Shown here: one piece after another, positions 1 through 64,000 of the stretch | Layout: each line of letters opens with the position of its first letter | Numbering within the stretch: position 1 is the first letter of the stretch | From: a virus | Direction: 5' to 3' (one strand) | Length of the DNA: 64,000 nt | Virus record (IMG/VR): IMGVR_UViG_3300046674_000532 | Position numbers and translations under genes: made by a program | Notes under the pieces: generated by a model | What the model was told of the DNA's origin: nothing | Database searches by the model: none | The model's input: the letters and a program-made list of their open reading frames with translations, nothing else

Positions 1-124
1 GGAGCGCGGTCATGGGCTGGCCGTCGGCGAACACTCCGGTCAGGCTGTGGCCGGCCAACGCGTCGGGCTTGGGCAGGTGGTAGGCGAAGCGGCCGTCGGG
101 GAGCTTAAGCGCGTACACGGTCAC
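1..124 (-). CDS. Hypothetical protein, N-terminal part only (gene runs off left edge)
   Basis: GTG at 124 preceded by a GAGAGG-like RBS. GC3-rich frame VTVYALKLPDGRFAYHLPKPD... Too short in the window to appear in the ORF track. Confidence 0.3.
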   Translation of the reverse strand, partial: MTVYALKLPDGRFAYHLPKPDALAGHSLTGVFADGQPMTAL

Positions 125-159
125 AGGTGGTGCCTCTCGAACAGGACTGGATATGGGGA

Positions 160-199
160 GGGCCGCCCACCGCGGGCTGCGAGTCTGGGTGGGCGGCCC
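160..199 (-). terminator. GC-rich hairpin downstream of the 295..729 gene
   Basis: 12-bp stem GGGCCGCCCACC / GGTGGGCGGCCC with a 16-nt loop. A second hairpin lies at about 219..256. There is no U-tract, as is common in high-GC actinobacteria. Confidence 0.45.
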
Positions 200-294
200 G
201 CATGTGGTGGGGGGATCGGGGTCCCGCCCCAGGAGTTGGGGGTGGGACGGGACCCCTGTGGCCTCCGAGGGGGACGGAGGCCGGGGTGGGTGGT

Positions 295-729
295 CTAGTA
301 CCAGTGGCCGGCGTCGTTCCGGCGGTTCACCCAGCTCTGTGTGAACGGCTCCGTGGAGCCCTCCGGGTTGGGGTACCGGTAGACGGCGTGGTGGCGGTAG
401 GTCGCCACGACCGTGGCCCTGGTCGGCTCGCTGCCCTGAAGACTGTGCAAGCTGATCTCGTCACCGACGCGCAGGCCAAGGAAGTCGGTCACCGGGTTTA
501 TGGCGTGGTTCTTCCGCCACCAGGCCCAGCCCTTGGGGCTCCGAGGGGCTTCTGGGAGCGGCTCGAAGTCGTTTCCGGGCCGGTAGTCGTAGATGTACGA
601 CGGGTTGAGGGCGTACGCGGTGAGGCTCAGGGTGGGGCTGTAGAGGTGGCCGCGGTCGAAGGCGGCGGGGACAGCCGAGTCGGGCAGGACGGTGAGGTCC
701 TCCGTGGGCGTTGCGGTCATGGTGTCCAC
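295..729 (-). CDS. Hypothetical protein (144 aa)
   Basis: GC3-rich track ORF. GTG start at 729 has AGGAG about 6 nt upstream. No recognisable motif. Confidence 0.6.
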   Translation of the reverse strand: MDTMTATPTEDLTVLPDSAVPAAFDRGHLYSPTLSLTAYALNPSYIYDYRPGNDFEPLPEAPRSPKGWAWWRKNHAINPVTDFLGLRVGDEISLHSLQGSEPTRATVVATYRHHAVYRYPNPEGSTEPFTQSWVNRRNDAGHWY

Positions 730-852
730 GGGTGCTCCTACTGGCCGTAGTGGTCGGACTGGTCGTCGGGCGCGCCGTCGTGGGAGGCGCAGCCGGGGTA
801 GTGGATGCCGGCCGCGATCTCTTCCGGACGGGCGCCGCAGTCGCAGTTCACG

Positions 853-1464
853 TCAGGCGGCCTGGGCGTACATGCGGCTGGCCATCTGGGCGAAGAACCG
901 CTCGCCCTCGGCGACGTTGCTGATCTCGGCGTCGATCATTTCGGCGATGAGGCCGACGAACTGGTGCGGGGTCATCGAGTTGATGTGGGAGACGAGGACC
1001 GCATCGGCGCGGTAGCCGTCGATGTGCTTCTCCCAGGACCGGAGTGCGGCAGACGCGGTCTCGAAGATGGCCTCGCTGTCGGCGTTCCGCATGCCCGGGT
1101 TGTAGCTGGCCTCGGCGATCAGGTCCATGACGTCGCGGTGTCCGTCCTTCAGCCACTTCTTGCTGTTGAAGCGGCGGGTGCTGACTCCGATGCGGAGGTA
1201 GGAGCGCATTTCGCGGGCGAAGATCTGGCCCTTGGTGGAGCGGGCGGTCAGCTTGGCGGCCTTCTCGGCCTTGCGCTCGGCGGCCAGCAGGTTGTCGGTG
1301 GCGGCCTGGGCGGTGTCGCCATGGCCTTCGAGCTGGCCGCGGGTGGCGCGCCAGGTGACGTCGGGGCGTAGGCGGAGGCTGATGTCCGAGGCGGTCCAGG
1401 TCATGAAGCCTGCGGCGGTGAGGGTGGTCTCGGTGCCGTGGATGCTGATGGCCTCGGTGTTCAT
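853..1464 (-). CDS. Hypothetical protein (203 aa)
   Basis: Track ORF 853..1521 trimmed to the ATG at 1464 (MNTEAISIHG...), which is preceded by GGGGGAG. Confidence 0.6.
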   Translation of the reverse strand: MNTEAISIHGTETTLTAAGFMTWTASDISLRLRPDVTWRATRGQLEGHGDTAQAATDNLLAAERKAEKAAKLTARSTKGQIFAREMRSYLRIGVSTRRFNSKKWLKDGHRDVMDLIAEASYNPGMRNADSEAIFETASAALRSWEKHIDGYRADAVLVSHINSMTPHQFVGLIAEMIDAEISNVAEGERFFAQMASRMYAQAA

Positions 1465-1515
1465 GGCTCCCCCTACGGGTGGTGTCTTGGTGCGATGTAT
1501 CCACCGTACCGTGCC

Positions 1516-1536
1516 AGGCATTGCACTGCAATGCCT
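1516..1536. promoter_or_regulatory. 21-bp palindrome AGGCATTGCAcTGCAATGCCT (operator-like site, copy 1)
   Basis: Perfect 10-bp arms around one central base. It lies 52 nt upstream of the 1464 start and downstream of the ssb stop. Same motif as 8337, 22189 and (degenerate) 22117. Confidence 0.6.
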
Positions 1537-1604
1537 GACGCTGAACCGGGCACAGAAAAGGGGCCCAACCCGAAGGCCAGACCCCTACGCCACACCCCAC
1601 AAGA

Positions 1605-2132
1605 TCAGAAAGGCGGCTCGTCCGAATACCCGCCATCCCCCGCACCCGCCCAAACCGACTGCCCGCCCTGCTGCGCCGCCGCACCCGACGTCGCCCACGA
1701 ATCCTCACGCCCCTCCCGCGACGACTCCTGACGCGCCTGCGCGTACGCCTGCTTACCGGCACCGCTCGAGCCGGCCTTCGTCACCTTCGCCGTCGCCATC
1801 TTCAGCGACACAGCCACCTCGTCGGCCTCCAGCTCGTAGACCGTCCGCTTCACGCCCTCACGGTCCTCGTACGACCGCTGCGACAGCCGCCCCTGGATGA
1901 CGACCCGGCAGCCTTTCACCACCGACTCGGCCACGTGCTCGGCCTGCTGCCTCCACACCGACACCGGCAAGAACAGGGTCTGCCCGTCCACCCAGGCCTG
2001 CTTCTCCCGGTCATAGGTCCGCGGTGTCGACGCCACCGTGAACTTCGCAACGCCCGCGCCAGACGGCGTAAAACGCAGCTCAGGATCCGATGTCGCATTG
2101 CCAATCACCGTGATGACGGTTTCCCCACTCAT
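1605..2132 (-). CDS. ssb: Single-stranded DNA-binding protein
   Basis: OB-fold N-terminus [35 protein letters not shown]..., Gly/Gln-rich linker and acidic tail ending DEPPF. ATG at 2132 overlaps the upstream stop (ATGA). Confidence 0.9.
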
Positions 2133-3058
2133 GCCGCTTCCTCCATCTGGTTCTTCGTCAGGGTTCGTTCCCGCGGTACGTACACGCGCCGCCACACGCG
2201 CCGGCCGTCGGCGGCCGCGCGCTCCTTGATGCGCTCCCAGGTCCGCTCCGCGGCGTCCGGGTTCATGTCCAGGCGGGCAGCTATCTCCGCGGTGGTGTCG
2301 TTGGTCCACTCGAACAGGTGGGTCAGGACTTCCCGCCGGGCAGCCCGGTCGAGGATCACGGCCTCACCCATCAGCCAGCGCGCCGCCAGGTTCCCGCCCT
2401 CCGAGACGATCGGGTCGGCAGCATCCGTCTGAGGGACAGCCTGCGGGTCGTCGATCGTGTCGTCGTCCCACGCAAGCGGCCCATCCCAGCCCTGCCGTTG
2501 TGCGGCACGCCGAGTCCGGTCCGCCACCCATTCCTTGACCCCCTGGTCACACGGGTCAGCGTTCCACCAGGCCCCGTACACGTCCCTCACGGCGCGGGCT
2601 ATGCGGGCGGTCACCTTCTCGCTGATCACGGCCTTCTGGAAGTAGCGGGAGGGGATCCCTGCCTTCCGTGCGATGGCAACCAGGTTGAAGCCGCGTACCT
2701 GGAGCGCCTGGAGACGGCGCCGGGTTCCGGTCGGATCGATGCGGGCCGCGTCAGGGAAGTTGTCCAACTTGGGCCAGTAGGCGAGGAGGAGTTCCGCGGT
2801 CTCCGTATGAAACTTCTCGCTCGGCCCCCCTCCTTCCTGTGAACCCCACAGGAGATGGTCCAGGTAGTGGGCGCAGAGACCGAAGTGCTTCTCCAGGGCC
2901 CGGACCGGCATGCCAGCAGCACGTATCCGGTTGACATGGTCGCGTACGGGCTGCGCAGGCACGAACGGCTGCCACTCGCCCGCAGCGATGAGCTGTTCCC
3001 GGCGGCTCCGCCAGCGTGACCTTGCGACCTTCTGCGCGTAGGACGTCGTGGTGCTCAT
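2129..3058 (-). CDS. HTH DNA-binding protein with sigma-70 region-4/LuxR-like C-terminus (309 aa)
   Basis: Track ORF 2129..4195 trimmed to the ATG at 3058 ([10 protein letters not shown]...); the upstream part is a Pro/Arg shadow frame. HTH-like segments are [20 protein letters not shown] and [25 protein letters not shown]. Confidence 0.65.
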
Positions 3059-3732
3059 GCCGCCACCGCCAGCTCCGCCGCCTGCTCTGCGGCGCCCTGG
3101 ACGTTCCACGCGCGGACGGCCTTGCCCAGGTAGTCCTCGCACACCTGCAAATAGGCGGCGATGTCCCGGTTCCCGACGCCCATCTCCCGCAGCTGGGTGA
3201 CGACGTCCCGGGATTCGTCCCGCACGATCTCCCACAGGGCCCGGGTGTCGCCGTTGCCGCGGCGGGGCAGGATGCCGCCCTTGCCACCCGCCCACCACAC
3301 CGCCAGACGGACGGTGACCGGCAACGCCAGGACGTCGTACTTCTGCAGCTCCACGACCATCTGCGCCGGCGTCAGACCGCGCTGCCGGAGCGGCATCATC
3401 CGCGACGACCACTCCGGGGACGCCAGCACCCGGGCCTGCCGCAGATCCGGATCCGCACCCAGGAGCGCCTCCACGCGCAGCGCACGCCGCTGCACCGTCG
3501 TCAGACCGCCGACGACACCCCACAGCATGTAACTGGACTGCTCGTACTCGAGCGCGTCGGACAGGCACGTCGTCCTCACCGGGCAGCCACGGCAGATCCC
3601 CTGAACGCGCTTCTGCGTGCCGGGACTGTCGGAGAACATGGTCTCGGTGTCGACTCCCTGGCAGCCGGAGGAGTCCCGCCAGTCGATGCTGCGCGCGGCG
3701 CGTTTCCTGGCGTGGCGGGTCGGGGTGTTCAT
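3055..3732 (-). CDS. WhiB-like Fe-S transcription factor domain fused to a C-terminal HTH-like region (225 aa)
   Basis: Cys pattern GC-x25-CRGCPVRTTC (C..CxxC..5..C), typical of the WhiB/Wbl family. A long C-terminal extension includes REMGVGNRDIAAYLQV. Confidence 0.75.
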   Translation of the reverse strand: MNTPTRHARKRAARSIDWRDSSGCQGVDTETMFSDSPGTQKRVQGICRGCPVRTTCLSDALEYEQSSYMLWGVVGGLTTVQRRALRVEALLGADPDLRQARVLASPEWSSRMMPLRQRGLTPAQMVVELQKYDVLALPVTVRLAVWWAGGKGGILPRRGNGDTRALWEIVRDESRDVVTQLREMGVGNRDIAAYLQVCEDYLGKAVRAWNVQGAAEQAAELAVAA

Positions 3733-4331
3733 GAGGTGGCTCCGGGAAGGGTCGGCCAGACCGCCTTTTCGATGGCGGCCCGGTGGGTTTTGGGCATGTC
3801 AGTGATCGGGTGGCCGATCCAGTCGCGGCCGGCGGCCATGAGGACGACGGCGTCGGCGGCGTTGTCGTCGCCTCCGGTGGTCCAGGCGGGGAAGCGTCGG
3901 GAGACCTGGTCGATGACGGCTCCCTTGGCGGCGGTGCCCTTGCCGGTGGCGTAGAGAGCGCGCTGGTTGGGGGACAGCAGGCCGACCGGGATGCTGCGTC
4001 GGGTGAGGCGGTTGTAGAGCTGCCACCAGAGCCAGCCGCGTTCGTGGGCGCCTCCTCCGCTGCGGGAGACGGCGGGGAGTTCCATGACGACGAGGTCGGG
4101 GCTGTCGATGGCGGCCAGGATGTTCTCGAGGAGGTTCTGCAGCTCGGTGAGGCGTTGCGGGTGTGGGAGTTGGGTGATGCCGGGGTCCTTGGCACGCTGC
4201 TTCTTGTAGCCGATGACTTCGCACCAGCCGCGGGTGGAGGCGAGGCCTGTGGCGGTGAGGCTGGGGTCGAGGCCGATGACGTGGGGGCCGGGGAGGGTGG
4301 TGGTGAGGGGGGCGGGGGCGGTGATGGTCAC
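3729..4331 (-). CDS. RuvC-like Holliday junction resolvase
   Basis: VIGLDPSLTATG (catalytic Asp), VVMELP (Glu) and DDNAADAVVLMAAG (C-terminal acidic pair). GTG start at 4331 overlaps the upstream stop (GTGA). Confidence 0.75.
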   Translation of the reverse strand: MTITAPAPLTTTLPGPHVIGLDPSLTATGLASTRGWCEVIGYKKQRAKDPGITQLPHPQRLTELQNLLENILAAIDSPDLVVMELPAVSRSGGGAHERGWLWWQLYNRLTRRSIPVGLLSPNQRALYATGKGTAAKGAVIDQVSRRFPAWTTGGDDNAADAVVLMAAGRDWIGHPITDMPKTHRAAIEKAVWPTLPGATS

Positions 4332-4537
4332 TGGGTGATCTCCTGGAGGGGTTGTCCGTGGCGCAGGTAGGTGGCGTGGCCGGGGCGGTGGCCGAGGTGG
4401 TGGAGGCCGCAGAATTCGCATTCGTACGGTCGGAGTCGGGGGCCGCCGATGCGTCGTATTTGGCGGGCTCGGCGTCGGGCGGTGGCGCGGTCGTAGAACC
4501 GGCTTTTACCGAGGCAGGCGACTTCGTACTCGGTCAC
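4328..4537 (-). CDS. Small basic protein with a CxxC pair (69 aa)
   Basis: Track ORF. ...YECEFCGLHHLGH... Translationally coupled on both sides. Confidence 0.5.
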   Translation of the reverse strand: MTEYEVACLGKSRFYDRATARRRARQIRRIGGPRLRPYECEFCGLHHLGHRPGHATYLRHGQPLQEITQ

Positions 4538-5547
4538 CCGGCGGGCACCGGGAAGGCGTCGTGGGTGCGCCCGTCGAGTTCGCGGCCGGCGTTCTTCTTG
4601 CCGACGCGGGCGAGTTCGATGCGGTGGCCGAGGTCATCGACCGGATCTCCAGCGAGGAGGGTGCCCTTGCTGGTGGCGCCGATGACGAGGTAGCCGGTGG
4701 GCGCGTACTCGCCCCACTGCTTGAAGAAGAACGGCACGTCTGCTTCGGCGCACTGGTCGCGCAGTGCCGTGGCCCACTGGGGTGCCATGGGGCGGGCGCT
4801 GCGGCCGGACTCGCCGCCGACGATGACCCAGTCGATGCCGTGGAACTTCTTGCAGCAGTCGCCCGCGTGGACGTAGGAGGTGTTCAGGCCGTGGCCTCGT
4901 TCGCTGCCCATGGTCCGGACGGCATGCTTGAGGTCGACGGGGCCGAGGAGCGGTTCACAGGACAGGAAGCGAACGGCGGCCGGGGTGTCCAGGAGTGCGG
5001 GGATGCGGAGGTCGGCTCGCTTCTGGTCCTCGACGCTGACGCCCAACCAGACGTTCCGGAGCGGCTTGGCGAAGTCACTCCACCACTGCGAGGTCTTCTG
5101 CTCCCGCTCGTACCGCGGCATCGGCGTCGCCTCGTCGTTGACGAGCACGGCCTGGGCCGCCTCGCATGCCAGGCGAAAGTCGCTGCTGTTGAGCAGGGCC
5201 CGCATGCGTCCGTGGCGCTTCGTCAGCACCTGGTACGTGTGCTGGGGGGTGAGCGCCATGACGGCGAAAACGCTGGCGATGTACTCGGTCGGAATGTCCT
5301 TGTGGAACAGGTCGGACATCGAGTTGACGAAGACGCGCTTCGGCTTCCGCCACCGCAGCGGAAGGGTCAGTCGTTCGGGGCGGAGGGTGACATCGAAGCC
5401 GGTCTCGAAGTGGTGGCCGGGGGTGCCGCGCCAGCGTTCGGCGAAGGTCTCGGCGTAGCAGTTGTCGCAGCCGGACGAGACTTTCTCGCAGCCGGTGACG
5501 ACGTTCCAGGTGGCGTCCGTCCATTCGATCTTGCTGGTGTCAGCCAT
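4534..5547 (-). CDS. Phage Gp37/Gp68 family protein (DUF5131)
   Basis: N-terminal signature KIEWTDATWNVVTGCEKVSSGCDNCYAE. Length 337 aa is typical of the family. Confidence 0.8.
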   Translation of the reverse strand: MADTSKIEWTDATWNVVTGCEKVSSGCDNCYAETFAERWRGTPGHHFETGFDVTLRPERLTLPLRWRKPKRVFVNSMSDLFHKDIPTEYIASVFAVMALTPQHTYQVLTKRHGRMRALLNSSDFRLACEAAQAVLVNDEATPMPRYEREQKTSQWWSDFAKPLRNVWLGVSVEDQKRADLRIPALLDTPAAVRFLSCEPLLGPVDLKHAVRTMGSERGHGLNTSYVHAGDCCKKFHGIDWVIVGGESGRSARPMAPQWATALRDQCAEADVPFFFKQWGEYAPTGYLVIGATSKGTLLAGDPVDDLGHRIELARVGKKNAGRELDGRTHDAFPVPAG

Positions 5548-5764
5548 GGGTCTTCTCCGGGGAGGGTTCAGGGAGTCCGAGGGTCTGGGCGAGGGAGCGG
5601 CGGGCGTTGTGGTCGTTGGCGGGGTTGTTGATCCAGCGGGATACGAGGGCGAGGCGTGCTCGGAGGATGGCGAGGTCGTTCTCGGCGCGGGCGAGCAGGT
5701 CGGGGTGCCTGGCCTGGAGTTGGCCAGCGAGGGTGGCGACGTAGGCCGGGTCTGCGGCGCTCAC
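5540..5764 (-). CDS. Hypothetical protein (74 aa)
   Basis: Track ORF. GTG start overlaps the upstream stop (GTGA). Helical-looking sequence. Confidence 0.5.
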   Translation of the reverse strand: MSAADPAYVATLAGQLQARHPDLLARAENDLAILRARLALVSRWINNPANDHNARRSLAQTLGLPEPSPEKTHG

Positions 5765-6348
5765 GGCTCCGGGTGCTCCTTCGCGGTCTCCTTGTCGGCG
5801 GTCCGGGCGGCGAGGCCATCGGCGATGGCGGCGAGGGGCAGGGGCTGGGTGGAGGTGGTGGTCTTCTTCGCGGCCTGGAGGGCTTCGGCGGCGGTCTGCT
5901 TGGGCGTGTAGTGGCGGGCGTGGCAGTGGGTGGCGCGGGCGGCGGCCATGCGGAGGTCGGCGGGGGTGTGGATGGGGTCGGCGTGGTGGGCGCCCTGGTT
6001 GCAGGGGGTGAAGGCGTGGAAGGGGGCGGCGGACTGGTCGTCGGGCGTGTAGGCGAGGACGGCGCCGGAGGGGAAGGCACGGGCTGCGGTGCCGTCGGGG
6101 CGCTGCTGCCAGTCGCGTACGAGCCCGTGGGGCAGGCCGTGAACTTTGGCGGCGTGGTAGGCGGCGAGTTGGAGTTCGGTGATGAACTCGGTGGTGCGGA
6201 CGGGGAGCGGGGGCGTCGGCTTGACGAGGGAGAGGGCGGCCGCGGTCTTGCGCGGGGCGCGGGTGCGCTTGGCGGTCGGTTTCTTGGCCTGGGTCTTCTT
6301 CGCTGCGGTCTTGGCGGGGGTGCTGCTGGTGCGTGCCCTGGTGGTCAT
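5761..6348 (-). CDS. Hypothetical protein with a Lys/Ala/Thr-rich basic N-terminus (195 aa)
   Basis: Track ORF. ATG at 6348 overlaps the upstream stop. The N-terminal 40 aa are histone-H1-like and basic. Confidence 0.55.
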   Translation of the reverse strand: MTTRARTSSTPAKTAAKKTQAKKPTAKRTRAPRKTAAALSLVKPTPPLPVRTTEFITELQLAAYHAAKVHGLPHGLVRDWQQRPDGTAARAFPSGAVLAYTPDDQSAAPFHAFTPCNQGAHHADPIHTPADLRMAAARATHCHARHYTPKQTAAEALQAAKKTTTSTQPLPLAAIADGLAARTADKETAKEHPEP

Positions 6349-6473
6349 GCCTGTTCTCCGTCCTGCGGATGCTGGTGCTGTTCGGTGGTGCTCCGGTGGT
6401 TGTGCTGGTGGTGGGTGATGAGGAGTGCGAAGGCGGTGAGGACGGCGGCGGCGATGCCGTCCGGCCAGGTCAC
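6345..6473 (-). CDS. Possible small membrane peptide (42 aa)
   Basis: GTG at 6473 overlaps the protease stop (GTGA). VTWPDGIAAAVLTAFALLITHHQHNH... has one hydrophobic helix followed by a His/Gln-rich tail. Below the track size cutoff. Confidence 0.3.
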   Translation of the reverse strand: MTWPDGIAAAVLTAFALLITHHQHNHRSTTEQHQHPQDGEQA

Positions 6474-7165
6474 TGCGTGGATTCCTTGGCCGGCGTGAGG
6501 GTGAGCGGCCGCAGTTTGGTGCGGTTGGCGACGAGGTTCTTGAACCCGGTGGTGTCCTGCGGGGTGTAGTCGTCGGCGTAGGTGGCGGTGGTGTAGCCGC
6601 CCCAGGTGTCGCCGCGCATGAGGGGGGAGGGGTTGGTGGTCCAGGTGTTGGGGTGGGTGAGGCCGAAGGAGTGGCCGAGTTCGTGGGAGATGACCTTGCG
6701 GCGGTAGATCTCGTGCTGGCCGTTGACGATCTGGGTGGTCCAGTTGCCGAGGGCGATGCTGGCGCGGGAGCCGTCGGCGGCGCCGGTGGCGGTGTGGCAC
6801 TGGGATGCGTTGGACCTGGTCACGGTGGACGTCAGCCGCATGATGATGGTGTGGCTGGTCGGGCAGGCCGTGGCGCCCTTGGAGATGGTGGTGGTGACGG
6901 TGACCGTCAGGCCGGTGGCTGCCTTCACGTGGGCGGCGGTCAGCTTCGCGTACGCGGTGAGCTTCGTCCGGGATGTGCTGTCGTAGAAGACGATCGTCCA
7001 GGGCTTGCTGTCGAGGTAGCGGACGCCGTTGCCGTCGCCGATGTTCCAGCCGGTTCCCTCGTAGACCTGGTAGAGGCCCGCGCCGTGGGCACGCCCGGGG
7101 GCGGCAACCACGGCGGAGGCGGCCAGGGTGAGGGCGAACGCCGCGCTGGCTATTCGGGTTCTCAT
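6470..7165 (-). CDS. Secreted metzincin-type zinc metalloprotease (snapalysin/M7-like)
   Basis: Signal peptide MRTRIASAAFALTLAASAVVAAPGRAHG. Zinc motif HELGHSFGLTH (HExxHxxGxxH) is followed by a Met-containing turn (PLMRGD). Confidence 0.75.
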   Translation of the reverse strand: MRTRIASAAFALTLAASAVVAAPGRAHGAGLYQVYEGTGWNIGDGNGVRYLDSKPWTIVFYDSTSRTKLTAYAKLTAAHVKAATGLTVTVTTTISKGATACPTSHTIIMRLTSTVTRSNASQCHTATGAADGSRASIALGNWTTQIVNGQHEIYRRKVISHELGHSFGLTHPNTWTTNPSPLMRGDTWGGYTTATYADDYTPQDTTGFKNLVANRTKLRPLTLTPAKESTQ

Positions 7166-7458
7166 GCGGGTCGTCCGTTCTTCCGGGCCCACCACTTCTG
7201 GGCCTTGTCGGTCTGGGTGGTCTTGTCGGCGAGGTGGGACTGCATGACCTCCAGGGCGGCGCGTCCGTAGCCGGCGGCGTACATCCGTTCCGGGAGGGTG
7301 GAGGTGGGGGTGATGAAGTCGAGGGCGAGGGTGGCGTTGACTCGGACGGTGTCGGGCTGGTGGTGCTGGGCGTCGTCGTAGGCGTCGGCGCGGCCGCGGG
7401 CGAAGTCGGGGTTGGTGGAGAACGGGGGCGGTCCGGGGGCGATGTCGGTGATCGTCAT
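7162..7458 (-). CDS. Hypothetical protein (98 aa)
   Basis: Track ORF with an ATG start. Its stop overlaps the protease start. Confidence 0.55.
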   Translation of the reverse strand: MTITDIAPGPPPFSTNPDFARGRADAYDDAQHHQPDTVRVNATLALDFITPTSTLPERMYAAGYGRAALEVMQSHLADKTTQTDKAQKWWARKNGRPA

Positions 7459-7496
7459 GGCGGTGGGGATCCGTTTCGTGTCAGGGGGCGGTGGGG

Positions 7497-7820
7497 TCAG
7501 GCGACGGATTCGGTGATGTCCGGGTGGATGGGCTCTTCGGTGAGGGCCAGGGCGTGGACCAGGACCGGGGTGCGGGAGCCGTCGGAGCGGGGCTCGGTGT
7601 GGGTGCGCAGCGTCCAGAGGGTGACGCCGAGGCTGGCGCGTTCGCGGGTGATGTAGCCGCCGCAGGCGGTCAGCCAGGCCTGCAGGTGCTGGATGTCGTC
7701 GGTGAAGATGTGGGCGGCGTCGTTGCGGGCGATGAGGCGGCCGATGGGCAGGCCGTGCAGGTCGGCGGTGACGAGGGCCGCTGTGGTGGGGTCTGTGCTG
7801 GTGCGTGCGGTGGTGGCCAT
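7497..7820 (-). CDS. Hypothetical protein (107 aa)
   Basis: Track ORF 7497..8273 trimmed to the ATG at 7820 (MATTARTSTD...). The upstream part is an Arg/Pro shadow frame. Confidence 0.5.
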   Translation of the reverse strand: MATTARTSTDPTTAALVTADLHGLPIGRLIARNDAAHIFTDDIQHLQAWLTACGGYITRERASLGVTLWTLRTHTEPRSDGSRTPVLVHALALTEEPIHPDITESVA

Positions 7821-7859
7821 GTGGTGCTCCCCTGCTGGCGGTTCGGTGGTGGTTGTGGT

Positions 7860-7901
7860 CCCGCCCGGCCGGGGCCTTGTGGTCATCCGCGGCCGGGCGG
7901 G
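7860..7901 (-). terminator. GC-rich hairpin downstream of the 7913..8278 gene
   Basis: 12-bp stem CCCGCCCGGCCG / CGGCCGGGCGGG with an 18-nt loop, starting 12 nt after the stop codon. Confidence 0.5.
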
Positions 7902-7912
7902 GAATCTGTGGG

Positions 7913-8278
7913 TCAGTCGAGGTCCGGGGCGGGGTGCCGGTCGGCGCACAGGGGGCATTGGCGGATCGGCAGGTTGAAGCCGTTGGACTCTTCGATGGTT
8001 CGGGCGTCGGGGTCGGCGTTGTCGAAGACGGCCGGGCAGACGCAGGTGCACTTGCAGGGGAGGACTTCGCCGCCGTACTCGATGTGGAGGCCGGCGAGCG
8101 CGGCGACGCCGAGCATCAGGGAGTTGTATTCGCCTGCGTCGCTGGTGTCGTCGGCGCGCTGGAGGAGCTGGTCGAGGCGGTTCTGCTGGGTGGCGGTGAG
8201 GTCGCGGTAGTCGACGCTGGTGGGCGTCTTTCGGGCGTGCGTCATCAGGGCCACGGGGTCTCCTGGGGTGCAAGTCAC
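7913..8278 (-). CDS. Cys-rich hypothetical protein (up to 121 aa)
   Basis: Track ORF containing ...LPCKCTCVCPAV...RQCPLCADRH. The start is ambiguous: GTG at 8278 has no RBS, and ATG at 8245 is the alternative. Confidence 0.5.
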   Translation of the reverse strand: MTCTPGDPVALMTHARKTPTSVDYRDLTATQQNRLDQLLQRADDTSDAGEYNSLMLGVAALAGLHIEYGGEVLPCKCTCVCPAVFDNADPDARTIEESNGFNLPIRQCPLCADRHPAPDLD

Positions 8279-8336
8279 GTCGTCAGACCGGGTTTTGGGT
8301 GGTCTGTCGTTGTCGGCTTAATCACCGTACCCGTTC

Positions 8337-8357
8337 AGGCATGGCAGTGCAATGCCC
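8337..8357. promoter_or_regulatory. Near-palindrome AGGCATGGCAgTGCAATGCCC (operator-like site, copy 2)
   Basis: Same 21-bp family as 1516 and 22189 with two arm mismatches. It lies 59 nt upstream of the 8278 start. Confidence 0.55.
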
Positions 8358-8434
8358 ACGCTGTGCGGGCATGAGAAAGGCCCCGCCCCGGAAGTTCGGG
8401 TGCAGGGCCTGTGGGGGTGCGGACAGTGGGCCGG

Positions 8435-8662
8435 TCAGTCCGGGTACAGCTCGGCATGGACGTCGAGGAGGTCGCTCCACGACGCGTAGTCGGTCCGGCC
8501 GCACCGGATGATTTCCACGGGATCCGGCTTGTGGGCCAGGGCGTGCTTCTTCAGGGTCCGCGGGGCGACCGGGCGGCCCGTCTCCTCGAGGAGGTCACAG
8601 GCCTCGCGGAGGCTGACGAGGTCCGACGTGGCGGCGTAGGGACTCGGGTTGGCGATGGCCAT
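8435..8662 (-). CDS. Excisionase/MerR-type small HTH DNA-binding protein (75 aa)
   Basis: Track ORF. ...LVSLREACDLLEETGRPVAPRTLKKHA... resembles excisionase-family HTH. The assignment is tentative. Confidence 0.5.
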   Translation of the reverse strand: MAIANPSPYAATSDLVSLREACDLLEETGRPVAPRTLKKHALAHKPDPVEIIRCGRTDYASWSDLLDVHAELYPD

Positions 8663-8788
8663 GGCGGTGCTCCCATGTACGGCGGGCCATCGTTCGCAGC
8701 TCCGGCGGCCGGACGGGGTGGACCTTGCGGGTCCAGTTGTGATGAAACCGTGTGCAGGTGTTGGAGTGCTAGACCCGCGTACCCCCGA

Positions 8789-9349
8789 TTAGGTTGCACG
8801 CACCTGGCGAGAATTTTTTTGTCCTACAACGTGGTGGTAGGCGAGCTGTGCGAGCGTCCAGGCGTTGGTCATACCGTCCTCGTCGCGGCACCGGGTGTGG
8901 GTGCATACCGCGCGCTCCCGGCCGTGGTCCCACCTCAGACCGAACGTGCGGCAGGCGGGGCAGCGGTGGGGCGGGATGACGCCGGTGTCGCCCATGGTGA
9001 TGGCGAACTCCAGGGCCTGGCGGAACACGACGGTGGCGCGGCGCTGCACCTGGGCGTCCGTGGCGTTCTCGGTGTTGGCGATGTACCAGTCGTAGACGGC
9101 GTCGATCTGGCTGGGCCGCGGTTCGGCGGCCGGGTTCACGGCCTCCACGTGGTGTACGACCTCGTTGACGGAGTCGGTGATCTGGTCGACGACGCGGAGG
9201 TTCACGGGGGCGCCGCCGTCCGTGCGGGTGCCTCGGGGTTCGGAGCTGATGTAGGAGTGGCCGTCGGGTCCGGTGACAGGGCGCTGCAGGAAGTGCTGGT
9301 GCATCTGCCGCAGGCGGGTTGCTGCAATGTTCTCGTGTCCGTTGCCCAT
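8789..9349 (-). CDS. Hypothetical protein with a C-terminal zinc-ribbon-like CxxC...CxxxxC (186 aa)
   Basis: Track ORF 8789..9532 trimmed to the ATG at 9349 (MGNGHENIAA...). Contains ...HRCPACRTFGLRWDHGRERAVCTHTRCRD. Confidence 0.55.
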   Translation of the reverse strand: MGNGHENIAATRLRQMHQHFLQRPVTGPDGHSYISSEPRGTRTDGGAPVNLRVVDQITDSVNEVVHHVEAVNPAAEPRPSQIDAVYDWYIANTENATDAQVQRRATVVFRQALEFAITMGDTGVIPPHRCPACRTFGLRWDHGRERAVCTHTRCRDEDGMTNAWTLAQLAYHHVVGQKNSRQVRAT

Positions 9350-9602
9350 GGTGACCCCGTCCCGTAGGGCGGCCCCGGGGGAGCGCGGGACGTCCATGCA
9401 TGGCGGGGCGCGCGCCGGGGGCCGGAAGTGCGAACTCCGGGTGATTCCGGACGCCCCACTATGGCACGTGGGTGGCTGGAGTTGAACAGATCGTCGCAGT
9501 TGATCAACGCTGTGTGGTGGGCGGTTGCACAACGGCCCACGTCAACGGGCATGATCCGCCCGGCTCTTATCAACACAACGTCTTACAAGGGTCGCTTTGT
9601 CG

Positions 9603-10004
9603 TCATTCCTCGGCGATGATCTCGGGTGCCTGACGCATCCCCTGGAACAGTTCGCCGAGCTTTCCCCGCTGCGCCTCGTCGATGATTCCCTCCGCGTGCG
9701 CGCCCTCGAGCATCCCCGTCACGATCTGCAGGGTGGTGTCGTAGGCGCGGGCGGTCCGGACGTCGGTCAGGGACAGCCGGTGCGCGTTGAACGTGATCTC
9801 GACGTGCTCGGCCAAATCGTGCATCGTGCGGGCACTGCTCTGGTGGGCGCTGTTCGCGTGGGAGTTGTTCACGTCCCGATGCCACCGCCCCCCGGGGCCA
9901 GTCCCGCTGCTCCTGCTCCCGCCGTGCTTCCTGAAGTCAATTACGGCCGCCTCGCCCTGCCCGTTCACTGCGGGCGTGGGGCGAACCGGTTCTGCTGCGG
10001 ACAT
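9603..10004 (-). CDS. Hypothetical protein (133 aa)
   Basis: Track ORF with an ATG start. The N-terminus looks disordered and the C-terminal half helical. Confidence 0.5.
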   Translation of the reverse strand: MSAAEPVRPTPAVNGQGEAAVIDFRKHGGSRSSGTGPGGRWHRDVNNSHANSAHQSSARTMHDLAEHVEITFNAHRLSLTDVRTARAYDTTLQIVTGMLEGAHAEGIIDEAQRGKLGELFQGMRQAPEIIAEE

Positions 10005-10666
10005 GGGGCGTCTCCGCTCCTCCGGCAGATATCGGGAAGGGTCTCGTGCAGCACGGCCTTGGGCCGCGCCCCGTCCCGCGTCACGGCTGCCAGTCCGAAC
10101 CGCGGGAAGCCCACTGTGGCACCACTACCGGCGTGGCGGGTAGGACAGATGCAGATTTCACCGATCATTGCGGCGCGACGTGTACAGATCCGGCCTGATC
10201 ACTCACGGGCCGCCACCGTTCCGGCCATTCCGGCGAGTTGACGTGTAAGGCCCCGCCAGGGGGTGGGGTGACGTGTTTTGCCGACAACGACTCCCGCAGG
10301 CCGGCGGGGCCTCGAGACCTCACGGGCATGCCCGCCAGATGACGGTGATTGTAGTCGCGCTATGTGCACGAAGGGGAGTGGCTTGCCCCGGCGGAAATCC
10401 CGCCTGGGGCATGACGGTACAAGGTGGGGCTGGTGCCGGGCTGGGGTGGCTGGCCGCCCTGACCGAGGTGAGGCACTGGAGGGCTGCGATCCACACAGGC
10501 CCTGCCCGGCCGGGCGGCCGGCCCTCCCAACGCGTGGGGGGTCGGCGCACCCTAGCCAACCTGCAGTGATTGCCTGAGGCAAGAGATTGGTAAGAGGCTC
10601 ACACGATCGACGGACGAAAAACCCCGACAACACTCGCAAACACGACCGAATTTTGTCGGTGTACAC

Positions 10667-10706
10667 CGCTGGCCCCGCTCCGGATGTAACCGGAACGGGG
10701 CCAGCG
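10667..10706 (-). terminator. Long hairpin immediately downstream of parB
   Basis: CGCTGGCCCCGCTCCGG-atgtaa-CCGGAACGGGGCCAGCG, beginning about 19 nt after the parB stop at 10725. Confidence 0.6.
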
Positions 10707-10724
10707 GTCTGTCTTCCCGGCGGG

Positions 10725-11828
10725 CTATACCGAGGGAACCTCCAGTCCAGCGCTGTCCGCGTACTCGTTCATCACACGCAGCGCCTTCACAAACGCACCC
10801 GTCGGCATCTTCCGGATGAGGTGCTGTGCAACGAAGTTCCCGTCGTCGTAGGGCAGGGTCCGCGGCGCAGGGTCCCCGCCGTCCTCGGCCTGCTGGACGG
10901 TCCGCGGTTCAGGGATCGGCTGCTCCGCCAGCACCACCGCGGGCGCATGGAGGTCCGGTGCGGTCTCCGGGACCGGAGCAGGGCCCGGCATCGGATCGGC
11001 ACCTGCTGGCTTGGACTTGGAGACGTCCGGAATTATCACGCCGTGATATTCGGCGGGCCCGGCCGAGCGTTCCGGCGCCGGGTATGGCGCGGGTTGCGGC
11101 GAAGCCGACCGGGCGGCCGCCTGGCTTTGAGCGGCTTCGGCGCGCGCGTCGGCCTTCTCAACCTGCTCCTGCGGGGTCAGCTTCCCGAGGTTGCGGACGT
11201 GCTCCACCCTGCGTGCACCGGTGACGAGGTCCTTCTGCAGCTCGGGGGTGAGCTTCAGCAGGGACAGCTTGGTGGAGAGCGTGGCCTGCGGGATCCCGAG
11301 CCGTTTCGCGGCCTTGAGCTGGGACCCGTAGTGGTCCACCAACTGCTTGAGCGCGTGGGCCTCCTCGAGGTCCGTCATGTCGTCGCGGTGGTAATTCGCG
11401 ATGAACGCGGCCTCGAGGAGGGTCTCGTCGGTGGCCAGCCGCGAGTTGTCGACCCTGACCGGGATGGTGGCCAGTCCGACGCGGCGGGAGGCCTCGAGGC
11501 GTCGGTGGCCGTCGATGACGACGTACTGGGCTCCGTCGTCGATGTCGTCGGCGCGGGCGGCCCGGTCACGGAGATAGGCCTCTGTCGTTCCGACGACGAT
11601 GGGCAGGATGATGCCGACCTGGCGGACGGACTCCACGGTCTCGTCGAGGTTGCGGAGGTGGTTGCGCGGGTTGTCGGGGTTGTCGCTGATCAGCGTGACG
11701 GGCAGTTCGGTGATGGCCGCGGTCGCTGCCGCGTCCCCTCCTATGGCGCTGTTGATGGCGTCGCGCCGTGGGCTGCGCCGGGCCGCGGCGAAGGCGGGCG
11801 CCGGGCCGAGGGTGTCGGCCTTGCTCAT
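10725..11828 (-). CDS. parB: ParB/Spo0J-family partition protein
   Basis: ParB N-terminal box ...YVVIDGHRRLEASRRVGLATIPVRV..., followed by an HTH (AAKRLGIPQATLSTKLSLLKL). Its start overlaps the parA stop. Confidence 0.85.
   Translation of the reverse strand: MSKADTLGPAPAFAAARRSPRRDAINSAIGGDAAATAAITELPVTLISDNPDNPRNHLRNLDETVESVRQVGIILPIVVGTTEAYLRDRAARADDIDDGAQYVVIDGHRRLEASRRVGLATIPVRVDNSRLATDETLLEAAFIANYHRDDMTDLEEAHALKQLVDHYGSQLKAAKRLGIPQATLSTKLSLLKLTPELQKDLVTGARRVEHVRNLGKLTPQEQVEKADARAEAAQSQAAARSASPQPAPYPAPERSAGPAEYHGVIIPDVSKSKPAGADPMPGPAPVPETAPDLHAPAVVLAEQPIPEPRTVQQAEDGGDPAPRTLPYDDGNFVAQHLIRKMPTGAFVKALRVMNEYADSAGLEVPSV
11032..11051. promoter_or_regulatory. parS-like palindrome AATTATCACGCCGTGATATT (copy inside parB)
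   Basis: Same ATTATCACG-N-CGTGATA(A/T)T motif as the two copies upstream of parA. GC-clamped flanks (CCGG...GGCGG). Confidence 0.55.
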
Positions 11829-12988
11829 CGGGTGGCCCCCTTCGCGACCTGCCGCATGGCCTCCGCCTGGTCGGACAGGGGTGCGTACGACAGCAGCGGC
11901 ATCCGCTTGCGGACCGCTTCCCGCTGTTCCTTCAGATCACCGATGACGGCCAGGACTCTCGGGTCACCGATGGCCTTCCAGCTATCCAGGGAGGAGGTGG
12001 CGACGTAACCGCGGCGCGAGTCGTACAAATTGACGACCAGGCCGAGGTAGTCGACGTCCAGGCTGAGGTCTTCGCACAGGGCTTCGATCTGCTGGTCGAG
12101 CATGCTGTACGCGGTGGCGGAGGAGTCCTCGGCGAGGACGGGAATGATGACGCCGGACTTGCCCTTGGCCTCGTTGCGGCGGCGGCGCGCGTAGTAGAGG
12201 GCGGCGTCCATGGCGATGCCGAGGCTGGGCGGGCAGTCCACGACGATGACGTCGTAGTCGGCCTCGAGGGGACGAAGTGCCATCTCCAGGGCGACTTCCT
12301 TCTGGAAGCCTCGCTTGTTCGCGGACAGGACGGCGATCCTCGAGTCGAGGAGGAATCCGTCGAAGCAGGCGGGCAGTACGTGCAGTCGCTTCTCGAACCG
12401 CGGATCGTCTATGACCACGACCAGGTCGCGGAGGTCTCCCTTGTCCTCGCCGCACATGTGGGAGACGAGGCTGTCGTGGTCGGGTGCGATCTGCAGGACA
12501 CCGAGTTGCTCGCTGAGGTGGCCTTGCGGGTCGTAGTCGACGAGCAGGACGCGCTTGCCCTGCTCGGCGTACGCCTGGGCGACGCCGGCGGAGATGGCGG
12601 TCTTGCCGACGCCGCCCTTCTGGTTGCAGACGACCTTGCGTTCGGCTTCTTCGTCCTGGGCGCCGTGCTGCGGGGAAGGGTTGGCGTCCAGCCACATCCG
12701 GACCGACTGCGCGAGGCCCTGGGTGTAGGAGACGGAGCGTTCGGTGCAGGCGTCCTTGAACGCGTCGTACTGGCCGGACGGGAGCCATGTGGAGAACGAG
12801 CGGGCGCCGGCCGTGTCGATGTCCGGGCTGATGCCGGGTTCGGCGCGCCATTGGGCGATGCCCGCGGTGACGGCGTCCTGGATGTCCAGGCCGAGCTCGG
12901 CGGCGCGGACCTTGAGTGCTTGTTGGAGCGCCGAGGGCAGCTTCGACGCTACCTTTTCCCGGTCTCCTTGGAGATATGGAGAGGCCAT
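11825..12988 (-). CDS. parA: ParA partition ATPase with a roughly 110-aa N-terminal DNA-binding-like extension
   Basis: Deviant Walker A NQKGGVGKTA, followed by VLLVDYDPQGH. The long N-terminal extension is as in type Ia ParA and has two RHH-like segments. Confidence 0.9.
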   Translation of the reverse strand: MASPYLQGDREKVASKLPSALQQALKVRAAELGLDIQDAVTAGIAQWRAEPGISPDIDTAGARSFSTWLPSGQYDAFKDACTERSVSYTQGLAQSVRMWLDANPSPQHGAQDEEAERKVVCNQKGGVGKTAISAGVAQAYAEQGKRVLLVDYDPQGHLSEQLGVLQIAPDHDSLVSHMCGEDKGDLRDLVVVIDDPRFEKRLHVLPACFDGFLLDSRIAVLSANKRGFQKEVALEMALRPLEADYDVIVVDCPPSLGIAMDAALYYARRRRNEAKGKSGVIIPVLAEDSSATAYSMLDQQIEALCEDLSLDVDYLGLVVNLYDSRRGYVATSSLDSWKAIGDPRVLAVIGDLKEQREAVRKRMPLLSYAPLSDQAEAMRQVAKGATR

Positions 12989-13074
12989 GGCGTCACCTTA
13001 CTGACTCTCCTGTCGCTCCTGTCACCCGGTTCGCCGTTCCTGACACGGTTTCATCCTTCCGGTGAGGTACCGGG

Positions 13075-13093
13075 ATTATCACGGCGTGATAAT
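13075..13093. promoter_or_regulatory. parS-like palindrome ATTATCACGgCGTGATAAT (copy A upstream of parA)
   Basis: Perfect 9-bp arms around a central G, 87 nt upstream of the parA ATG. Confidence 0.6.
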
Positions 13094-13132
13094 TCGCCGG
13101 GGTCCAAGACGATCCGGCGCCGGGAAGCCGTG

Positions 13133-13151
13133 ATTATCACGCCGTGATATT
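13133..13151. promoter_or_regulatory. parS-like palindrome ATTATCACGcCGTGATATT (copy B upstream of parA)
   Basis: One arm mismatch. Overlaps the stop codon of the small ORF 13137..13268. Confidence 0.55.
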
Positions 13152-13268
13152 TGCCGGGTCCTCGAGGACGTCGTCCTCGTCGCCCTGGTCGTACGGTCCG
13201 TCGACGTACACCGGCTCCCGGAACAGGTCCTCGTACGCCGGCTTCCGCGGTGTGGCGGTCTGTGTCAT
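13137..13268 (-). CDS. Small acidic hypothetical protein (43 aa)
   Basis: ATG at 13268 overlaps the upstream stop (ATGA). GC3-rich codons. Below the track size cutoff in its trimmed form. Confidence 0.45.
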   Translation of the reverse strand: MTQTATPRKPAYEDLFREPVYVDGPYDQGDEDDVLEDPANITA

Positions 13269-13507
13269 CCCAGGCTCCCGGCGGCCGCCCCGAGGTGGGC
13301 GTGCATGTGGTGGTCGAGCATCTTGCGTTCCACGGCGGCCAGGTAGCGGTCGCGGGCCTCCTGCGGCGGCAGGTCGGCGTGCTCGAGATGGAAGTCGAGG
13401 GTGACGCCCCAGCAGGCCTGGCCCATGGTGTGGAAGTCGCCGTGGAGGAGGCACATGGTGGGGGCCGCCTGGCCGGTGGTCTGTGCGGGTGCTGCGGGTG
13501 TGGTCAA
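13265..13507 (-). CDS. Hypothetical His-rich small protein (80 aa)
   Basis: TTG at 13507 has GGAGA 7 nt upstream, right after the previous stop. An ATG at 13456 is the alternative start. Confidence 0.45.
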   Translation of the reverse strand: MTTPAAPAQTTGQAAPTMCLLHGDFHTMGQACWGVTLDFHLEHADLPPQEARDRYLAAVERKMLDHHMHAHLGAAAGSLG

Positions 13508-13521
13508 GGGTGGTTCTCCGT

Positions 13522-14568
13522 TCAGGCGGACGTGGGTGCGCTGTAGCCGTAGCGGGCCCGGTCGCGTACGCACCGTGCGGCGATTTCCTCGGCTGCAACC
13601 TGCGGCCAGTTCGGGGTGTCGGTGGTGAGGTGCTGGACGGGCTGACTGCCGCCGAACCAGGAGTCGCCGGCCCGGTAGGGGATGCCGGGCTTGCAGTCCC
13701 AGTCCAGGGTCCAGTGCTCGCGGCGCCGGCCGCGTTGGCGTCCGATGGACCAGCACTCGAGGCGGACGGTCACCTCGTAGGCCTCGCCGTCCGGCATCCG
13801 AACGGTGGCAGGCGCCTTCGCCGTGACGGACACCTGCCGGTTGGTGACCTTGCCGAGCAGGTAGTGGCGGGGGTCGATGGGGATGCTGCCGCGCCACCAC
13901 CACGGGTCGTCCTTGGAGGAGCTGTCGCGGGGCGCCCACAGCTTCCAGTTGAGGCGGCCGCGATGGAGGTCGACGCCGGTGACCCTGGACTCGGTGGACA
14001 GGTCCCGGTTGCCGTTGAAGCGGCGTTGGATGAACCGGCCGTGGTCTTCGGTGTGGACGTAGATGGCGCCGAGCGGGCCAAGGGAGATGCTGGCGGCTAG
14101 GCACTGCTCGCTGCTACCGGAACCGACCTTGAGTTGAGCGCTGACGAAGTTGGACCGTCCGATGATGACCTGGGCGCCGACCGCGCTTTCCGGGTTCATC
14201 GACCAGTCACCGGGCAAGCGGATTCCCGCGTCGTGGCCGAGGCGGATGAGTTGCTTGCGCACGGTCGGGGACATCGGCTGTGTGGGATTAAACGGGCCGG
14301 TGTAGCGCTGTCCCAGATGCCACTGGTCAGGGTCCAGCCAGCCCTGGGGCTCGGGACGAATGCCACACTGTCCGCAGTTGATCCAGCGGGCCCGGCGTTC
14401 CTCTTCGGGACCGTACTTCGAGTCGTATCCGTCGACTACCGGCCGGTGACCGATCAGGCGGCACAGCAGGATGACGCGGGGCAGGCCGGAGAGGAAGAAG
14501 CCGCGGTTCATCAGGACCCAGCGGTCGGCGGAACGGTCCTTGCTGTAGTCGACGGTGAACCAGTGCAT
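13522..14568 (-). CDS. Hypothetical protein (348 aa), Trp-rich, no recognised domain
   Basis: Clean track ORF with an ATG start and an N-terminal hydrophobic segment (FFLSGLPRVILLCRLIG). Confidence 0.65.
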   Translation of the reverse strand: MHWFTVDYSKDRSADRWVLMNRGFFLSGLPRVILLCRLIGHRPVVDGYDSKYGPEEERRARWINCGQCGIRPEPQGWLDPDQWHLGQRYTGPFNPTQPMSPTVRKQLIRLGHDAGIRLPGDWSMNPESAVGAQVIIGRSNFVSAQLKVGSGSSEQCLAASISLGPLGAIYVHTEDHGRFIQRRFNGNRDLSTESRVTGVDLHRGRLNWKLWAPRDSSSKDDPWWWRGSIPIDPRHYLLGKVTNRQVSVTAKAPATVRMPDGEAYEVTVRLECWSIGRQRGRRREHWTLDWDCKPGIPYRAGDSWFGGSQPVQHLTTDTPNWPQVAAEEIAARCVRDRARYGYSAPTSA

Positions 14569-14640
14569 AACGTCTCCCGGGGGGCGGTTTGGTTTACCGC
14601 GGTAAACCGTCTCGCAGATCCGGCGAACCCTTCCCTCCGC

Positions 14641-15087
14641 TCAGGCGGTGATCCGGTGGATCGGGATGCCGGCCTTCTTCGCCCGGCGCATGCAGTCCGC
14701 AGTGCCGGACGACTTGCCCACCTGCGCGGCGACGAGCAGCAGGGGGAGTTCGTCGATGATGGCCTGGTTGCGGCGGTGGCCGGCGACCGGACAGTACGTT
14801 CGACCGCCTGCCTTGGCGCGGCGGTGTCCGGGCTGGCATTCCGGTCCGCAGGGTCCTTCCCAGTCCGCGGGGCGCCGGCGGCGTGGGACGTGGTGGCGGA
14901 TGGCCCAGGCGTCGCCCATGGCGTCGGCCCCGTCCTGGCAGTCGCCGTGGATGAGTTCGATGCCGCTGTATCCGACCTCGAGAGCCTCGTGCCAGACGAG
15001 GAGCAGGGTGGTCTCGAGCAGGCCCGGGTCGGGCCATGTGCGGCTGCCGGTGAGGCCGATCAGAGCGAGTTGTGGGGGCGCGTTCAT
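14641..15087 (-). CDS. SLOG-superfamily DUF2493 (YspA-like) protein
   Basis: LIGLTGSRTWPDPGLLETTL...LIHGDCQDGADAMGDAWA matches the DUF2493 pattern (TGSR...HGg..GaD). ATG at 15087 overlaps the rep-like stop. Confidence 0.7.
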   Translation of the reverse strand: MNAPPQLALIGLTGSRTWPDPGLLETTLLLVWHEALEVGYSGIELIHGDCQDGADAMGDAWAIRHHVPRRRRPADWEGPCGPECQPGHRRAKAGGRTYCPVAGHRRNQAIIDELPLLLVAAQVGKSSGTADCMRRAKKAGIPIHRITA

Positions 15088-16238
15088 GCGGTGGCTCCGG
15101 CCAGGCGGTGGGCGTTGTCGTAGAGCATCCGTCCGTACAGGGCGACCGCGGCGGCCTCGCCGGCCATGACCGCGTAGTCGACGACCAGGCGGGGGTGCCG
15201 ACGGCCTAGGTCCCTCAGCTCCTGGATCTCCCCGTCCGACAGGGGCACTTCCTCGACGTCGGGCAGGACCTCGCCGTCCGGTTCCTGGCCGCGGACCACA
15301 GCGGCGGCAGCAGCGAAGGCAGCGTTCGGTGCAGTCGCGGCAGCCTCCTCGGCCTCCTGGACGGCACGGCGCGCCTGCTGGGCGGTTTCCTCGGCGAGGA
15401 CGGACTGGATGAACTCGGCGGGCTTCGCGGGCTTCCACCGGCCGACCATTCCGATCAGCTCTGCGGCGATCCGCTGGGCGTCCCAGCCGCGGTCCGTCCA
15501 CGGGCGCAGGACGAACTCGAGGCGGCGCAGCGGCACCCGCTGGGTCCAGTTGACGAGGGCGCGCACCAGCCGAATGGTGCGCATCGCCCGTTCGACGTCG
15601 CCCGCGGTGCGGCGGTGCCCGTTCTTGCTGCTGGCCTGGTGGGGGATGAATCGTTCGCGCCCCGCCTGCGGGGTGTAGTTACAACCACTCTCTACCTTCA
15701 GCTTTCCCTCTTCCTCTACCCAGGTAAGGGAAGGGGGCGCACAGGCCTCGGAACTGGGGTTGTCCACAGGCGGGTTATCCACAGGGCGGTCCTGGCCCCG
15801 CTGGTCGATGACGATCCGCGCCGTGTACCCGGAGCCGACGACCGTGTGCCCCATCGCGTGGTCGTACATGGGGGGGATGACGGCGGCGTACACGGTGGCG
15901 GTGGCGGCGTACCCGCCCATGCCGAGTGCCCGGCGGATGTTGGCCCGGGTTCCGTGCTGTACCCAGGCGAGCGCGCCCAGCTCCCGCAGGACGGCGATGT
16001 GCCGCTTGACGGTGGCCTTGTCGACGCCGAGGCGGTGCGCGGTCTCGAGCATGCAGTACCGGCCGTGCCCGGTGTCGTAGTCCATCCGCAGGGCGAGGTC
16101 CTCGGCGACCTTCTGCGTGGTGGCGTTCGCGCGGCCGTGGAGGCCGGCTGCGATCAGCCACGCGACCGCGCGAAGCCACCGTCGCGGGCCCGTTCGGCGC
16201 GAGGCAGTGCACGCCACCTCTTGGGCGGCGCCGCGCAC
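15084..16238 (-). CDS. Putative replication initiator / winged-HTH DNA-binding protein (start uncertain)
   Basis: HTH segment MLETAHRLGVDKATVKRHIAVLRELGALAWVQHG, as in actinomycete plasmid Rep-type proteins. Start guessed at the GTG at 16238; 16271 and 16217 are alternatives. Confidence 0.55.
   Translation of the reverse strand: MRGAAQEVACTASRRTGPRRWLRAVAWLIAAGLHGRANATTQKVAEDLALRMDYDTGHGRYCMLETAHRLGVDKATVKRHIAVLRELGALAWVQHGTRANIRRALGMGGYAATATVYAAVIPPMYDHAMGHTVVGSGYTARIVIDQRGQDRPVDNPPVDNPSSEACAPPSLTWVEEEGKLKVESGCNYTPQAGRERFIPHQASSKNGHRRTAGDVERAMRTIRLVRALVNWTQRVPLRRLEFVLRPWTDRGWDAQRIAAELIGMVGRWKPAKPAEFIQSVLAEETAQQARRAVQEAEEAAATAPNAAFAAAAAVVRGQEPDGEVLPDVEEVPLSDGEIQELRDLGRRHPRLVVDYAVMAGEAAAVALYGRMLYDNAHRLAGATA
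15757..15785 (+). promoter_or_regulatory. Two tandem DnaA boxes (TTGTCCACA, TTATCCACA) within 14-bp direct repeats GGGTT(G/A)TCCACAGG
   Basis: 15760..15768 is the Streptomyces DnaA-box consensus and 15775..15783 the E. coli consensus. Spacing is 15 bp. The boxes lie inside the rep-like ORF, where they encode VDNPPVDNP. Confidence 0.6.
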
Positions 16239-16658
16239 GGGGTGGGCCCGACCTGCACTGTATTCGATCAGGTGTTCGGTTTCGAGGGTGGTGGTGTGCG
16301 TGTCTCGTGTGGGCTGGGGGCACTGGGTGCCGCCCAACCGGGGGGAGATAAGCCGCGAATCGCCCGACGAGGGGACCCTGAGCTGACAAGAGGGTGCCGA
16401 GTGCTGCACTATGTACCTGCCGTCCTGCGGACATGCAAAAGCCCGCTCGGTGGTGAAGGTGGTTCTGGGATGAACCTGAAGGTCGCTCGAATCTCGGGCC
16501 GGTCGCCAAACCGGATCTGAAGTTCGGGCCTTAGCTCCGAGGGCCAACTCGGAGCAGTTGCACGAAGGCCGCGCACGGTGCGCCAACACCAGCGGCCAGC
16601 GGTAGAGGAAGCGCCCCCGCCAAGGGGCACCGGACCTCCCGCTCAGGAAGTTCCTAGG

Positions 16659-17102
16659 TCACTCGTTCTCCTTCACTGGTCGGATCTTGTTCGTCCGTCG
16701 GGCCTCCAACTTGGAAACGCCGTAACGGACTTCATCGGCACGATCGCAGGCGGCCAGGATGGACATCGCCAGTTCGCGAGCCGTGGTGGTGGGGACAGCC
16801 ATGAAGTCTTCCGCGACCATGGCGTCCGGTGTGGAGATGAAGACACAGTCGGCGTCGTCGGGGAGGTCCGTCGCTCGGACCAACCAGCCGTCCCGCTCCC
16901 GCCGGTAGAAGTGGTCGTAGACCTTCCTGGGCATCGGGGCGGACACTGACCACTCACGTCCCGGCATGGGGTGAGGGCGCTGGTGGACAACGCTGGGTCG
17001 GGGCTTCTCCGCGGTGTGGGCCAGGGCAAGGATCTCTGAAAGCTGCTGGCGCAGGTCTCCGAGAGTCACCTCAGCGGCCGACTGCTCGGCCGGGCTGCTC
17101 AT
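16659..17102 (-). CDS. Hypothetical protein (147 aa)
   Basis: Track ORF 16659..17177 trimmed to the ATG at 17102 (MSSPAEQSAA...). Confidence 0.55.
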   Translation of the reverse strand: MSSPAEQSAAEVTLGDLRQQLSEILALAHTAEKPRPSVVHQRPHPMPGREWSVSAPMPRKVYDHFYRRERDGWLVRATDLPDDADCVFISTPDAMVAEDFMAVPTTTARELAMSILAACDRADEVRYGVSKLEARRTNKIRPVKENE

Positions 17103-17380
17103 GCTGCTGAGGGGGTAGTGGTGACAGGGCCCGATCGCGCCAGCGGTGTGATGTTCACGCCGGGATCGCGGGTCCACCTGTCTACGGGGTCACGGCCCCG
17201 GGTACTCTGCTCCATGTCGGCACCTTCGTCGCTGTTGAGTGTCGGCCCGGCCCCGCACCGGTTGTTGACGCAACCGGGATACTGCGGGGCCGTTCCAATG
17301 TCTTGGGCGCCCTGTCCGTCCAGACCACGTTCTGACTGGACGTCTGGGGCTAGGCGCAGCCTATCGGTTGGGCGTGTCAT
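17099..17380 (-). CDS. Questionable ORF (93 aa) with atypically low GC3
   Basis: ATG at 17380 has GGAGG about 10 nt upstream, and its stop overlaps the next start (ATGA). However, many codons end in A/T, so it may be non-coding. Confidence 0.3.
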   Translation of the reverse strand: MTRPTDRLRLAPDVQSERGLDGQGAQDIGTAPQYPGCVNNRCGAGPTLNSDEGADMEQSTRGRDPVDRWTRDPGVNITPLARSGPVTTTPSAA

Positions 17381-17430
17381 CTGTCCCCTGCCTCCCCATA
17401 CGTGTCGTCTGTACGACCAATCACACCGGC

Positions 17431-17910
17431 TCAGTGCTCCCGAGCGTCCTCGTCGTCCGCCGGGTGCCACTCCGGGGCACGCTCCGCGACCTGCCGGGAC
17501 CGGCCCGCCATCCCACCCATCGCCCGGAACCCCGCCTGCGCCAACTCGCCCTGCAACCGGGCCAGCCGGTCCCGGTTGAAGCGGGGCGCCGCCATCAACT
17601 GCCCGGCCCGCACCCCCACCACCAGCGCCCGGTCCCAGATCTCCTGCACGTCCGCCGGATCCATCCCCGGGAACAAGTCCCGCGGCAGTTTCCGCGGCGT
17701 TCCCGCCGTGTCCAACTGGGCGGCCGCGATCAGCCCGGCCAGATGCTGGCCCGTCGATGCGGCCCGCCCCGCCAGGACGAGGTCGCACATCGCGTCCTGG
17801 CCGACGTCGGCCGACCACCCGGCCTTGACGACCCCGCCAGCGGCCGGACCGCCCACGGCCCCCGTCCCGATGGAGGCGGGCAGGGAGGTGGAGTCAGGGG
17901 TGTTGCTCAT
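17431..17910 (-). CDS. Hypothetical protein (159 aa)
   Basis: Track ORF 17431..18198 trimmed to the ATG at 17910 (MSNTPDSTSL...), which overlaps the upstream stop. Confidence 0.55.
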   Translation of the reverse strand: MSNTPDSTSLPASIGTGAVGGPAAGGVVKAGWSADVGQDAMCDLVLAGRAASTGQHLAGLIAAAQLDTAGTPRKLPRDLFPGMDPADVQEIWDRALVVGVRAGQLMAAPRFNRDRLARLQGELAQAGFRAMGGMAGRSRQVAERAPEWHPADDEDAREH

Positions 17911-18833
17911 GCTGCAGCCTCCAGCGGCGTAGCGGGGAACAGGGAACACACATCGGCGACCTGGGCCAGGTCGGCTTCCATCTCGGCGAGCAGCAGATCC
18001 AACTGCCCGGGTACCTCCACGAACCGCTCCCGCAACGACAGCCGGCGCACCCGCTCCGTACGCCGCCCCGGCACACGCTGCTCGCCCTCGTCGACGTCGG
18101 CGACCGGCAGCCGGGCCAGGAGCCGCTCGAACTCCACCGCCCACAACAGCAACTGCCCGTTCGCCTCCACGGTGTGCGTCTTCACCCCCGACGGACACGC
18201 CAGCACCGACCCGTCATCCGCCACCACCAGGCCAGCGTCGACCAGGCCACGCTCCACCGCCGCGGCGAGCAGCTCCATCCGCGACGCCTCACGCGACAGG
18301 CCCATCAGCGTGACAATCGCCGACCGCTGCCAACCCGCCGTCCGCACATCCATCCGCGCCGCCGCAGCCACCCGATACGGATCCGCGTGCCCGGCCAGCG
18401 CAGCCAGAACGGCCAGCTTCTGCTCCGTCCGCAACTTCGCGTCCGCGGCCGCACCCATCACCTCGTGACGGTGCCGGATGAACGCCGTGTGCCGCTCCGT
18501 CTGCGTCTCCGCGCCCCACACCCCGTGCGGCTCCGCCAACCGCGCCACATCCCCGTCCATCACCACGGTGTTGGCGTACGCGGCGCACTGCACCATCACC
18601 GGACAGTCCAGACACACTTCGACCGCCGCGGCCTCCCGCGCCCGGCGTACCGGCTGCCTCTCCCCACCATCCACATCCGGAGCGAAATGCGCCCCCAGCG
18701 GCAGGTCCAGGTTCCCCGCCATCCGCGACGGCAGCACCGGATCCGGCGCACACCCCCGATACCGGAACCGCGGATGCGTCTCCCACGCCGCACGCGCCAC
18801 CGCCACACTCACCTGCTCACCGGTGCCCGTCAT
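17907..18833 (-). CDS. Second WhiB-like domain protein fused to a long C-terminal region with a LuxR-like HTH (308 aa)
   Basis: Cys pattern GC-x47-CLDCPVMVQC. The later segment WQRSAIVTLMGLSREASRMELLAAAVERGLV is HTH-like. Confidence 0.65.
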   Translation of the reverse strand: MTGTGEQVSVAVARAAWETHPRFRYRGCAPDPVLPSRMAGNLDLPLGAHFAPDVDGGERQPVRRAREAAAVEVCLDCPVMVQCAAYANTVVMDGDVARLAEPHGVWGAETQTERHTAFIRHRHEVMGAAADAKLRTEQKLAVLAALAGHADPYRVAAAARMDVRTAGWQRSAIVTLMGLSREASRMELLAAAVERGLVDAGLVVADDGSVLACPSGVKTHTVEANGQLLLWAVEFERLLARLPVADVDEGEQRVPGRRTERVRRLSLRERFVEVPGQLDLLLAEMEADLAQVADVCSLFPATPLEAAA

Positions 18834-19132
18834 GCCGGACCCCCTTCCGAACTCGGATCACCCGAACCACTCGAACGCGCCTGCGCGGCCAACGCCGCAT
18901 CCACCACCCGATCCGCCTCCGCCAGCACCGCCCGCTGAGCCAGCACGGCATTCATCCGGGCGCGGAACTCCTCGAGGTCCCGGTCCCGGCAGCCCTCCGT
19001 CAGCCGGGCCGCGGCCTTCTCCCGGTCCAGCAGCCGGTACAGGCGCCGCAGCCGGCGCACTGTGCAGATGGCGACGGCCGCCGCGGCGAGTGCCGCGACG
19101 GCCAGAACAATCAGTAGAAACACGGCACTCAC
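18830..19132 (-). CDS. N-terminally membrane-anchored coiled-coil protein (100 aa)
   Basis: GTG start with GGAGAAAG upstream. TM helix AVFLLIVLAVAALAAAAVAI. Confidence 0.55.
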   Translation of the reverse strand: MSAVFLLIVLAVAALAAAAVAICTVRRLRRLYRLLDREKAAARLTEGCRDRDLEEFRARMNAVLAQRAVLAEADRVVDAALAAQARSSGSGDPSSEGGPA

Positions 19133-19168
19133 CTTTCTCCAGGGAAGGGGACGGCCACCGGACCCCGG

Positions 19169-19462
19169 TCAGGGCCGGTACCAGGCGTTCGTCTTCACCA
19201 CGCTGTCCAGCGCCCGCAGGCCTGCCAGCTCGGCCGCATCCGCCCGCGCCCCGACCTCCGCGTCCGCCACCGCCTCGAGCGCCTCCGCATCACGGACCGC
19301 CTGCTCGGCCGTCGACCGCCGCCGCCACGCCCGCAGCTCCACCACGTTGTCCGGCACACTCGGACGGCGCTTCTCCCACCACAAGGCCACCGGCACCCCG
19401 AGCAGGGCCAAGAGCAGGATCGCCGGAATCACCCAGCGCTGGGCGTCAGAGAAAGGGGGCAT
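19169..19462 (-). CDS. N-terminally membrane-anchored protein (97 aa)
   Basis: ATG start. TM helix WVIPAILLLALLGVPVALWW followed by a helical Ala/Glu-rich tail. Confidence 0.55.
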   Translation of the reverse strand: MPPFSDAQRWVIPAILLLALLGVPVALWWEKRRPSVPDNVVELRAWRRRSTAEQAVRDAEALEAVADAEVGARADAAELAGLRALDSVVKTNAWYRP

Positions 19463-19774
19463 GACGGAACTCCGTTCGGCGACAGCCGGGATGAGGTGGG
19501 TGGTGGTGCGGCGGCCCGCCGGAGCGGGCCGGATGGTCAGGCGGCGGAAATGACCTCGTCCGCGCCATTCATCGGGATACCGAACCCGGCAGCGACAACA
19601 TGCTGGAGGACAACCGGAGTACGGGAGAAACAGGCAACAGGCGGGACGGCGGTCAGTTCTCTTCTTGATCCGGCTTGGGGGCCAGCCGAGATACAGCCGA
19701 AAGGGATATGCAGGACCTCGTGCGAGGAGTCGTTCCCTCTACTGGGCAGCTCGTCCTTCGGTACGGGGCGGTGA

Positions 19775-20167
19775 TCACTGCTCGCCGCCCTCGGCGCCTG
19801 CGGCCAGGAGGCCGGCAAGGCTCTGGAGGTGGGCGGCCGGGCCGAGGTCGGTGTAGAAGGAGCCTGCGGGCAGCGGGGGCAACTGCGCGGGCACGGCCTG
19901 GTGCACGAGCGGCTGGTCCGCCAGACCGAGCCCCTTACCGGCGCGCGACCACGCCTGGCACGGCGGAGACCAGATCTGCTTCTTCGACCGCCCCTTGAAT
20001 GGAGCGGTCGGGTACTGGGCGACGTCGCACTGGATAGTCAGGTGGCCCGCCGCCGCGCGGGTCTTGCACGCTGCGGTGTCCCACTCCAGCCCCACATCGC
20101 GAAGGCCAAGCAGCCGCAGCCCTTCCGACCAGCCACCAGGCCCTGCGAACCCGTCGAGGATCGTCAT
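19775..20167 (-). pseudogene. Truncated DNA (cytosine-5) methyltransferase (N-terminal 130 aa only)
   Basis: Motif I (ILDGFAGPGGWSEG) and motif IV (SPPCQAWSRAGKG) are present. ENV, the QxRxR/TRD and motifs IX-X are absent. The ORF stops after 130 aa and the 240 nt downstream have no continuing frame. Confidence 0.6.
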
Positions 20168-21123
20168 CAGGCGGCGCTCCTCTCTGCGGCGTTGGCCTGG
20201 GCGGCCTGTTCCTTCAACTGGGCGATGCGGCGCGTCAGGAGGTCCTCAACGCGCACGTCCATCTCGCCGACCTTCACCGTCTCGTCCAGAAGGCCGTGCT
20301 TCCTGGCGTCGGCAAGGTTCTGCTCGCACGACAGACGGTTCTTCCACCCGGCGTTGATTTTCTCCTTGAGGCCTTCCAGCGTGGTCCCCGCAGCCTGCTC
20401 CTGCCGGTGCACGTCCTCCCGCTGCTCTTCCGTAGGACTGGCAGGCACGGCATCTACCGCTTCCTGCTTCGCGGCCGCTACATCCGGCTCGGCCTCCACC
20501 TTGTCGTCCTTGAACTCGGCCTCCTTCGGCGCCTTCCAGTACGGAAGCGACGACTGCACCACCGGGGACAGACGGCCCTTGTTGTACAGGGACAGGCCGA
20601 ACTGATCACCCAGGTTGGTGGCCGCCCGCTTCAAGGCCTGCGAGTCGGCGGTCTTCAGCGCCAGGTCGTGAGCATCGGCCCGGGACGGCTGGTTCGTGGC
20701 GTCCCCGGTGGCGATGCCGTGCCAGTGGCCCAGCTCGATCCCGTCCACCTTCACCGACAGGCGAACCGCGACGCGGTAGATGACCGTCCACGCATCGAAG
20801 GGGTTCCCGTACGGGCGACCGTTCTTGTCCTTCTTCTGGTGGTCCGGGATGCAGGTCTCGGCGATCAGCGTCGACTCCAGCAGGTCGGTGTCGTGCCCGC
20901 CGAACCCGAAGATGCGGATCAGGTAGCGCCGAATGTCCCAGGCCTCCATGTGCGCGAAGCCCTTGCCGTCCGAACCCACCCGGTCCGGGTCAACGGGGCG
21001 CAGCAGCTGGGCGATCTGGAGGTCGGACAGGGTGCCCAGGCGGCGGGCCGGGGCCTGGTTTTGGGTGTGCGAGGTGGGGCCCTCCGCCGTCGTGCTGGCG
21101 AGGGCCTCGGTGGCCGGGGCCAT
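20167..21123 (-). CDS. Rad52/Sak-type single-strand annealing protein
   Basis: EAWDIRRYLIRIFGFGGHDTDLL and AHDLALKTADSQALKRAATNLGDQFGLSLYN parallel the Rad52 motifs (..NE.FG..GW.. and ..A.TD.LKRAL..FGN.LG). Confidence 0.75.
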   Translation of the reverse strand: MAPATEALASTTAEGPTSHTQNQAPARRLGTLSDLQIAQLLRPVDPDRVGSDGKGFAHMEAWDIRRYLIRIFGFGGHDTDLLESTLIAETCIPDHQKKDKNGRPYGNPFDAWTVIYRVAVRLSVKVDGIELGHWHGIATGDATNQPSRADAHDLALKTADSQALKRAATNLGDQFGLSLYNKGRLSPVVQSSLPYWKAPKEAEFKDDKVEAEPDVAAAKQEAVDAVPASPTEEQREDVHRQEQAAGTTLEGLKEKINAGWKNRLSCEQNLADARKHGLLDETVKVGEMDVRVEDLLTRRIAQLKEQAAQANAAERSAA

Positions 21124-21206
21124 GAGGTCTCTCCTATGAGGTTGTGCGAAGTACGGGGCGCGGGGCCCGGCTGGTGTCGGCGTCCAGGCCGACCCCGCGC
21201 AGACGG

Positions 21207-22100
21207 CTATGCGGCGGGCTCGCCGAGGCGGTCCTTCAGGATCGCCACCGCGATCGAACCGGGGAACATCTTGTAATCCAGGGCCTCAGATACCCGCGGC
21301 TCCACGTCACGGAGCTGCTCGAGCAGGTCGGCGTTCACCCGGACCGGCAGCCACGTCGCATCGTCCAGCGACCGGCTACCCGGCGCCGCCTTCGACGGAC
21401 GCGGCGGCAGCCACTCCCCGCCGGCCAGCGAACGGATCCCGTCCTCCAGAACCTTCTGCAGCGCCACGCCCTGACGGCCGGACTCGGCAATGAGGTGCTG
21501 CTCCAGGGGCTTCAGGACCCGCAGCTTCAGCATCTCCACACCGACCGGACTGTCGACGCCCAGCTCCTCCGTCATCCACAGCAGAGCGATACCGCCCTCC
21601 GTGATGGGATAGCCGGCCTCCTCCGACAGCGACGCCAGCCGCTCCTGCACCTGCGCCCGCAGGTCCGCGTCGATGTTGACGGTCATCACCGCGCGGCCGG
21701 GGCGCCGTTCACCCTTCAGCCAGCGCTTCGTCTTACGCTGCGGCGGCAGCCACCTGCCCTCCAGCACCAGTCGGTAGCCGTCCTCGACCACATCGGTCAG
21801 CAGCACACCCAGCTCGTCCGCAGCCGCCCTCAGGGCGTCCCGCATATCCGTGTTCGTGGTGATGGTCAGCGGCGACTTGCCGGGCCCGTCAGCGGGAGCG
21901 GCGTCACGCAGCAGCGTCCACCCGCCCCGCACCAGGACCGCCCGGACATCGGCAGCCGAGTCGGGATGGCCGGCGTCCTCCAGACGCTGGGCGGCGAGGG
22001 TCAGACGGTCGTGGATGGGACGGGCCACGTGGAGCGGTCCTCTCGGATGGCACCTCCCCGGCTCCTTGCGGGCCGGCGGGTGCGTGGGGGCGTTGGCCAC
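21207..22100 (-). CDS. Hypothetical protein with three ribbon-helix-helix-like repeats (297 aa); candidate DNA-binding regulator
   Basis: GTG at 22100 has GGAGGA 7 nt upstream. Modules recur as L-T/N-I/V-x-x-D/N-x-D/A-L-R...L (LTITTNTDMRDALR, MTVNIDADLRAQV, LPVRVNADLLEQL). Confidence 0.55.
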   Translation of the reverse strand: MANAPTHPPARKEPGRCHPRGPLHVARPIHDRLTLAAQRLEDAGHPDSAADVRAVLVRGGWTLLRDAAPADGPGKSPLTITTNTDMRDALRAAADELGVLLTDVVEDGYRLVLEGRWLPPQRKTKRWLKGERRPGRAVMTVNIDADLRAQVQERLASLSEEAGYPITEGGIALLWMTEELGVDSPVGVEMLKLRVLKPLEQHLIAESGRQGVALQKVLEDGIRSLAGGEWLPPRPSKAAPGSRSLDDATWLPVRVNADLLEQLRDVEPRVSEALDYKMFPGSIAVAILKDRLGEPAA

Positions 22101-22116
22101 GCCAGTTTCCTCCAAA

Positions 22117-22137
22117 CGGCAGTTCAATGCCATGCCC
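22117..22137. promoter_or_regulatory. Degenerate copy of the 21-bp palindrome (cGGCAgTtCAaTGCcATGCCc)
   Basis: About 15 of 20 arm positions match the consensus. It lies 17 nt upstream of the 22100 start. Confidence 0.4.
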
Positions 22138-22188
22138 GGAGGCTCTGGCAGTGGGGCGGCACCCCAACAACCCCAACGATACTGCCAC

Positions 22189-22209
22189 AGGCATTGCAAT
22201 GCAATGCCT
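22189..22209. promoter_or_regulatory. 21-bp palindrome AGGCATTGCAaTGCAATGCCT (operator-like site, copy 3)
   Basis: Perfect 10-bp arms. Central in the divergent intergenic region 22101..22253, 45 nt upstream of the 22254 start. Confidence 0.6.
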
Positions 22210-22253
22210 CACGGGTCTATGGTGGAACCAACACCACGAACCAGGGGGCCACC

Positions 22254-22703
22254 GTGCGGAATACCAAGAACCAGACCACCACCCGCACGCTCACCGACCT
22301 CCTCCGCGCCGCCGGCCGCCAGCACGCCGTCACCATCACCTACCTCAAGCCCGGCGAGACCGAGCCCACCGTCCGCACCATCGAGATCCACGAGATCCGC
22401 ACCACCGCCGTGAAGATCAAGAAGACCGGCAAGGTCACCGGCGGAGGCCTCGTCATCATCGCCATGTGCCGACTCCGCGGAGAGGGAAGGGAATTCCACC
22501 TCTCCGGCATCCTCGCCTACACGCTCCACCGCATCCCCTACGTCCTCAAGCGCCCCGCCAACACCACCTACCAGCCCGCCGCCCCCCAGCCCACCGACGA
22601 CGCGGACGCCCTCTTCTTCCACGAGCTCGCCCGCGACCAGGACGACGCCGACTACCGTCCCCGCGTCAAGCTCACCCAGGCCGACACCGACCTCGCCGCC
22701 TGA
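22254..22703 (+). CDS. Small beta-rich protein, possibly WYL/SH3-like (149 aa)
   Basis: GTG at 22254 has AGGGGG 6 nt upstream, in frame with track ORF 21144..22703. TITYLKPGETEPTVRTIEIHEI...AMCRLRGEGREFHLSGI is WYL-domain-like. The call is tentative. Confidence 0.5.
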   Translation: MRNTKNQTTTRTLTDLLRAAGRQHAVTITYLKPGETEPTVRTIEIHEIRTTAVKIKKTGKVTGGGLVIIAMCRLRGEGREFHLSGILAYTLHRIPYVLKRPANTTYQPAAPQPTDDADALFFHELARDQDDADYRPRVKLTQADTDLAA

Positions 22704-22713
22704 AAGGCACCCC

Positions 22714-22989
22714 GTGATTACCTACTTCACTGCGCCTGGCACGCTCGCCGAAGCCCTGCATGTACTGGCGGAACGGATGGAACGTGTCGAGGAGCGCATC
22801 GGGCACGTCGCGCTGGCCAACATGATGAGCGCCGTACTCGACGGCCCCGGGCATACCGCCTGGACACCGACCGAACACCCGGAGCTGGCCCGGAAGATGC
22901 AGGACGCCATCGTCCCGGACGGCTTCCTGAGCCCGGTTCCGACGGCCGGGCAGGTGCGGCAGGCCGCCGACGCCGCCCGCAGTTCCTGA
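22714..22989 (+). CDS. Hypothetical protein (91 aa)
   Basis: Track ORF with a GTG start, 11 nt after the previous stop. Confidence 0.5.
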   Translation: MITYFTAPGTLAEALHVLAERMERVEERIGHVALANMMSAVLDGPGHTAWTPTEHPELARKMQDAIVPDGFLSPVPTAGQVRQAADAARSS

Positions 22990-23005
22990 CCCCGGACATG
23001 ACGAA

Positions 23006-23037
23006 GGCCACCACCCTCAAGGGGGTTGGTGGCCTTT
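23006..23037 (+). terminator. Hairpin followed by TTT after the 22714..22989 gene
   Basis: GGCCACCACCC-tcaa-GGGGGTTGGTGGCC followed by TTTCC, 17 nt after the stop. Confidence 0.55.
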
Positions 23038-23115
23038 CCATACGGATCACGCACGCGCAGCGTAGCGGATCTATGTGCACGCACGCCAGACCTGTTCAGG
23101 GATGACACTGGGGAC

Positions 23116-23313
23116 ATGGCCACGAACCGTCAGGAAGCGCTGATCGAGGAGCCGTCGGGACGCCGGCGCGTGTGGTGCCGGGGTGTCGGCTGCGGCCGTG
23201 AACTGACAGATCAGGTGTCACGCACGAGAGGCTTCGGCGAGGAGTGCGACCCCGAGCCCCGAACCCGGCCGCGGACGTTCGTCATCGACCAGGATCCGAT
23301 CCCCGGGACGTAA
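23116..23313 (+). CDS. Small Cys-containing protein, DUF6011-like (65 aa)
   Basis: ATG at 23116. VWCRGVGCGRELTDQVSRTRGFGEEC resembles the CxxCGRxLTDxxSxxxGxGxxC pattern of small Streptomyces DUF6011 proteins. Confidence 0.5.
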   Translation: MATNRQEALIEEPSGRRRVWCRGVGCGRELTDQVSRTRGFGEECDPEPRTRPRTFVIDQDPIPGT

Positions 23314-23315
23314 TG

Positions 23316-23355
23316 GCCGCGGGCCCGTCGCCGATGGGGAGCGCGGGCCCGCGGC
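23316..23355 (+). terminator. 12-bp GC hairpin after the 23116..23313 gene
   Basis: GCCGCGGGCCCG / CGGGCCCGCGGC with a 16-nt loop, starting 3 nt after the TAA stop. Confidence 0.55.
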
Positions 23356-23733
23356 AGGGGGCGGGAGCTTCACCTGGGGGGATCTGCTCGACCGCCGTGC
23401 GGGAACGGTACGCCCGCCCCGGTTGGTACGTACAGCCTTCAACAGAAATATCTACGGCCCGGGTCACCGGCCGCCCCCGGGGCGCTCCGGAGGAGAGCGG
23501 GGGCAGCGGATGCGCCGTTCCGGCATAGCGTGATCCCAGGGACTTGGTAGGGGATGCCGACCCATCCTCACCCCCTCCGACCAGGACTTTACGAACCCTC
23601 CGAACCCCCACCCACCAGGAGAGGCCGCGCACGCCCCGCCCCGCACCCCCGGCCGAACCGCAACCACCACCGCACCAGGGTGGACGGTCCTGAGGGTTTG
23701 TAAAGATTGATCTATGTCGTGGCGGGCGCCACT

Positions 23734-24591
23734 ATGGACCCCATGGACCCCCGCGCCCTGCTCGACGCCTGGCTCACCTCAGGACTGCTCCGCCAGTCCA
23801 CCGTCGGCCGCTACCAGCCGCAGGTCGACCAGTGGCTCACCTGGTGCGAGGCGAATGGTGTCCACCCCTACACCGCCGGCCTGCGCGAAGTCGCCGCCTT
23901 CTGCGGCCAGCGCCTCGCCCCCCACCTCGACGGACGGCCCTTCAACGGACCCGACGACCTCGCCCGCCTCGCCCAGGAGGCCCCCGACGTCGCCGGCACC
24001 CACGACGGCTACATCACCGCCATCACCGGCTACTACACCGCCGCCCACACCCGCGGCCTCATCCCCGGCATCCCCGACCTCACCGAGCTCCGCGCCGGCA
24101 TCGACCGCGACCCCGGCGCCCCCCAGAAGCTGAACCCCCGAGAACGCGCCGTCCTCCTCTACTGCATCGGCATGTGGAACCAGACCAACGCCCGCCACTA
24201 CCGGCGCGACCGCCTCATCGCCTACCTCCTCCTCGAAGGCATGCGGCCCGGCGAGATCGTCCGACTCGACTCCCGCCACCTCTACCCCCAGCCCGACGGC
24301 ACCACCGAAGTCCGCGCCCCCGACTACGACTTCGAAGCCCTCGGCCCCCAGTTCGTCCTCGACCCCATCACCGGCGCCGCCCTCCAGGACTACCTCCCCC
24401 ACCGGCCCCGCCCCGCCGAAGGCGTCCACGCCCTCATCCTCGGCCAAGGCGGACGCCCCGTCGTCTCCCGCTACCCCAACATGCTGATCCGGCAGATCGC
24501 CGCCCTCCACCCGATCCTCGCCCAACGCCAGCCACCCGTCACCGCCGACGCCGTCGCCCACACCGGCCTCTGGGACATCCCCGAAACCTGA
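23734..24591 (+). CDS. Degenerate tyrosine-recombinase-like protein (SAM-like N-domain plus partial catalytic domain; probably inactive)
   Basis: N-terminal core-binding-like region and box I (LLLEGMRPGEIVRLD) are present. No HxxR, no second His/Trp and no catalytic Tyr before the protein ends (..ADAVAHTGLWDIPET). Confidence 0.55.
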   Translation: MDPMDPRALLDAWLTSGLLRQSTVGRYQPQVDQWLTWCEANGVHPYTAGLREVAAFCGQRLAPHLDGRPFNGPDDLARLAQEAPDVAGTHDGYITAITGYYTAAHTRGLIPGIPDLTELRAGIDRDPGAPQKLNPRERAVLLYCIGMWNQTNARHYRRDRLIAYLLLEGMRPGEIVRLDSRHLYPQPDGTTEVRAPDYDFEALGPQFVLDPITGAALQDYLPHRPRPAEGVHALILGQGGRPVVSRYPNMLIRQIAALHPILAQRQPPVTADAVAHTGLWDIPET

Positions 24592-24743
24592 CCCCAGTAG
24601 CGCTGTAGAAACTGCGGGGCCGATGTCGGGGGTGGCTTGTACGGTCTTTCTGACCAGGAACAACGTCCGATCAGGTGGATCACTTCCGAATGACGGGTTA
24701 TGTCCTTGGTGAGGGCGCACCGTGCGCCCGCCGAAGGAGCCCC

Positions 24744-24938
24744 ATGGACCGGACACCCTTTGCTCTTGCAGTGGCCAGCCTGATCCTGCAAGCCCTAACT
24801 TTCCTCAGCCCACCCAGCCCCGCCCCCATCCGGACCGAGGTCACCGTGACCCTCCAGGTGCCAGCCACCGCCCCCACCTGCATCTGGGCCACCCCACCAG
24901 GCGGCTATTCCGGCCCGGTGCGCGTCACGTCCTGGTGA
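24744..24938 (+). CDS. Small secreted/membrane peptide (64 aa)
   Basis: ATG at 24744 has AAGGAG 5 nt upstream. N-terminal hydrophobic helix FALAVASLILQALTFL. Confidence 0.5.
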   Translation: MDRTPFALAVASLILQALTFLSPPSPAPIRTEVTVTLQVPATAPTCIWATPPGGYSGPVRVTSW

Positions 24939-24989
24939 GGCCTGTCAAACTCGGCGGCGCGCGGAAGCCCGTACTGGCAGGATCGCCCC

Positions 24990-25958
24990 ATGCTCATTTC
25001 GCCCCGCCCGGGCACCGACCGGGACAACCTCCTCCAGACCCTGCGGTCCGTGCACACCAGCGCCTCCAACGAGCACGGCCGCGGCTACGACAACGCCTAC
25101 AAGCGGCTGCTGGGATATCTGGAGTGGGCGATGGGCGCAGCCCGGCTGCTGCGCAACCAGATCAGCACCGAGGACCTGCACGCCTTGGTACTGACGAAGG
25201 GCCACGACACCCTGCTGAACGGCATCGGCGACCTCGAGGGTTCACGACGGGAACGCCTGGTGAACCTGCTTGTCGACCAAGAACTCGCCGAGCGCACCGA
25301 GGCACTCGAGGCCACAGTCAACCTGCTCCAATCACTGAGGCACCGCTGGCCAGGACACGAACGGTTCGTTGTCGCCGACCCCAGCTTCTACATCCAGAAC
25401 GAGATCAAGCTGGCCGACGTCGACCTGCACCAGGTGCTCGGCATCCGGGAAGAGGCCTTCATCCGGCTGCTGTTCCCCATCGTGGTGGTCGACGAGCTCG
25501 ACGGGCTGAAGGACGCGGGCAAGCCGCGGCCCCGGTGGAGGGCAGCCCACACACTCGGCCTCCTCGACGGGGTCCTGAACGGCGACACCGAAGGTGTTCT
25601 GCACCCCGGAACCTACGACCCCAGCAACGGGGAGACCCTGGGTAAAGTCATCGTGGAAATCGTCCTCGATCCTCCCGGGCATGTCCGCCTACCGCTGGCC
25701 GACGACGAGATCGTCGACCGGGCGGTCGTCCTCCAAGCCCTCGGCGGCCGCGACGTACGTCTGCTGACGTGCGACACCAGCCAGCACACCCGCGGCTGCG
25801 CGGCCGGCCTGCAGGTGACGAAGGTCGCGACGAAAGACCCCGGCCCCGAGCCCGACTGGGAGGCCGAGGGCAAGCCGGGGACCGGCGTACGGGCGCAGCG
25901 CCGCGCCAGGCAGGAAGCCAGGAACGGCAGTTCCGCCGAGGCGCCCGCGAACTCATGA
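24990..25958 (+). CDS. PIN-domain nuclease with an N-terminal helical domain (322 aa)
   Basis: Four acidic positions in PIN order: FVVADPSF, VVVDELDGL, DDEIVDRAV, LLTCDTSQ. The 3' end overlaps the recombinase 3' end by 6 nt (convergent). Confidence 0.65.
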   Translation: MLISPRPGTDRDNLLQTLRSVHTSASNEHGRGYDNAYKRLLGYLEWAMGAARLLRNQISTEDLHALVLTKGHDTLLNGIGDLEGSRRERLVNLLVDQELAERTEALEATVNLLQSLRHRWPGHERFVVADPSFYIQNEIKLADVDLHQVLGIREEAFIRLLFPIVVVDELDGLKDAGKPRPRWRAAHTLGLLDGVLNGDTEGVLHPGTYDPSNGETLGKVIVEIVLDPPGHVRLPLADDEIVDRAVVLQALGGRDVRLLTCDTSQHTRGCAAGLQVTKVATKDPGPEPDWEAEGKPGTGVRAQRRARQEARNGSSAEAPANS

Positions 25959-27101
25959 CCCGGCAGGCCCGGCCTCCTTGACGGCTGCCTTCCCGATCTG
26001 CGCGAGCGGGTTGTTCTCGCCCTGGGCGTCGTCCTCGTCTACGTAGCCGATCAGCGCTTTGGACTGGTCGTCCCAGCCGCCGTGCCGGCCGATCTGCACG
26101 ATGTCGACGCCCGCGGTCCGGGCCGACTTCACGAAGCCGCGGCGGGAGGAGTGGGAGCGCCACCGGCCCGGCAGCCCGGTCCGCTCGATGGACCGCTGGA
26201 TGACGTCGGAGGCGGCCTCGGTCGTCAGCCGTCCGTCCTCGGCGCCGATAGGCTCACCGCCACGCTGCATCTCCGGGTTGAGGTAGCCCCAGCGGTCCAT
26301 GCGCAGGAACAGGGGGCCCACGGTGTGTCCGTTGTCGGCGAGGGCGGCAACCAGGGCGCGGACCGCGCGGACGGCGCACAGGTCGGGTTCGGGGTCGAGC
26401 GGAATGTCGGGGGTCTGCCACATCTTGCGCTTCTTGCGGTAGACGCGGACCTGCAGACCGCCGTCGGGGAGATCGGTGAAGCTGTCCGGCCAGTTCAGCG
26501 GCACGAGTTCGCTGCCGCGCGAGGCCAGCGCGTGACCGAGCAGCATCAGGGCGGCGTCCCGCTTCCCTGCCAGGGTGGTGCGGTCCAGCTCACCGAGCGC
26601 GGTGCGCAGGACGGTCCGGTCGGCGGGGCTCGCCTTCTGCGGGCGGGCGGCCGGGTCCTGGGCGAGGGCGAGCTGCTCGCGGTAGCCGGCCACGACCTTC
26701 CGGGCGCCCATGGTGTCCGGGGGCCGGTACCCGGCGGCCCGGTGGGAGGAGCGGATGGACGCGATGACGCGGTCCATCGTGTTCGGTCCGTACGGGCGTC
26801 CGGTGCGCGGCCGCGGAGTGCGCTTCAGGTAGGAGAGGTACTCGGTGACGGTCTGCGGCGCAGCCGGCAGCGGGCGGCGGCCGACGGACAGGCACCATGC
26901 GGTGAAGCGGTCCATGTCGCCCTTGTACGCCTTGGTGGTCTCCTCCGGGATTCCGGCCTTGACATCCTGCTGGGCTTCCTCGGACAGCCAGGCGTCCGGG
27001 TCCTCTTCCGTCAACGGGACGGCGGGGGCCCGGTCTTCGGGGATGGCGGGCAGCCGGTCGTCGACCAGCTCCGCGTCGACCACCTCGTCGCGCATGCTCA
27101 C
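25953..27101 (-). CDS. Tyrosine recombinase (integrase or plasmid dimer resolvase)
   Basis: Catalytic set present: ALASRGSELVPL (Arg), WRSHSSRRGF (HxxR), GRHGGW (Trp), ALIGYVDE (Tyr). The N-terminal SAM-like domain includes TVTEYLSYL. Confidence 0.9.
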   Translation of the reverse strand: MSMRDEVVDAELVDDRLPAIPEDRAPAVPLTEEDPDAWLSEEAQQDVKAGIPEETTKAYKGDMDRFTAWCLSVGRRPLPAAPQTVTEYLSYLKRTPRPRTGRPYGPNTMDRVIASIRSSHRAAGYRPPDTMGARKVVAGYREQLALAQDPAARPQKASPADRTVLRTALGELDRTTLAGKRDAALMLLGHALASRGSELVPLNWPDSFTDLPDGGLQVRVYRKKRKMWQTPDIPLDPEPDLCAVRAVRALVAALADNGHTVGPLFLRMDRWGYLNPEMQRGGEPIGAEDGRLTTEAASDVIQRSIERTGLPGRWRSHSSRRGFVKSARTAGVDIVQIGRHGGWDDQSKALIGYVDEDDAQGENNPLAQIGKAAVKEAGPAGS

Positions 27102-27493
27102 GGCCGCCAGTTCTCCTTGTAGTCCTGGTGCGTGGCGTACTCCAGCGCGTGCAGTTTGATGACGTCCATGTAAGCGACGGTGGCCACCTGGGAGTTGTCG
27201 TGGTCCCAGTTCATCTCCTTGCCGCGGAGGGTCTGGCCCAGTGCGGCTTCGAACATGTCCAGGGTGGCTTCGATCGCGTCCAGGTGAGCTTTGAAGCGTC
27301 CCAAGGGGACGAGGGCTGTCGTGCCGCCGCCGGTGCCGATCTGGTGCTGTGCCCCTGTGATGACCGGACAGTGCACGGCGTCCAGCGTGCTACGGTCGTC
27401 GGCGATGCGTTTCCGGAGGAAGGTGGTGAGGTCGTCCACCGCGGGTGGGCCGGACGCGGCAATGACGCGGTGGGCGATTTCGGCCTCGTTCAC
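27098..27493 (-). CDS. Hypothetical protein (131 aa), co-transcribed with the recombinase
   Basis: GTG at 27493 has GGGGAG 6 nt upstream. The stop overlaps the recombinase start (ATGA). Confidence 0.55.
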   Translation of the reverse strand: MNEAEIAHRVIAASGPPAVDDLTTFLRKRIADDRSTLDAVHCPVITGAQHQIGTGGGTTALVPLGRFKAHLDAIEATLDMFEAALGQTLRGKEMNWDHDNSQVATVAYMDVIKLHALEYATHQDYKENWRP

Positions 27494-27604
27494 GGGTGTC
27501 TCCCCTGCCTCGGATGATCGCTCTACAGAAGGAACATTACTTGGAGCCAGCGTGCGCATTGCCTCCGAAACAGCGATACCCCCGCACGGTGGCGGGGGTA
27601 TCGG

Positions 27605-27916
27605 CTAGGCGTTCCGAGTGATGCCGTACGGATCCCACGTCGGCTGGAAGTCGGAGTGCGTTGCCCACCGGCGAGCCACCAGCGCCAGGTAGTGGAACGG
27701 CATGGACGGGTCGTCGCCGTGCGAAAGTTCCGACTGTGCGACGCCCTTGATGTAGACGGCGAGGTCGAGAAGCGACTGGAAGGCCCTGCCTTCTTCCGAG
27801 TCGTACCGTGCAGCGTCGCGTAGCGGACCAACCCGGGCCTGGATGAAAGCGACGAGGGCGTCGATGTCTTCCTGCGAACGAGGCGGTTCAGGCGTGTACT
27901 CGGTCTGATCGGTCAC
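27605..27916 (-). CDS. Hypothetical protein (103 aa)
   Basis: Track ORF. GTG start with no RBS, and TAAGCT 8 nt upstream, so the transcript may be leaderless. Confidence 0.55.
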   Translation of the reverse strand: MTDQTEYTPEPPRSQEDIDALVAFIQARVGPLRDAARYDSEEGRAFQSLLDLAVYIKGVAQSELSHGDDPSMPFHYLALVARRWATHSDFQPTWDPYGITRNA

Positions 27917-28040
27917 GGCATGTGAGCTTATCGGGAACCAGAGCGCGTGATCCCGGCGCCGAACTACTAGTCCGGGACGAAATGGGAGACCAGTAGTAGT
28001 TCTGGGAGATGACTGACCGTTTCGATCAGTTCGATTTTTC

Positions 28041-28075
28041 GTCAGGAACGATCCTAAGCGCGGACCGTTCCTGAC
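28041..28075 (-). terminator. 10-bp inverted repeat GTCAGGAACG / CGTTCCTGAC downstream of the 28094..28519 gene
   Basis: 15-nt loop. It lies 19 nt after the stop. The adjacent T5 run is on the wrong side for a canonical intrinsic terminator on the minus strand. Confidence 0.4.
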
Positions 28076-28093
28076 GACCTGCTCCTTCGACGT

Positions 28094-28519
28094 TCAGGAC
28101 GGACGTCCCATCGTCCAGCCCTGAACTTCCTGAACCCGGACCCGCCACAACGGCGACTCCATGCCCTGAACGACGTCACCGTCCAACGTCCCCCGGTAGT
28201 TCGTGACCACCCGCGCGTTCTTCAGGTGTGCGAAGTACAGCGGGTCCTCGTCCCCCCGGGGACCGGTCTCCTCGCTGACGCTCTTCAGGAACTTGCCCAC
28301 CAGGTCGGCGCCGTCGCCGACCTCCGCCATCCACCTCTCGAAGGCGGCCACCCACTGGTCATGACCGATCAGGTCACCGCACACCAGCGTTCCCCCGACC
28401 AGGAGGCTGACCGAAATGGAAGCCTGCTTTTGGTCCTCCAAGTCCAGGAACTCCAACAGCGCGTCAAAGTAGAGGTCCCGGTACGCGCCCACGGCCGGCT
28501 GAGAGGTCTTTTCACTCAT
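28094..28519 (-). CDS. Hypothetical protein, GvpU-like pattern (141 aa)
   Basis: Clean ORF with lower GC3 than its neighbours. ISVSLLVGGTLVCGDLIG...YFAHLKNARV...WRVRVQEVQGW resembles my recollection of gas-vesicle accessory protein GvpU. The function call is weak. Confidence 0.5.
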   Translation of the reverse strand: MSEKTSQPAVGAYRDLYFDALLEFLDLEDQKQASISVSLLVGGTLVCGDLIGHDQWVAAFERWMAEVGDGADLVGKFLKSVSEETGPRGDEDPLYFAHLKNARVVTNYRGTLDGDVVQGMESPLWRVRVQEVQGWTMGRPS

Positions 28520-28615
28520 TGTGCTTCCCCGCTGTGCAGAGTCCCGGCGGGCCCTGTGCCCCCAGCCGACTCGGATGCATCAACGGTATCCCGCCCCACT
28601 GACAACGCGGCGTAG

Positions 28616-28774
28616 CTACTTCTTCGCCTGCAGCGCGAGGACGGGGGCGTGGCAGAGGACGCAGAGCGGGCTCGCCTTCTCGCCGTACCTTCGGGTGGGG
28701 TGGCCGCAGCCCGCGCACGGGCCGACCTGGGCGGGCGCGCACGTGGGCATAGGCGGAGCGGGAGGACTGGTCAT
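28616..28774 (-). CDS. Possible small zinc-ribbon protein (52 aa)
   Basis: Not in the track (under 60 aa). MTSPPAPPMPTCAPAQVGPCAGCGHPTRRYGEKASPLCVLCHAPVLALQAKK, GC3-rich, with CxxC...CxxC. The RBS is weak. Confidence 0.4.
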   Translation of the reverse strand: MTSPPAPPMPTCAPAQVGPCAGCGHPTRRYGEKASPLCVLCHAPVLALQAKK

Positions 28775-28790
28775 GCCGGGATCATCTCAC

Positions 28791-29069
28791 TCACCGGTCC
28801 TCGATCTTCAGATAGATCGACCGCTCAGCGATCAGCCCGCTGGTGGTGGTGATCTGGCAGACCACCGCGCTGACGTCACCGAGCGCCCCGCCTGATACCC
28901 GCTGGGTGACGACAGAACCGTTCACCACCGGTGCCCCGACAGCCGTGAGCCCATCATTCGCAACGACCGTTGCTTCGCTGATGGTGTCGCCTACTTCCGC
29001 GAGCCAGAGCGTCCAGTCCCAGGTGTAGTCCAGCAGCTCGGAGGGGTCTTTGGCGAAGGTGGTGGACAT
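28791..29069 (-). CDS. Hypothetical tail-associated protein (92 aa)
   Basis: Track ORF with an ATG start, lying 3 nt after the fibre gene stop. Beta-rich. Confidence 0.55.
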   Translation of the reverse strand: MSTTFAKDPSELLDYTWDWTLWLAEVGDTISEATVVANDGLTAVGAPVVNGSVVTQRVSGGALGDVSAVVCQITTTSGLIAERSIYLKIEDR

Positions 29070-29071
29070 GC

Positions 29072-30322
29072 CTACCTCACTGTCAGGGTGCGGTGCTCGG
29101 CGGGGACGACCATCCGTCGGCGCTCGGCGGGGACGGCGACCAGCCGGTCCTCGGCGGGGATCTGGACGGTGCGCTGGGGACTGGGCACGACGGTGCTTTG
29201 CCTGGCGATCGGGCGTGCCGTGGAGACGTCGATGGCCGGCGTCAGGGTGGCGGTCTTGAAGCCGGTGAGCGGTAGCGCCGTCTCGATCACGCTGGCGGTG
29301 GACAGCGTCACGACCGGGGCGGCCGGGGTGAGCGGTTGCGCTGCCTCGACCTCGCCGGCAATCCCGAGAGCGGCTGTCTTTTCCCCGGCGACGGGCTGGG
29401 CGGTGCTCTCCTCCGTGGCGGGCGGGAGGGCGGCGCTCTTGGCGCCGGTGAGGTCCTGCGCCGATGCGGCTTCGACCGCGGTGGGGAGCGCGAGCGACCG
29501 GGTGCCCGTGAGTGCTTGCCCGGCCTCGGTGGCTGTGGCAGTGCTGAGTTCGCTCGTCTTGCTGCCGGTCGGGATCTGCGCCGTCTCCACGACGGTGGCC
29601 ACGCCCAGCGTTGCCGTCTTGACGCCAGTGAGGGGCTGGGCCGTCTCCAGTACAGAACCTGGGCCAAGCGTTGCCGTCTTGGTGCCGGTGAGGGCCTGGG
29701 CCGTCTCCACCGCAGCGCCTGCGCTGAGGCTGGTGGTCTTCGCCCCGGTGAGCGCTTGGGCGGCTTCGGATGCGCTGGCCAGCGTGAGGGAACTGGTCGT
29801 TCCCGTGGTCACGTCGGCTGCGGAGAAATCATCGAAGCGGAGCGCGGACACGGACTCGGCTCGGATACCGACGCTCGTTCCGGTGGCCACGTTGGTGTCC
29901 GTGACGCTGACCCTCTGGACACCGTTGACAAAGCCCTTGATCGTCGTGCCGACGACCTGGAGCTTGGCGACGTCGCCCGAGACGGCCGCTGCGGCGTAGC
30001 TGCCGATGCTGATGAACGAGCCGCCGACGACCGCGAACAAGGTCCAGTTCGAGCCGTCATTACGCCACAAATAGCCGCTCGTGATGTTGCTGTTGCCTCT
30101 GCACCATATGCCGTGGCTGACTGCTGCGGTGACAGCGATCGTCGTCTGCACGTAGTGGTCGTTGCTGGCCATCGCTCCGGCGGCGCGGAGGATGATGGTG
30201 CCGCCGGCCGAGCCCGAAGACAGTCGGTTGGAGACGATCGACCAGTCCCCCGACACCTCGACCCAGCCGGCGCCCAGGCTGGAGCTGTCCGACCGGTTGA
30301 AGTCGTCGGTGAAGGTGGTCAC
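29072..30322 (-). CDS. Tail fibre-like protein: LamG/concanavalin-like N-domain plus about ten 20-aa tandem repeats
   Basis: N-terminus FTDDFNRSDSSSLGAGWVEVSGDWSIVSNRL is LamG-like. The repeats follow the pattern (A/T)TL....V.ETAQ.LTG.KT. The C-terminus has three short VPAE(D/R/H)R repeats. Confidence 0.7.
   Translation of the reverse strand: MTTFTDDFNRSDSSSLGAGWVEVSGDWSIVSNRLSSGSAGGTIILRAAGAMASNDHYVQTTIAVTAAVSHGIWCRGNSNITSGYLWRNDGSNWTLFAVVGGSFISIGSYAAAAVSGDVAKLQVVGTTIKGFVNGVQRVSVTDTNVATGTSVGIRAESVSALRFDDFSAADVTTGTTSSLTLASASEAAQALTGAKTTSLSAGAAVETAQALTGTKTATLGPGSVLETAQPLTGVKTATLGVATVVETAQIPTGSKTSELSTATATEAGQALTGTRSLALPTAVEAASAQDLTGAKSAALPPATEESTAQPVAGEKTAALGIAGEVEAAQPLTPAAPVVTLSTASVIETALPLTGFKTATLTPAIDVSTARPIARQSTVVPSPQRTVQIPAEDRLVAVPAERRRMVVPAEHRTLTVR
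29190..29794 (-). repeat. About 10 x 60-nt in-frame tandem repeats (20-aa units) inside the fibre gene
   Basis: Units counted by eye in the translation: SSLTLASASEAAQALTGAKT / TSLSAGAAVETAQALTGTKT / ATLGPGSVLETAQPLTGVKT ... The boundaries are approximate. Confidence 0.7.
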
Positions 30323-30325
30323 GGG

Positions 30326-30775
30326 CTATGCCGCCGAGGTGACCCGCGCGAAGTCCGCGACCGTCAGGGTGAAGTTGTTGCCGTCCGGGGTGAGGGTCAC
30401 GTCGTGGAGGCTCAGCGGCACGATGCTGGAGTCGGTCCCCGTGGTCGTGTCCGGGTCGAAGCAGATCAGCAGCTTCGAGATCGCGTTGCCCGAGGCCGCG
30501 GTCCACGTCTGGTCGGCGAAGTCCAGGGCGAGCCGGTCATTCGTGTCGTCGACGGTGGCAGTGCAGGCGGTAACCGTCTTCCTGCCCATGGTCGTCTGCT
30601 CGTTGGTGGTGCCGGACAGGAACGCTGCGAGGTCGTCTTTGTCGCGCAGGACCGAGTCCGTTTCCAGGCCCGAGGTTTCGATGGGGACGAGGATGAGTGC
30701 GGCGTTTCCGACGCCGACCTGTTCGGCGTACCGCTTCAGGTAGCCGAGCGCGATGTTCAGGACGATGTTGGCCAT
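30326..30775 (-). CDS. Hypothetical tail-region protein (149 aa)
   Basis: Track ORF 30326..30931 trimmed to the ATG at 30775 (MANIVLNIALGYLK...). Confidence 0.55.
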   Translation of the reverse strand: MANIVLNIALGYLKRYAEQVGVGNAALILVPIETSGLETDSVLRDKDDLAAFLSGTTNEQTTMGRKTVTACTATVDDTNDRLALDFADQTWTAASGNAISKLLICFDPDTTTGTDSSIVPLSLHDVTLTPDGNNFTLTVADFARVTSAA

Positions 30776-30807
30776 GGTCACTCCAGTTCTTGCGGGTCGA
30801 TGCGGCG

Positions 30808-31131
30808 TTACGGGCTTGGGGCCGAGGAGGTCGACGGGGTCGGGGTGGGAACGGTGGCGCAGATCTTGTCGGCGGCCGTACGGACGGCGCCGGACAGCTT
30901 CGCCTGGGCGTCGTCGCGCATTACCGCCCACAGGGCGCAGGTGAGTTGCTGCTGGTCGGTGCGCTGGGCGAGGCCGGTGGTCTGCCCGGATCGCAGGGTG
31001 GCGAGGCGGTCCTGGGCGCGGGAGTTCTGCCAGATCAGTAGGACGGCCAGGATGAGCATGGTGGCCAGCACGACAGCGATGACGGGGGTGGTGTCATGCC
31101 GGGGGCGGCGCAGGGGAATCGGTGCGGCCAC
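30808..31131 (-). CDS. Single-pass membrane protein (107 aa)
   Basis: GTG start with GAGAGGAGG upstream. TM helix VIAVVLATMLILAVLLIW and a Pro/Thr/Ser-rich C-terminus. Confidence 0.55.
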   Translation of the reverse strand: MAAPIPLRRPRHDTTPVIAVVLATMLILAVLLIWQNSRAQDRLATLRSGQTTGLAQRTDQQQLTCALWAVMRDDAQAKLSGAVRTAADKICATVPTPTPSTSSAPSP

Positions 31132-31146
31132 GATGGCCTCCTCTCT

Positions 31147-31776
31147 TCAGGGGGCTATCAGGCCGAGGAGGCCGGACAGCAGGGACGTGTCGGTCGGGGT
31201 GGGGGATGCGGTCGGGGTGGGGCTGGTCGTGGGGGTGCGGCGGCAGACGAGGGTGTCGGGGTCGTCCGGGGCCGGTTGGAGGGTGTAGCCGTCGGGGCAG
31301 GTCTGGCCGTCCTTGCCGTCGGCGCCGTTGGATCCGTCCTGTCCGCTGGTGCCGTCGGTTCCCTTCGCGCCGTCTTGTCCTGCCGCTCCGGAGGAGCCGG
31401 CGGCGCCCGGCTGCCCGGTGGGGCCGGGTGAGCCGTCCGGTCCCGGAGCCCCAGCGGGTCCGGGCGGGCCGGGCACGGTGGACGTCGGCCCGGGGGAACC
31501 GGTGTCGCCCTTCTCGCCCGGTTCACCGGGAAGGCCCGGGGATCCGGTGGCGTCCTGGCCGGGCTTGCCGGACGGTCCGGCGACGGGGTCGCCGCCCAGT
31601 TCGCGTACCTGCGCTGCGAGGGCGTCACGGTCCTTGCGCGCTTCGTGGAGCGAGGCGGACAGGTCCCGCATCGTGACGACGATCCACCCCAGCACAGTGA
31701 TCAGTAAGGCGACGCCGACTACCCAGACCACGTCGGTACGCCGTTTGCGGCGCCTGGACGCCGGACTCTCCCTCAC
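31147..31776 (-). CDS. Membrane-anchored collagen-like (Gly-X-Y) repeat protein (209 aa)
   Basis: N-terminal TM helix VVWVVGVALLITVLGWIVV, a short coiled coil, then about 30 G-X-Y triplets (GPSGKPGQDATGSPGLPGEPGEKGDTGSPG...). Confidence 0.7.
   Translation of the reverse strand: MRESPASRRRKRRTDVVWVVGVALLITVLGWIVVTMRDLSASLHEARKDRDALAAQVRELGGDPVAGPSGKPGQDATGSPGLPGEPGEKGDTGSPGPTSTVPGPPGPAGAPGPDGSPGPTGQPGAAGSSGAAGQDGAKGTDGTSGQDGSNGADGKDGQTCPDGYTLQPAPDDPDTLVCRRTPTTSPTPTASPTPTDTSLLSGLLGLIAP
31303..31578 (-). repeat. Gly-X-Y collagen-like triplet region
   Basis: About 92 aa of near-continuous GXY with one interruption (PTSTVP). Coordinates derived from residue counts. Confidence 0.7.
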
Positions 31777-32117
31777 GATGACCCCTTACTGGCCAGGTAG
31801 ACCTGCAGAAGTAGGAGCAGGAGGGGGGCGACGAGAGCGGTCAGCATGAGCCGTTTGTCGCCTGCTCTACGGGTTTCCAACTCGCGCTGCTCTGTCTGCT
31901 TCTGCTGCGCTTCCCGCTCCCGGGCCTGCTCGATCGCGGCGATCCGAGCGACAGCGGCGGCGTGGCGGTCGTCCTGCGCCTGCTGCTGGAGGGCGAGCAG
32001 GCTGGTGTCGGCCTTGGTGTCCAGGCGCCCCGCGAGGGTGCGCATGTCCTCCTTGAGGTCGTCGAATCCGGCGTCGAGGCGACGAGCCAGCTCCCCGTTC
32101 GTTGGCTCGTCGCCCAC
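31773..32117 (-). CDS. Coiled-coil protein with a C-terminal TM anchor (114 aa); lysis-associated by position
   Basis: GTG at 32117 has TAGGAG 7 nt upstream. C-terminal helix LMLTALVAPLLLLLLQVYL. Confidence 0.55.
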   Translation of the reverse strand: MGDEPTNGELARRLDAGFDDLKEDMRTLAGRLDTKADTSLLALQQQAQDDRHAAAVARIAAIEQAREREAQQKQTEQRELETRRAGDKRLMLTALVAPLLLLLLQVYLASKGSS

Positions 32118-32134
32118 GGCAGCGGCTCCTAAAT

Positions 32135-32497
32135 TCAGGCCTGCACCGACCGCACGGCGGCGGCCGGAACGGGGGCGGTGACCTGGGTGCGGTCCCACAT
32201 GCCGACGACGATGGTGACTGCGGTCAGGACGACGGCCTGCTTCTCCGAGGACCAGTCCAGGCCGAGGCCGACGGCCAGGGCGAGGGCGGCCTGCGCGAAG
32301 CCGATCAGCGCGGCGCCGACGGCGTCGTGGGCGATGAGGGCGACCAGAACGCCGACGGCGGCCGCAGCCGCGCCGTTGACCCAAGCCTGGGTGTCGGCGG
32401 AGGCGTCCCAGCCGAACGCGGCGGACAGCTTCACGCAGATCGCAACGAGGGCCAGGATGGCGGCGGGCTCACGCCCGAGGATCTTTACCGGGGACAC
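32135..32497 (-). CDS. Holin-like multi-TM membrane protein (120 aa)
   Basis: GTG start with AAGGAGA 5 nt upstream. Three to four hydrophobic helices. Immediately downstream of the endolysin. Confidence 0.65.
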   Translation of the reverse strand: MSPVKILGREPAAILALVAICVKLSAAFGWDASADTQAWVNGAAAAAVGVLVALIAHDAVGAALIGFAQAALALAVGLGLDWSSEKQAVVLTAVTIVVGMWDRTQVTAPVPAAAVRSVQA

Positions 32498-32539
32498 GAC
32501 GGTCTCCTTCTGGAGGGATGGGGTGGGGCGGGGGGTGGG

Positions 32540-33763
32540 TCAGACGTTGGGTACGCGAAGGGCGTCCCACGACTTTTTGCCGGGGATGCCGTCGCACTCG
32601 GCATCCGTCCAGCCCAGGGCGTTGGCCTTGGAGAATTTTCGCTGCCACGCCGCGTAGGAACGGCGGTCGGAGTTCGTCCAGTTCGGGCCGGGGCCGGAGG
32701 CGTACCTGCCGCAGCCCTCGGCGACCAGGCGCCGGCCCATCGCGGTGACGATCGGCGAGTGGCGGCCGCCGTGGAAGAACGCGGCACCGGGGAACGGCTC
32801 GGTCGACGGCCTGGCAGGCTTCGTGGGTGTGGCCGGGGTGGTCGGCTTCGGCGCGGGAGCAGCAGCAGGCTTGCCGGGCACGATGGCGGTGTCGATCGCT
32901 CCGGGGTCCCAGTGGTCGTTTCCGGGGACCTGCGCGTGCGCGTAGTGCCCGCCTTCGTTCTGCCACGTGGTCCGCGACCGGGAGCCCTTCGCCGCGGCCG
33001 CAGCAGTGGCGGGCGGCTTTCCGGCGGGCCAGACGTCGGGAATGCCGTGCGCGCGCAGAGCGGCCTTCAGCTTCTGGAAGTTCGGCTTCTTCGTCTCGTC
33101 GAACCCGTTGGTCCATGGCGAGGCGGCGCGGCCGAGGACCTCGATCTGGACGTTCACCTTGCCCTCGCGGTTGGTGCGCCGGGTGCCGTCGTTCTTCAGG
33201 GCGCGCGCGGAGGCGGTGAGCGGGCCGAACTGGCCGATGAGGTCGGAGTCCGGGCAGTAGATGACCTGTGGTTCGGATGCGACGCGGATCAGGTAGGCGG
33301 CGACGGACGCGAAGTACGCGGCGCCGGCCGGGGACTCGGTGGTGTGCCAGGTTGCCCGGGGCGGGTTGCCGGGGTAGTCCATGGCGCCGCCGATGGCCTG
33401 GCTGCCGAACTTGGTGGCGCCGGAGATGTAGGCCGGGCCCGCCGTGGTACCGCGCGGCAGGTCCGCGCTCTCCTTGACGGCCCGCTTCTTCGCGGCGGGG
33501 TCCGGGTCGTACACCCGGTACTCGGGGGCGCCGACGGGGACGTACACGTCCAGGTTGTCGTCGTCGCGGAGCACCATGAAGGCGCCCTCGATGTGCGGGT
33601 GGTCCTTCACGAACTGCGGGGAGTCATCCAGCGCGGCGATCGCGCGGACTTCGTCGACGTGGGCCTGGTCGCAGGTGCCCAGGTAGACGGTCTCCGTGTG
33701 AAGTTCGGGGGTGTCCGGATCGGGGGAGGCGAGGGTGTCGACTGCGACGTGGTACTCGGTCAT
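32540..33763 (-). CDS. Endolysin: N-acetylmuramoyl-L-alanine amidase with a C-terminal wall-binding domain
   Basis: Amidase_2-type residues (WHTTESP, HYAHAQVPGNDHWDPG), a Pro/Ala/Thr linker, and a C-terminal ...WTDAECDGIPGKKSWDALRVP domain. ATG at 33763 overlaps the upstream stop. Confidence 0.8.
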   Translation of the reverse strand: MTEYHVAVDTLASPDPDTPELHTETVYLGTCDQAHVDEVRAIAALDDSPQFVKDHPHIEGAFMVLRDDDNLDVYVPVGAPEYRVYDPDPAAKKRAVKESADLPRGTTAGPAYISGATKFGSQAIGGAMDYPGNPPRATWHTTESPAGAAYFASVAAYLIRVASEPQVIYCPDSDLIGQFGPLTASARALKNDGTRRTNREGKVNVQIEVLGRAASPWTNGFDETKKPNFQKLKAALRAHGIPDVWPAGKPPATAAAAAKGSRSRTTWQNEGGHYAHAQVPGNDHWDPGAIDTAIVPGKPAAAPAPKPTTPATPTKPARPSTEPFPGAAFFHGGRHSPIVTAMGRRLVAEGCGRYASGPGPNWTNSDRRSYAAWQRKFSKANALGWTDAECDGIPGKKSWDALRVPNV

Positions 33764-34602
33764 CGGCTGGCGTCCAATCGGGGCTGGACGAGGTCGATCT
33801 CGTCCCGGAGGGCCTGGTAGAGGGCGAGGGACATGCGGAACTCGCCGGCGTCGCCCCAGGAGGCGGACCAGCTGTTGCGTACGCGCAGGACGGTCTGCTC
33901 GAGGACCAGGTGGCCGTCCGGGTCGGTGACGGCGGACTCGAGGGCGGTGATGCACACCTCGTGGCCGCCGGCGACGGGTGAGTCCTGCCAGCCGGGAATG
34001 TCGTCGAGGACGGCGTGGGCGCCGGACGGCTCGAAGAACGCCTGGTACCAGGGCATGCCCATCAGTACCGGTCCGGTCTGCAGGAGGGCGCAGAGTTCCG
34101 CGGCAGTGGTGGCGTGCCCGTACTGGTCGATGAGGCCACGCGAGCGCAGGGCTTTGGCGACGCCGAGGCCGGAGGAGCCGCAGTCGTCGGAGGGCCACTG
34201 CTGGTCCAGCCACTGGTCATGTCGGGTGGCGTCGGAGTACAGGCCGATCGCCCATTCCTCGGCGGCCAGCGGATCGGAGACGTCCAGGCCCTTCGCGGTC
34301 AGTGTCTCCGTGTCGTGGAGGACGGAGACCAGCGCGGTGGCGGCGTTGGCGGTGCAGGAGCCCAGAGCGTCGACGTCGGGTGCGCCGGGGGCCAGGAGGC
34401 TGGTGCGGATGCCCTGGCCGAGGAGGTCCTGCTGGTCCAGGACCGGAATCTTGGGCTGCCACGCGGTGGGATGCAGCGGTCCGCCGTCGTAGCGGCGCCG
34501 GTAGGCGAGGCTGCGCGGGTCCAGCACTAGGTGCCGGCCGAGCTGTCCGGTGACGTCGTACCGCTTGATGTCGAGGTCGGGCACCCGACCCTGCTCCTGC
34601 AC
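33760..34602 (-). CDS. Papain-like (C1-type) cysteine peptidase, second lysin component
   Basis: Catalytic-triad contexts LGSCTANAA (Cys), AGGHEVCI (His) and VRNSWSASWGDAGEF (Asn/Trp). GTG start. Confidence 0.7.
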   Translation of the reverse strand: MQEQGRVPDLDIKRYDVTGQLGRHLVLDPRSLAYRRRYDGGPLHPTAWQPKIPVLDQQDLLGQGIRTSLLAPGAPDVDALGSCTANAATALVSVLHDTETLTAKGLDVSDPLAAEEWAIGLYSDATRHDQWLDQQWPSDDCGSSGLGVAKALRSRGLIDQYGHATTAAELCALLQTGPVLMGMPWYQAFFEPSGAHAVLDDIPGWQDSPVAGGHEVCITALESAVTDPDGHLVLEQTVLRVRNSWSASWGDAGEFRMSLALYQALRDEIDLVQPRLDASR

Positions 34603-34729
34603 TCCCCGCGCCTGAGCTGCTGTGTGGCGGACCGCTGTGGTGCGGTCGTCCCTCGGGGTGTGGAGTGTGGGGCGGAGGGTCGCCCGGTGATCTCAGGCTA
34701 CGGCCTGACGGGGCGTGTGTTGCCCCGGC

Positions 34730-34954
34730 TCATTCGCCGAGCGGCGGGAGCGGGGTGACGGGGAAGATCTGCTCGTGCCGGGCTGCGGTGACGGACGCGA
34801 AGTCGGTGCCAGTCTGGATGAGCCATTCCTGGATGTGGTGGGCGAGGGCGACTTCGTCGACGCGCTGGTTGTCGGACTGCACGTGCACGGTGACGACGGT
34901 GGGGTTCTCGTCACCGTTGCTGGTGCAGGTGAGGACAGTGCTGGGGAAGTCCAT
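34730..34954 (-). CDS. Hypothetical protein (74 aa)
   Basis: ATG at 34954, 2 nt after the fibre gene stop (MDFPSTVLTCTSNGD...). Confidence 0.5.
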   Translation of the reverse strand: MDFPSTVLTCTSNGDENPTVVTVHVQSDNQRVDEVALAHHIQEWLIQTGTDFASVTAARHEQIFPVTPLPPLGE

Positions 34955-34956
34955 GA

Positions 34957-37875
34957 TCAGGCCACCCTTTCGAGTGTGAGGTAGGAGTCGAGGTAGAGAG
35001 TGGTGGCGGTTGCGTCGCTGGTTCCCTGGGCCCATTGGAGGGCGAACGTTCCAGCGGTGCCACCGACACGGACGGTTGCTTTGACCTGGACGCCGTATCC
35101 GTTGGCCGCGATGCCGCCGTAGGTGCGGGGGCTGGCCAGGTCGGTGGATTCGGTTCGGACGGCGTACCCCCAAGTGGAGGATGTGTCCTGCTGAGTTCCT
35201 CCGCCGCTTGTCCCGGAGATGACGGTGACGCCGTTTCCGAGGCCCTGCCAGGTGCCGTCCGTTCCGGACGGGAAGGTCCATCCCATCTTGAAGTCGCCGG
35301 GCCCAGAGTGCAGGAGGAGGCCTTCCACCGTGTACACGGCTCCCGCGTCCACGGCGAAGGTGATCTGGGTGTCGGTGGCCAGGGTGGTGTTGCTGGTCTT
35401 GGTCGCGTTGCTGGTGCGGTACTTGGTCTGGCGGCTTCCGATACCGGAGACGGTCAGGTTCCCGGCCACGGTGGCGTTGCCGTCCTTGTCGACCTTGAAC
35501 TTGTCGACGGAGTTGTACTGGGCGCGTACCAGGCTGGCGGTGTGCCCGGTCTCGGCATTGACGTAGAGGGCTGCGGATGAGGAGGCGGGTGCGAAGATCT
35601 CGAGTCGGGCTTTGTTGATCTGTCCGACTCCCTGCTGGAGCGTCAGGACGGCGTCCTGGGTGGAGTCGGCGGAGTTGCGGAATCCGATGCTTGCCGAGGT
35701 GCTGGAGAGGAAGATCCGTCCGCCGAGGTAGACCGAGGTGTCGGAGTCACGGACCCGTTCCGCGCACCAGAAGTCGGTGCCCAGGGCGCTGCCGAAGATG
35801 GTGCGCCACTTCATGTCGGAGAAGGCGCCCGCGGTGAAAAGGCCCGAGTTCATGCCGAGGACGGCGGCCGAGCCGGACACGTTGATGACGGCAGAGTTCG
35901 TACCTGCCGCGTTCGTCAGCCGCAGGTTCGGGAAGACGTCGTTCGGGTCGAGCCAGAGGATGGCGCCGTTGGTGCCTTTGACCAGCAGGCCGGAGGCGGA
36001 CAGTTCACCGATCGCGGTGCCGCTCGAGTCGTAGACGAGGACCTTGTTGGCGGAGGACTCGTTCAGGGTGATGCGCTGCCCGGAGGCGGCGGTCTGGATG
36101 AGGGCGCCGGTGATGGTGCCGCCCGTGATGGTCTTGCCCGTGATGGCGGTCGCCGACAGGGCGGTCGCGTCCACCGCCCCAGCCGTGATCTTCGCCGCCG
36201 TAATCGCACCATCGGCGATGTTGACGGTGTTGACCACACCGGTCGGCAGGGTCTCCACGGTGACCTGGTCGACCTGCATGACGCCGCCGGTGGCGCCCGT
36301 CAGGAGCCGGACGACCGGGCGGACGTAGCGGACGTTCGTGTGGACTTTGCCGGGTGATTTCGGGTCCGGGCTGGCCGCGGTGGTGCCGGTGGACGCTGTG
36401 CCCTGGACGTAGCCGGTAAACGTGGTCCAGGCGGTGCCGACGCTGACCGTGACAGCGTTCGCGGCAATGTAGTGCTGGCCGGTGACGACGGCGTTGGCGC
36501 CGGTGGAGGAGACGCGGGTGGTGCCGTCCGCAGCGATCCCGACCAGGCCCATGGACACGTTCGCGGTGCCCGCGGAGGGCGCGGTGGTGGTGCGGACGCG
36601 GGCGGTGACCCGGTACATCGTGTCTGGGTCGTAGGGCGTGTTGACGTTCCGTTCGAGGGTGACCGGCCCGGCAGCCTGGGCGACGGTGCCGCCGGCGGCC
36701 GCGTCGGAGACTGCGGTGAGCCAGGTCGGGGTGCCGGCGTCGGAGGTCTGCGTCCACAAGGTGGAGTCGCCCATGGCGTCGACCATTTTCGAGGCGATGG
36801 CCTGGGCGATGCCGACGGTCAGGGCGGTCGCGGTGACCGCTCCGGCCTGGATGTTGCCCGCGGCCACCGAGTTCACTGCGAGTTTCCCGGCCGTGACCGC
36901 GAGGGCGTTGAGCTCGCGCGCGGTGATGGCGTTCGCGTCCACCGTCCCGGCCTGGACCGCGTTCGCGGCGATGTTGCCCGCTTGCACGCTGTTCGCGGCC
37001 AGGTTCCCCGCCTGGACGGCCGCTGCCGCAATGTTCCCGGCCACCACGCTGCTGGCGTCGAGCTTGCCCGCGATGACGGCCCCGGCCGCAATCTTTGCCG
37101 CAGTCACGCAGGTCGCAGCCAACTCGTTCGCTGTGATAACGCTCGCGACCAGCTTTGGCGTGGTTATCGCGCCGTCGCTGATTTCGGTGTTCCCCACCGC
37201 TCCAGCCGCGATGGCTGCATTCGTGACGGCGTCCGCGGCGATGATGGCTGCCGTGACCGCCGCGTTGGCCAGGGCATCTGTGTCGATGGCCCCGGCCGCT
37301 ACCTTCGCGGAGGTGACCGCGTCGTCGGCGAGTTTGAGCGTGGTGACGATGCCGTCGAGGATGTCGTCCGCGACCACCGGTGTCGGGCCGAACGGCCCCA
37401 CCGTCACGGAGGGCGGGGAGGCGGCGCCGGAGGTGTTGCGGGCCAGGAGGCGGACGTAGACGGGGGTGTCGCAGGAGTGGACGACGGTGGCGCCTTGCGC
37501 GGTCTCGATCGTGGTGACGAGGGTGGCAGGGACCGGCGTGTAGACGGGGGTGATGGAGGCGTGGACTTCGACGCGCTGCCAGTCCATCGGAATGACCGTG
37601 CCGCCCGCGAACAGGCCGTCCCAGGAGACGGTGACTCCGCCGAGGACGGACGCGACGATCGGGTCGGACGGCTGGGGCGGGGGCGGCCCGTTGACCGCTT
37701 GGACGCCTACGGTGCCGTCGCCCTGGACGCCGAGGATCGCCCGGACCTGACCGGAGCCGCTGTTCACGGTGACGGCGGCGTTCTCGATGGACGCGCCGTG
37801 TGCGAGCCGCTGCCCTTTGCGGACCTGGGCCAGGGCCCGCTCGAGTGCGGCGACCTTCTCGGGGACGGTGGCCAT
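34957..37875 (-). CDS. Large tail fibre / receptor-binding protein (972 aa)
   Basis: Track ORF 34957..38625 trimmed to the ATG at 37875 (MATVPEKVAALERA...). A long run of short Ala-rich repeats (AANAVQAGNIAANSVQAGNLAA...) is followed by beta-rich C-terminal domains. Confidence 0.8.
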   Translation of the reverse strand: MATVPEKVAALERALAQVRKGQRLAHGASIENAAVTVNSGSGQVRAILGVQGDGTVGVQAVNGPPPPQPSDPIVASVLGGVTVSWDGLFAGGTVIPMDWQRVEVHASITPVYTPVPATLVTTIETAQGATVVHSCDTPVYVRLLARNTSGAASPPSVTVGPFGPTPVVADDILDGIVTTLKLADDAVTSAKVAAGAIDTDALANAAVTAAIIAADAVTNAAIAAGAVGNTEISDGAITTPKLVASVITANELAATCVTAAKIAAGAVIAGKLDASSVVAGNIAAAAVQAGNLAANSVQAGNIAANAVQAGTVDANAITARELNALAVTAGKLAVNSVAAGNIQAGAVTATALTVGIAQAIASKMVDAMGDSTLWTQTSDAGTPTWLTAVSDAAAGGTVAQAAGPVTLERNVNTPYDPDTMYRVTARVRTTTAPSAGTANVSMGLVGIAADGTTRVSSTGANAVVTGQHYIAANAVTVSVGTAWTTFTGYVQGTASTGTTAASPDPKSPGKVHTNVRYVRPVVRLLTGATGGVMQVDQVTVETLPTGVVNTVNIADGAITAAKITAGAVDATALSATAITGKTITGGTITGALIQTAASGQRITLNESSANKVLVYDSSGTAIGELSASGLLVKGTNGAILWLDPNDVFPNLRLTNAAGTNSAVINVSGSAAVLGMNSGLFTAGAFSDMKWRTIFGSALGTDFWCAERVRDSDTSVYLGGRIFLSSTSASIGFRNSADSTQDAVLTLQQGVGQINKARLEIFAPASSSAALYVNAETGHTASLVRAQYNSVDKFKVDKDGNATVAGNLTVSGIGSRQTKYRTSNATKTSNTTLATDTQITFAVDAGAVYTVEGLLLHSGPGDFKMGWTFPSGTDGTWQGLGNGVTVISGTSGGGTQQDTSSTWGYAVRTESTDLASPRTYGGIAANGYGVQVKATVRVGGTAGTFALQWAQGTSDATATTLYLDSYLTLERVA

Positions 37876-37877
37876 GG

Positions 37878-38975
37878 TCAGGAGTCCTCCGGCGATCCGT
37901 AGTGGAAGCTGTCGGCGCGCCGCAGCGTCAGGACGGCCTGGTCGGGGTTGTCGCCGGGCTGGTAGGAGTCGGCCGTGATGCGCGCCCATCCGGTGTACGA
38001 CGTCCACTCGTTGTGCACTGCTACCTGGACGTCGTCGCCGATCTGCCAGGACCCGAGGCGGGCGTTGGGGTGGTCGCGGACGGTGATCTGGTCGACCTGG
38101 CCCATGATCTGAAGCTTGCGGCGTTCGGCGGTCGCGCGGCGGCCGAGGACGTCGTTGCCGTTGACGGTGGGCAGGGCCAGCACGGTCTCCATGCGGAGGC
38201 GGCCGTCGCGGGCGGGGTCGACGGCGAAGCGGGTGGCGGTGCCTTCGCCGCTGCCGGTGGCGATGACGACGTTGGCGTAGTCGTCCCCGGACCGCTTGAC
38301 CGGCGGCGCGTTGATGATGTTCACGCCGGACCGGAAGCTGATGTCGGTGCGGCGGGCGCCCAGACGCGGGTAGCCGAGCGCGAGGCGCCGGCGGATGCTG
38401 CCGTTGGACTGGAAGGAGCAGAGGTTGGTGTACTGCGGGGCGCCGTCCTCGGACACCAGGTCGTCTACCAGCTCGCCCAGCACCGGGGTCTCGTACCAGT
38501 AGGAATGCCACGGCTCGGCCGGCGTCCCGGACTTCGCGCTGGACGTGGTGGAGTCGACGACGACGCCGAGGTTCCCGTCCGGCTGCTCCTGCGCGTACGC
38601 CCAGATGTCGCGGATGATGTCGCACGGGTCGGCGTACGTGTACGGACCGCGTCCGTTCAGTTCGCCGTGCTCGTCGTGCCGCTTGGTCAGGTACGACGAC
38701 CAGGACGCGGCCTCGAGCCGGTACTCACCGCCTTCGGCTTCCACGGACCAGACGAGGCCGCCCCAGCGCAGGAACCCGTCCGCTTCCGCGTAGATCAGGG
38801 CGACGGCCGGTTCGACCAGTGCAGCGTTCGCGGCGACCCAGTGCGGGGCGAGGGTGGCGGAGAAGCTGCCGGGGCCGTTGAGTTCGTTGCCGAACTCCAC
38901 CCCGGACAGCGGCAGTGCGGGGTGGAGGACGGCGCCAGTCAGCGCGTGCTGCGTGAAAAAGCGCCAGCGCCCCAT
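37878..38975 (-). CDS. Minor tail / baseplate-hub-like protein (365 aa)
   Basis: ATG at 38975 (MGRWRFFTQH...) overlaps the upstream stop. Position lies between Dit-like and fibre genes. Confidence 0.7.
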   Translation of the reverse strand: MGRWRFFTQHALTGAVLHPALPLSGVEFGNELNGPGSFSATLAPHWVAANAALVEPAVALIYAEADGFLRWGGLVWSVEAEGGEYRLEAASWSSYLTKRHDEHGELNGRGPYTYADPCDIIRDIWAYAQEQPDGNLGVVVDSTTSSAKSGTPAEPWHSYWYETPVLGELVDDLVSEDGAPQYTNLCSFQSNGSIRRRLALGYPRLGARRTDISFRSGVNIINAPPVKRSGDDYANVVIATGSGEGTATRFAVDPARDGRLRMETVLALPTVNGNDVLGRRATAERRKLQIMGQVDQITVRDHPNARLGSWQIGDDVQVAVHNEWTSYTGWARITADSYQPGDNPDQAVLTLRRADSFHYGSPEDS

Positions 38976-39928
38976 CAGATGGCGCCCTCGGTGAACTCCA
39001 CGTCGATGATGAAGCTGGTGGCGCCGTCCACGCCGATCTTCCCCGCGTTGGAGGACCGGGTCCGCATGCGGGCCTTGAAGGCCTGGTTGGTGCCGCGCAT
39101 CGCGGCGCCCGCAGTGGTGGTGAGGCTGATCGTCTCGGCCATCACCAGGGAGGGGACGCGGCGGGCGGCGGAGCCCTGGTTGTCGTCGATGGAGACCCAC
39201 TGGGCGGCCTCTTCGGTGCCCAGCATAAAACGGAAGCCGCCGAACACGTTGCCGTCGACCAGGCGTATGCCGCCGGCGGAGAAAACGACCTTTGCGGAGG
39301 CGGCCCAGGCGGGGATCGCGATGGTCGCCATGGTCAGGTTGGGGTGGGTCTTCCACGTCTCCGAGGTGCCGGAGATCTCCACCAGCGGGTCGGACGCGTA
39401 GTACGGGTACAGGATGCGTTCGCGGCGCGGGTTGGCGACCTTCCGCAGGTCCACGATCATCGCGGCGGTGATGGTCGCGGTCGAGGCCGGGATGTCGATG
39501 CGGGCCAGCGGGATCGCCGAGTACCCGGAGGGCACCGTCGTCGCGGACGAGCCGACGTTGGTGACGACCTGCCAGTAGACGATCGGGTCCTCGGCCGGGT
39601 CGCGGGTGCCCTCGTAATCGGGGTCTTCGACGCGCAGGATCAGCATGTCGGAGCGCGGTGACCCGCCGGTGGCGGAGATCGACACGGTGTCGGAGCCGAT
39701 GTTGTAGGCCGAGTAGTAGCCCTGGAACGTGTTCGCCTTCCCGGCGATGACGGCCGATCCGTCACTGATCTGGACGCCGGCGCCGGGCGTGGACAGGGCG
39801 GACACCTTCAGGTCCAGGCCGGTGGTGACGCCCTGGTTGTCCCGCGCCAGGTCTTTAATCATCATGCGGAACTGCTGGGCGGTGTGCTCGGCCCCGGTGG
39901 TTGCGATCGGGGTGCCGTTGAGCGCCAT
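38975..39928 (-). CDS. Minor tail protein (317 aa)
   Basis: Clean track ORF, beta-rich, within the tail module. Confidence 0.65.
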   Translation of the reverse strand: MALNGTPIATTGAEHTAQQFRMMIKDLARDNQGVTTGLDLKVSALSTPGAGVQISDGSAVIAGKANTFQGYYSAYNIGSDTVSISATGGSPRSDMLILRVEDPDYEGTRDPAEDPIVYWQVVTNVGSSATTVPSGYSAIPLARIDIPASTATITAAMIVDLRKVANPRRERILYPYYASDPLVEISGTSETWKTHPNLTMATIAIPAWAASAKVVFSAGGIRLVDGNVFGGFRFMLGTEEAAQWVSIDDNQGSAARRVPSLVMAETISLTTTAGAAMRGTNQAFKARMRTRSSNAGKIGVDGATSFIIDVEFTEGAI

Positions 39929-39938
39929 GACGGGCCTC

Positions 39939-40835
39939 CTACAGGGCCTTGTAGGCGGGCCACCAGGTGACGGCCAGCGTGGACGTGAGCGTGTTGTCGG
40001 TGGCGTTCCACCGAATCTCGTTGAGGCCCGGGGTGAGGACGAACTGGTCGATGCGGGAGACGGCGGTGAGGGGGGCGCCGCCGCCGTTCTCGCGCAGCAC
40101 GGTGCGCCAGCCGGGCCGGGTGTCGATCTGCACCCACTCCCCGGCGGCCAGCGTCGTCTGCACGGTCAGCGTCCGGCCGGAGCCGACGTGGGTGATGGAG
40201 GGGTTGGCGCACGGCCCGTTGACCCGCAGAACGGGTGCGGTGGCCTTGGTGCCGTCGACCTGGATGTAGCCGGGGCGGGCGATTGCGGATGCGGCTCCGG
40301 CGATCGTGAACGGGAACTGCAGGGGGAAGGTCATGCCGCCCTCGGTGAGGCTGCCGAGCGGCATGGACGTCGTCTCCGCCTGGTCGGCGTAGTAGAGGTG
40401 GTCCTGCGCCTGGAACTCGATGTCGAGCGGCGCGTAGCCGAAGATGACCTGTTCCAGGTTGGGTTCGAACTTTCGCAGGCGGCCGCGGACGACGCGGGTG
40501 GTACGGCCGGGGAACTTCAGCCGCAGGTCCATGGTCGTGCCGGCCTGCCCGCGGACGGCGTCGGTGTCGGCGAGGTCCTGGAGGTCGGCGGCGATGTCGA
40601 GGACGCCGGGCACGTCCTCGACGACCTTGACGGCGGCGTCGATGCGGATGAGGCGGCCGGCGTAGTAGTCGGTGCCCAGCCAGGTGCCGTCCTCCCCGGG
40701 CGGGTCCACGTCGGCGGTGCGCAGCGGGGGCTGGCCGAGGCCTTCGACGGTTTTGATGGGGATGCTGGTGCCGCGTCCGATGAGGACGCCGCCGAGTTCG
40801 TGCTGGAAGTCGCTCAGCTCGATGGGTGTGCTCAT
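39939..40835 (-). CDS. Distal tail protein (Dit)-like (298 aa)
   Basis: ATG at 40835 overlaps the tape-measure stop (ATGA). The size and the position directly after the tape-measure gene are typical for Dit. Confidence 0.65.
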   Translation of the reverse strand: MSTPIELSDFQHELGGVLIGRGTSIPIKTVEGLGQPPLRTADVDPPGEDGTWLGTDYYAGRLIRIDAAVKVVEDVPGVLDIAADLQDLADTDAVRGQAGTTMDLRLKFPGRTTRVVRGRLRKFEPNLEQVIFGYAPLDIEFQAQDHLYYADQAETTSMPLGSLTEGGMTFPLQFPFTIAGAASAIARPGYIQVDGTKATAPVLRVNGPCANPSITHVGSGRTLTVQTTLAAGEWVQIDTRPGWRTVLRENGGGAPLTAVSRIDQFVLTPGLNEIRWNATDNTLTSTLAVTWWPAYKAL

Positions 40836-43800
40836 CCGCGTGCCCCTACTCCGCCGCGGGCCAGGCGCCGCAGCTGGTAGCCCTGACGGCTGTCGATGTC
40901 GCGGGCCAGGTCGCGGTCGGACCGGCGGTCGCCGATGTGGTAGTGGTTCTCGCCGATCAGGGGGGCCTGCTGACGGATGATGATGATCTTTTCTTTGGTG
41001 GCGTCCCGCAGGCCCACGCCGAACCGTCCGGCGACGTCGGCCAGGACCGGCATCGCGGAGCTGCGCTTGTTCGCGCCGAGCGGGATGTACGCCTCGCCGC
41101 CGGTGGACGGCTCGGCGAAGGTGACGGCGCCGCCGCTGGTGGAGTAGATTCCGGAGCGGATCCCGCCGTCGGCGTACGCGAGGCCCTTGTTGGCCTTGCC
41201 CAGGTCGGACAGGAAGCGGGTGGCGCGGGTGCCGAGGCTCTTGCTGATCTGGCTCTTGGCCTTGTTGGCGACCGTGATGATCTCGTCTTCGCCCAGTGCG
41301 GTGGTCGCGGCGACGTCGTGCAGGCCGGTCTTGCTCGTCTTGATCGCGGCGATGATGGAGACCAGTTCGGACACCTCGTCGGCCGTCAGGGCCTTGTTCG
41401 CGGTCTTCGCTGCGTCGTTGGCCTTGGACGCCTTGCCCTTGTCCTTGACCGCGGCCGCGGCGAGGTCCTGCGCGGCCTGGTCGTTCTGGGCGGCCAACTG
41501 GGCGGCGAGGTCCCCGAAGCCTTCGGCGGCCAGCTTGGCCAGGTTGTCGCTGAACGTCTTGTTCAGCACGTTGGCCTTGCCCAACTGGCGGGTGTAGTCC
41601 TCGAGCGTGGCCTTGGCCGTCTTCTGCAGGTCCCGGAGCGCCTTGGACATGTCGTTGATGTACTTGGTGGAGCCGGTGGCCATTTTGTGGGCGAGTTTCA
41701 TGCCGTCCTCGCCCATCGCGGCGAGGGCGTCGGCGACGTCCCCGCCGGCCCGGCGGGCGACGGCCTCGAGGTCCTTGTTCCAGGCGGTGGTGGCCTTCGC
41801 GGCGGACTTCAGCTTCTTCTCCACCGCGCCGATGTCGAAGTACTCGACCTCTTTGGTCTTCCACTTGCCCTTGACCTTGACCTTGACCTTCTTGGTCTTG
41901 TGGCCTGCCTGCCCGGCGTCGGAGGCGGAGTAGAGGGACCCGCTGGTGGGGTCGTAGCGCCAGTCGGTGACGTTGCCGTCGGCGTTCCAGTTGATGCCGC
42001 CCGGGTTGCCGCCCAGACGGCGGACGATCTCTTCGGTGATGGCGCGGGAGCGGGGCCGCTTGGAGGCGGCGAACGGAACGTAGCCCTCGCCCTGCGTCTC
42101 GGGCTCACCCCACACCCGCCACGATCCGCCGGGGGCGATCTGCGCGACGTGGTTCTCGGCGCCGCCAGCGAAGCGCTGTACGCCGCCGCGCTGGATGCCG
42201 CCGTTGGCGTAGTGGTCGACGATGCCGCCGTTGGAGTATCCGGCAAGGTTCTTGTTGGTTCGCGCGACGGTCGCTTCGACGTTGATGGTGTGCCGGACGG
42301 TGGTGAGCGTGACGGTTTTGCTGCGGATCCTGTCGATCGCGGCCTGGATGGCGCGGGCGGTCGCGCTGGCCCGGTCGATGACGCCTACGGGGACGTTCTT
42401 GCCCTTGACGCTGGACAGTTTCGCGATGAGCAGGTCGAGGTCGGCGCGAGCTCCCTGCGTCGGTGCGGTGATCTTGTATTCGCGGGTGCCGGGGATCAGC
42501 TTGATTTTGTAGCCGAGGTCCTCTAGTTCCCTCTTCGCGTCCTCGCCCAGAGCGTCAATCTTGATGGTCTTCTTGGTGGGCTGCGCTTTGAACTGGGCCT
42601 GCACCGCCATCAGTTCGGCGAGGGTGGAGTCGACGCCGTGGGTGGACAGCAGGATGGACACCTGTCCGGGGATCAGCCCCATGGAGTCGGCGACCCTCCC
42701 GGCCTGCGTCGCGGTCAGCCCGTACCCGCCCATCAGGTCGATGGCGGCCTTGCGGGACTTCTCCATCTCCGCGCGCGCGGCCGCCATCGACTCGGGCAGT
42801 CCCTTGCCCTGCGAGTCGGCAAAGTCGTAGGCGGCCACCGCCGCGGAGGCACTTCCGTCGGCGACGGTGTTGAGGGTGTTGAAGAGGTCCTGGCCGTTCT
42901 TGGTGGTGGTGTCGAGCTGCCCGTTGGTCTTCACCAGGGCTTTGCCGTAGCCGGCCGTGTGGTCGATGCCGTTCTTCATCGCCTCGTTGGCGTTGGAGAT
43001 GGCCTCGTTCACCCGGGCCTGCGCGGCCTGCAGGGAGACGCTGCCGCCGGACAGCAGGTCCAGGGCTTCGCGCAGGGCGCGGGTACGGGTGTCGGCGTCG
43101 CCGGTCCTGTCGGCCAGCGCGCCGACGGCGGTCTTGAGCCGGTCGTAGGCGGTGACGCCGTTGCTGGCCCCGTTGACGCCTTCGTTGTAGTCGCGGGCGT
43201 CTGCGGCGGCTTTCTTGAAGTCACCGGACAGGCCGGACAGCCCTTGGCGCAGGTCGTCTGCTGCCTGGCCCTGTTTGTTGAGGGCATCGCCGCCGACACC
43301 GGACTCGGGGTCCAGAACCCAGTGGTGGTTCGCTGCGGCGACATCCTCGAGGTGTTTTTGCAGCTTGCCCAGGCTGGTGCCCTGGTTGGTGTAGGCGTCG
43401 ACCAGTTCGGACATCGGGACTTTCGCGGTCCGCGCGAGGTCGACGAGGCGCTGCTGTCCGTCCAGCGTTGTTTTGATCTTCTGCTGCATCAGGTTCTCGG
43501 TGGCGATGGAGCGCACCGATTCGTTCACGACGCCGTTGGAGTCGCGTAGTGCCTGGGACAGGCTGCTGATCTGCTGCTGGTGCTCGGCGGCTGCCTGGGC
43601 GGCCTGCTGCTGCTTGGTGGCGAGGAAGCCGAGTCCGATGGTGGCGGCGGTGATGGCCAGGCCCCACGGTCCGCCGAGGGCGCCCATGAGGCCGCTGCCG
43701 AGTCCGCGGGCGGCGGTCCCGGCGGCTGCGCCGATCCCGCGCAGGGTGCCGGTGAAGCCGGTTCCGGCGGCTGCGGCGGTACGGAACGAGGCCCCCATCC

Positions 43801-45925
43801 GGCCGATGATCGGGACCCGGGCCTGGAGGACGGAGAGCGCTGCCCCGTACCGGGTCAGGGACACGCCGGCCGCGGCGGCCAGCGACCGCTGCACGGCCAT
43901 CTGCCCGCTCAACGATCGGAAGGCACCGGTGACGCGTCCGGACACGGTGCCGGCGAGCGCTGCCATACGCGGCTGGATGCGGGAGGTCAGCATCGCGGCG
44001 AGGACGAACTGCTGGATCGGGCCGGGCAGCGCGCCGAACGCGGAGACCAGCGTGCCGACGAGGTGGCCGATCGGGCCCAGTACGACGGAGACCGCTGATA
44101 CGGCGGCCATGACGAGGTCCAGGGCTCCCACGACGATGTCGAGGGTGGAGGCCACGGTGCTGCCCTCGCCGGTGAGGTCGCCGAAGGCGGACACGACGGG
44201 CTGGACGCCGTCGGCGAGGTTGCCGAGGACGTCCATGACCATCTTCCCGGCGTTGATGATCAGGTGGAAGAAGGCGGCGATGCCTTCGCCCGCGAGGTCC
44301 TTGAACGGCTCGGCCAGGCCTTCCGCGGAGTCCTTGATCCCGTCGAACTGGGCGCGGGCGGCCGCGAGAAGGTCGGGCCCGAACACGGAGCCCAGGTCGT
44401 TCATGTGCTTGAAAAACTGTTCGATCTTCGGGGTGGCGTCGGACAGGCCGGCAGTGATGCCGCGGGTGAGGAACTCCAGGCCGGGCGCCATGCCCTGGTA
44501 GATCGTCAGGCCGGTCTGCTTGGCCTGGGTCTTGAGCTGGAGCATGGCGCCGGCGAGGCCCTTGCCCTTGGCGGCGGCGATCTCGGAGGCGGCGCCGGTG
44601 TCGGACACCGCGGCCATCAGGTTGTCGAAGCTGTCGACGCCCTGGTGGGCGAGGGCGATGGCGCCGGACATGGCCGGCTTGCCCATGGACTTCTTGACGG
44701 CGGCCGCGAAGTCCTTCTGGCTCATCTTGTGCTGGGCGTGGGACAGGCCGTCGATGACGTAGCGCAGGCCTTTGAACTGCCCGGACGCAGACCACGCTTC
44801 GATGCCCATGGCCTTGAGGCCTTCGATCATCTGCGGGGTGGGGGCGGCCAGGTTGGCCATCATGCCGCGCAGTGTCGTACCGGCGGTCTGGCCGAGGATG
44901 CCGGCCTTGCCGAGCATGCCGACCGCGGACGCGGTCTCCTGCATGGTGACGCCGAGCCCGTGCGCGACCGGGCCCGCGTACTTCATGGCGTAGTAAATGT
45001 CGATAATGTCGCCGGATGCGGCATTTGCCGTAGCGGCGAGGGTGTCGGCGGCCTTGCCCGCCTGGTCGGCGCCCATGCCGAACTGGTCCATCATGTCGCC
45101 GAGATACTTCGCGCTGTCGGCGGCGTCTACCTGCGCGGCGGAGGCGAGGATCAGGCTGGCGCGGGTGGAGGAGATGGCCTGGTCGGTACGGAACCCGGCC
45201 TTGGCGAGTTCCACCATCGCCTCGGCGGCGTCCGCGGCGGTGGCGCCGGGGATGCTGAGGTCGTTGCCGAGCTGGTTGGCGGTCGCCCCTGCGCGCTGCA
45301 TCTGCATGGCGGTCGCGCCGGTCGTCGCCCCGAACGCGTTCATCGACTGCTGGAGTTCGCCGCCCATCTTCAGCAGCTCGGCGCCGCCGATGACGAACGC
45401 CCCGCCGGTCAGCAGGTTGGCCAGGGACATGAGCTGGCGGCGGGCGTGCCCGGACTCGTCACCGATGCGGCGCAGGCCACGGACGCTGCCGCCGCCGACC
45501 CGGGCCAGGCGTGAGTCGGCGCGTCGGGCCGCGTCGGCCAGGCGCAGCAGGTCCCGGACCGCACCGTCGATCTGCCCGGACATGCGGGCGAGTTGCCGGG
45601 CGGTGGTGCGGGAGTGATCGCCCAGGGTGTTGACGTGCCGCTGGGCGCGCTGCGCGGCATCCCCGTAGCGGCCGAGGTGGCGGGCCGCGGCCTGGGCGCC
45701 CTCTCCCAGCCGGGTCAGGTTGCGGCCTGCCGTGCGGGCTTCGCGACCCAGGGTGCGCAGGTGCCGGGTCGCGGTGTCGGCGGCCTGCCCGAGTTCCTTG
45801 ACCTCGGTCTTCGCGGTACGTGCGGCATTCCCGAGGCTGCGGGCGTGCTTCGCCGACGACTTCAGCGACTGGGCGAGATCATTACCGTGCCCGCGGATGT
45901 CCACGGACAAGTTCCAGTTGGCCAC
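40832..45925 (-). CDS. Tape measure protein (1697 aa)
   Basis: Largest ORF; GTG start with GAGGGAGGGG upstream. The N-terminus is helical and repetitive, with Gly/Ala-rich TM-like segments. It follows the frameshifted chaperone genes. Confidence 0.9.
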   Translation of the reverse strand: MANWNLSVDIRGHGNDLAQSLKSSAKHARSLGNAARTAKTEVKELGQAADTATRHLRTLGREARTAGRNLTRLGEGAQAAARHLGRYGDAAQRAQRHVNTLGDHSRTTARQLARMSGQIDGAVRDLLRLADAARRADSRLARVGGGSVRGLRRIGDESGHARRQLMSLANLLTGGAFVIGGAELLKMGGELQQSMNAFGATTGATAMQMQRAGATANQLGNDLSIPGATAADAAEAMVELAKAGFRTDQAISSTRASLILASAAQVDAADSAKYLGDMMDQFGMGADQAGKAADTLAATANAASGDIIDIYYAMKYAGPVAHGLGVTMQETASAVGMLGKAGILGQTAGTTLRGMMANLAAPTPQMIEGLKAMGIEAWSASGQFKGLRYVIDGLSHAQHKMSQKDFAAAVKKSMGKPAMSGAIALAHQGVDSFDNLMAAVSDTGAASEIAAAKGKGLAGAMLQLKTQAKQTGLTIYQGMAPGLEFLTRGITAGLSDATPKIEQFFKHMNDLGSVFGPDLLAAARAQFDGIKDSAEGLAEPFKDLAGEGIAAFFHLIINAGKMVMDVLGNLADGVQPVVSAFGDLTGEGSTVASTLDIVVGALDLVMAAVSAVSVVLGPIGHLVGTLVSAFGALPGPIQQFVLAAMLTSRIQPRMAALAGTVSGRVTGAFRSLSGQMAVQRSLAAAAGVSLTRYGAALSVLQARVPIIGRMGASFRTAAAAGTGFTGTLRGIGAAAGTAARGLGSGLMGALGGPWGLAITAATIGLGFLATKQQQAAQAAAEHQQQISSLSQALRDSNGVVNESVRSIATENLMQQKIKTTLDGQQRLVDLARTAKVPMSELVDAYTNQGTSLGKLQKHLEDVAAANHHWVLDPESGVGGDALNKQGQAADDLRQGLSGLSGDFKKAAADARDYNEGVNGASNGVTAYDRLKTAVGALADRTGDADTRTRALREALDLLSGGSVSLQAAQARVNEAISNANEAMKNGIDHTAGYGKALVKTNGQLDTTTKNGQDLFNTLNTVADGSASAAVAAYDFADSQGKGLPESMAAARAEMEKSRKAAIDLMGGYGLTATQAGRVADSMGLIPGQVSILLSTHGVDSTLAELMAVQAQFKAQPTKKTIKIDALGEDAKRELEDLGYKIKLIPGTREYKITAPTQGARADLDLLIAKLSSVKGKNVPVGVIDRASATARAIQAAIDRIRSKTVTLTTVRHTINVEATVARTNKNLAGYSNGGIVDHYANGGIQRGGVQRFAGGAENHVAQIAPGGSWRVWGEPETQGEGYVPFAASKRPRSRAITEEIVRRLGGNPGGINWNADGNVTDWRYDPTSGSLYSASDAGQAGHKTKKVKVKVKGKWKTKEVEYFDIGAVEKKLKSAAKATTAWNKDLEAVARRAGGDVADALAAMGEDGMKLAHKMATGSTKYINDMSKALRDLQKTAKATLEDYTRQLGKANVLNKTFSDNLAKLAAEGFGDLAAQLAAQNDQAAQDLAAAAVKDKGKASKANDAAKTANKALTADEVSELVSIIAAIKTSKTGLHDVAATTALGEDEIITVANKAKSQISKSLGTRATRFLSDLGKANKGLAYADGGIRSGIYSTSGGAVTFAEPSTGGEAYIPLGANKRSSAMPVLADVAGRFGVGLRDATKEKIIIIRQQAPLIGENHYHIGDRRSDRDLARDIDSRQGYQLRRLARGGVGARG

Positions 45926-45967
45926 CGGTACGCCCCTCCCTCGCTGCTCGACTCGTGCGGTGTGCGG

Positions 45968-46899
45968 TTACCGGGCGCCGAGTTCGGCGGCCAGCTGCTG
46001 CGCTGCGTGGATGTGCGCGGGCAGCAGCAGGACCTTCAGGCCGCCCCCGGCCTGCCCGTCGGGGATCTCCTTCTGCCTCATGGCGATCTCCTCGCAGCCG
46101 AAGCAGTTGTGCGTGACGGCGATGTAGGAGTCCACGTATTCGCCGTTCTCGTCGACCCACTCCGATTCGCGGGTGCCGCACTGCGGGCACATCCCGCGCA
46201 GGTAGTCGGCGTAGGCGAGGGCCTTGTCCCGGTCGCCGGCCGACCAGGTGCCGTCGCCGAGGCCCCGGAACTGCGAGTACGGGATGCGGTACTCGCGGCA
46301 CAGGGCCATCTCGGCGCGGAACCGTAGGTCATCGGTCAGCCTTTTCCCAGGTCGGCCCGGGTGGTGTTCTGCACCCCGTAGGCGGCGTTGAACATCGCGT
46401 TGGCCTCGGCAAGCGACCAGGACTCGAGGAGCTCGCGCGCTTCGGTCTCGGTCATACCGTCGACGGACGCGGCCGCGATCAGCGCGGCGGGGTATCCCTC
46501 GCCCCACTCCTTGCCGTCTTCGGATTCCGCCTCGGACGCCGGATGCGCCTTGAAGACGGCTTCGTAGGCCGGGCGGGGCAGGGCGCGGAAGCGGATGGCG
46601 ATGGCGACCTGGTCGTAGGCGGCGTTCGCCTCGTCCCGCTCCCGGGTGGCGGTGGCGAGGTCGGCGGCCGCCTCAGCGTCCTTGGGGTGGGCCTTGGCGT
46701 AGTTCTCGGCCAGGTCGAACGCGCGGGCGGCCCGGTTGTGGCGGTCGCGGACGGCCTGGTCGTCGCAGATGACGAAGGTGGTCTCGGCGAGCGACCGGTT
46801 GCGGAGCCGGTTCATCTTGGCGGACCAGTGCGCGTCGGCGGCCACAGCCTGCGCGGGCGGCTCGGGGGTGGCGGTCTGCCGGGTTCGGGTGGTGGTCAT
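45968..46899 (-). CDS. Tail assembly chaperone -1 frameshift fusion product (gpGT analogue)
   Basis: A -1 slip on G_GGA_AAA (46342..46348) continues as GKRLTDDLRFRAEMALCREY..., exactly the frame of track ORF 45968..46507. Confidence 0.75.
46336..46899 (-). CDS. Tail assembly chaperone (gpG analogue, 187 aa)
   Basis: Lies between the major tail and tape-measure genes. It ends ...ADLGKG* with the slippery heptamer GGGAAAA at its 3' end. Confidence 0.8.
   Translation of the reverse strand: MTTTRTRQTATPEPPAQAVAADAHWSAKMNRLRNRSLAETTFVICDDQAVRDRHNRAARAFDLAENYAKAHPKDAEAAADLATATRERDEANAAYDQVAIAIRFRALPRPAYEAVFKAHPASEAESEDGKEWGEGYPAALIAAASVDGMTETEARELLESWSLAEANAMFNAAYGVQNTTRADLGKG
46342..46348 (-). 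other. Programmed -1 ribosomal frameshift slippery site GGGAAAA
   Basis: Canonical X_XXY_YYZ heptamer in the zero frame (CTG GGA AAA GGC TGA), 4 nt before the chaperone stop. Confidence 0.75.
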
Positions 46900-46920
46900 G
46901 GCGGGTGGGTCCTCCGGTTC

Positions 46921-46961
46921 GGGAAGGGGACCCGGCCGGGCGCCGATGGGCGCCCCTTCCC
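46921..46961 (-). terminator. Bulged GC hairpin between the major tail and chaperone genes (attenuator-like)
   Basis: Outer stem GGGAAGGGG / CCCCTTCCC and inner stem GGGCGCC-gatg-GGCGCCC. It sits within the late operon. Confidence 0.45.
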
Positions 46962-47014
46962 GAACGCGTCGGGGCCCGGCCGGGCGTAGAGGGGGTGTTG
47001 CGGTCCGGCTGGGG

Positions 47015-47818
47015 TCAGCCGCCCGGCGTGGTCGTGGAGACCGTGACGGTCGGTGTGGTGCCGCCGGTCAGGGTCGCGGTCGCGGTCATCTGCGGGACGT
47101 CGGCGCCGTCGTAGGCGCCACCGAACGTGACGACGACCGGGGTTCCCGGGTGCGGGCCGCCGGTGCAGACGACGTCGCCGGACGCGATGTTCGACAGCGC
47201 CTCGAGCGCGGACTGCACGGCGGACGCGGCAGCGTTGTACACGATGGCCGCGGTGGTCTGCCCGGAGAAGGTCAGCGTGTACGAGCCACCGGTGGGGGTG
47301 CCGGTGATCGTGATCGTCTGGACCTCGTCCGTGCCCGCGGCGGGCACCGGTGCGCCCTGGAGCGGCCGGCTCGTGATGGAGCAGGTGGCCATGAACTTGG
47401 CGGCCTCGTTGTCGGCGGTGTACTGCGGCGACTGGGAGGCGACCCGGATCGGGAAGACGTCCATCGAGTTGTTCGCGGGGACGTCGCCCTTACGCATGAT
47501 CACGATGTAGGCGTTCGTGCCCTTCGCGAAAAGCTGCTCCAGGTCGGCGTCTTCCTCGTCCTCGTAGAACGTGAAGCTGCTGGAGTCGGCCTTGTCGCTG
47601 CCGGGGATGGTGGAGTCGTAGGTGTCCGCCATGTCCGGCGTGTCGATCTCGTTGTTGGCGACCGTCCACCCGTCCATCGCGGCGATGTAAGGGGAGAACT
47701 CGGTGCCGGCGGAGATCTCGCTGCGCGTGGGCAGCATGTCGTCGGACGCGATCGACGGCACGAAGAAGAACTTCGACGTACCGCGCCGCATGTACTTCTT
47801 CGGCTTGGCAAGCAGCAT
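47015..47818 (-). CDS. Major tail protein with a C-terminal roughly 100-aa display-type module (267 aa)
   Basis: ATG at 47818 (MLLAKPKKYMRRGTSKFFFVP...). Position is upstream of the chaperones. The C-terminal module is shared with the decoration protein. Confidence 0.75.
   Translation of the reverse strand: MLLAKPKKYMRRGTSKFFFVPSIASDDMLPTRSEISAGTEFSPYIAAMDGWTVANNEIDTPDMADTYDSTIPGSDKADSSSFTFYEDEEDADLEQLFAKGTNAYIVIMRKGDVPANNSMDVFPIRVASQSPQYTADNEAAKFMATCSITSRPLQGAPVPAAGTDEVQTITITGTPTGGSYTLTFSGQTTAAIVYNAAASAVQSALEALSNIASGDVVCTGGPHPGTPVVVTFGGAYDGADVPQMTATATLTGGTTPTVTVSTTTPGG
47018..47326 (-). repeat. Shared protein module, copy 1 (C-terminus of the major tail protein)
   Basis: EVQTITITGTPTGGSYTLTFSGQTTAAIVYNAAASAVQSALEALSNI...TFGG...LTGGTTPTVTVSTTTPGG. 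By-eye alignment with 52500..52802 shows roughly two thirds identical residues. Confidence 0.7.
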
Positions 47819-47957
47819 TCGTGGGCCCCTTGGTCCCGGGGCCTTCGAGGTCTGTGGGACCCGGCCCCTTACACGGTGTGTATGGGTGGCGGCCACCTGC
47901 CTGGTGGCGTCCGCGTGGGGTCCCGCCGCGGTGCGGTCATACAGCCCTGACCTTCGG

Positions 47958-48407
47958 TCAGGTGGAAGTCAGGTCGAACCTGAACCTGCTGGCACTGCTC
48001 ATGATTCCATCGGCGGCGTCAGGTGTTCCCCCCGCTTCGACCTCGGCGGCCCGGCCGATGACCCTGGCGCCGGACACGGCCAGGGCGTGAAGCCACGCGC
48101 GGGTGACCGGGTTGCGGCCGAGGAGGACTTCGCGGGCGGTGTCGGCCAGCCACTCCATCTGGTCCTGGGTGCCGTGCGAGTCCGGGGCGGCCAGGTCGCG
48201 GGCGGAGATGCAGTTGACCTGGTAGATGAGGCTGCAGTCCTCGTTCAGGTCCGAAAACGGCGCTCCGGAGGTCTGCCGGTCGATGAAGTGCAGGATGTAG
48301 TACTCGGTCGGGTTCCCGTCCGGGATCACGCCCTCCCCGACCGGCTTCCCGGTGCCGGTGGCGAGCAGGGTGACGAGCGCGTTGGTGACCAGCCGCGTTT
48401 TGATCAC
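47958..48407 (-). CDS. Head-tail joining / tail terminator-like protein (149 aa)
   Basis: GTG at 48407 overlaps the upstream stop (GTGA). Position is immediately upstream of the major tail gene. Confidence 0.55.
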   Translation of the reverse strand: MIKTRLVTNALVTLLATGTGKPVGEGVIPDGNPTEYYILHFIDRQTSGAPFSDLNEDCSLIYQVNCISARDLAAPDSHGTQDQMEWLADTAREVLLGRNPVTRAWLHALAVSGARVIGRAAEVEAGGTPDAADGIMSSASRFRFDLTST

Positions 48408-48790
48408 AGCAGGACCTCCGCGAGGGCGAGGCGCATCGTCGCCATCAGCGTGGCCTCGATGAACGGCAGGGCCGGCTGGACGTGCGGGAACGGCGGCTGG
48501 TTGTAGTTGCGGCCGATGCTGTCCATGCCGACGAAGCCGAACTCGAGGCGTCGGCCCTGGGGCGCGTTGGTGCCCAGGGTGCAGATCGCCCCGTGGGGAA
48601 TCCTTCGGGTGTCGGTCTGCCAACTGTTGCGGTAGGCGCCGGTGATGACGTTCGGTCCGGGCCGGCCGGAGGCGTTGCCCCGGATCCTGGCCTGCCCGAG
48701 CGTGCCGGTGTGCTCGACGGCGTGCGCGATGGCCGGGCCGACCTTCTTCGCGGCGAGCTCGAGCTTGGCGGCCAGTTCATCCGGGGTCAC
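48404..48790 (-). CDS. HK97 gp10-like head-tail connector protein (128 aa)
   Basis: GTG at 48790 (GTGA overlap). TGAYRNSW...QGRRLEFG resembles the HK97 gp10 family pattern. Confidence 0.6.
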   Translation of the reverse strand: MTPDELAAKLELAAKKVGPAIAHAVEHTGTLGQARIRGNASGRPGPNVITGAYRNSWQTDTRRIPHGAICTLGTNAPQGRRLEFGFVGMDSIGRNYNQPPFPHVQPALPFIEATLMATMRLALAEVLL

Positions 48791-49236
48791 AACGGTGCTC
48801 CGGGGGCCTGGTTCTGGTCCAGCGGGGTGATGCGGACGACTTCGGTGGTGGCGGCGCGGGACGGGTCCTGGCACGTCCACGTGCGGCCGATCAGAGCCGT
48901 GTTGGCGGGGTCATGGACCTGGACGACGGTGACAATGGCGTCCTTGGGCACGATGGGCGCCTCGAGCGGCGTCATCAGCCGGTACCTGGACTTGGTCTCC
49001 TGCACCCACGGCTGGAGCGCGCCGGGTGTCGCGGAGATCTCCGACTGCGCGGTCCCGCCCTGCACAGCCCCCGGCCCCTCGTACAGGATCTCCCCGTCCG
49101 GACGGGCCAGCTTGCCCGTGACCTCGTCGAGGACGGGCTTGCCGGTTGCAGGCAGTTCGACCCGCACGGTGTCCAGGAGCAGGTTCTTGCCCACCCAGGC
49201 GCGTACGCCGGCGAGGGCTGCGTCCAGTCCGGGCAT
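48787..49236 (-). CDS. Head-tail adaptor-like protein (149 aa)
   Basis: ATG at 49236 (TGATG overlap with the upstream stop). The call rests on position in the connector module. Confidence 0.55.
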   Translation of the reverse strand: MPGLDAALAGVRAWVGKNLLLDTVRVELPATGKPVLDEVTGKLARPDGEILYEGPGAVQGGTAQSEISATPGALQPWVQETKSRYRLMTPLEAPIVPKDAIVTVVQVHDPANTALIGRTWTCQDPSRAATTEVVRITPLDQNQAPGAPL

Positions 49237-49634
49237 CAGGTCCTCCCCTGCGCCCACTCGGCGAGCTGCTTGAGGATCGCCTCGGTGACGCCCGTCTTCC
49301 CGTCCTCGAGGTCCATGCGGTCCAGCGCGGCACGTTGCACGGCCGCCGGGTCCAAGCCGAGGACGAATTCGGCGATGGCGGCGCCAGTGTCCTGCTGGAC
49401 GGCGACCGCCACCCGGGACAGGCCTTCGAACGCGACGTGGTCGGCCTGCCGGATGTGCAGGACCAGCATGGGCAGGGAGTCGGCGATGGAGTGCTCGAGT
49501 TGGTAGCCCACGATCTGCCCGGCTGGCAGGGGGGTGCCGTCGATGCTGATGGTGGCGCTGCCGGGCTGCGCCTCGATACGGACGCCGCGCGCGGCCGACT
49601 CGGCGGGCCCGGTCTGCTGGGGCTGTTCGGTCAT
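49236..49634 (-). CDS. Hypothetical head-tail module protein (132 aa)
   Basis: ATG at 49634 overlaps the upstream stop (ATGA). MTEQPQQTGP... Confidence 0.5.
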   Translation of the reverse strand: MTEQPQQTGPAESAARGVRIEAQPGSATISIDGTPLPAGQIVGYQLEHSIADSLPMLVLHIRQADHVAFEGLSRVAVAVQQDTGAAIAEFVLGLDPAAVQRAALDRMDLEDGKTGVTEAILKQLAEWAQGRT

Positions 49635-50485
49635 ACAGGATCTCCCGATACGAGGCCGCGGCGGCTGTTCAGGTCGGGGCGCGGGACCCACTGGCGGATA
49701 CAGCCGTGGTGGGCGAGGGGGAAGGCGGCCGCGTCGTCTGCGGATCGGATGGTGCCGTCGGCATGGTCGGTGTCGGGGTGGGACTGGAATCCGCACTCCG
49801 GGCCGTCGATGCATTCGAACCAGTCGGCCTCGATGTCTAGGCGGCCGGTGTTGATGGCGCCGGCGTTCGCGGCGCTGACGCCCTGCCACATGAGGGCGGA
49901 ACGAGCCCAGGCTTTGACGGGGTGGCGTGACTGGTCCGCGTAGATGACGGTGCTCAGCGGGTGGTCTGCGGTGAGTTTCGGGCTGTCGACGCGCGGGGTG
50001 CTGTATTCGACGATGACCTGCCGGACGGCAGTCTGCACTGCGCGGGCGAATGCTTGGGCGCGGCGGACTGCTTCGGAGATGCGCTGGATGAGGTCGACGT
50101 AGAACCCGGCGGTCAGGGTGGTGAGGGCTGCCTGGTGGGGGGTGGTCCAGCGGAACAGGGTGACGTCGGCGGCAGCACGCTCGAGGGCGCGCAGGGCGCC
50201 GTCGCGGTAGATGGTGGGCAGCGTGGTCGCGGCCCAGCGTTCGGTGAACGCGCGGGCGGACCGGTCGAACTGGGCGACTTGGCCGTTGAAGACGGCCAGG
50301 GCTGTACGGAAGCGGCTGGTGGCCTGGTAGCCGGGCCGGATCTGCTCGACGGCGCGCAGGAGGTCGTCCTGGGCGAGGGTGAGGCGTTTCCATTCCCGGG
50401 TGAGCTGGGCGACGGCGGCCGCGATGGCCAGGAGGAGTTCCTCCCGTCCGTCGACGGTCCGGTCGACTGGGGTGGGGGTGGTCAT
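49631..50485 (-). CDS. Minor capsid / head morphogenesis protein (SPP1 gp7 / Mu F-like, 284 aa)
   Basis: Clean track ORF. The C-terminal ...CIDGPECGF...LAHHGCIRQW recalls the HxxCxC end of gp7/MuF-family proteins. The call is tentative. Confidence 0.55.
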   Translation of the reverse strand: MTTPTPVDRTVDGREELLLAIAAAVAQLTREWKRLTLAQDDLLRAVEQIRPGYQATSRFRTALAVFNGQVAQFDRSARAFTERWAATTLPTIYRDGALRALERAAADVTLFRWTTPHQAALTTLTAGFYVDLIQRISEAVRRAQAFARAVQTAVRQVIVEYSTPRVDSPKLTADHPLSTVIYADQSRHPVKAWARSALMWQGVSAANAGAINTGRLDIEADWFECIDGPECGFQSHPDTDHADGTIRSADDAAAFPLAHHGCIRQWVPRPDLNSRRGLVSGDPV

Positions 50486-50829
50486 CGCCGGGGCCGTTCG
50501 CGGAGGAAGAACACGCCCAGCGCGTCGGGGTCGCTGGCTTCGGGGTCCACCGGGTCGTCAGGCGCCGGCGGCTGACCGGCTTCGAGTGCGGCGATCTGCC
50601 GTTCGTAGGCGGCGATGTTCGCAGCGGTGTTGATGGCGACGACAGACACGACGGTGATCCCGGACGGCTGGGCCAACAGGGCGGCGAGCCGTTCGCGGGC
50701 GATCTCGATGGCGACGGCGCGGGCGGTGCCGAGGCGGGTGTAGCGGGATACGAGGTCGGCCAGGTCGGTGTCGGTGCCGAGTTGGGCGAGCAGCCACGCT
50801 CTGACGGCGGTGTTCACTGCTGCCTCCAT
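50482..50829 (-). CDS. Hypothetical head-completion protein (115 aa)
   Basis: Track ORF trimmed to the ATG at 50829 (MEAAVNTAVRAWLL...). Confidence 0.5.
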   Translation of the reverse strand: MEAAVNTAVRAWLLAQLGTDTDLADLVSRYTRLGTARAVAIEIARERLAALLAQPSGITVVSVVAINTAANIAAYERQIAALEAGQPPAPDDPVDPEASDPDALGVFFLRERPRR

Positions 50830-50859
50830 CCGGGGTGGTGGTGGGAAGGGGGTGTGCGG

Positions 50860-50907
50860 GTGCGGGCCCGCCGGGTGGCGCCCCCACCACTGGTGGCGGG
50901 CCCGCAC
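50860..50907 (-). terminator. 13-bp GC hairpin after the capsid gene pair (attenuator-like)
   Basis: GTGCGGGCCCGCC / GGCGGGCCCGCAC with a structured 22-nt loop. It starts 5 nt after the 50912 stop. Confidence 0.5.
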
Positions 50908-50911
50908 GCCG

Positions 50912-51223
50912 CTAGTCGCCGCTGTTGCCCTCTCCAGCGGCGTCCCGGCCCCGAGACCGGCTTGACGCCGCGGTCTTCTTCGCGGCCGTCTTCTTGGCCG
51001 CGGATGCGGCCTGCTTGGTGTCAGCTCCGTCCGAGTCGTCCGAGTCGTCGCCAGAGGCGTCGTCCTCGTCGGCTTCGGCGGGGAGGTTCCCGTCGATCCA
51101 GGCGGACGGGTTCGTCACCAGGGCGGCCAGCCGCGGTTCCGGGCAGGTGCCCGGGTCGAGGATGACCGTCTCGTGCGTCTCCGGGTCCGTCAGGTGCACG
51201 CTCGTTGCGAGTTGGGCGCCCAT
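50912..51223 (-). CDS. Hypothetical acidic protein with a Lys/Ala-rich tail (103 aa)
   Basis: Track ORF with an ATG start, 4 nt after the capsid stop. Confidence 0.5.
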   Translation of the reverse strand: MGAQLATSVHLTDPETHETVILDPGTCPEPRLAALVTNPSAWIDGNLPAEADEDDASGDDSDDSDGADTKQAASAAKKTAAKKTAASSRSRGRDAAGEGNSGD

Positions 51224-51226
51224 GGC

Positions 51227-52288
51227 TCACCACACCGTCGCAGCGATGTGGATGTCGGGGGTGTACATGATGGGCATCGCCGCGGCGGAGCCCTTCGTCC
51301 ACACCTCGACCGGGTCGTCCTCGTACCCGGAGGTGACGATGATGCCGGGGGCCTCCTCCTTGGTGATGGAGGGGTTGCCGCCGAAGGACAGCTTGATGCC
51401 CTCGGCGGTGAGGCCGTACTGGGTTTCGCCCATCTGGCGGGCGTCGGGCGGCAGCAGGAAGAACATGTTCTCCGGCAGGGGCCGCTTTGACGTGCCGTCG
51501 TCGAGGGGGATGGTGACGTCGTAGGCCTCGATGGGCGGCAGGTTGTACTGCGCGCGGACCACGTTGACGGCTTCCGGGGACAGGACGGCGGTCGGGGTGG
51601 CGCTGGGCGCTACGGACCGGTAGTACGCCGCCCGGTAGGAGTCGTTGGCCATGGCCAGCGACCTCGTCTTGTACGAGGTGAGCGCGCGGGTGGGGAGCGG
51701 TGCGCCGGTGGAGCGCAGGTACTCGATCCAGCGCATCTCGTCGCCGAGCATGTCGGCAGCCGGGTTGGTCCAGACGGTCCCGGCGGTCGGCATGTTGTTG
51801 GCCGGCACGTTGTGGTTGGCCTCGATGGTGAGGCCGTTCTCGCCGACCAGGGTGAACTTGCCGTCGACCAGGAGGTCGCCAGCGGCCAGCTCGAGGCGGT
51901 GCTTGATGGACAGGACGTGGGCGGCGGTGTCGTCCCAGATGCTGTCCTTGAGGTCCTCGCCGTCCATGCCGCGGGAGACGGCCTCAAGGATGACCTGGAG
52001 TTCGTCGATCGTGTACTTCTGGCCGAGCGGCAGAAGCTGACCCTCGGTCTCGTACCGCTGGATCTCGCGGTCGGCGACCTTGACCTGGGCGTTCCACGCC
52101 CGGTACGACGCGGCGGCGACGCGCCGCTTGGTGCCGCGAGTCTTCCACTTCACCGAGTTGACTGTGCGCTCGGGGAAGACGGACTGCGTCAGCAGGTAGT
52201 CGGCCGGCGTCTGGATCTGCCGTACGAACGCGTTGATGACGGTGGGGTTGATGTCGCGGAGCAGGAGCTCCAGCATGTCGTCAGCCAT
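51227..52288 (-). CDS. Major capsid protein (lambda gpE-like family suspected, 353 aa)
   Basis: The size, the position after the decoration and scaffold genes, and a clean GC3-rich ORF support the call. Family assignment is from overall resemblance only. Confidence 0.8.
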   Translation of the reverse strand: MADDMLELLLRDINPTVINAFVRQIQTPADYLLTQSVFPERTVNSVKWKTRGTKRRVAAASYRAWNAQVKVADREIQRYETEGQLLPLGQKYTIDELQVILEAVSRGMDGEDLKDSIWDDTAAHVLSIKHRLELAAGDLLVDGKFTLVGENGLTIEANHNVPANNMPTAGTVWTNPAADMLGDEMRWIEYLRSTGAPLPTRALTSYKTRSLAMANDSYRAAYYRSVAPSATPTAVLSPEAVNVVRAQYNLPPIEAYDVTIPLDDGTSKRPLPENMFFLLPPDARQMGETQYGLTAEGIKLSFGGNPSITKEEAPGIIVTSGYEDDPVEVWTKGSAAAMPIMYTPDIHIAATVW

Positions 52289-52301
52289 GTCGGGCCCCTA
52301 C

Positions 52302-53039
52302 TCAGGCGGTCTTGTAGATGAAGTGGACGTTGGATCCGGCGGGTACGTCGGCCGGGTCGAAGGCGACGGGCAGGTACTTGGGGTTGACCTGGCCGAAGAC
52401 CATGAGCGCCGCCTCGGACTTCGTGGCGCCCGGGTAGAAGGCGACCTCGGCGTAGAGGAACCCGGCGAACTTCTGGGTGCCGTCGGACGCGGTCGCGGTA
52501 CCGCCCGCGGTGGTGGTGGCCATCGTGACGCCGGGGGTGGTGCCGCCGGTCAGGGATGCGGTGGCCGTGGCGGAGGCGACGTTGTCGCCGAGGTACTGGC
52601 CGCCGAAGGTGAGCGTGTACGGGCCGCCCGCGTTGCCGGTGACCTTGATGTCGCCCGGGTTGACGTTGGACAGCGCCTCGAGAGCCGTCTGCACGGCGGC
52701 CGCGGTGGCGTTGTAGGCGATGGCCGCGGTGGTCTGCCCGGAGAACGTGAGGGTGAACGTGCCACCCGTCGGGGATCCGGTGACCGTGGCGGTCTGGACC
52801 TCGTTGGTGACCGGGCTGTAGGGCTCGTACAGCGTGGTCGTGGTGTTGTAGCCGAGCGGGATGCCGGACTTCAGCTTGCGCTGCGGCTGGTGGGCGGTGC
52901 CCTCGACCCAGTGCAGGGTCTCGTCGAACGCCGTCAGGTCGAGAGTGATGGTCTCGTTGGTCTGCGACCCGAACGTGTTCATCAGCCAGCGGCGGCCGAA
53001 CCCAAGGGTCTCTGTGGTGGTGTACGGCTGGATGGACAC
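52302..53039 (-). CDS. Head decoration-like protein with an inserted roughly 100-aa module (245 aa)
   Basis: GTG start with AAAGGGG upstream. Lies between the scaffold and the capsid gene. The inserted module is shared with the major tail protein. Confidence 0.6.
   Translation of the reverse strand: MSIQPYTTTETLGFGRRWLMNTFGSQTNETITLDLTAFDETLHWVEGTAHQPQRKLKSGIPLGYNTTTTLYEPYSPVTNEVQTATVTGSPTGGTFTLTFSGQTTAAIAYNATAAAVQTALEALSNVNPGDIKVTGNAGGPYTLTFGGQYLGDNVASATATASLTGGTTPGVTMATTTAGGTATASDGTQKFAGFLYAEVAFYPGATKSEAALMVFGQVNPKYLPVAFDPADVPAGSNVHFIYKTA
52500..52802 (-). repeat. Shared protein module, copy 2 (inside the decoration-like protein)
   Basis: EVQTATVTGSPTGGTFTLTFSGQTTAAIAYNATAAAVQTALEALSNV...TFGG...LTGGTTPGVTMATTTAGG. 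Confidence 0.7.
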
Positions 53040-53140
53040 GCCGTGCCCCTTTCGCGTGTTCCGCGGGTGTGGGAGAGGTCGCCTGCCTGGCGCCGTCCAC
53101 GGGGGTCAGGGCGTGGTCCCTTGGGTGGTGCTGGTCTGGG

Positions 53141-54037
53141 TCAGGCTGCGTCCGGGGCGCGCAGGCCCCGGTCGATGGCCATCTGCCGGGCGGCTGCGTT
53201 GATGGCGTCCTTGTCGCCGACGGGCTGGCGGGGGGCGTTGCCTCCGGCCGGGCCGCCGGACGGGGCGGGGGGAAGCGTCAGGGGGGCGGCCGGGGCGCCG
53301 AACAGTTCGGGCCGGCGCTGCTTCAGCTTGTCGGCGGCCGCGGCAAGGGTGGCGGCGTCGGCGTCCGGGTTGTCGCGCAGGTCGCGGTCCAGCATGGCGA
53401 GCGCGTCCTGGAGGTTCGGGGCGGTGACGTTTCCCTGGTCGTCGGCGATGTCGAGGGCGCCGAGCCGGGTGAGGGCCTGCTCGCGGGCCAGCGCGCGCCG
53501 GTCCGCGGCGATCTGGGCGCGGTCCTGGTCCAGCTTGGTCCGGTCGTCCTGGAGGGTCTGGGCCTGGGTGGTGAGCTCCTCCTGGCGGCGCTGCTCCTCG
53601 GTGAGGCGTTCCTTGCGGGTGACCTCGGCGTCCTTGAGGAGTTGTCCGAACTTTTTGGGGTCGAAGTCGTCGGGGTCGAAGGGCAGTCCGGCGGATTCGG
53701 CGAGTTCACGCAGGGCGGCGCGGCGGCCCTTGGAGTTCTCCCGGGCCATGATCTTGGTGAAGGCGCTCTGGGTCATCGGGGCGCCGGTGCCGTGGTCGAG
53801 GAGGACGGCTTCGTCCACGCCCGCGGTCTGCGGCGCGGCAGGCTGTGGGGTGGGAGGCTGCTGGCCTGCGCGGGCGGCGACGTCGGCCGGGGAAGGCACG
53901 GCGGGAGCTGCCGGGGCGGGCGCTCCGCCCTGTCCGCCGTCGTTGTAGAACACGGCGGCCGCGAGGACACCCGTGTACGGGTGCGCCCAGGCGGTGCGCG
54001 GGGTGGGGCCGAGGTGGTGCTGCGCGGGGCGACGCAT
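53141..54037 (-). CDS. Scaffolding protein (298 aa)
   Basis: ATG at 54037 has GGGAGGA 9 nt upstream. Central charged coiled coil (TRKERLTEEQRRQEELTTQAQTLQDDRTKLDQDRAQ). Position follows the portal gene. Confidence 0.65.
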   Translation of the reverse strand: MRRPAQHHLGPTPRTAWAHPYTGVLAAAVFYNDGGQGGAPAPAAPAVPSPADVAARAGQQPPTPQPAAPQTAGVDEAVLLDHGTGAPMTQSAFTKIMARENSKGRRAALRELAESAGLPFDPDDFDPKKFGQLLKDAEVTRKERLTEEQRRQEELTTQAQTLQDDRTKLDQDRAQIAADRRALAREQALTRLGALDIADDQGNVTAPNLQDALAMLDRDLRDNPDADAATLAAAADKLKQRRPELFGAPAAPLTLPPAPSGGPAGGNAPRQPVGDKDAINAAARQMAIDRGLRAPDAA

Positions 54038-54069
54038 CTGTCCAAGTCCTCCCAGACTCGTACTGTTTC

Positions 54070-54084
54070 CAGGCCCCGCGCCTG
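54070..54084 (-). promoter_or_regulatory. Start-associated motif CAGGCGCGGGGCCTG (minus-strand sense), copy a
   Basis: 33 nt upstream of the scaffold start. Flanked by GATC (TGATCTCAGGCGCGGGGCCTGGA). Confidence 0.5.
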
Positions 54085-54105
54085 AGATCAAGGACATCAC
54101 AGATG

Positions 54106-55995
54106 TCACGAGGTGTTCCCCCCGCTCCCCTGCTGCCCCTGCGCGGCCGGGCCCTGGGCGGCAGCGGCTGCGGGGTCGTCGGACGGCAGGGCGGGCAGCT
54201 GGACCGCGGGCGCTTCGGGCTCGTCGGGGGCTTCGCGGCCGAGGAACTTCGCGGTCTCGTCCACGTTGCCGAGGGCGTCGGCGAGGTTGCGGGCGTCGTC
54301 GAAGGAGCGGGCGTCGATCCGCTTGATCTCTTCCTCGGCGTCGTCGATGGGCCAGCCGATGTCCTGCAGCATTCGGATCGCCGTCTCCAATGAGATCAGC
54401 TTGTCGGTGCGGGCGTTGCGAATGGACTCGAGGGCTGCCGTCTTGTCGGTGGGACGGAACGAGCCGCGCACGATCTTCGCCGGGAGGGGGGTGATGCCCG
54501 CCCAGTCGGGGTGCTGGCCGGCGAGGAACAACCGTTGGACGAACTTGGGGAGGAGCCGGTCGGCGTGGTCGCGGGCCAGGCGCATCCCGGCGATCAGGGA
54601 GTCCTCCGGGCCCAGCGCCAACTCGAGAGCGTACCCGGACGGCATCTTGGACGGGTCCAGGGTGCCAAGGGCGACGGGCGGGATACGGACGACGTTCGCT
54701 GCGCGTTCGCCGAGGTCGTGGACCTGGTTGCGGAGTTCGGCGAGGTTGCGGCTGGTGTCGACGGTGGTGATGCCGCCGCCCTCGCCGAGCGTGAACACCA
54801 GACCCGGCCCGGCCTCATAGTGCTGCTGCCCGGACACCGACTTCCCGGAGATGCCGATCATCGGGGAGCCGGTGGTGGCCGAGGCGCGGCTGGAGTCGGT
54901 GTCGGAGCCGGACAGTTCGTCGAAGATCTGCAGGGCCTTGGCGAGGCTGGACTGCCCCCAGTGCTCCCCCGGCTCGGGCACGGTGTTGGGGACGTGGATG
55001 ACCGGCAGGAAGTCCTGGTACAGGTCGAGGCGGTCGAGGATCTCGCCCTGCTCGTTGGTGGCGAAGGACGCCTTGCCCATGGGCAGGCTGTCGATGTCGA
55101 CAGGGCCCTTGAGGTCGCCGAGGTCCCAGGTCGCGTCGGTGAGGTAGCAGGTCCTGAACGACGGCTTCTCGGACCAGGGGTACAGGCGGGTGATGGAGCC
55201 GTTGGCGTCGACCTGGTCGCCCTGGCCGAGGACCGGGGCGGACGGGGTGGTGTCGGTGGCTTCGGACATGACGGGGGCGCGCAGGGCCCGGCCGGTGCGG
55301 TCGACACCGTTCGCGGTGCGAGGGCCGATCCAGTCGAGGTGGTAGGTAATGCGGCGCAGCCGGGCCGGCAGCTTGCGGGCCTTGTCCTCCGGGAGTTCCC
55401 ACGCGAAATGCACTTTGTCGGGGTAGTCGGAGCCGTCGTCGTCTTCCCCCACGACCGGGAAGTAGAAGCCGGGGTCGAAGGTTTTCACGCGAACGCGCTG
55501 CTTGTCGCCGTCCCAGTACAGGAGGTAGACGCCGTCGCCGAGGCCTACGGCCTTGCGTTCGGTCTGGAGCATCCGCATCGGCAGGAGTTCCTCGTCGGCC
55601 CACTCCCGCAGCAGCGTCTGGACGCGTTCTGCGGCCGCCGACTCCGGGGTCTGCTGGTCGCCTTCGGCGCCGGGCACGGTGATGATCTGCTCACTGCCCA
55701 GGACGTCCGAGGTCAGCTTGTCGACGAACATCGACGGGTCACCGAACTCGCGCCGGTCGCGGGCCGTATCCCCGTCGACGAAGGCCGACAGTTCGGCGAC
55801 CTGGTTGTGGTCGTAGGCCTTCAGCAGCTTGTAGGAGGCCAGGCGGCGCTCGTCGGCGGCGGGGACCCAGGTCGCGGCGGCTTCCGGAAAGGCGCGGCGG
55901 TGGGGCATGCCGAGGCTGTCGGAGAAGATCGGCTTGTAGTTCAGCCACGACCAGCCGTCGATGACGGCCTCTCTCAAGCCGGTGAAGAGGCCCAC
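54106..55995 (-). CDS. Portal protein (629 aa)
   Basis: GTG start with GGAAGGA upstream. The size and the position after the terminase/nuclease genes are typical. Confidence 0.85.
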   Translation of the reverse strand: MGLFTGLREAVIDGWSWLNYKPIFSDSLGMPHRRAFPEAAATWVPAADERRLASYKLLKAYDHNQVAELSAFVDGDTARDRREFGDPSMFVDKLTSDVLGSEQIITVPGAEGDQQTPESAAAERVQTLLREWADEELLPMRMLQTERKAVGLGDGVYLLYWDGDKQRVRVKTFDPGFYFPVVGEDDDGSDYPDKVHFAWELPEDKARKLPARLRRITYHLDWIGPRTANGVDRTGRALRAPVMSEATDTTPSAPVLGQGDQVDANGSITRLYPWSEKPSFRTCYLTDATWDLGDLKGPVDIDSLPMGKASFATNEQGEILDRLDLYQDFLPVIHVPNTVPEPGEHWGQSSLAKALQIFDELSGSDTDSSRASATTGSPMIGISGKSVSGQQHYEAGPGLVFTLGEGGGITTVDTSRNLAELRNQVHDLGERAANVVRIPPVALGTLDPSKMPSGYALELALGPEDSLIAGMRLARDHADRLLPKFVQRLFLAGQHPDWAGITPLPAKIVRGSFRPTDKTAALESIRNARTDKLISLETAIRMLQDIGWPIDDAEEEIKRIDARSFDDARNLADALGNVDETAKFLGREAPDEPEAPAVQLPALPSDDPAAAAAQGPAAQGQQGSGGNTS

Positions 55996-56013
55996 AGCGA
56001 TCCTTCCGCTATC

Positions 56014-56028
56014 CAGGCCCCGCGCCTG
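56014..56028 (-). promoter_or_regulatory. Start-associated motif CAGGCGCGGGGCCTG, copy b
   Basis: 19 nt upstream of the portal GTG. Context TGATCACAGGCGCGGGGCCTGGA overlaps the nuclease stop codon region. Confidence 0.5.
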
Positions 56029-56031
56029 TGA

Positions 56032-56418
56032 TCAGCGTACGGGCTGGGCATGGTCGGGTTCCCCCGGCTGTTCGGGCAGCGGGACCGTGCGGCGGCCGCC
56101 GTCGTAGTCGACGGCGTGCCCGGCGGCGACGAGGTCCGCGTTGAGGGTGCGGGCGCCCGCGGTGATGGTGCCGAGGATCCGCCCGTACTTCTCGGTCTTG
56201 TCGAGTTCGGTGCGCAGGATCAGGTCGGGCCCGTTCTCGGCGAGCCACTGGGTGGTGAACGCGGTGGCGGCGTCTCCGGCCGGGCTGCCGTGTTCGGGGC
56301 AGTTCACGCCGAGGAGTCGGACGCGTTCGTGGATCTGGATGTGAAATCCCAGGTCGGCGAGGACGTCCAGGGTGTCGCCATCGACGACTCTGGACAGCCG
56401 CGCAGCGTAGACATACAT
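56032..56418 (-). CDS. Staphylococcal-nuclease-like (SNase/thermonuclease) protein (128 aa)
   Basis: VVDGDTLDV...ERVRLLGVNCPE...DKTEKYGRILGTI...LVAAGHAV follows the SNase pattern (DGDT..RL.GIDAPE..D.YGR). Confidence 0.75.
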   Translation of the reverse strand: MYVYAARLSRVVDGDTLDVLADLGFHIQIHERVRLLGVNCPEHGSPAGDAATAFTTQWLAENGPDLILRTELDKTEKYGRILGTITAGARTLNADLVAAGHAVDYDGGRRTVPLPEQPGEPDHAQPVR

Positions 56419-56427
56419 CGGGTTCTC

Positions 56428-58050
56428 CTATCGGCGGCCGCGGAGGCGTTGGTCGCGGTAGTTGGAGGTGCCGAGGCCCTGGGTGGAGGGGTCGGCGAGT
56501 TCGGTGAGGGCGTGGACGGCGGCGTCCATGCGGTCGGGTGAGTCCATGCCGGGGATCCAGGTGACCATCTGGCCCTCGAGGCGGGGGAATTCGCCGAGGT
56601 GGTGGACGAGGCCTTGGGCGTAGAGCTGGGCGATGGGTTCGGCGCGTAGCCGTTTGCCTTGCTTGGCGTGGACTTCGATGATCGATGGCATGAGGAGGCC
56701 GCGGGTTTCGCCTCGTTCGGCAAGCTCTTTCCAGGCCTGGCGGATGATCTGCTTGGCCATGTCGCCGCCGAAGTTGGCTTCGACGACGATGGCGTCGGCC
56801 TGGTACTCGATGGCGAGTTGGCAGGCGGCGAGGCCCCAGGTGTCGGCGCCCATGCGGTCGGATGCGTCGGCGAGGAGGTAGAGGTGGCCTTCGCGGTCGC
56901 GTCCTGCTGCGCACAGGCCGGCTTCGTCGTTTCCGTCTCCTTCTCCGCCGGCGTGGTCGACGGCGACGATGCTGCGGGTGAGGTCGATGCCGCGGAACGC
57001 CATGGGGGTGATGCGGTGGTCGGTGATCCATGGCCATTTCCACACGCCGCCCTCGAGTGGGCGGGGTTTTTGCATGTAGAGGGACCACCAGACGCGTTCC
57101 CCGACGGCGCGGCGGATCTTCTGGAGGGCTTTGGTGCCGTAGCGGATGGGCCACAGGGGGCGGCCGATGTCGCGGCCGAGGGCGTCGTTTTCGCTGTCGG
57201 CGATGGCGGGGAGGTCGAGGATGGTCCAGTCGTCGGCGTCTTCTCCGGCGAGGATGCGGCCGGCGAGGTCCTGTTCGTGCCAGCGGGTCTGGATGACCAG
57301 GATGGATCCGCCGGGTTCGATGCGGGTGTTGAGGACGGATGTCCACCAGTCCCACAGGCGGCGCCGCATGGTGGGGGATTCGGCGTCGGCGGCGTCTTTG
57401 ATGGGGTCGTCGACGACGGCGAGGTGGGCGCCCTTGCCGGTGAGGCCGCCGCCGACGCCTGCGGTGACGAGGCCGCCTTCGAGGCGTTCGCCGGTGTCGG
57501 GGTCGGCGAGGTCGAACCGGTTCGCCGCTTTGCTGCCGGAGTGGAGGGCGAGGCCGATCTGGGGGCCGTAGGAGACGATCGCGTCGCGGATCCACCGTCC
57601 GTGGTCGTCGGCGAGGTCCGCGGAGTATGAGGCGATCATGACGCGGTGGTCGGGGTGCCTCGACAGGTACCAGAGCGGCGCCCACCGGGCCGCACGCCGG
57701 CTTTTGCCGTGCCGCGGAGGCATGGTGATGAGGACCTTGCGGGGCCGGCCGCGGGCGATGTCGCGGAACACCTGGTCGATCAGGTCCAGGTGGCGGGCCT
57801 GCTTCTCCTTCCCGTCGGTGAGGATCGCCGACATGGCGCCCGGCGACCGCTTGAGGGCCATGTCGCGTTCGACCCCGGCGAGGACGGTGCGGACCTCTCC
57901 ACTGGCCCGGCAGGCGATATGGCGGCGCTGAGCCCGGTTCAGGCGCCGGTACTGGGCGACCAGTTGGAGTAGCTCCTCCGCTCCCTGGACGACGTCATCA
58001 ACGTCCTCGTCGTGCCCCGGGCCGACGTCAGGTGTCGTCGCTGTGGTCAT
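56428..58050 (-). CDS. Terminase large subunit (540 aa)
   Basis: Walker A-like MPPRHGKSRRAA, then ...VMIASYSADLADDHG... and a C-terminal nuclease-type acidic region (IVAVDHAGGEGDGNDEAG). Confidence 0.9.
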   Translation of the reverse strand: MTTATTPDVGPGHDEDVDDVVQGAEELLQLVAQYRRLNRAQRRHIACRASGEVRTVLAGVERDMALKRSPGAMSAILTDGKEKQARHLDLIDQVFRDIARGRPRKVLITMPPRHGKSRRAARWAPLWYLSRHPDHRVMIASYSADLADDHGRWIRDAIVSYGPQIGLALHSGSKAANRFDLADPDTGERLEGGLVTAGVGGGLTGKGAHLAVVDDPIKDAADAESPTMRRRLWDWWTSVLNTRIEPGGSILVIQTRWHEQDLAGRILAGEDADDWTILDLPAIADSENDALGRDIGRPLWPIRYGTKALQKIRRAVGERVWWSLYMQKPRPLEGGVWKWPWITDHRITPMAFRGIDLTRSIVAVDHAGGEGDGNDEAGLCAAGRDREGHLYLLADASDRMGADTWGLAACQLAIEYQADAIVVEANFGGDMAKQIIRQAWKELAERGETRGLLMPSIIEVHAKQGKRLRAEPIAQLYAQGLVHHLGEFPRLEGQMVTWIPGMDSPDRMDAAVHALTELADPSTQGLGTSNYRDQRLRGRR

Positions 58051-58531
58051 CCAGTGCGCCTTCGTCGCCCTCGTCGGGGGCTTCGTCGTCCTCGGGATCG
58101 GGGTCGCCTGCTGCTCCGATCAGGCTGCGGAGTTCGGCGATGCTGGCCTGGCTGATGGGGACGGCTCCCCCGCCGGGCCCGGACACCTCGGCGCGGATGG
58201 GTTCGGCCACCCCGTACAGGCGGATCCGTTCGGCGATGAGCCGGCGGGCCGCCTCGACGGCCTTGAGGTCGCCCTTGAGCGCTTTGGGCCACACGGCGGC
58301 CAGGAGGCGTTCGAAGCGGGCTCCTTCGACCTCGCGCAGGTTCTCGACTGCTTCCTTCTCTTCCAGCCGGTTGCGCTGGATGGCGCGCCAGAAGTCTTTG
58401 CGGGCAGCGCCGTCGTCGGCGTAGTCGAGGCGGTCGGCGATGGCTTCGAAGTCCATGCCGGCGAGCTTCAGTGCGATGAGCTGCTTGCGTCGCTGCGCGG
58501 TGACGGCCTGCTGGGCTTTGGATGCGGGCAT
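58028..58531 (-). CDS. Terminase small subunit (167 aa)
   Basis: N-terminal HTH-like region (RRKQLIALKLAGMDFEAIADRL), central coiled coil and acidic tail. Overlaps the large-subunit start. Confidence 0.7.
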   Translation of the reverse strand: MPASKAQQAVTAQRRKQLIALKLAGMDFEAIADRLDYADDGAARKDFWRAIQRNRLEEKEAVENLREVEGARFERLLAAVWPKALKGDLKAVEAARRLIAERIRLYGVAEPIRAEVSGPGGGAVPISQASIAELRSLIGAAGDPDPEDDEAPDEGDEGALDDHSDDT

Positions 58532-58620
58532 CAGTCGTCACCGTCCTGGGCGGTGGTGAGGTCGTGTTCCTCGCCGGCTGCCTGCTGGTGGGTGTGGCTG
58601 CTGTGTGCGCTGGTGGTCAT
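58531..58620 (-). CDS. Possible 29-aa leader ORF upstream of the small terminase
   Basis: MTTSAHSSHTHQQAAGEEHDLTTAQDGDD, GC3-rich. TGATG overlap with the terS start. Its 5' leader is near-identical to that of gene 61590..62165. Confidence 0.3.
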   Translation of the reverse strand: MTTSAHSSHTHQQAAGEEHDLTTAQDGDD

Positions 58621-58654
58621 GGCGGTGGGGGCTCCCGCTCGTATGTCTGACTGT

Positions 58655-58669
58655 CAGGCCCCGCGCCTG
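58655..58669 (-). promoter_or_regulatory. Start-associated motif CAGGCGCGGGGCCTG, copy c
   Basis: 35 nt upstream of the 58620 ATG. Part of a roughly 65-bp leader (58616..58680) that is duplicated at 62161..62221. Confidence 0.55.
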
Positions 58670-58795
58670 CTCCTGATGATCCCTGGTTTCCTCCGTTTCC
58701 TTCCCCCAGCAGGGGTGTTGCGCGTGGCCGGGAGGGGGGCCGGGTCGCGGGCCGGCGGGCGGTGCTGCTCCCCGAATTAGGTTGTCCATCTCATG

Positions 58796-58824
58796 TTGAC
58801 GGCCCATCGGGGCTCCGTTAGATT
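58796..58824 (+). promoter_or_regulatory. Near-consensus sigma-70/HrdB-type promoter TTGACG-17nt-TAGATT
   Basis: -35 at 58796..58801 and -10 at 58819..58824. Followed by GTCCAT, then the GGAGGGAG RBS (58849..58856) and the ATG at 58862. Confidence 0.65.
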
Positions 58825-58861
58825 GTCCATATCAACACGACAACCTACGGAGGGAGCACCG

Positions 58862-59266
58862 ATGCAGAACCTGCGGAGCCTGACGGACAACCAGCTCGCC
58901 GAGGTGTACAGCGACGGCGACGAGGCCACCCAGGCCGCGGTGCTCCGCGAGGCCGCCCGCAGGGACCGCAAGGACGCACAGACCGCCCGCGACAAGGCCC
59001 GCTGGGCGGCCGTGAACGACCAGTGGATGAGCTGGGCCGAAGCGCAGTTCGCCGCCGCCGAGGCCGAGTGCCGCGGATACCTGCTCAACAAGGCCGGCCA
59101 GGCCGAGGGCATGACCCCGTGGACGCTGTGGACCGGCCCCGCAGCCCGCGCGACGCGGTACGCCTCCGAGGAGCTGCTGGAGTTCTGGGACACCCACCCG
59201 CGCCTGACCGTCAGCGAGTACCGCAACGAGCTGCGCCGCGCGAACCACGACCAGCCGGCCGCCTGA
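58862..59266 (+). CDS. Hypothetical protein (134 aa)
   Basis: Track ORF 58793..59266 trimmed to the ATG at 58862, which has a strong RBS. Confidence 0.6.
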   Translation: MQNLRSLTDNQLAEVYSDGDEATQAAVLREAARRDRKDAQTARDKARWAAVNDQWMSWAEAQFAAAEAECRGYLLNKAGQAEGMTPWTLWTGPAARATRYASEELLEFWDTHPRLTVSEYRNELRRANHDQPAA

Positions 59267-59299
59267 ACCGCCCATCCCACCCGCCGAAAGGACACGACC

Positions 59300-59635
59300 A
59301 TGACCGACTCCTCCTCCACCACCCGCTTCCAGGCCCGCAAGGCGCGCTCCGGCTGGTACGTCCAGGACTCCGTCACGGGCGACGTGTGGACGGGACTGTC
59401 CCGGCCCGGTGTGGACAACCTGATCGGCCACCTCGCCAAGGACAGGGCGTCCGCCCCGGTGGTCACGGCGGTCGCGGACGAGCCCGCCACCGCGGACGAG
59501 CCCGGCCAGCAGCCGCTGTGGGTGGAGATGATGGGCGCGGACTTCGGCGAGAGCCGTGGGCCGGTGCAGGGTTCGCTGTTCCAGGCTCCGGATGCGTGCG
59601 GAACGCTGGACCTGTTCGCCGCCATGGGCGAGTAG
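59300..59635 (+). CDS. Hypothetical protein (111 aa)
   Basis: Track ORF. ATG with GAAAGGA upstream. Confidence 0.55.
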   Translation: MTDSSSTTRFQARKARSGWYVQDSVTGDVWTGLSRPGVDNLIGHLAKDRASAPVVTAVADEPATADEPGQQPLWVEMMGADFGESRGPVQGSLFQAPDACGTLDLFAAMGE

Positions 59636-59672
59636 CTTGTCTCTATCAGAACGACTATCTATGGAGGTTGTG

Positions 59673-60032
59673 ATGGGTGCTGAGCCCGCAGGGCTGCCGG
59701 ACGCCGACGAGCTGATCGCCGTGGCGCAGGGGGCGCTGGCCGGCGGCACGGCCGACGACGCGCGCCGCGCGCTGGACGCTTACGCCCCGGCCGTCGACAC
59801 GCTGGTCGATGCGGCCGCGGCCGCGGCGTGGCTGGGCATCTCGCCATCCTCCATCTACCGCGAGCGCTCGCGCGAGCGCGCGGACGGGACGCCCGGCTGG
59901 CCCGACCCGGACAGGAAGTTCGGCCGGTCGGGGGTCTGGAGCTACCGGACGCTGGTGCTGCACCGGGCGACGATGCCGGGCCGGGGTTCGGCCGGCCGGG
60001 GTCGTCCGCGTCGGGCCGGCCAGTCGGGTTGA
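59673..60032 (+). CDS. HTH DNA-binding protein, excisionase/MerR-like (119 aa)
   Basis: ATG at 59673 has GGAGG 6 nt upstream. AAAWLGISPSSIYRERSR is HTH-like. The C-terminus is basic. Confidence 0.55.
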   Translation: MGAEPAGLPDADELIAVAQGALAGGTADDARRALDAYAPAVDTLVDAAAAAAWLGISPSSIYRERSRERADGTPGWPDPDRKFGRSGVWSYRTLVLHRATMPGRGSAGRGRPRRAGQSG

Positions 60033-60058
60033 CGGGGTTCTCACCCGGAAGATAGGTT
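60029..60058 (+). promoter_or_regulatory. Near-consensus promoter TTGACG-18nt-TAGGTT giving a leaderless ASCH mRNA
   Basis: -35 at 60029..60034 and -10 at 60053..60058. The ATG at 60065 lies 6 nt after the -10 and has no RBS. Confidence 0.6.
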
Positions 60059-60064
60059 GTCCAT

Positions 60065-60505
60065 ATGGACGAGACAAGCTTTCAGGATGCCCTGTTCGCC
60101 ACGGACACCGAGCCCACGCCGTACGTGCTCACCGTGAAGCAGCCCTGGGCGTGGGCCATCATCCACGCGGGCAAGGACGTCGAAAACCGCAGCAGGCCTG
60201 TCAACTACCGGGGCAAGCTGCTCATCCAGGCTGGCAAGAGCTACGCCCCCGAGGGTGACAAGTACCTGCGCGATCTGGGCATCACTCCCCCGGCCGACCT
60301 GCCGCGCGGCTGCATCATCGGCTCTGTCGAGGTCGTCGGCTCCACCAGCCGGTCCACCTCCGAGTGGGCCATGGACGGATACCAGCACTGGCTGCTCGCC
60401 GACCCGAAGCCTGCTGCGCAGCTCCTGCCGTGCCGGGGATCGCTGAGCATGTTCCGCGCCCCCGAGGGTTGGGAGCAGGCGTTCACGTCGCCTTCGGGGG
60501 CATGA
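60065..60505 (+). CDS. ASCH-domain protein (146 aa)
   Basis: LTVKQPWAWAIIHAGKDVENRSRPVNYRGKLLIQAG matches the ASCH N-terminal pattern (..QPWA..I..G.K..E.R......G...IHA). Confidence 0.7.
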   Translation: MDETSFQDALFATDTEPTPYVLTVKQPWAWAIIHAGKDVENRSRPVNYRGKLLIQAGKSYAPEGDKYLRDLGITPPADLPRGCIIGSVEVVGSTSRSTSEWAMDGYQHWLLADPKPAAQLLPCRGSLSMFRAPEGWEQAFTSPSGA

Positions 60506-61574
60506 ACTCGAAACTGCGCGTGAGAAGGCGTCGGGGGTCGGAGTAGCGCTTCCTCAGCGAGCCCGTGAGGCTCTTGCCGGGCTTTCCTGTACTCACCTTC
60601 CCGGTCTCGCGCCAGCGTGGGGAGCGCACGCAGTAGGCGATGACTGCCGGATGGGCGACAACTCGCCTGTAACGGCAGCCTTGCTGGTACAAGTGCTGGC
60701 CGATCCATTCGGAGATACGGCCGCTGATCCCCAGCCCCTGGTAGTCGGGCAGGACGACGGACCGGTGGTCCATCTTGATGTTCTTCGCCTGGGCGTGCGG
60801 GAAGTGCATGTAGGCGCTGAAGGCTACGAGGTCGTCACCGATGAAGCCGCCGAAGCAGCGTGCGGAGCGGTTCAGGTCGGCGCTCAGATAGTGATGGCGG
60901 CGAAACAGCGGCCAGACGGTGTGATCGACCTGGTGGATGCGGAGTTCGAGCGCGGGGTGGGGTTGAACCTGCCTCCACGCGAAGGAGTTGGCCGCGACGT
61001 CGAACACCCAGTCGGGCTGGAGCCAGTCGGTGACGTCGTAGTGGCAGGTGACGGCGACGAACTGGCGGTCCTGGCGGCGCACTGCCTTTTGCACCGTGTG
61101 GGAGGCGACCTTGGCGACCTGACGGTCGACGACCGAGGTGAACTCGTCGACGACGACCAGGCCGTCGGTCTCGGCGAGGGAGCGGGCGATGGAGGCACGG
61201 AACGCCTCGCCGTTGGACAGCGTGTGGTGCGGGCGCATCCACGCGGGCGGTGAGCCGAGGCCGACCGAGGTGAGCAGACCGATGATGTCCTTGATGCTCA
61301 TGCTGGCCGGGAAGTCGTCGAGCAGCGACGCGTCCGGGGACCATACATAGTTCGCGGCCATCTCCTCGGGCCACACGTGCCGGGCCAGGGTGGACTTGCC
61401 TGCTCCGGAGGGTCCGACGATGAGACCGACGTTCCAGGGCCGGTCCTCGATGGGCAGGTTCGCGTCGAGGGTGTGGCCGGCTTTCTGCTCGATCGGGACG
61501 TCGAACATGCCGGCCATCTGCAGGACGCGGGCGGAGCTGCAGACGGTGGTGCTGACGTTGACTTGTGCGCGCAT
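60483..61574 (-). CDS. ABC-type ATPase fused to a GNAT-like acyltransferase domain (363 aa)
   Basis: Walker A GPSGAGKST, ABC signature LSNGEAFR, Walker B LVVVDEFTS. The C-terminal half has RSVVLPDYQGLGISGRISEW (acetyl-CoA Q/RxxGxG/A-like motif). Confidence 0.7.
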   Translation of the reverse strand: MRAQVNVSTTVCSSARVLQMAGMFDVPIEQKAGHTLDANLPIEDRPWNVGLIVGPSGAGKSTLARHVWPEEMAANYVWSPDASLLDDFPASMSIKDIIGLLTSVGLGSPPAWMRPHHTLSNGEAFRASIARSLAETDGLVVVDEFTSVVDRQVAKVASHTVQKAVRRQDRQFVAVTCHYDVTDWLQPDWVFDVAANSFAWRQVQPHPALELRIHQVDHTVWPLFRRHHYLSADLNRSARCFGGFIGDDLVAFSAYMHFPHAQAKNIKMDHRSVVLPDYQGLGISGRISEWIGQHLYQQGCRYRRVVAHPAVIAYCVRSPRWRETGKVSTGKPGKSLTGSLRKRYSDPRRLLTRSFEFMPPKAT

Positions 61575-61589
61575 GCCGGGGTGTCCCTT

Positions 61590-62165
61590 CTATGCCATGA
61601 GGGCGCGGACGCGGCGCCCTTCGGCGGCCAGCCGCTCGAGGAGTTCGGTCTGCTGCTGCTCGTCCAGGCATTCGACGATGACGCCCCACGTTGCTTCGGT
61701 GTCCTCGATGGGGGCGTCGCCCTCTTCGGGGAGCTGCGGGGGGACGATCAGTGCGGCGACGTCTTCGTCGGTGTATCCGGTGCCTTCGTAGTCGCCGTCG
61801 AGGTAGGAGATGAGTTCGGCGAGGGCGTCTTTGTCGTTCTCTCCGAGCTCGGCGGTGCGGTTGTCGGCGAGGTTGATCCGGCGGGCGGTGTTGTCGTCGC
61901 AGACGACGACTTCGCAGCGGGCTGTCTCGTGCCCTTCGGCGGCGAGCCCCTGCATGGTGTGGTTGCCGGCCAGGACAATGAGGGGGCCGTCAGGGATTTC
62001 CCGGACGACGAGCGACCTGTACTGGCCGTTGCGGCGGAGGGATTTGCGGATGGCGTCGACGTCGCCGCGTTTCGCGTTGCCGGGGAACGGGGTGAGTTCA
62101 TCCAGGGGGATGTCGGCGGTGCGGACGTAGGTGACGCCGGCGTCGGAGTCGGTGCTTTCGGTCAT
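61590..62165 (-). CDS. ParB-like nuclease (ParB/Srx N-terminal) domain protein (191 aa)
   Basis: LTPFPGNAKRGDVDAIRKSLRRNGQYRSLVV...LAGNHTMQG follows the ParBc pattern (..NPR......l..Si...G...P..V....i.G.HR). The C-terminal half is acidic. Confidence 0.75.
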   Translation of the reverse strand: MTESTDSDAGVTYVRTADIPLDELTPFPGNAKRGDVDAIRKSLRRNGQYRSLVVREIPDGPLIVLAGNHTMQGLAAEGHETARCEVVVCDDNTARRINLADNRTAELGENDKDALAELISYLDGDYEGTGYTDEDVAALIVPPQLPEEGDAPIEDTEATWGVIVECLDEQQQTELLERLAAEGRRVRALMA

Positions 62166-62193
62166 GGCGGTGGGGCTCCCGCTGTGTGGTTGT

Positions 62194-62208
62194 CAGGCCC
62201 CGCGCCTG
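62194..62208 (-). promoter_or_regulatory. Start-associated motif CAGGCGCGGGGCCTG, copy d
   Basis: 29 nt upstream of the 62165 ATG, within the duplicated leader 62161..62221. Confidence 0.55.
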
Positions 62209-62267
62209 TCACAGATGATCGCCGATTTCCGTGGTTCTGTTCCCTGCGCCCTGGTTGGGGCGTCACG

Positions 62268-62975
62268 ATGCCCGGCATGAGAGATGTGCGTGTGAGGGGG
62301 GCTGTGGCGGCGTGTGTGGCTGCTGCGGTGGTGGTGTTGGCGGGTTGCGGGGGCGGATCGGACGACGGCGGGAAGTCGAAGGCGTCGCCGTCGGTGTCGG
62401 CGGTGGGTTCGTCGCCGCCTGCTGAGGTGGAGCCGTCGCCGACGTATCCGCCGGGCCCGGAGGGGGATGTGGACCGGGCCGTGGATGAGGCGGGTCTGGT
62501 GTATGACGATTCGTCGTACACCGATGCGGCCGCGTTCGTGCAGGACATCTGCGACTCGATGGTGACGCAGTCGAAGAACTGGAACCCGGCGCAGTGGCTG
62601 GCGGAGGGTGGCTATCTCGGGGATGACGGGGAGCAGATCCTGGATGTGGGGGTGCCGAAGCTGTGCCCGCGGTGGAAGTCGGCGTTGAAGCAGGCGGAGG
62701 CGGGGACGTACGTGCGGTTCATCTCGTCTGGGGAGTTCGAGGTGAAGGCGGATCCGGCGCCGTATGACTCTGACAGCGATTCGGATGTTGAGGAGATCAA
62801 GGCGGGCACGTATGTGGCGCGGGGGCATTTCTCGGACTGCTACTGGGAGCGGACCGGGGCGGACGGTCAGATTATTGAGAATCGTGCGGTGACTCAGGCG
62901 ACGCGGATGACGGTGACGTTGCGGGTTGGGGAGCTGTTCTCGAATGACTGCGGGACGTTTCGGCCGGTCGGCTGA
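62268..62975 (+). CDS. Lipoprotein (235 aa)
   Basis: Signal peptide with lipobox AAVVVLAGC, then a Ser/Pro-rich linker. The mature domain has four Cys. Confidence 0.7.
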   Translation: MPGMRDVRVRGAVAACVAAAVVVLAGCGGGSDDGGKSKASPSVSAVGSSPPAEVEPSPTYPPGPEGDVDRAVDEAGLVYDDSSYTDAAAFVQDICDSMVTQSKNWNPAQWLAEGGYLGDDGEQILDVGVPKLCPRWKSALKQAEAGTYVRFISSGEFEVKADPAPYDSDSDSDVEEIKAGTYVARGHFSDCYWERTGADGQIIENRAVTQATRMTVTLRVGELFSNDCGTFRPVG

Positions 62976-63199
62976 CCGATCCCGGATACGCGAAGGTCCC
63001 CGCCGCGCTCCCGGGGGGTGGGGTGCGGGCGGGGCCGGGTGCTCGGCCTGCCTGGGGGGATGGGCGGGTTCGAGCGGTGGGGGTGTGGGGGTTACGGCCT
63101 GCCCCGCCCCGGCGCGGGGGTGCTAGGACGGGACAGGCTGTGCACTTTTGATGGTGGGGTATGGCCGCGCGTTTGTCCGAGGCGCTTCCCCTCTGGGTG

Positions 63200-64000
63200 C
63201 TACTCCCCTGCGTCCGGGCCGGGTCCCGGGCCGTACTTGCCGCGGACGGCCTGGCCGCTGCCGGGCATGCGGTGGATGCGGCCTTCCTTGACCATCCGGG
63301 ACAGCCGGTTCTCGAGCGTGGAGGAAGTCAGCCCGGTGAGGCGCTCGATGTCGTCCTTGTGCAGGTAGTTGACCTCCTCCCCCATCGGGTCGGCGGCGTC
63401 CTCGAGGACGGTGAGGATCTTTTCGTCTGCGTTGGGCCCCTTCGGCGGTCCGGTGAGGGTGGCCCCGCCGCCGGCCTGTCCCGTCTCGCCGTCTTCGTCG
63501 TCCGGGAGGATGGAGGTCCGGCCGATCTCGTCCGCGCGCTCGAAGTCCGGCCAGTCAGCGGGGTGGGCGATGGCGGTTTCGTCGATGTAGGGGGCGGCGG
63601 ACTCGAGGATGAAGTCGCGCATCATCTCGGCGGCTCCGCCGGGGCCCAGGGTGTAGCCGAGCCCGTAGGTGGATTCGGGGTCCTGGAGGGCGACGCTCTC
63701 GTCGTAGATGAGGGGCCGGTTGACGTCCCAGGCCGGGGGGATCTGGCCGGGGTCGACGCCTTCGAAGCCGGTGGTGACGAGGTTGGACTGGTCGGAGTCG
63801 GTGCGGAGCATGACCAGGGAGCCGCCCTGGATGACGTTGGTCCGCAGGGCGGTTGAGCCGCCGAGCTTGTCGGCGTTCACGGCCTGGTTGACGATGGTGA
63901 GGATGATGCCGAGGGAGCGGGCCTTCGCGGCCAGCGCCTCCACGATGATCTTTGCTTCCTTGCGGTGGTCGACCAGCTCGGACAGCGGGACGTGGGCTTC
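63200..64000 (-). CDS. FtsK/SpoIIIE-family DNA translocase, C-terminal part (gene continues beyond the right edge)
   Basis: Motor-domain end ...ARSLGIILTIVNQAV...TNVIQGGSLVMLRTDS..., followed by a C-terminal winged-helix segment (LTGLTSSTLENRLSRMVKEGRIHR). Confidence 0.7.
   Translation of the reverse strand, partial: EAHVPLSELVDHRKEAKIIVEALAAKARSLGIILTIVNQAVNADKLGGSTALRTNVIQGGSLVMLRTDSDQSNLVTTGFEGVDPGQIPPAWDVNRPLIYDESVALQDPESTYGLGYTLGPGGAAEMMRDFILESAAPYIDETAIAHPADWPDFERADEIGRTSILPDDEDGETGQAGGGATLTGPPKGPNADEKILTVLEDAADPMGEEVNYLHKDDIERLTGLTSSTLENRLSRMVKEGRIHRMPGSGQAVRGKYGPGPGPDAGE

Follow-up and report, generated by a model that had tools for sequence, protein, structure and literature searches.

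In the phages P2 (Ogr), Mu (C) and T4 (MotA), and in the P2 satellite P4 (Delta), several late promoters per genome carry a common box in place of the normal -35 element, and P4 carries the box of P2. The boxB element of the lambda nut site is a 15-nt leader-RNA element, which consists of a 5-bp stem and a pentaloop and is bound by N. Cluster A mycobacteriophages have about 20-30 stoperators, which are bound by the phage immunity repressor, occur across the whole genome on both arms, include the operator of the early lytic promoter, and differ between immunity groups. In published summaries of the L5 gp71 sites, the stoperators are asymmetric, oriented with transcription and located in short intergenic gaps within operons (PMC3203893, PMC4351075). 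The start-associated sequences (SAS) of Cluster K have a 13-bp consensus, GGGATAGGAGCCC, which contains the Shine-Dalgarno core AGGAG, and their 11-19 copies are found 3-7 bp from a start in the non-structural half of the genome (PMC3203893). Promoters read by group IV (ECF) sigma factors have a -35 layout consisting of an upstream G region and an AAC motif (PMC1540707), examples being the promoters of sigma-E in Escherichia coli and Streptomyces coelicolor, with a GGAACTT-like -35 (PMC1540707, PMC10771440). The S. coelicolor element is similar to this layout and has a spacer of mostly 18 bp (PMC10771440).

The window described here, i.e. the whole stretch of 64,000 nucleotides that was analysed, contains 4 exact copies of the 15-mer CAGGCGCGGGGCCTG, all on the minus strand and in mRNA sense. 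The preliminary description had reported these four copies near late-gene starts, and this is borne out. Only 0.0018 copies are expected by chance in the window under a first-order Markov model of its sequence, and for an 8-Mb genome of the window's composition the model expectation is about 0.2 copies.

A strictly spaced element of two boxes

The 15-mer is the downstream half (Box2) of a two-box element of about 50 bp, whose composite anatomy, strict spacing, conservation and position at the head of two transcription units are observed features. The sites in the window fall into three sequence classes, A, B and C, and their parts are as follows.

54115..54122, minus strand: Box1 GGGGGAAC of class A, within the last codons of the portal gene (GSGGN)
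54091..54099, minus strand: candidate -10 region of class A, TGATGTCCT (TGnTnnnnT), in which the usual A at position 2 is absent
54070..54084, minus strand: Box2 15-mer of class A, before the scaffold gene (ATG 54037), with the invariant core AGGCGCGGGGCC at 54072-54083
56058..56065, minus strand: Box1 GGGGGAAC of class B, within the 3' end of the HNH endonuclease gene
56034..56039, minus strand: -10-like hexamer TACGCT (TANNNT) of class B, ending 7 nt before the invariant A and also reading CGTAC as in ECF -10 elements
56014..56028, minus strand: Box2 15-mer of class B, before the portal gene (GTG 55995)
58700..58707, minus strand: Box1 GGGGGAAG of class C copy 2
58676..58681, minus strand: -10-like hexamer GATCAT of class C copy 2, described earlier as a GATCATC box
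58655..58669, minus strand: Box2 15-mer of class C copy 2, in the leader of the mini-ORF, terS and terL
62239..62246, minus strand: Box1 CAGGGAAC of class C copy 1
62215..62220, minus strand: -10-like hexamer GATCAT of class C copy 1
62194..62208, minus strand: Box2 15-mer of class C copy 1, upstream of the gene for the ParB-like nuclease (ATG 62165)

At sites that were located without use of the motif, the invariant core of Box2 is (A)GGCGCGGGGCC, with C or T (less often A) at position 1 of the 15-mer and A at position 2. Box1 reads (C/A)GGGGGAAC in about 90% of the 307 unique family instances, and its last A precedes the invariant A by 33±1 nt in about 99% of them, in three unrelated sequence contexts. 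Box1 is kept both in coding DNA (portal or HNH) and in non-coding DNA, and the portal tail, which is otherwise variable, yet ends in a conserved GSGGN that corresponds to the Box1 DNA. Between the two boxes, -10-like hexamers (TACSCT, GATCAT) are present in two of the three classes. With the qualification that class membership was partly defined by CCGTA, which bears on the -10 counts per class, TANNNT is found in all class B sites and NANNNT in all class C sites, in each case ending 6-9 nt before the invariant A, whereas NANNNT is found in only 25% of class A sites, where the key A of the hexamer is missing. At the position of the CGT-type ECF -10 element, 16-18 bp downstream of AAC, CGT is present in 98% of the class B sites; in class C the sequence there is CGATC or GGATC, and CGT is absent from class A. 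The -10 region differs between the three classes.

The distance from the 15-mer to the next minus-strand start is 32 nt for the scaffold gene, 18 nt for the portal gene, 34 nt for the mini-ORF (ATG 58620) and 28 nt for the ParB-like gene; the upstream position noted earlier holds, with gaps of 18-34 nt. The flanks TGATC(T/A)...GGA shared by the scaffold and portal copies are as described, and the gene names assigned previously are broadly right according to PHROGs. The Shine-Dalgarno sequence of each downstream gene is separate from the 15-mer and lies 8-12 nt before the start. The 15-mer is not a member of the mycobacteriophage SAS family, a resemblance to which had been suggested. Box2 is like SAS/ESAS in being short, asymmetric, in a single orientation and near starts in an actinobacteriophage, and like SAS it is rare in host genomes (for Box2 an expected count only) and has no evidence of hairpin pairing. 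However, it differs from SAS in sequence, distance, copy number and genome region, as Box2 is without a Shine-Dalgarno sequence, lies 18-34 nt upstream and is present in 3-4 copies, which are confined to the head of the structural operon and coupled to Box1.

A further site, before the lysis genes, had been described as a partial copy of the 15-mer. It does not belong to the composite family, from which it is left out because it has neither the upstream box nor the GATC, although the same stretch is also conserved in phage ZL12. A different module of this region, likewise conserved in ZL12, is promoter-like.

34600..34614, minus strand: CAGGCGCGGGGAGTG, the Shine-Dalgarno sequence (GGGGA) and GTG start of the lysis gene, with 2 mismatches to the 15-mer
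34669..34726, minus strand: fifth promoter-like module, before the lysis cassette

In this module, Box1 GGGGCAAC (34719-34726) is followed by TAGCCT (34695-34700), and GGGCGACCCTCCGCCCC (34669-34685) is present where Box2 is expected. As the module has Box1 and TAGCCT without Box2, Box2 is separable from the promoter-like part of the element.

Conservation in pZL12-like plasmid-prophages

The DNA in the window belongs to the pZL12/phiZL12-like circular plasmid-prophages of Streptomyces, which are about 90 kb in length. A related portal is encoded by about 300 IMG/VR contigs, and matches to the region were obtained for 20 PLSDB plasmids, pSAM1 and pSLE1 among them. Hundreds of related contigs carry the motif, conserved at the same three places, and the complete genomes of ZL12 and pSAM1 each contain 3 true copies, all heading the structural operon and none elsewhere, compared with 4 in the window. 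When 77 portal loci were collected by protein similarity alone, the motif not being used, the core was found before the portal gene in 77/77 of them and also after this gene in all except a few short loci (L345, L366, L367). No description of the element was found in the searchable literature.

Box2 is identical across relatives whose portals are just 60-78% identical, and this observation bears on the possibility that Box2 is a stoperator-like DNA operator, at which a phage repressor silences the late genes in the plasmid state by blocking initiation or elongation. We regard this possibility as distinctly unlikely. The core is asymmetric, invariant, in a single orientation relative to transcription and at gene boundaries, as are the Cluster A stoperators, with which Box2 also shares a location in short gaps within operons, and its overlap with the predicted start site (see below) would be a classic position for a repressor. 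However, each genome has just 3-4 sites, which are confined to the late region and absent from the early and immunity regions, no repressor was identified for this family, and the sequence is constant family-wide, whereas immunity specificities usually diverge. Further, Box2 is always coupled to Box1 at a fixed spacing, and a repressor for the late genes alone would be unusual. Due to the copy number and the late-only location, membership of Box2 in the stoperator family is rejected.

Class C leaders and the insertion between them

The two class C leaders had been described as a duplicated leader of about 65 bp; their likeness holds, but it extends over about 90 nt, from GGGAA (Box1) to ATGACC. 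The features surrounding them are as follows.

58618..58638, minus strand: Box3 GCGGGAGCCCCCACCGCC and ATG of class C copy 2, a conserved ribosome-binding region that only class C has
62163..62182, minus strand: Box3 GCGGGAGCCCCACCGCC and ATG of class C copy 1
58531..58620, minus strand: mini-ORF of 29 aa, lying between the ATG of class C and the true start of terS (MPASKAQQA at 58531)
58681..62220, strand not assigned: insertion of about 3.5 kb, absent from ZL12 and pSAM1 and flanked by the two class C module copies
58793..60505, plus strand: three ORFs with GC3 of 0.88-0.94, divergent from the terS leader
62268..62975, plus strand: divergent lipoprotein gene, encoding a signal peptide with an LAGC lipobox, homologue of ZL12 gp069

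Taken alone, the ribosome-binding box of class C (GGGAGCCCC, 6-7 nt before the ATG) resembles SAS, GGAGCCC being common to both. The insertion contains the ParB-like nuclease, an ABC-ATPase/GNAT protein and the three plus-strand ORFs, and the mini-ORF was probably left behind when recombination duplicated the class C module. As the three plus-strand ORFs are divergent, a separate promoter for the terS operon is required within 58621-58792. The ParB-like class C module fills the 102-nt gap between the divergent starts of the ParB-like and lipoprotein genes, and because both class C leaders are thus located in divergent intergenic regions, a promoter must be present in each gap. Box1-Box2 is the sole conserved sequence in the two gaps, and the same divergent arrangement of lipoprotein gene and terS is seen in ZL12.

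The flanking of this insertion by two class C copies could also be read as indicating that the boxes are recombination linkers for the exchange of modules, or else binding sites of the small terminase, but we consider both proposals highly improbable. In one relative (L351) the same substitution is present in 2/3 copies of the element, which suggests gene conversion. In some relatives the small terminase has a sigma-region-4-like HTH, the protein at the terS position of one relative giving a match to sigma-70 region 4, and Box1 resembles a target of that region. However, use in recombination would be a consequence of the conservation and not its cause, and it accounts neither for the 12-nt invariant core nor for a further box at a constant distance. 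The individual sites also lie 2-4 kb apart, whereas pac or cos recognition sites are clustered, and three or four cut sites per genome would lead to fragmentation of the DNA.

Late-promoter reading and its alternatives

Judging from the sequence, the chances appear about even that the element is a phage late-promoter module with an ECF-sigma-like -35 element and a start at the pyrimidine-A step of the 5' edge of the 15-mer. Pyrimidine-A is the usual -1/+1 step of transcription start, and it matches positions 1-2 of the 15-mer. With this predicted start, Box1 would lie at about -39 to -32, its G-tract and AAC being laid out as in an ECF-sigma -35, and a class-specific -10-like element would fall at about -13 to -7, namely TACSCT for the portal gene, GATCAT for the terS and ParB-like leaders, and TGnTnTCCT for the scaffold gene. 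Box2 would then constitute the first ~12 transcribed bases. If the invariant A is the start, the G-tract and AAC of Box1 are at the -35 place as in ECF promoters, and the CGTAC of class B, 16-17 nt downstream of Box1, is a further likeness. However, in contrast to ECF promoters, no T-rich tail follows the AAC in Box1, the -10 region is not common to the three classes, and a cognate sigma/anti-sigma gene, the sigma gene often being near such promoters, was not found in the element. For an invariant G+C-rich box at +1 to +12 we know of no counterpart in ECF promoters. No sigma factor gene is encoded in the window, ZL12 or pSAM1, and a host sigma may be used; the "sigma" annotations in these three sequences were rejected as spurious, or as representing only the region-4-like HTH of the terS-position protein. 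A published mapped transcription start was looked for among the family members and none was found. Two further observations count against the promoter reading: the G+C-only stretch from +2 to +12 makes an odd initial transcribed region, whose total invariance is unneeded for an ordinary promoter, and classes A and B are located within a co-directional operon, in which no promoter is strictly needed.

According to the late-promoter model, the window would contain four promoters, before the ParB-like cassette, terS-terL, the portal gene, and the scaffold and head genes, with a fifth, lacking Box2, upstream of the lysis genes. As one promoter follows another, transcription would increase towards the head genes, which are needed at the highest copy number. 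Box1 could be recognised by an ECF-type sigma of the host; alternatively, a phage factor could redirect the RNA polymerase of the host to it, and two WhiB-like proteins are conserved in the pZL12-like family. The invariant Box2 may be where a conserved late regulator docks, either on the DNA or on the nascent 5' RNA. A late-regulator binding site, which was one of two ideas proposed earlier for the 15-mer, is still a plausible reading.

The other idea was an RNA hairpin. In this case, Box2 would form a short hairpin in intercistronic or 5'-untranslated RNA, which would control translation, take part in processing or stabilise the 5' end, and would possibly be bound by a phage protein in the manner of lambda N and boxB. 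Like boxB, Box2 is 15 nt long with a 5-bp stem and pentaloop, and a short conserved GATC lies a few nt upstream; the stem and 5-nt loop can form in 199/307 sites, the top three G-C pairs and the loop together coincide exactly with the invariant core, and all of the 15-mers are 18-34 nt before a start in mRNA sense. The reading would also fit the promoter model if Box2 is the 5' end of the transcript. However, the full 5-bp stem is absent in 35% of the 307 unique instances, and the outer pairs 1-15 and 2-14 are paired in 69% and 82% of them, against 68% and 82% expected for independent columns. These pairs are broken in 31% and 18% of the sites with no compensatory changes, and the hairpin therefore has no covariation support, while the invariance of both loop and stem points to recognition of sequence and not of structure. 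In class A, a perfect 9-nt complement of Box2 (GCCCCGCGC) is present at scaffold codons 3-5 in 68/99 sites (p=0.008 versus random windows of this sequence), but for such start-region pairing p is 0.16 in class C and 0.54 in class B, neither of which is significant. The folding energies of the leaders are ordinary (z from -0.1 to -1.3), and Rfam 15 covariance models gave no match with an E-value up to 1 in positions 33000-64000. No T run follows any of the 15-mers, and a minus-strand scan found no intrinsic terminator at these sites. Further, a purely RNA role fails to explain the ±1-nt spacing to Box1, which is often inside the upstream gene, and in contrast to lambda, where there is one site per early operon, the four sites here run through the operon, with no N-like protein or Nus-type boxA identified. 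Based on these considerations, the hairpin reading is unlikely.

The pZL12-like plasmid-prophages are common in Streptomyces, and almost nothing is known about their switch to lytic growth. A compact and invariant family-wide cis-element at the very genes with which virion assembly begins provides an experimental handle on this switch and a bait for its regulator. Should the element prove to be a factor-dependent promoter, it would offer a candidate orthogonal expression part for the engineering of Streptomyces, and its presence in chromosomal islands would point to helper-satellite cross-talk in actinomycetes; if it is an ordinary host-sigma promoter, it is a useful annotation and not more. 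A more specific proposal, which we consider quite improbable, is that Box1-Box2 is the target of a dedicated late-transcription factor, and that the module was captured by satellite-like chromosomal islands and is switched on by a co-resident plasmid-prophage, forming a helper-satellite circuit in Streptomyces in the style of P2 and P4. One candidate for the factor is a WhiB-like protein capturing the principal sigma of the host, for which Box2 would be the loading site on DNA or nascent RNA. Unlike the late promoters of P2/P4, Mu C and T4 MotA, with which there is no sequence similarity, the most conserved box is here downstream of the predicted start and not upstream. The likeness lies in several putative late promoters per genome with a common conserved box in place of a normal -35 and, as regards P2 and P4, in two chromosomal islands that carry the plasmid-prophage module; these islands encode a serine integrase, an XRE repressor and a DUF927/Cch-type helicase.

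Four copies of the 15-mer in a pZL12-type element

The 15-mer CAGGCGCGGGGCCTG is found in four copies in the window (at 54070, 56014, 58655 and 62194), all of them on the minus strand and located 32, 18, 34 and 28 nt, respectively, from a start codon. As only 0.0018 copies are expected under a first-order Markov model of the window, the four identical 15-mers upstream of gene starts noted in the preliminary description are borne out, and it is confirmed that this repetition is far beyond chance. The genes 3' of the copies were identified by PHROGs profiles and are listed below.

Genes 3' of the motif copies (PHROGs profiles)
61590-62165, ParB-like nuclease
60483-61574, ABC-ATPase-like protein
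58028-58531, terS-position protein
56428-58050, terL
56032-56418, HNH endonuclease
54106-55995, portal
frame of 53141-54109, ATG at 54037, scaffold
further downstream genes of the set, decoration protein and major capsid protein

The only sequenced phage with a related portal (62% identity) is Streptomyces phage ZL12 (plasmid pZL12), and 20 Streptomyces plasmids of 85-94 kb, pSAM1 and pSLE1 among them, match this region. Plasmid pSLE1 has been reported to be syntenic with pZL12 (PMC4487206). The window also contains parA/parB, two tyrosine recombinases, an SSB, a RuvC-like gene and two WhiB-like genes, and based on these matches and on the plasmid and recombinase gene content, it represents most of a pZL12-type circular plasmid-prophage. 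Three copies of CCGGnATTATCACGnCGTGATAnTT (palindrome ATCACGnCGTGAT; 11027-11060, 13070-13103 and 13128-13161) are found around the plasmid-type parA/parB genes (10725-12988) and probably serve the partition system as parS or operator sites.

Conservation of the 15-mer and of a second, upstream box

The preliminary description had also proposed a scan of relatives. When IMG/VR was scanned with the pattern GATC-N1-12-15-mer (105 stretches), about 117 sites could be sorted by their downstream gene into class A (scaffold), class B (portal) and class C (terS or ParB-like leader), and about 14 were unrelated chance matches. To avoid circularity, the sites were re-collected without use of the motif, viz. 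via the scaffold start, the class C ribosome-binding box and portal protein similarity. The core of the 15-mer (the 15-mer being Box2 hereafter) precedes the portal gene in 77/77 of the portal-selected loci (60-78% identity) and also follows it in all of them except a few short ones (L345, L366 and L367). Variants of the core in these loci are few: 19 class B sites have T, C or G ahead of the core, and two sites have G for its final C. In one related locus (L351; IMGVR_UViG_2675903375_000003), the portal and scaffold copies (positions 2474 and 4420), i.e. two of three, read AGGCGTGGGGCC and the terS-leader copy is canonical, a pattern suggestive of gene conversion or of variation in step with a trans-acting factor. 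Complete ZL12 and complete pSAM1 contain exactly three true copies each and none elsewhere. A broad contig census with GGGAA-N27-34-AGGCGCGGGGCC proved too loose, as the matches listed were mostly chance ones from unrelated phyla. In many relatives (pSAM1 2285-2296, locus L201; also the loci L004, L008, L039, L041, L043, L047 and others), the terS coding strand contains the Box2 core in exact complement (GGCCCCGCGCC, coding A-W-P-R-A), located about 290 nt 3' of the class C Box2; the window lacks this complement.

A second conserved sequence, (C/A)GGGGGAAC (Box1), is present upstream of Box2 in all classes. In about 99% of 307 unique instances, the last A of Box1 lies at -33±1 from the invariant A at position 2 of the 15-mer; the Box1 filter permitted a 22-nt range of positions, yet the spacing fell within ±1 nt. 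The class A Box1 lies within the last codons of the portal gene, where the C-terminal tail of the protein is variable except for a conserved GSGGN end, the class B Box1 is within the HNH gene (in relatives, after a stop codon), and that of class C is non-coding. That such an exact spacing is kept in unrelated contexts argues for a constraint on the DNA itself. The stretch between the boxes differs by class: all class B sites have TACSCT (TANNNT, also CGTAC) ending 6-9 nt before the invariant A, all class C sites have GATCAT, and class A has TGnTnTCCT, with NANNNT in no more than 25% of the class A sites. Positions 1-2 of the 15-mer form a Y-A step, which is compatible with a -1/+1 transcription start. 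A fifth module, conserved in ZL12, is found before the lysis genes and consists of Box1 and TAGCCT, with Box2 replaced by GGGCGACCCTCCGCCCC. The partial copy of the 15-mer described earlier at the first lysis gene (34600-34614, 2 mismatches) does not stand, as it is made up of the GGGGA Shine-Dalgarno sequence and GTG of that gene, and the flanking features of the module are all absent from it.

A putative late-promoter module and its alternatives

The composite of Box1 and Box2 is best explained as a late-promoter module, a reading which, on the sequence patterns, has in our view an even chance of being correct. Under this model, Box1 would serve as an ECF-type -35-like element (G region + AAC), the -10 would be weak and differ by class, transcription would start at the edge of Box2, and Box2 would form an invariant initial transcribed sequence. 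The layout of a G region followed by AAC is that of ECF -35 elements (PMC1540707), and the -35 of S. coelicolor sigma-E is similar (PMC10771440). The module thus has the -35 feature of ECF promoters, and its -10 region gives a mixed picture across the classes (CGTAC in class B); no cognate sigma factor gene was found in the window (Pfam, NCBIfam) or in the complete relatives. A sigma-70 consensus scan likewise gave no minus-strand match at the module sites. A MerR-like reading, in which TTGATC or CTGATC by Box2 is the -35 and Box2 falls within the spacer, was considered and rejected, as GATC in class C lies 7 nt farther upstream and is missing from distant copies. The public "sigma factor" annotations in the pZL12-type family are misleading: ZL12 gp7 (NC_013420 gp007), annotated "sigma-H", is a 129-aa sequence that shows no sign of a sigma factor and lacks a homologue in the window, and the PGAP "sigma-70 family" protein HZZ00_RS37470 (plasmid NZ_CP058980) is the terS-position protein with only a region-4-like HTH.

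Both WhiB-like proteins carry long C-terminal extensions and are conserved in ZL12 and pSAM1, one being labelled "fibroblast growth factor receptor-like" in ZL12.

WhiB-like proteins
3055-3732, minus strand, 225 aa
17907-18833, minus strand, 308 aa

For the first of them, the top PDB hits are to chain H in the entries 8dy7 and 8dy9, a chain named only "Transcriptional regulator WhiB" in both. These entries are Streptomyces RNA polymerase complexes. The WhiB-like proteins as readers of the boxes are a lead, not evidence.

An RNA element is a rival explanation that would be compatible with the promoter model, and an RNA hairpin had been suggested earlier for the 15-mer. However, the 307 unique instances have C, T or A at position 1 and TG, GA, CG, TA, TC or others at positions 14-15, the outer pairs 1-15 and 2-14 are formed in 69% and 82% of sites versus 68% and 82% expected from independent columns, compensated changes number zero in every stem pair, and the full stem is missing in 35%; the hairpin reading is therefore not supported. 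A minimal Box2 hairpin could still form, because the invariant stretch, (A)GGCGCGGGGCC, corresponds to the loop and top three pairs. The conservation pattern of Box2 is nevertheless that of sequence-specific recognition. Rfam gave no match, and the leader folding energies showed nothing unusual. In all three classes, Box2 pairs better with the translation start region than permuted Box2 does; however, when random windows in the same mRNA sense serve as the control, p is 0.008 for class A (where a 9-nt Box2 complement lies at scaffold codons 3-5 in 68/99 sites), 0.16 for class C and 0.54 for class B. Such pairing was rejected as a general mechanism, as only class A exceeds random windows.

The likeness to the start-associated sequences (SAS) of some mycobacteriophages that had been pointed out fails on sequence, distance, copy number and location (features of Cluster K SAS per PMC3203893). 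The most SAS-like part is instead the class C ribosome-binding box (GGGAGCCCC-ACCGCC-ATG), with looser versions at a few other starts, and the loose GGGAGCACCGCC-ATG start context is also nearer to the SAS idea than the 15-mer. A stoperator-like operator is another rival, in which the repeats would be bound as are the repressor sites of Cluster A mycobacteriophages, but the 15-mer is unlike stoperators in number and distribution. It also lacks the stem conservation of the boxB type. No description of the Box1-Box2 element was found in the searchable literature, a scope which did not include the original pZL12 paper (PMC2897331). The module belongs with phage-specific conserved late promoter or regulatory repeats.

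Class C copies, their insertion, and chromosomal islands

Both class C modules are preceded by plus-strand genes.

Plus-strand genes and mini-ORF near the class C copies
start 62268, plus strand, lipoprotein gene (GC3 frame plot and sequence; LAGC lipobox), homologue of ZL12 gp069
58793-60505, plus strand, three ORFs upstream of the terS copy (GC3 0.88-0.94)
58531-58620, minus strand, mini-ORF of 29 aa (MTTSAHSS...) separating the class C ATG from the start of terS proper
elsewhere in the window, 6312-6349 and 7784-7821, start stretches similar in sequence to that of the mini-ORF

Due to the divergent lipoprotein gene, the module of the ParB copy occupies a 102-nt divergent intergenic region (ZL12 gp069 is likewise divergent from terS). 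With the three plus-strand ORFs before the terS copy, both class C modules thus head transcription units. Box1-Box2 is the sole sequence common to the two intergenic regions. Neither ZL12 nor pSAM1 has the 3.5 kb between the copies (58681-62220), an insertion with one copy of the duplicated promoter-like module at each end. A recombination linker or a terminase-binding site is a further rival reading of the repeats; cos or pac sites were rejected on account of the 3-4 dispersed copies. The inserted cassette comprises the ParB-like nuclease gene, the three plus-strand ORFs and the gene of the ABC-ATPase protein, whose C-terminal part is GNAT-like (PHROG 11143; some Gordonia phages have it at their left end as well). 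The cassette may have an accessory or defence-related role.

The first ~38 nt of the mini-ORF are 74-79% identical to the starts of the ORFs ending at 6348 and 7821 (MTTRARTSS and MATTARTST). The sequence CCCACCGCCATGAC occurs exactly at three gene starts (7454-7467, 58616-58629 and 62161-62174, minus strand), and looser ribosome-binding contexts of the GGGAGCACCGCC-ATG type are seen at 46895, 8662 and 7821.

A class-A-type Box1-Box2 module is also present inside an island on two chromosomal contigs (L400 and L290).

Island modules
L400, ~9920-9980 (same locus as L206), S. caniscabiei NE06-02D NODE_1
L290, ~6580-6645

The L400 island contains a serine integrase, an XRE repressor, a DUF927/Cch-HTH helicase and a SNF2-type helicase, and for L290 an integrase and an HTH regulator alone were confirmed. 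S. caniscabiei NE06-02D also has a 94-kb pZL12-like plasmid contig (L112). The island module precedes an ORF of 58-68 aa without a homologue in the plasmid-prophages, and two relatives of this downstream gene lack the module. Based on these two cases, the islands may be satellites which took over a late promoter of their helper.

Follow-up and report, generated by a model that had tools for sequence, protein, structure and literature searches.

A phage ParB–ABC-ATPase–GNAT cassette with a convergent ASCH gene as a candidate nucleic-acid acylation system

The DNA analysed here, called the window, is a stretch of 64,000 nucleotides from the IMG/VR virus record IMGVR_UViG_3300046674_000532. A ParB/Srx-fold protein of 191 aa and pI 4.3 (61590..62165, - strand), in which an acidic linker joins the ParB N-domain to a conserved C-terminal mini-domain, is followed 15 nt beyond its stop codon by the start of a 363-aa protein (60483..61574, - strand). 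The latter is a fusion of an ABC-type ATPase domain (residues 1-200; 60975..61574, - strand) with a GNAT acyltransferase domain (residues ~201-320) and a basic tail (residues 321-363), which together with the stop codon occupy 60483..60974 (- strand). Convergent to this ABC-GNAT gene lies a gene for a 146-aa ASCH-domain protein of the TRIP4/ASC-1-like 'GKER' subgroup (60065..60505, + strand). An earlier note, made from the letters alone, had described three real ORFs with characteristic motifs and a 23-nt 3' overlap between the convergent pair, and both points hold: the three ORFs are present, their GC3 of 0.87-0.89 is typical for coding sequence in 69% GC DNA, an independent gene caller also called these genes on two metagenome contigs, and the overlap spans 60483..60505. 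As context, a 119-aa HTH protein (59673..60032, + strand) lies directly upstream of the ASCH gene on the same strand; L012, the relative closest in synteny, has retained both it and ASCH.

The ParB/ABC-GNAT operon begins with a 5' leader (62160..62244, - strand) with a hairpin, CAGGCGCGGGGCCTG. Its RBS/ATG block is the same as that of a second copy on the terS side (58615..58705, - strand). Downstream of the second copy comes a 29-aa ORF (58531..58620) with translational coupling to terS. The copies are ~74% identical, with 16/16 identical positions in the block spanning the RBS and ATG, which bears out the proposal that the cassette and the terS operon have a leader in common; in terL relatives the element is found directly upstream of terS. 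The ASCH gene is preceded by a separate promoter/operator-like element (60029..60080, + strand) of the form TTGACG(60029)-18-TAGGTT(60053)-6-ATG. This had been read as a leaderless consensus promoter, but it scores 8/12 and so falls under the promoter-scan threshold; its 14-nt core nevertheless occurs 3 times against 0.04 expected by chance, and a 28-nt motif, TAGGTTGTCCATATGGACGAGACAAGCT, is present in 4 copies in front of + strand genes.

In phages of actinobacteria and streptococci, and in Pasteurella and Leptospira phages, the cassette immediately precedes terS/terL. Its position immediately upstream of these genes in many unrelated siphophages, together with the leader held in common with terS, could point to a packaging accessory, with the ParB/ABC-GNAT pair aiding terminase in recognising or processing the genome (terS-like, pac-site) and modifying no base. 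We regard this as most improbable. The whole cassette is absent from the closest terL relatives of the window phage (34/34 non-redundant loci), which package without it. In Mu-like phages the ABC-GNAT gene occupies the 'mom' position at the far end, after the tail-fibre genes, and T4-like and jumbo phages carry it away from their packaging genes. An intact acyl-CoA motif would also be unexpected in a packaging factor.

That a single polypeptide combines a complete ABC domain with a GNAT half is supported by Pfam, by intact motifs and by structure prediction. The ABC half (Pfam ABC_tran, 1.3e-7) contains a Walker A motif (GPSGAGKST), a signature (LSNGE), a Walker B motif (LVVVDEF) and an H-loop (CHYD), and the GNAT half contains the acyl-CoA motif Q/RxxGxG/A (VVLPDYQGLGISGR; YQGLGISGR). 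Residues G54-K60, L119, S120, G122, E123, D143-E144, H178 and Q279-G280/G282 are invariant or nearly so among 38 homologues. The Pfam match of the window's GNAT half is weak (Acetyltransf_1, 0.0058); precomputed GNAT matches are present in most homologues, which carry PF00005 with PF00583 or PF13508. In an AlphaFold model of the fusion (pLDDT 88.5) the ABC half matches nucleotide-binding domains (NBDs) and the GNAT half matches GNATs, and a model of the C-terminal half (pLDDT 86.8) matches GNAT structures. The GNAT half and tail are strongly basic, with a pI of 9.8 for the domain and 11.4 for the tail at 321-363, which is conserved (SPRW…DPRRL…FE(Y/F)xPP).

The earlier note had stated that a best resemblance of the GNAT half to small-molecule or protein acetyltransferases without a nucleic-acid groove would count against its reading. 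Such GNATs are indeed the closest structures in a Foldseek search of the PDB (RimI, Naa50 and 2ae6), but the matches are weak and generic, with TM scores of only 0.55-0.6. On the model, the fold of the GNAT half gives no nucleic-acid specificity. The cassette might instead acetylate proteins in order to take over the host or mature the virion (cf. phiKMV Rac and RimI-type enzymes), with the ABC and ParB parts as regulators. The top Foldseek matches include RimI, Ard1/Naa50, NatE and GCN5, the ParB partner is without DNA-binding features, and phage GNATs that acetylate RNA polymerase are described in a passage of PMC7824862. However, identity to the matched structures is only 8-15%, the donor genes found in relatives (see below) are unusual for protein acetylation and typical of nucleic-acid hypermodification or metabolite chemistry, and the linkage to ASCH would be left unexplained. 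We consider protein acetylation distinctly unlikely.

The partner gene had been labelled a 'ParB-like nuclease'. The ParB/Srx fold is upheld by a match to phrog_723 (5e-44), by matches of the family profile to the Spo0J/Noc/ParB N-domain (3e-14 to 5e-11) and by a weak PF02195 match on a protein identical to the window ParB, but 'nuclease' is an annotation label to which no observation corresponds. The C-terminal mini-domain is conserved (…PEEGDA…WGVIVECLDEQQQTELLERLAAEGRRVRALMA), and in Mu-like phages it persists by itself, as a protein of 40-55 aa. Domain searches gave no HTH match in the window ParB protein. Box II (GxxR) reads AGNHT, with Thr at the NTP-binding Arg position, where many relatives have AGHGR; in ParB-fold proteins that have been tested, an R→A change in Box II abolishes NTP binding (PMC12704722). 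A canonical partition ParB, in which an HTH and a dimerisation domain follow the N-domain, was considered and rejected, as the protein is only 191 aa long, has no HTH and carries, beside its acidic linker, a C-terminal motif specific to the family; a true ParA/ParB pair is present elsewhere in the window. Since the partner is without an HTH, is very acidic and has no Box II Arg in the window, it may not touch DNA at all. Families of DNA methyltransferases match the subfamily at their N-termini (phrog_498, 2e-21; PADLOC MTase_II), and the family profile weakly matches the free serine kinase SerK and sulfiredoxin. There is experimental precedent for ParB-like cofactors of DNA modification in phage T-dioxygenases (PMC13229309) and in DpdB.

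The family is large, with >7,400 homologues, and 581 cluster representatives contain the specific GNAT domain (E<=1e-10), in most cases at residues ~200-360 of proteins of 360-390 aa. A search for conserved neighbourhoods, which the earlier note had proposed, gave different answers for the two putative partners. ParB lies directly upstream on the same strand at 63/65 non-redundant viral loci and is present at 59/61 non-redundant genomic loci; ParB-ABC-GNAT single-chain fusions have arisen in at least six independent lineages, with one more in reverse order. ParB is thus an obligate partner, and ParB and ABC-GNAT form a tightly conserved functional unit. ASCH, by contrast, is a facultative partner. 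It is present at ~28% of loci; within 1.5 kb downstream of ABC-GNAT it is found at 14/61 viral and 15/53 genomic loci, nearly always as a convergent gene (28/29). Its linkage is non-random (1/34 loci in a terminase-matched control; odds ratio ~12.6, p=0.0025) and involves two unrelated ASCH subfamilies in two phyla, a different subfamily being found at the same place in Streptococcus phages. The claim of a three-gene module is not supported, as ASCH is missing at ~72% of loci and 73/80 ASCH homologues have no ABC-GNAT neighbour.

A Pfam search gave no ASCH match for the window ASCH protein; some of its homologues carry PF04266, and the family profile matches the ASCH domain of human TRIP4 (1e-18) and EOLA1 (1.7e-5). 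The octapeptide G36-K37-D-V-E40-N-R42 (GKxxExR) is invariant in homologues. A preprint reports that the Lys and Glu of this motif are essential for removal of ac4C by ASCH domains, that ac4C in tRNA is deacetylated by 19/19 assayed ASCH proteins, of which the TRIP4 ASCH domain is one, and that the substrates shown to date are all RNA or free nucleosides, free ac4C among them (10.64898/2026.02.27.708502). Because it keeps K37, E40 and R42, the catalytic K/E/R of ac4C deacetylases, the window ASCH is likely to be a de-acylating enzyme. The earlier note had likened it to YqfB, and this comparison fails: the hhalign probability is 0.05%, and Glu40 stands where YqfB has Thr (GKTR).

These properties of ASCH raise the possibility that the cassette acylates RNA (tRNA or rRNA), with the ATPase-GNAT protein as a functional analogue of the ATP-dependent TmcA/NAT10 enzymes and ASCH as a matching eraser of tRNA ac4C. 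Besides the tRNA activity of every ASCH protein tested and the closeness of the window ASCH to TRIP4, such a role would agree with the best PDB sequence match of the ABC profile, the ribosome-binding ABC-F protein ExpZ (5.6e-10), although that match is no better than those to transporter NBDs. On the other side, homology to TmcA is limited to a generic GNAT motif, a tRNA-binding domain is lacking, the obligate partner has a ParB fold whose relatives are fused to DNA methyltransferases, and the cassette lies at a late-operon or mom-like position. We judge action on RNA to be unlikely.

Some relatives carry genes that bear on the acyl donor. PanD (aspartate decarboxylase, 2e-33) and a CoA-transferase (CoA_transf_3, 2e-8) lie directly downstream in 12-14/65 viral loci (~20%), which suggests, by domain assignment, a β-alanyl donor in those phages; in Mu-like phages Formyl_trans_N (2.9e-21) takes the place of PanD and CoA-transferase. 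There are no donor-synthesis genes in the window, and hence the donor there is presumably a host acyl-CoA, e.g., acetyl-CoA. The ParB/Srx fold includes kinases, and it is conceivable that the cassette serves nucleotide, metabolite or anti-defence chemistry, in which the GNAT would acylate an amino acid, a nucleotide signal, a compound resembling an antibiotic or some other small molecule and the ParB/Srx protein would be a phosphotransferase. The weak matches of the ParB profile to SerK and sulfiredoxin, the many GNATs that act on small molecules, the metabolic nature of PanD and CoA-transferase and the use of free ac4C by ASCH are all compatible with this. The basic tail, the ABC clamp, the full-length ParB fusions and the late-gene context are, however, more typical of enzymes that act on polymers, and there are no transporter or other pathway genes nearby. 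We find a small-molecule substrate quite improbable.

Our results tentatively favour, at somewhat less than an even chance, an accessory ParB–ABC-ATPase–GNAT cassette that is co-expressed with the late packaging genes and attaches an acyl group to a base of nucleic acid. The target would most probably be phage DNA that has been replicated but not yet packaged. The acidic ParB-like protein would dock on the basic ABC-GNAT protein via its conserved C-terminal mini-domain. ATP binding would then close the ABC sandwich dimer on the substrate and present a base to the GNAT site, where an acyl group would be moved from acyl-CoA onto an exocyclic amine; cytosine N4 as the target is something that we purely infer. 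Relatives with aspartate decarboxylase and CoA-transferase may both make and use β-alanyl-CoA. ASCH, expressed from its own putative promoter, would most likely remove the same kind of N-acyl mark, either at another point in the cycle, on incoming DNA, or on off-target RNA or nucleotides. A broader form of this proposal, which we hold to be rather doubtful, is that DNA acylation is reversible in phages of many phyla: the late ParB–ABC-ATPase–GNAT protein would write an N-acyl mark on an exocyclic amine of virion DNA (e.g., cytosine N4) and a TRIP4-like ASCH would remove it, the group being acetyl in the window, β-alanyl where PanD and CoA-transferase occur and another group where a formyltransferase occurs.

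Should the family indeed acylate DNA, it would represent a new chemical class of phage DNA modification, in which acyl or aminoacyl groups from acyl-CoA are linked by an amide bond, with a bearing on restriction and CRISPR evasion and on sequencing artefacts. If the modification is also reversible, the two enzymes would form the first pair that writes and erases acyl marks on DNA bases. The recurrence of ASCH as a neighbour, combined with the 2026 evidence on ac4C deacetylases, makes for a concrete and testable writer/eraser hypothesis that might inform the substrate of human TRIP4/EOLA1. For the variant with PanD and CoA-transferase a precise mass would be expected, +71 Da for β-alanyl; phages available in culture include Jace. 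Taken alone, the window is of modest significance, as an ordinary member of the predicted family.

TmcA and NAT10 are ATP-dependent cytidine N4-acetyltransferases of tRNA and rRNA. They resemble the window protein in concept, that of an acyl-CoA-dependent polypeptide with an NTPase coupled to a GNAT, but the window ATPase is ABC-type whereas theirs is a RecD-like helicase, the window protein is without their tRNA-binding domain, and the obligate ParB has no counterpart in them. A specific kinship, which the earlier note had proposed to check, found no support: hhalign against E. coli TmcA gave a probability of 5.7% over 63 columns, covering the generic GNAT motif only, and neither TmcA nor NAT10 is among the top 50 Foldseek PDB hits of the GNAT half. 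Phage Mu Mom has a GNAT fold and modifies DNA at N6 of adenine. Its donor is glycyl-tRNA (PMC13219725). Mom is likewise a late-expressed phage protein, and the Mu-like ABC-GNAT genes lie likewise after the tail fibres, but it consists of one domain and is accompanied by neither an ATPase nor a ParB protein; a Mom-family protein of Salmonella phage FSL SP-031 ranks sixth among BFVD matches (E 7.6e-6, TM 0.52), comparable to generic GNATs.

Other systems resemble single parts of the cassette. In phage 5mYOX-ParB, DpdB, DndB and ParB-methyltransferase fusions, a phage ParB N-domain is likewise found next to or fused with a nucleic-acid-modifying enzyme, but the cassette subfamily has its own conserved C-terminal mini-domain and the window protein is without the Box II arginine. 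The ASCH amidohydrolases (TRIP4 ASCH, EOLA1 and TthASCH) have the GKxxExR octapeptide in common with the window ASCH, which differs in being phage-encoded and is not of the YqfB (GKTR) subtype. The closest precedent is that of Iyer et al. The earlier note knew of no described system of this composition, but acylation of a DNA base had already been predicted for an ABC-ATPase+GNAT phage system (Iyer, Zhang, Burroughs & Aravind, NAR 2013; restated by Iyer et al., Viruses 2021, PMC7824862). In the same 2013 paper, as cited in PMC7641849, ASCH domains were suggested to read modified bases, and a GNAT-EVE+ASCH system for DNA acetylation was put forward. A search of the available literature found no experimental characterisation of any ParB–ABC-GNAT family member. 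In tblastn the window protein matches Tenacibaculum phage pT24 (E 4e-45; 32% identity, 86% query coverage), at a locus annotated as two 'ABC transporter ATP-binding' ORFs. The published pT24 exemplar is presumably accession QAX98348.1. With the same fusion architecture, the same ParB neighbour and homology to this exemplar, the window cassette differs in nothing essential from the system of Iyer 2013/2021 and is, judged by sequence, a typical member of a widespread and already predicted phage family.

The ParB-like gene (61590..62165, minus strand), the ABC-ATPase–GNAT fusion gene (60483..61574, minus strand; 363 aa) and the ASCH gene (60065..60505, plus strand) are open reading frames at the positions proposed in the earlier note. 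Their GC3 of 0.87 to 0.89 is that expected for real genes in a sequence of 69% GC, and independent gene calling on two metagenome contigs gave identical proteins with the same neighbors. A gap of 15 nt separates the ParB stop from the ABC-GNAT start, and the coordinates confirm that the ASCH gene overlaps the 3' end of the ABC-GNAT gene by 23 nt. The single polypeptide claimed to hold ABC motifs and a GNAT-like half does so: it carries Walker A (GPSGAGKST), signature (LSNGE), Walker B (LVVVDEF) and H-loop (CHYD) motifs together with an acyl-CoA motif, YQGLGISGR, and the key residues of each are invariant among 38 homologues of 58 to 84% identity. Pfam detected ABC_tran (1.3e-7) and, weakly, Acetyltransf_1 (0.0058), most homologues have precomputed GNAT matches, and AlphaFold models the full-length protein with confidence (pLDDT 88.5). 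A near-identical DNA search of phage records yielded short 75% matches only, leaving the window without an annotated close relative, and NCBIfam and PADLOC gave only generic ABC matches or weak matches, which argues against a known defense system.

Homologues of the ABC-GNAT protein number more than 7,400 in a large protein database, and tblastn found the fusion in 75 phage records (phages of Actinobacteria, Firmicutes, Proteobacteria, Bacteroidetes and Spirochaetes). The GNAT half alone, typically at residues ~200-360 of 360-390-aa proteins, has 581 cluster representatives at E<=1e-10. ParB is an obligate partner of ABC-GNAT, fusions included. Of 65 non-redundant viral loci, 63 have a ParB-like gene upstream of ABC-GNAT and on its strand, and such a gene is present in 59 of 61 non-redundant loci taken from genomes and MAGs of bacteria and a few archaea (Streptomyces, Nonomuraea, Planctomycetes, Endozoicomonas and others). 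Single-chain ParB–ABC–GNAT proteins of 569-605 aa occur in six independent 50%-identity clusters (P0322, P0343, P0350, P0353, P0360 and P0363), and the reverse order, ABC-GNAT–ParB, occurs in one protein (P0088, 536 aa) with a C-terminal Zn-ribbon-like CPDCGYRW. A further fusion, suspected at locus L054, was an out-of-frame stop-to-stop artefact.

Two variants of this architecture were also seen. In phages of Streptococcus, Oenococcus, Lactococcus and Tenacibaculum, the annotation places the ABC and GNAT halves in two separate ORFs (e.g., L002 4962-6031, L250 2977-4046 and L251 2384-3556); tblastn matches there fall in 2-3 pieces, consistently across many records, which could reflect a genuine split, a programmed frameshift or repeated misannotation. 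In phages of ~110 kb (Nickievirus, Stenotrophomonas BUCTxx99 and the Rhizobium RHEph10 group), a pair of ParB-like genes precedes a free-standing ABC ATPase homologous to the N-terminal half only, with the large terminase a few genes downstream (regions L252 1650-3816 and L253 1334-3606). The ORFs that follow these ABC-only variants in Nickievirus and the Stenotrophomonas phages have no Pfam match and thus offer no functional clue.

A C-terminal mini-domain specific to the family (…GDA…GVVVECxxExxQxxLLERLxxEGxxVRAL) is common to the ParB partners. A single-sequence search of the PDB with the window protein found nothing; a match was obtained only with a family profile. The window ParB is acidic (pI 4.3) and has Thr in place of the Box II arginine, substitution of which abolishes NTP binding in tested ParB-fold proteins (PMC12704722); the same paper also reports ParB-acetyltransferase fusions. 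Experiments have established ParB-like proteins as activators of thymidine dioxygenases in phages (PMC13229309).

The ASCH gene is less tightly linked. It lies <=1.5 kb downstream of ABC-GNAT in 14 of 61 viral and 15 of 53 genomic loci, convergently in 28 of these 29, against 1 of 34 terminase-matched control loci (odds ratio ~12.6, p=0.0025). ABC-GNAT is nearby for only 7 of 80 viral ASCH homologues. ASCH is therefore a facultative but non-random partner, and the three-gene linkage looked for in relatives holds as obligate for ParB alone. Streptococcus phages have an ASCH gene of another subfamily (Pfam ASCH 1e-5; hhalign with the window family 0.6%) at this place, co-oriented with ABC-GNAT. 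The earlier note had likened the window ASCH to E. coli YqfB, a likeness that was not recovered: an hhalign comparison with YqfB gave nothing, and the family profile is closest to the human TRIP4/ASC-1 ASCH domain (1e-18), with EOLA1 matched at 1.7e-5. A 2026 preprint found that 19 of 19 tested ASCH proteins, TRIP4-ASCH and EOLA1 among them, strip ac4C from tRNA, for which the Lys and Glu of GKxxExR are essential; K37, E40 and R42 of this octapeptide are invariant in homologues of the window protein. As tRNA is the substrate in that work, the cassette itself might acylate RNA. We consider this unlikely, although it comes first among the alternatives to acylation of a DNA base; on the DNA side stands the precedent of the ParB-like activators of thymidine dioxygenases.

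None of the 34 non-redundant loci that represent the nearest terL relatives (59-91% identity; window terL 56428..58050, minus strand) carries the cassette, which is therefore an accessory element inserted between the late leader and terS (58028..58531, minus strand). L012, the closest relative by synteny, shows the complete layout, with the HTH and ASCH genes in place. A second copy of the ParB-operon leader (62160-62244) precedes terS (58615-58705); both copies contain a hairpin, CAGGCGCGGGGCCTG, and their RBS/ATG blocks are identical, bearing out the proposal of a common 5' leader. This hairpin occurs four times between genes of the late minus-strand operon (54067-54084, 56011-56028, 58652-58669 and 62191-62208, minus strand) against 0.4 expected, and six related viral contigs have it immediately before terS (L170, L172, L173, L190, L192 and L195); neither it nor the leader has an Rfam match within 58-64 kb. 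It may have a regulatory or processing role in the late operon. The shared leader and hairpin show the cassette to be wired like the packaging genes, and a role as a packaging accessory would agree with this wiring; given the absence of the cassette from the closest terL relatives, we rate that role as very improbable. A 29-aa ORF (58531-58620, minus strand; MTTSAHSSHTHQQAAGEEHDLTTAQDGDD), also called by the metagenome gene caller, has the RBS and first two codons (ATG ACC) of ParB, and its stop overlaps the terS start (TGATG).

ASCH is part of a differently controlled, oppositely oriented block. Four plus-strand genes lie between terS and ABC-GNAT (134 aa, 111 aa, an HTH protein of 119 aa, and ASCH), and copies of a 28-nt motif, TAGrTTGTCCATAT…GACAA, precede plus-strand genes at 58778-58805, 58819-58846, 59633-59660 and 60053-60080 (plus strand). 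With its internal inverted repeat (TTGTC/GACAA), the motif resembles a -10 element on which an operator is superimposed; three occurrences of its 14-nt core compare with 0.04 expected, and a promoter scan accepts one copy, which has TTGACG 17 nt upstream. Before ASCH, the motif yields TTGACG-18-TAGGTT, which ends 6 nt from the ATG, a leaderless geometry as proposed in the earlier note, but one that falls below the consensus-scan threshold. A 235-aa ORF that diverges from the ParB operon (62268-62975, plus strand) has a lipoprotein-type N terminus (…VVVLAGCGGGSDD…) and no Pfam match; it may be a moron or lysogenic-conversion gene. Elsewhere the window encodes a canonical partition pair (ParB, 10725-11828, ParB_N 4.7e-12 and HTH_ParB 3.6e-10; ParA-type ATPase, 11825-12988, AAA_31 8.7e-26 and CbiA 6.7e-19; both minus strand) and a tyrosine-recombinase-like gene (25953-27101), suggesting a possible phage-plasmid or a window that spans more than one element.

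Neighboring genes in relatives hint at the acyl donor. In 14 of the 65 viral loci, the region immediately after ABC-GNAT encodes a short CoA-transferase-III-like protein, in 12 of them with an aspartate decarboxylase (PanD) gene in between: L001 6110-7221 (Jace gp87-gp88), L018, L022, L023, L029, L036, L038, L040, L041, L046, L047 and L054. The Pfam assignments are those of Jace gp87 (PanD 2e-33) and gp88 (CoA_transf_3 2e-8). The gene order suggests β-alanyl-CoA as the donor in those phages. Mu-like phages (Burkholderia, Pseudomonas and Porphyromonas) instead have a formyltransferase gene after the tail-fiber genes (phiE255 gp30, Formyl_trans_N 2.9e-21), and upstream of ABC-GNAT only a 40-55-aa protein is left, which in phiE255 matches the ParB-partner profile (E 9e-9). 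In these phages, from three phyla, the small protein (annotated "acr candidate" in Porphyromonas phages), ABC-GNAT and the PurN-like formyltransferase sit at the position of mom in Mu (L003 4840-6733, L248 2876-4601 and L249 2855-4730). The literature searched gave no description of either association, although Iyer 2013 may contain them. Metabolic genes of this kind could accompany small-molecule chemistry, a reading that we find improbable; the window has no PanD, CoA-transferase or formyltransferase gene.

Comparison with known enzymes placed both halves in broad classes. For the ABC half, the matches are NBDs of the transporter type and SufC; a Foldseek search with the full-length model gave ABC NBDs only, so the GNAT half was modeled on its own (pLDDT 86.8). 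It matches the generic GNATs RimI, 2ae6, 1y9k and Naa50 (E ~1e-5, TM 0.55-0.6). The suggestion that this half is TmcA/NAT10-like found no support: neither is among the top 50 structural matches, and hhalign with E. coli TmcA aligned the acyl-CoA motif alone (probability 5.7%). Among viral models, the nearest are family members and then generic GNATs, with Mom at rank 6 and several ~555-aa "Endonuclease-like" proteins also matched. Likeness to RimI and Naa50 would be compatible with protein acetylation, which we consider unlikely and place after RNA acylation. The GNAT domain and its tail are basic (pI 9.8 and 11.4).

In summary, we tentatively favor a late-expressed, ParB-assisted, ATP-driven acylation of a DNA base, a reading that is plausible if short of probable. 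The comparative results make this hypothesis sharper and directly testable: ParB as an obligate and sometimes fused partner, an ASCH gene in conserved convergent orientation, the variants with genes for donor supply, and a late leader in common with terS. The idea is not new, although the earlier note knew of no described system with this composition. A passage of PMC7824862 restates an earlier prediction by Iyer et al. that a GNAT coupled with an ABC ATPase acylates a DNA base; according to passages of PMC7641849, Iyer 2013 proposed that GNAT-EVE proteins, which nearly always share their operons with an ASCH gene, acetylate DNA bases, and that modified bases are read by ASCH domains. The literature searched yielded no experimental study of the ABC-GNAT family. 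The window cassette belongs to this already predicted, experimentally uncharacterized family. Of the earlier interpretation, homology to TmcA and YqfB finds no support and the novelty of the idea falls away, while the functional analogy is partly supported: the ATPase and GNAT would act as writer and ASCH as potential eraser.
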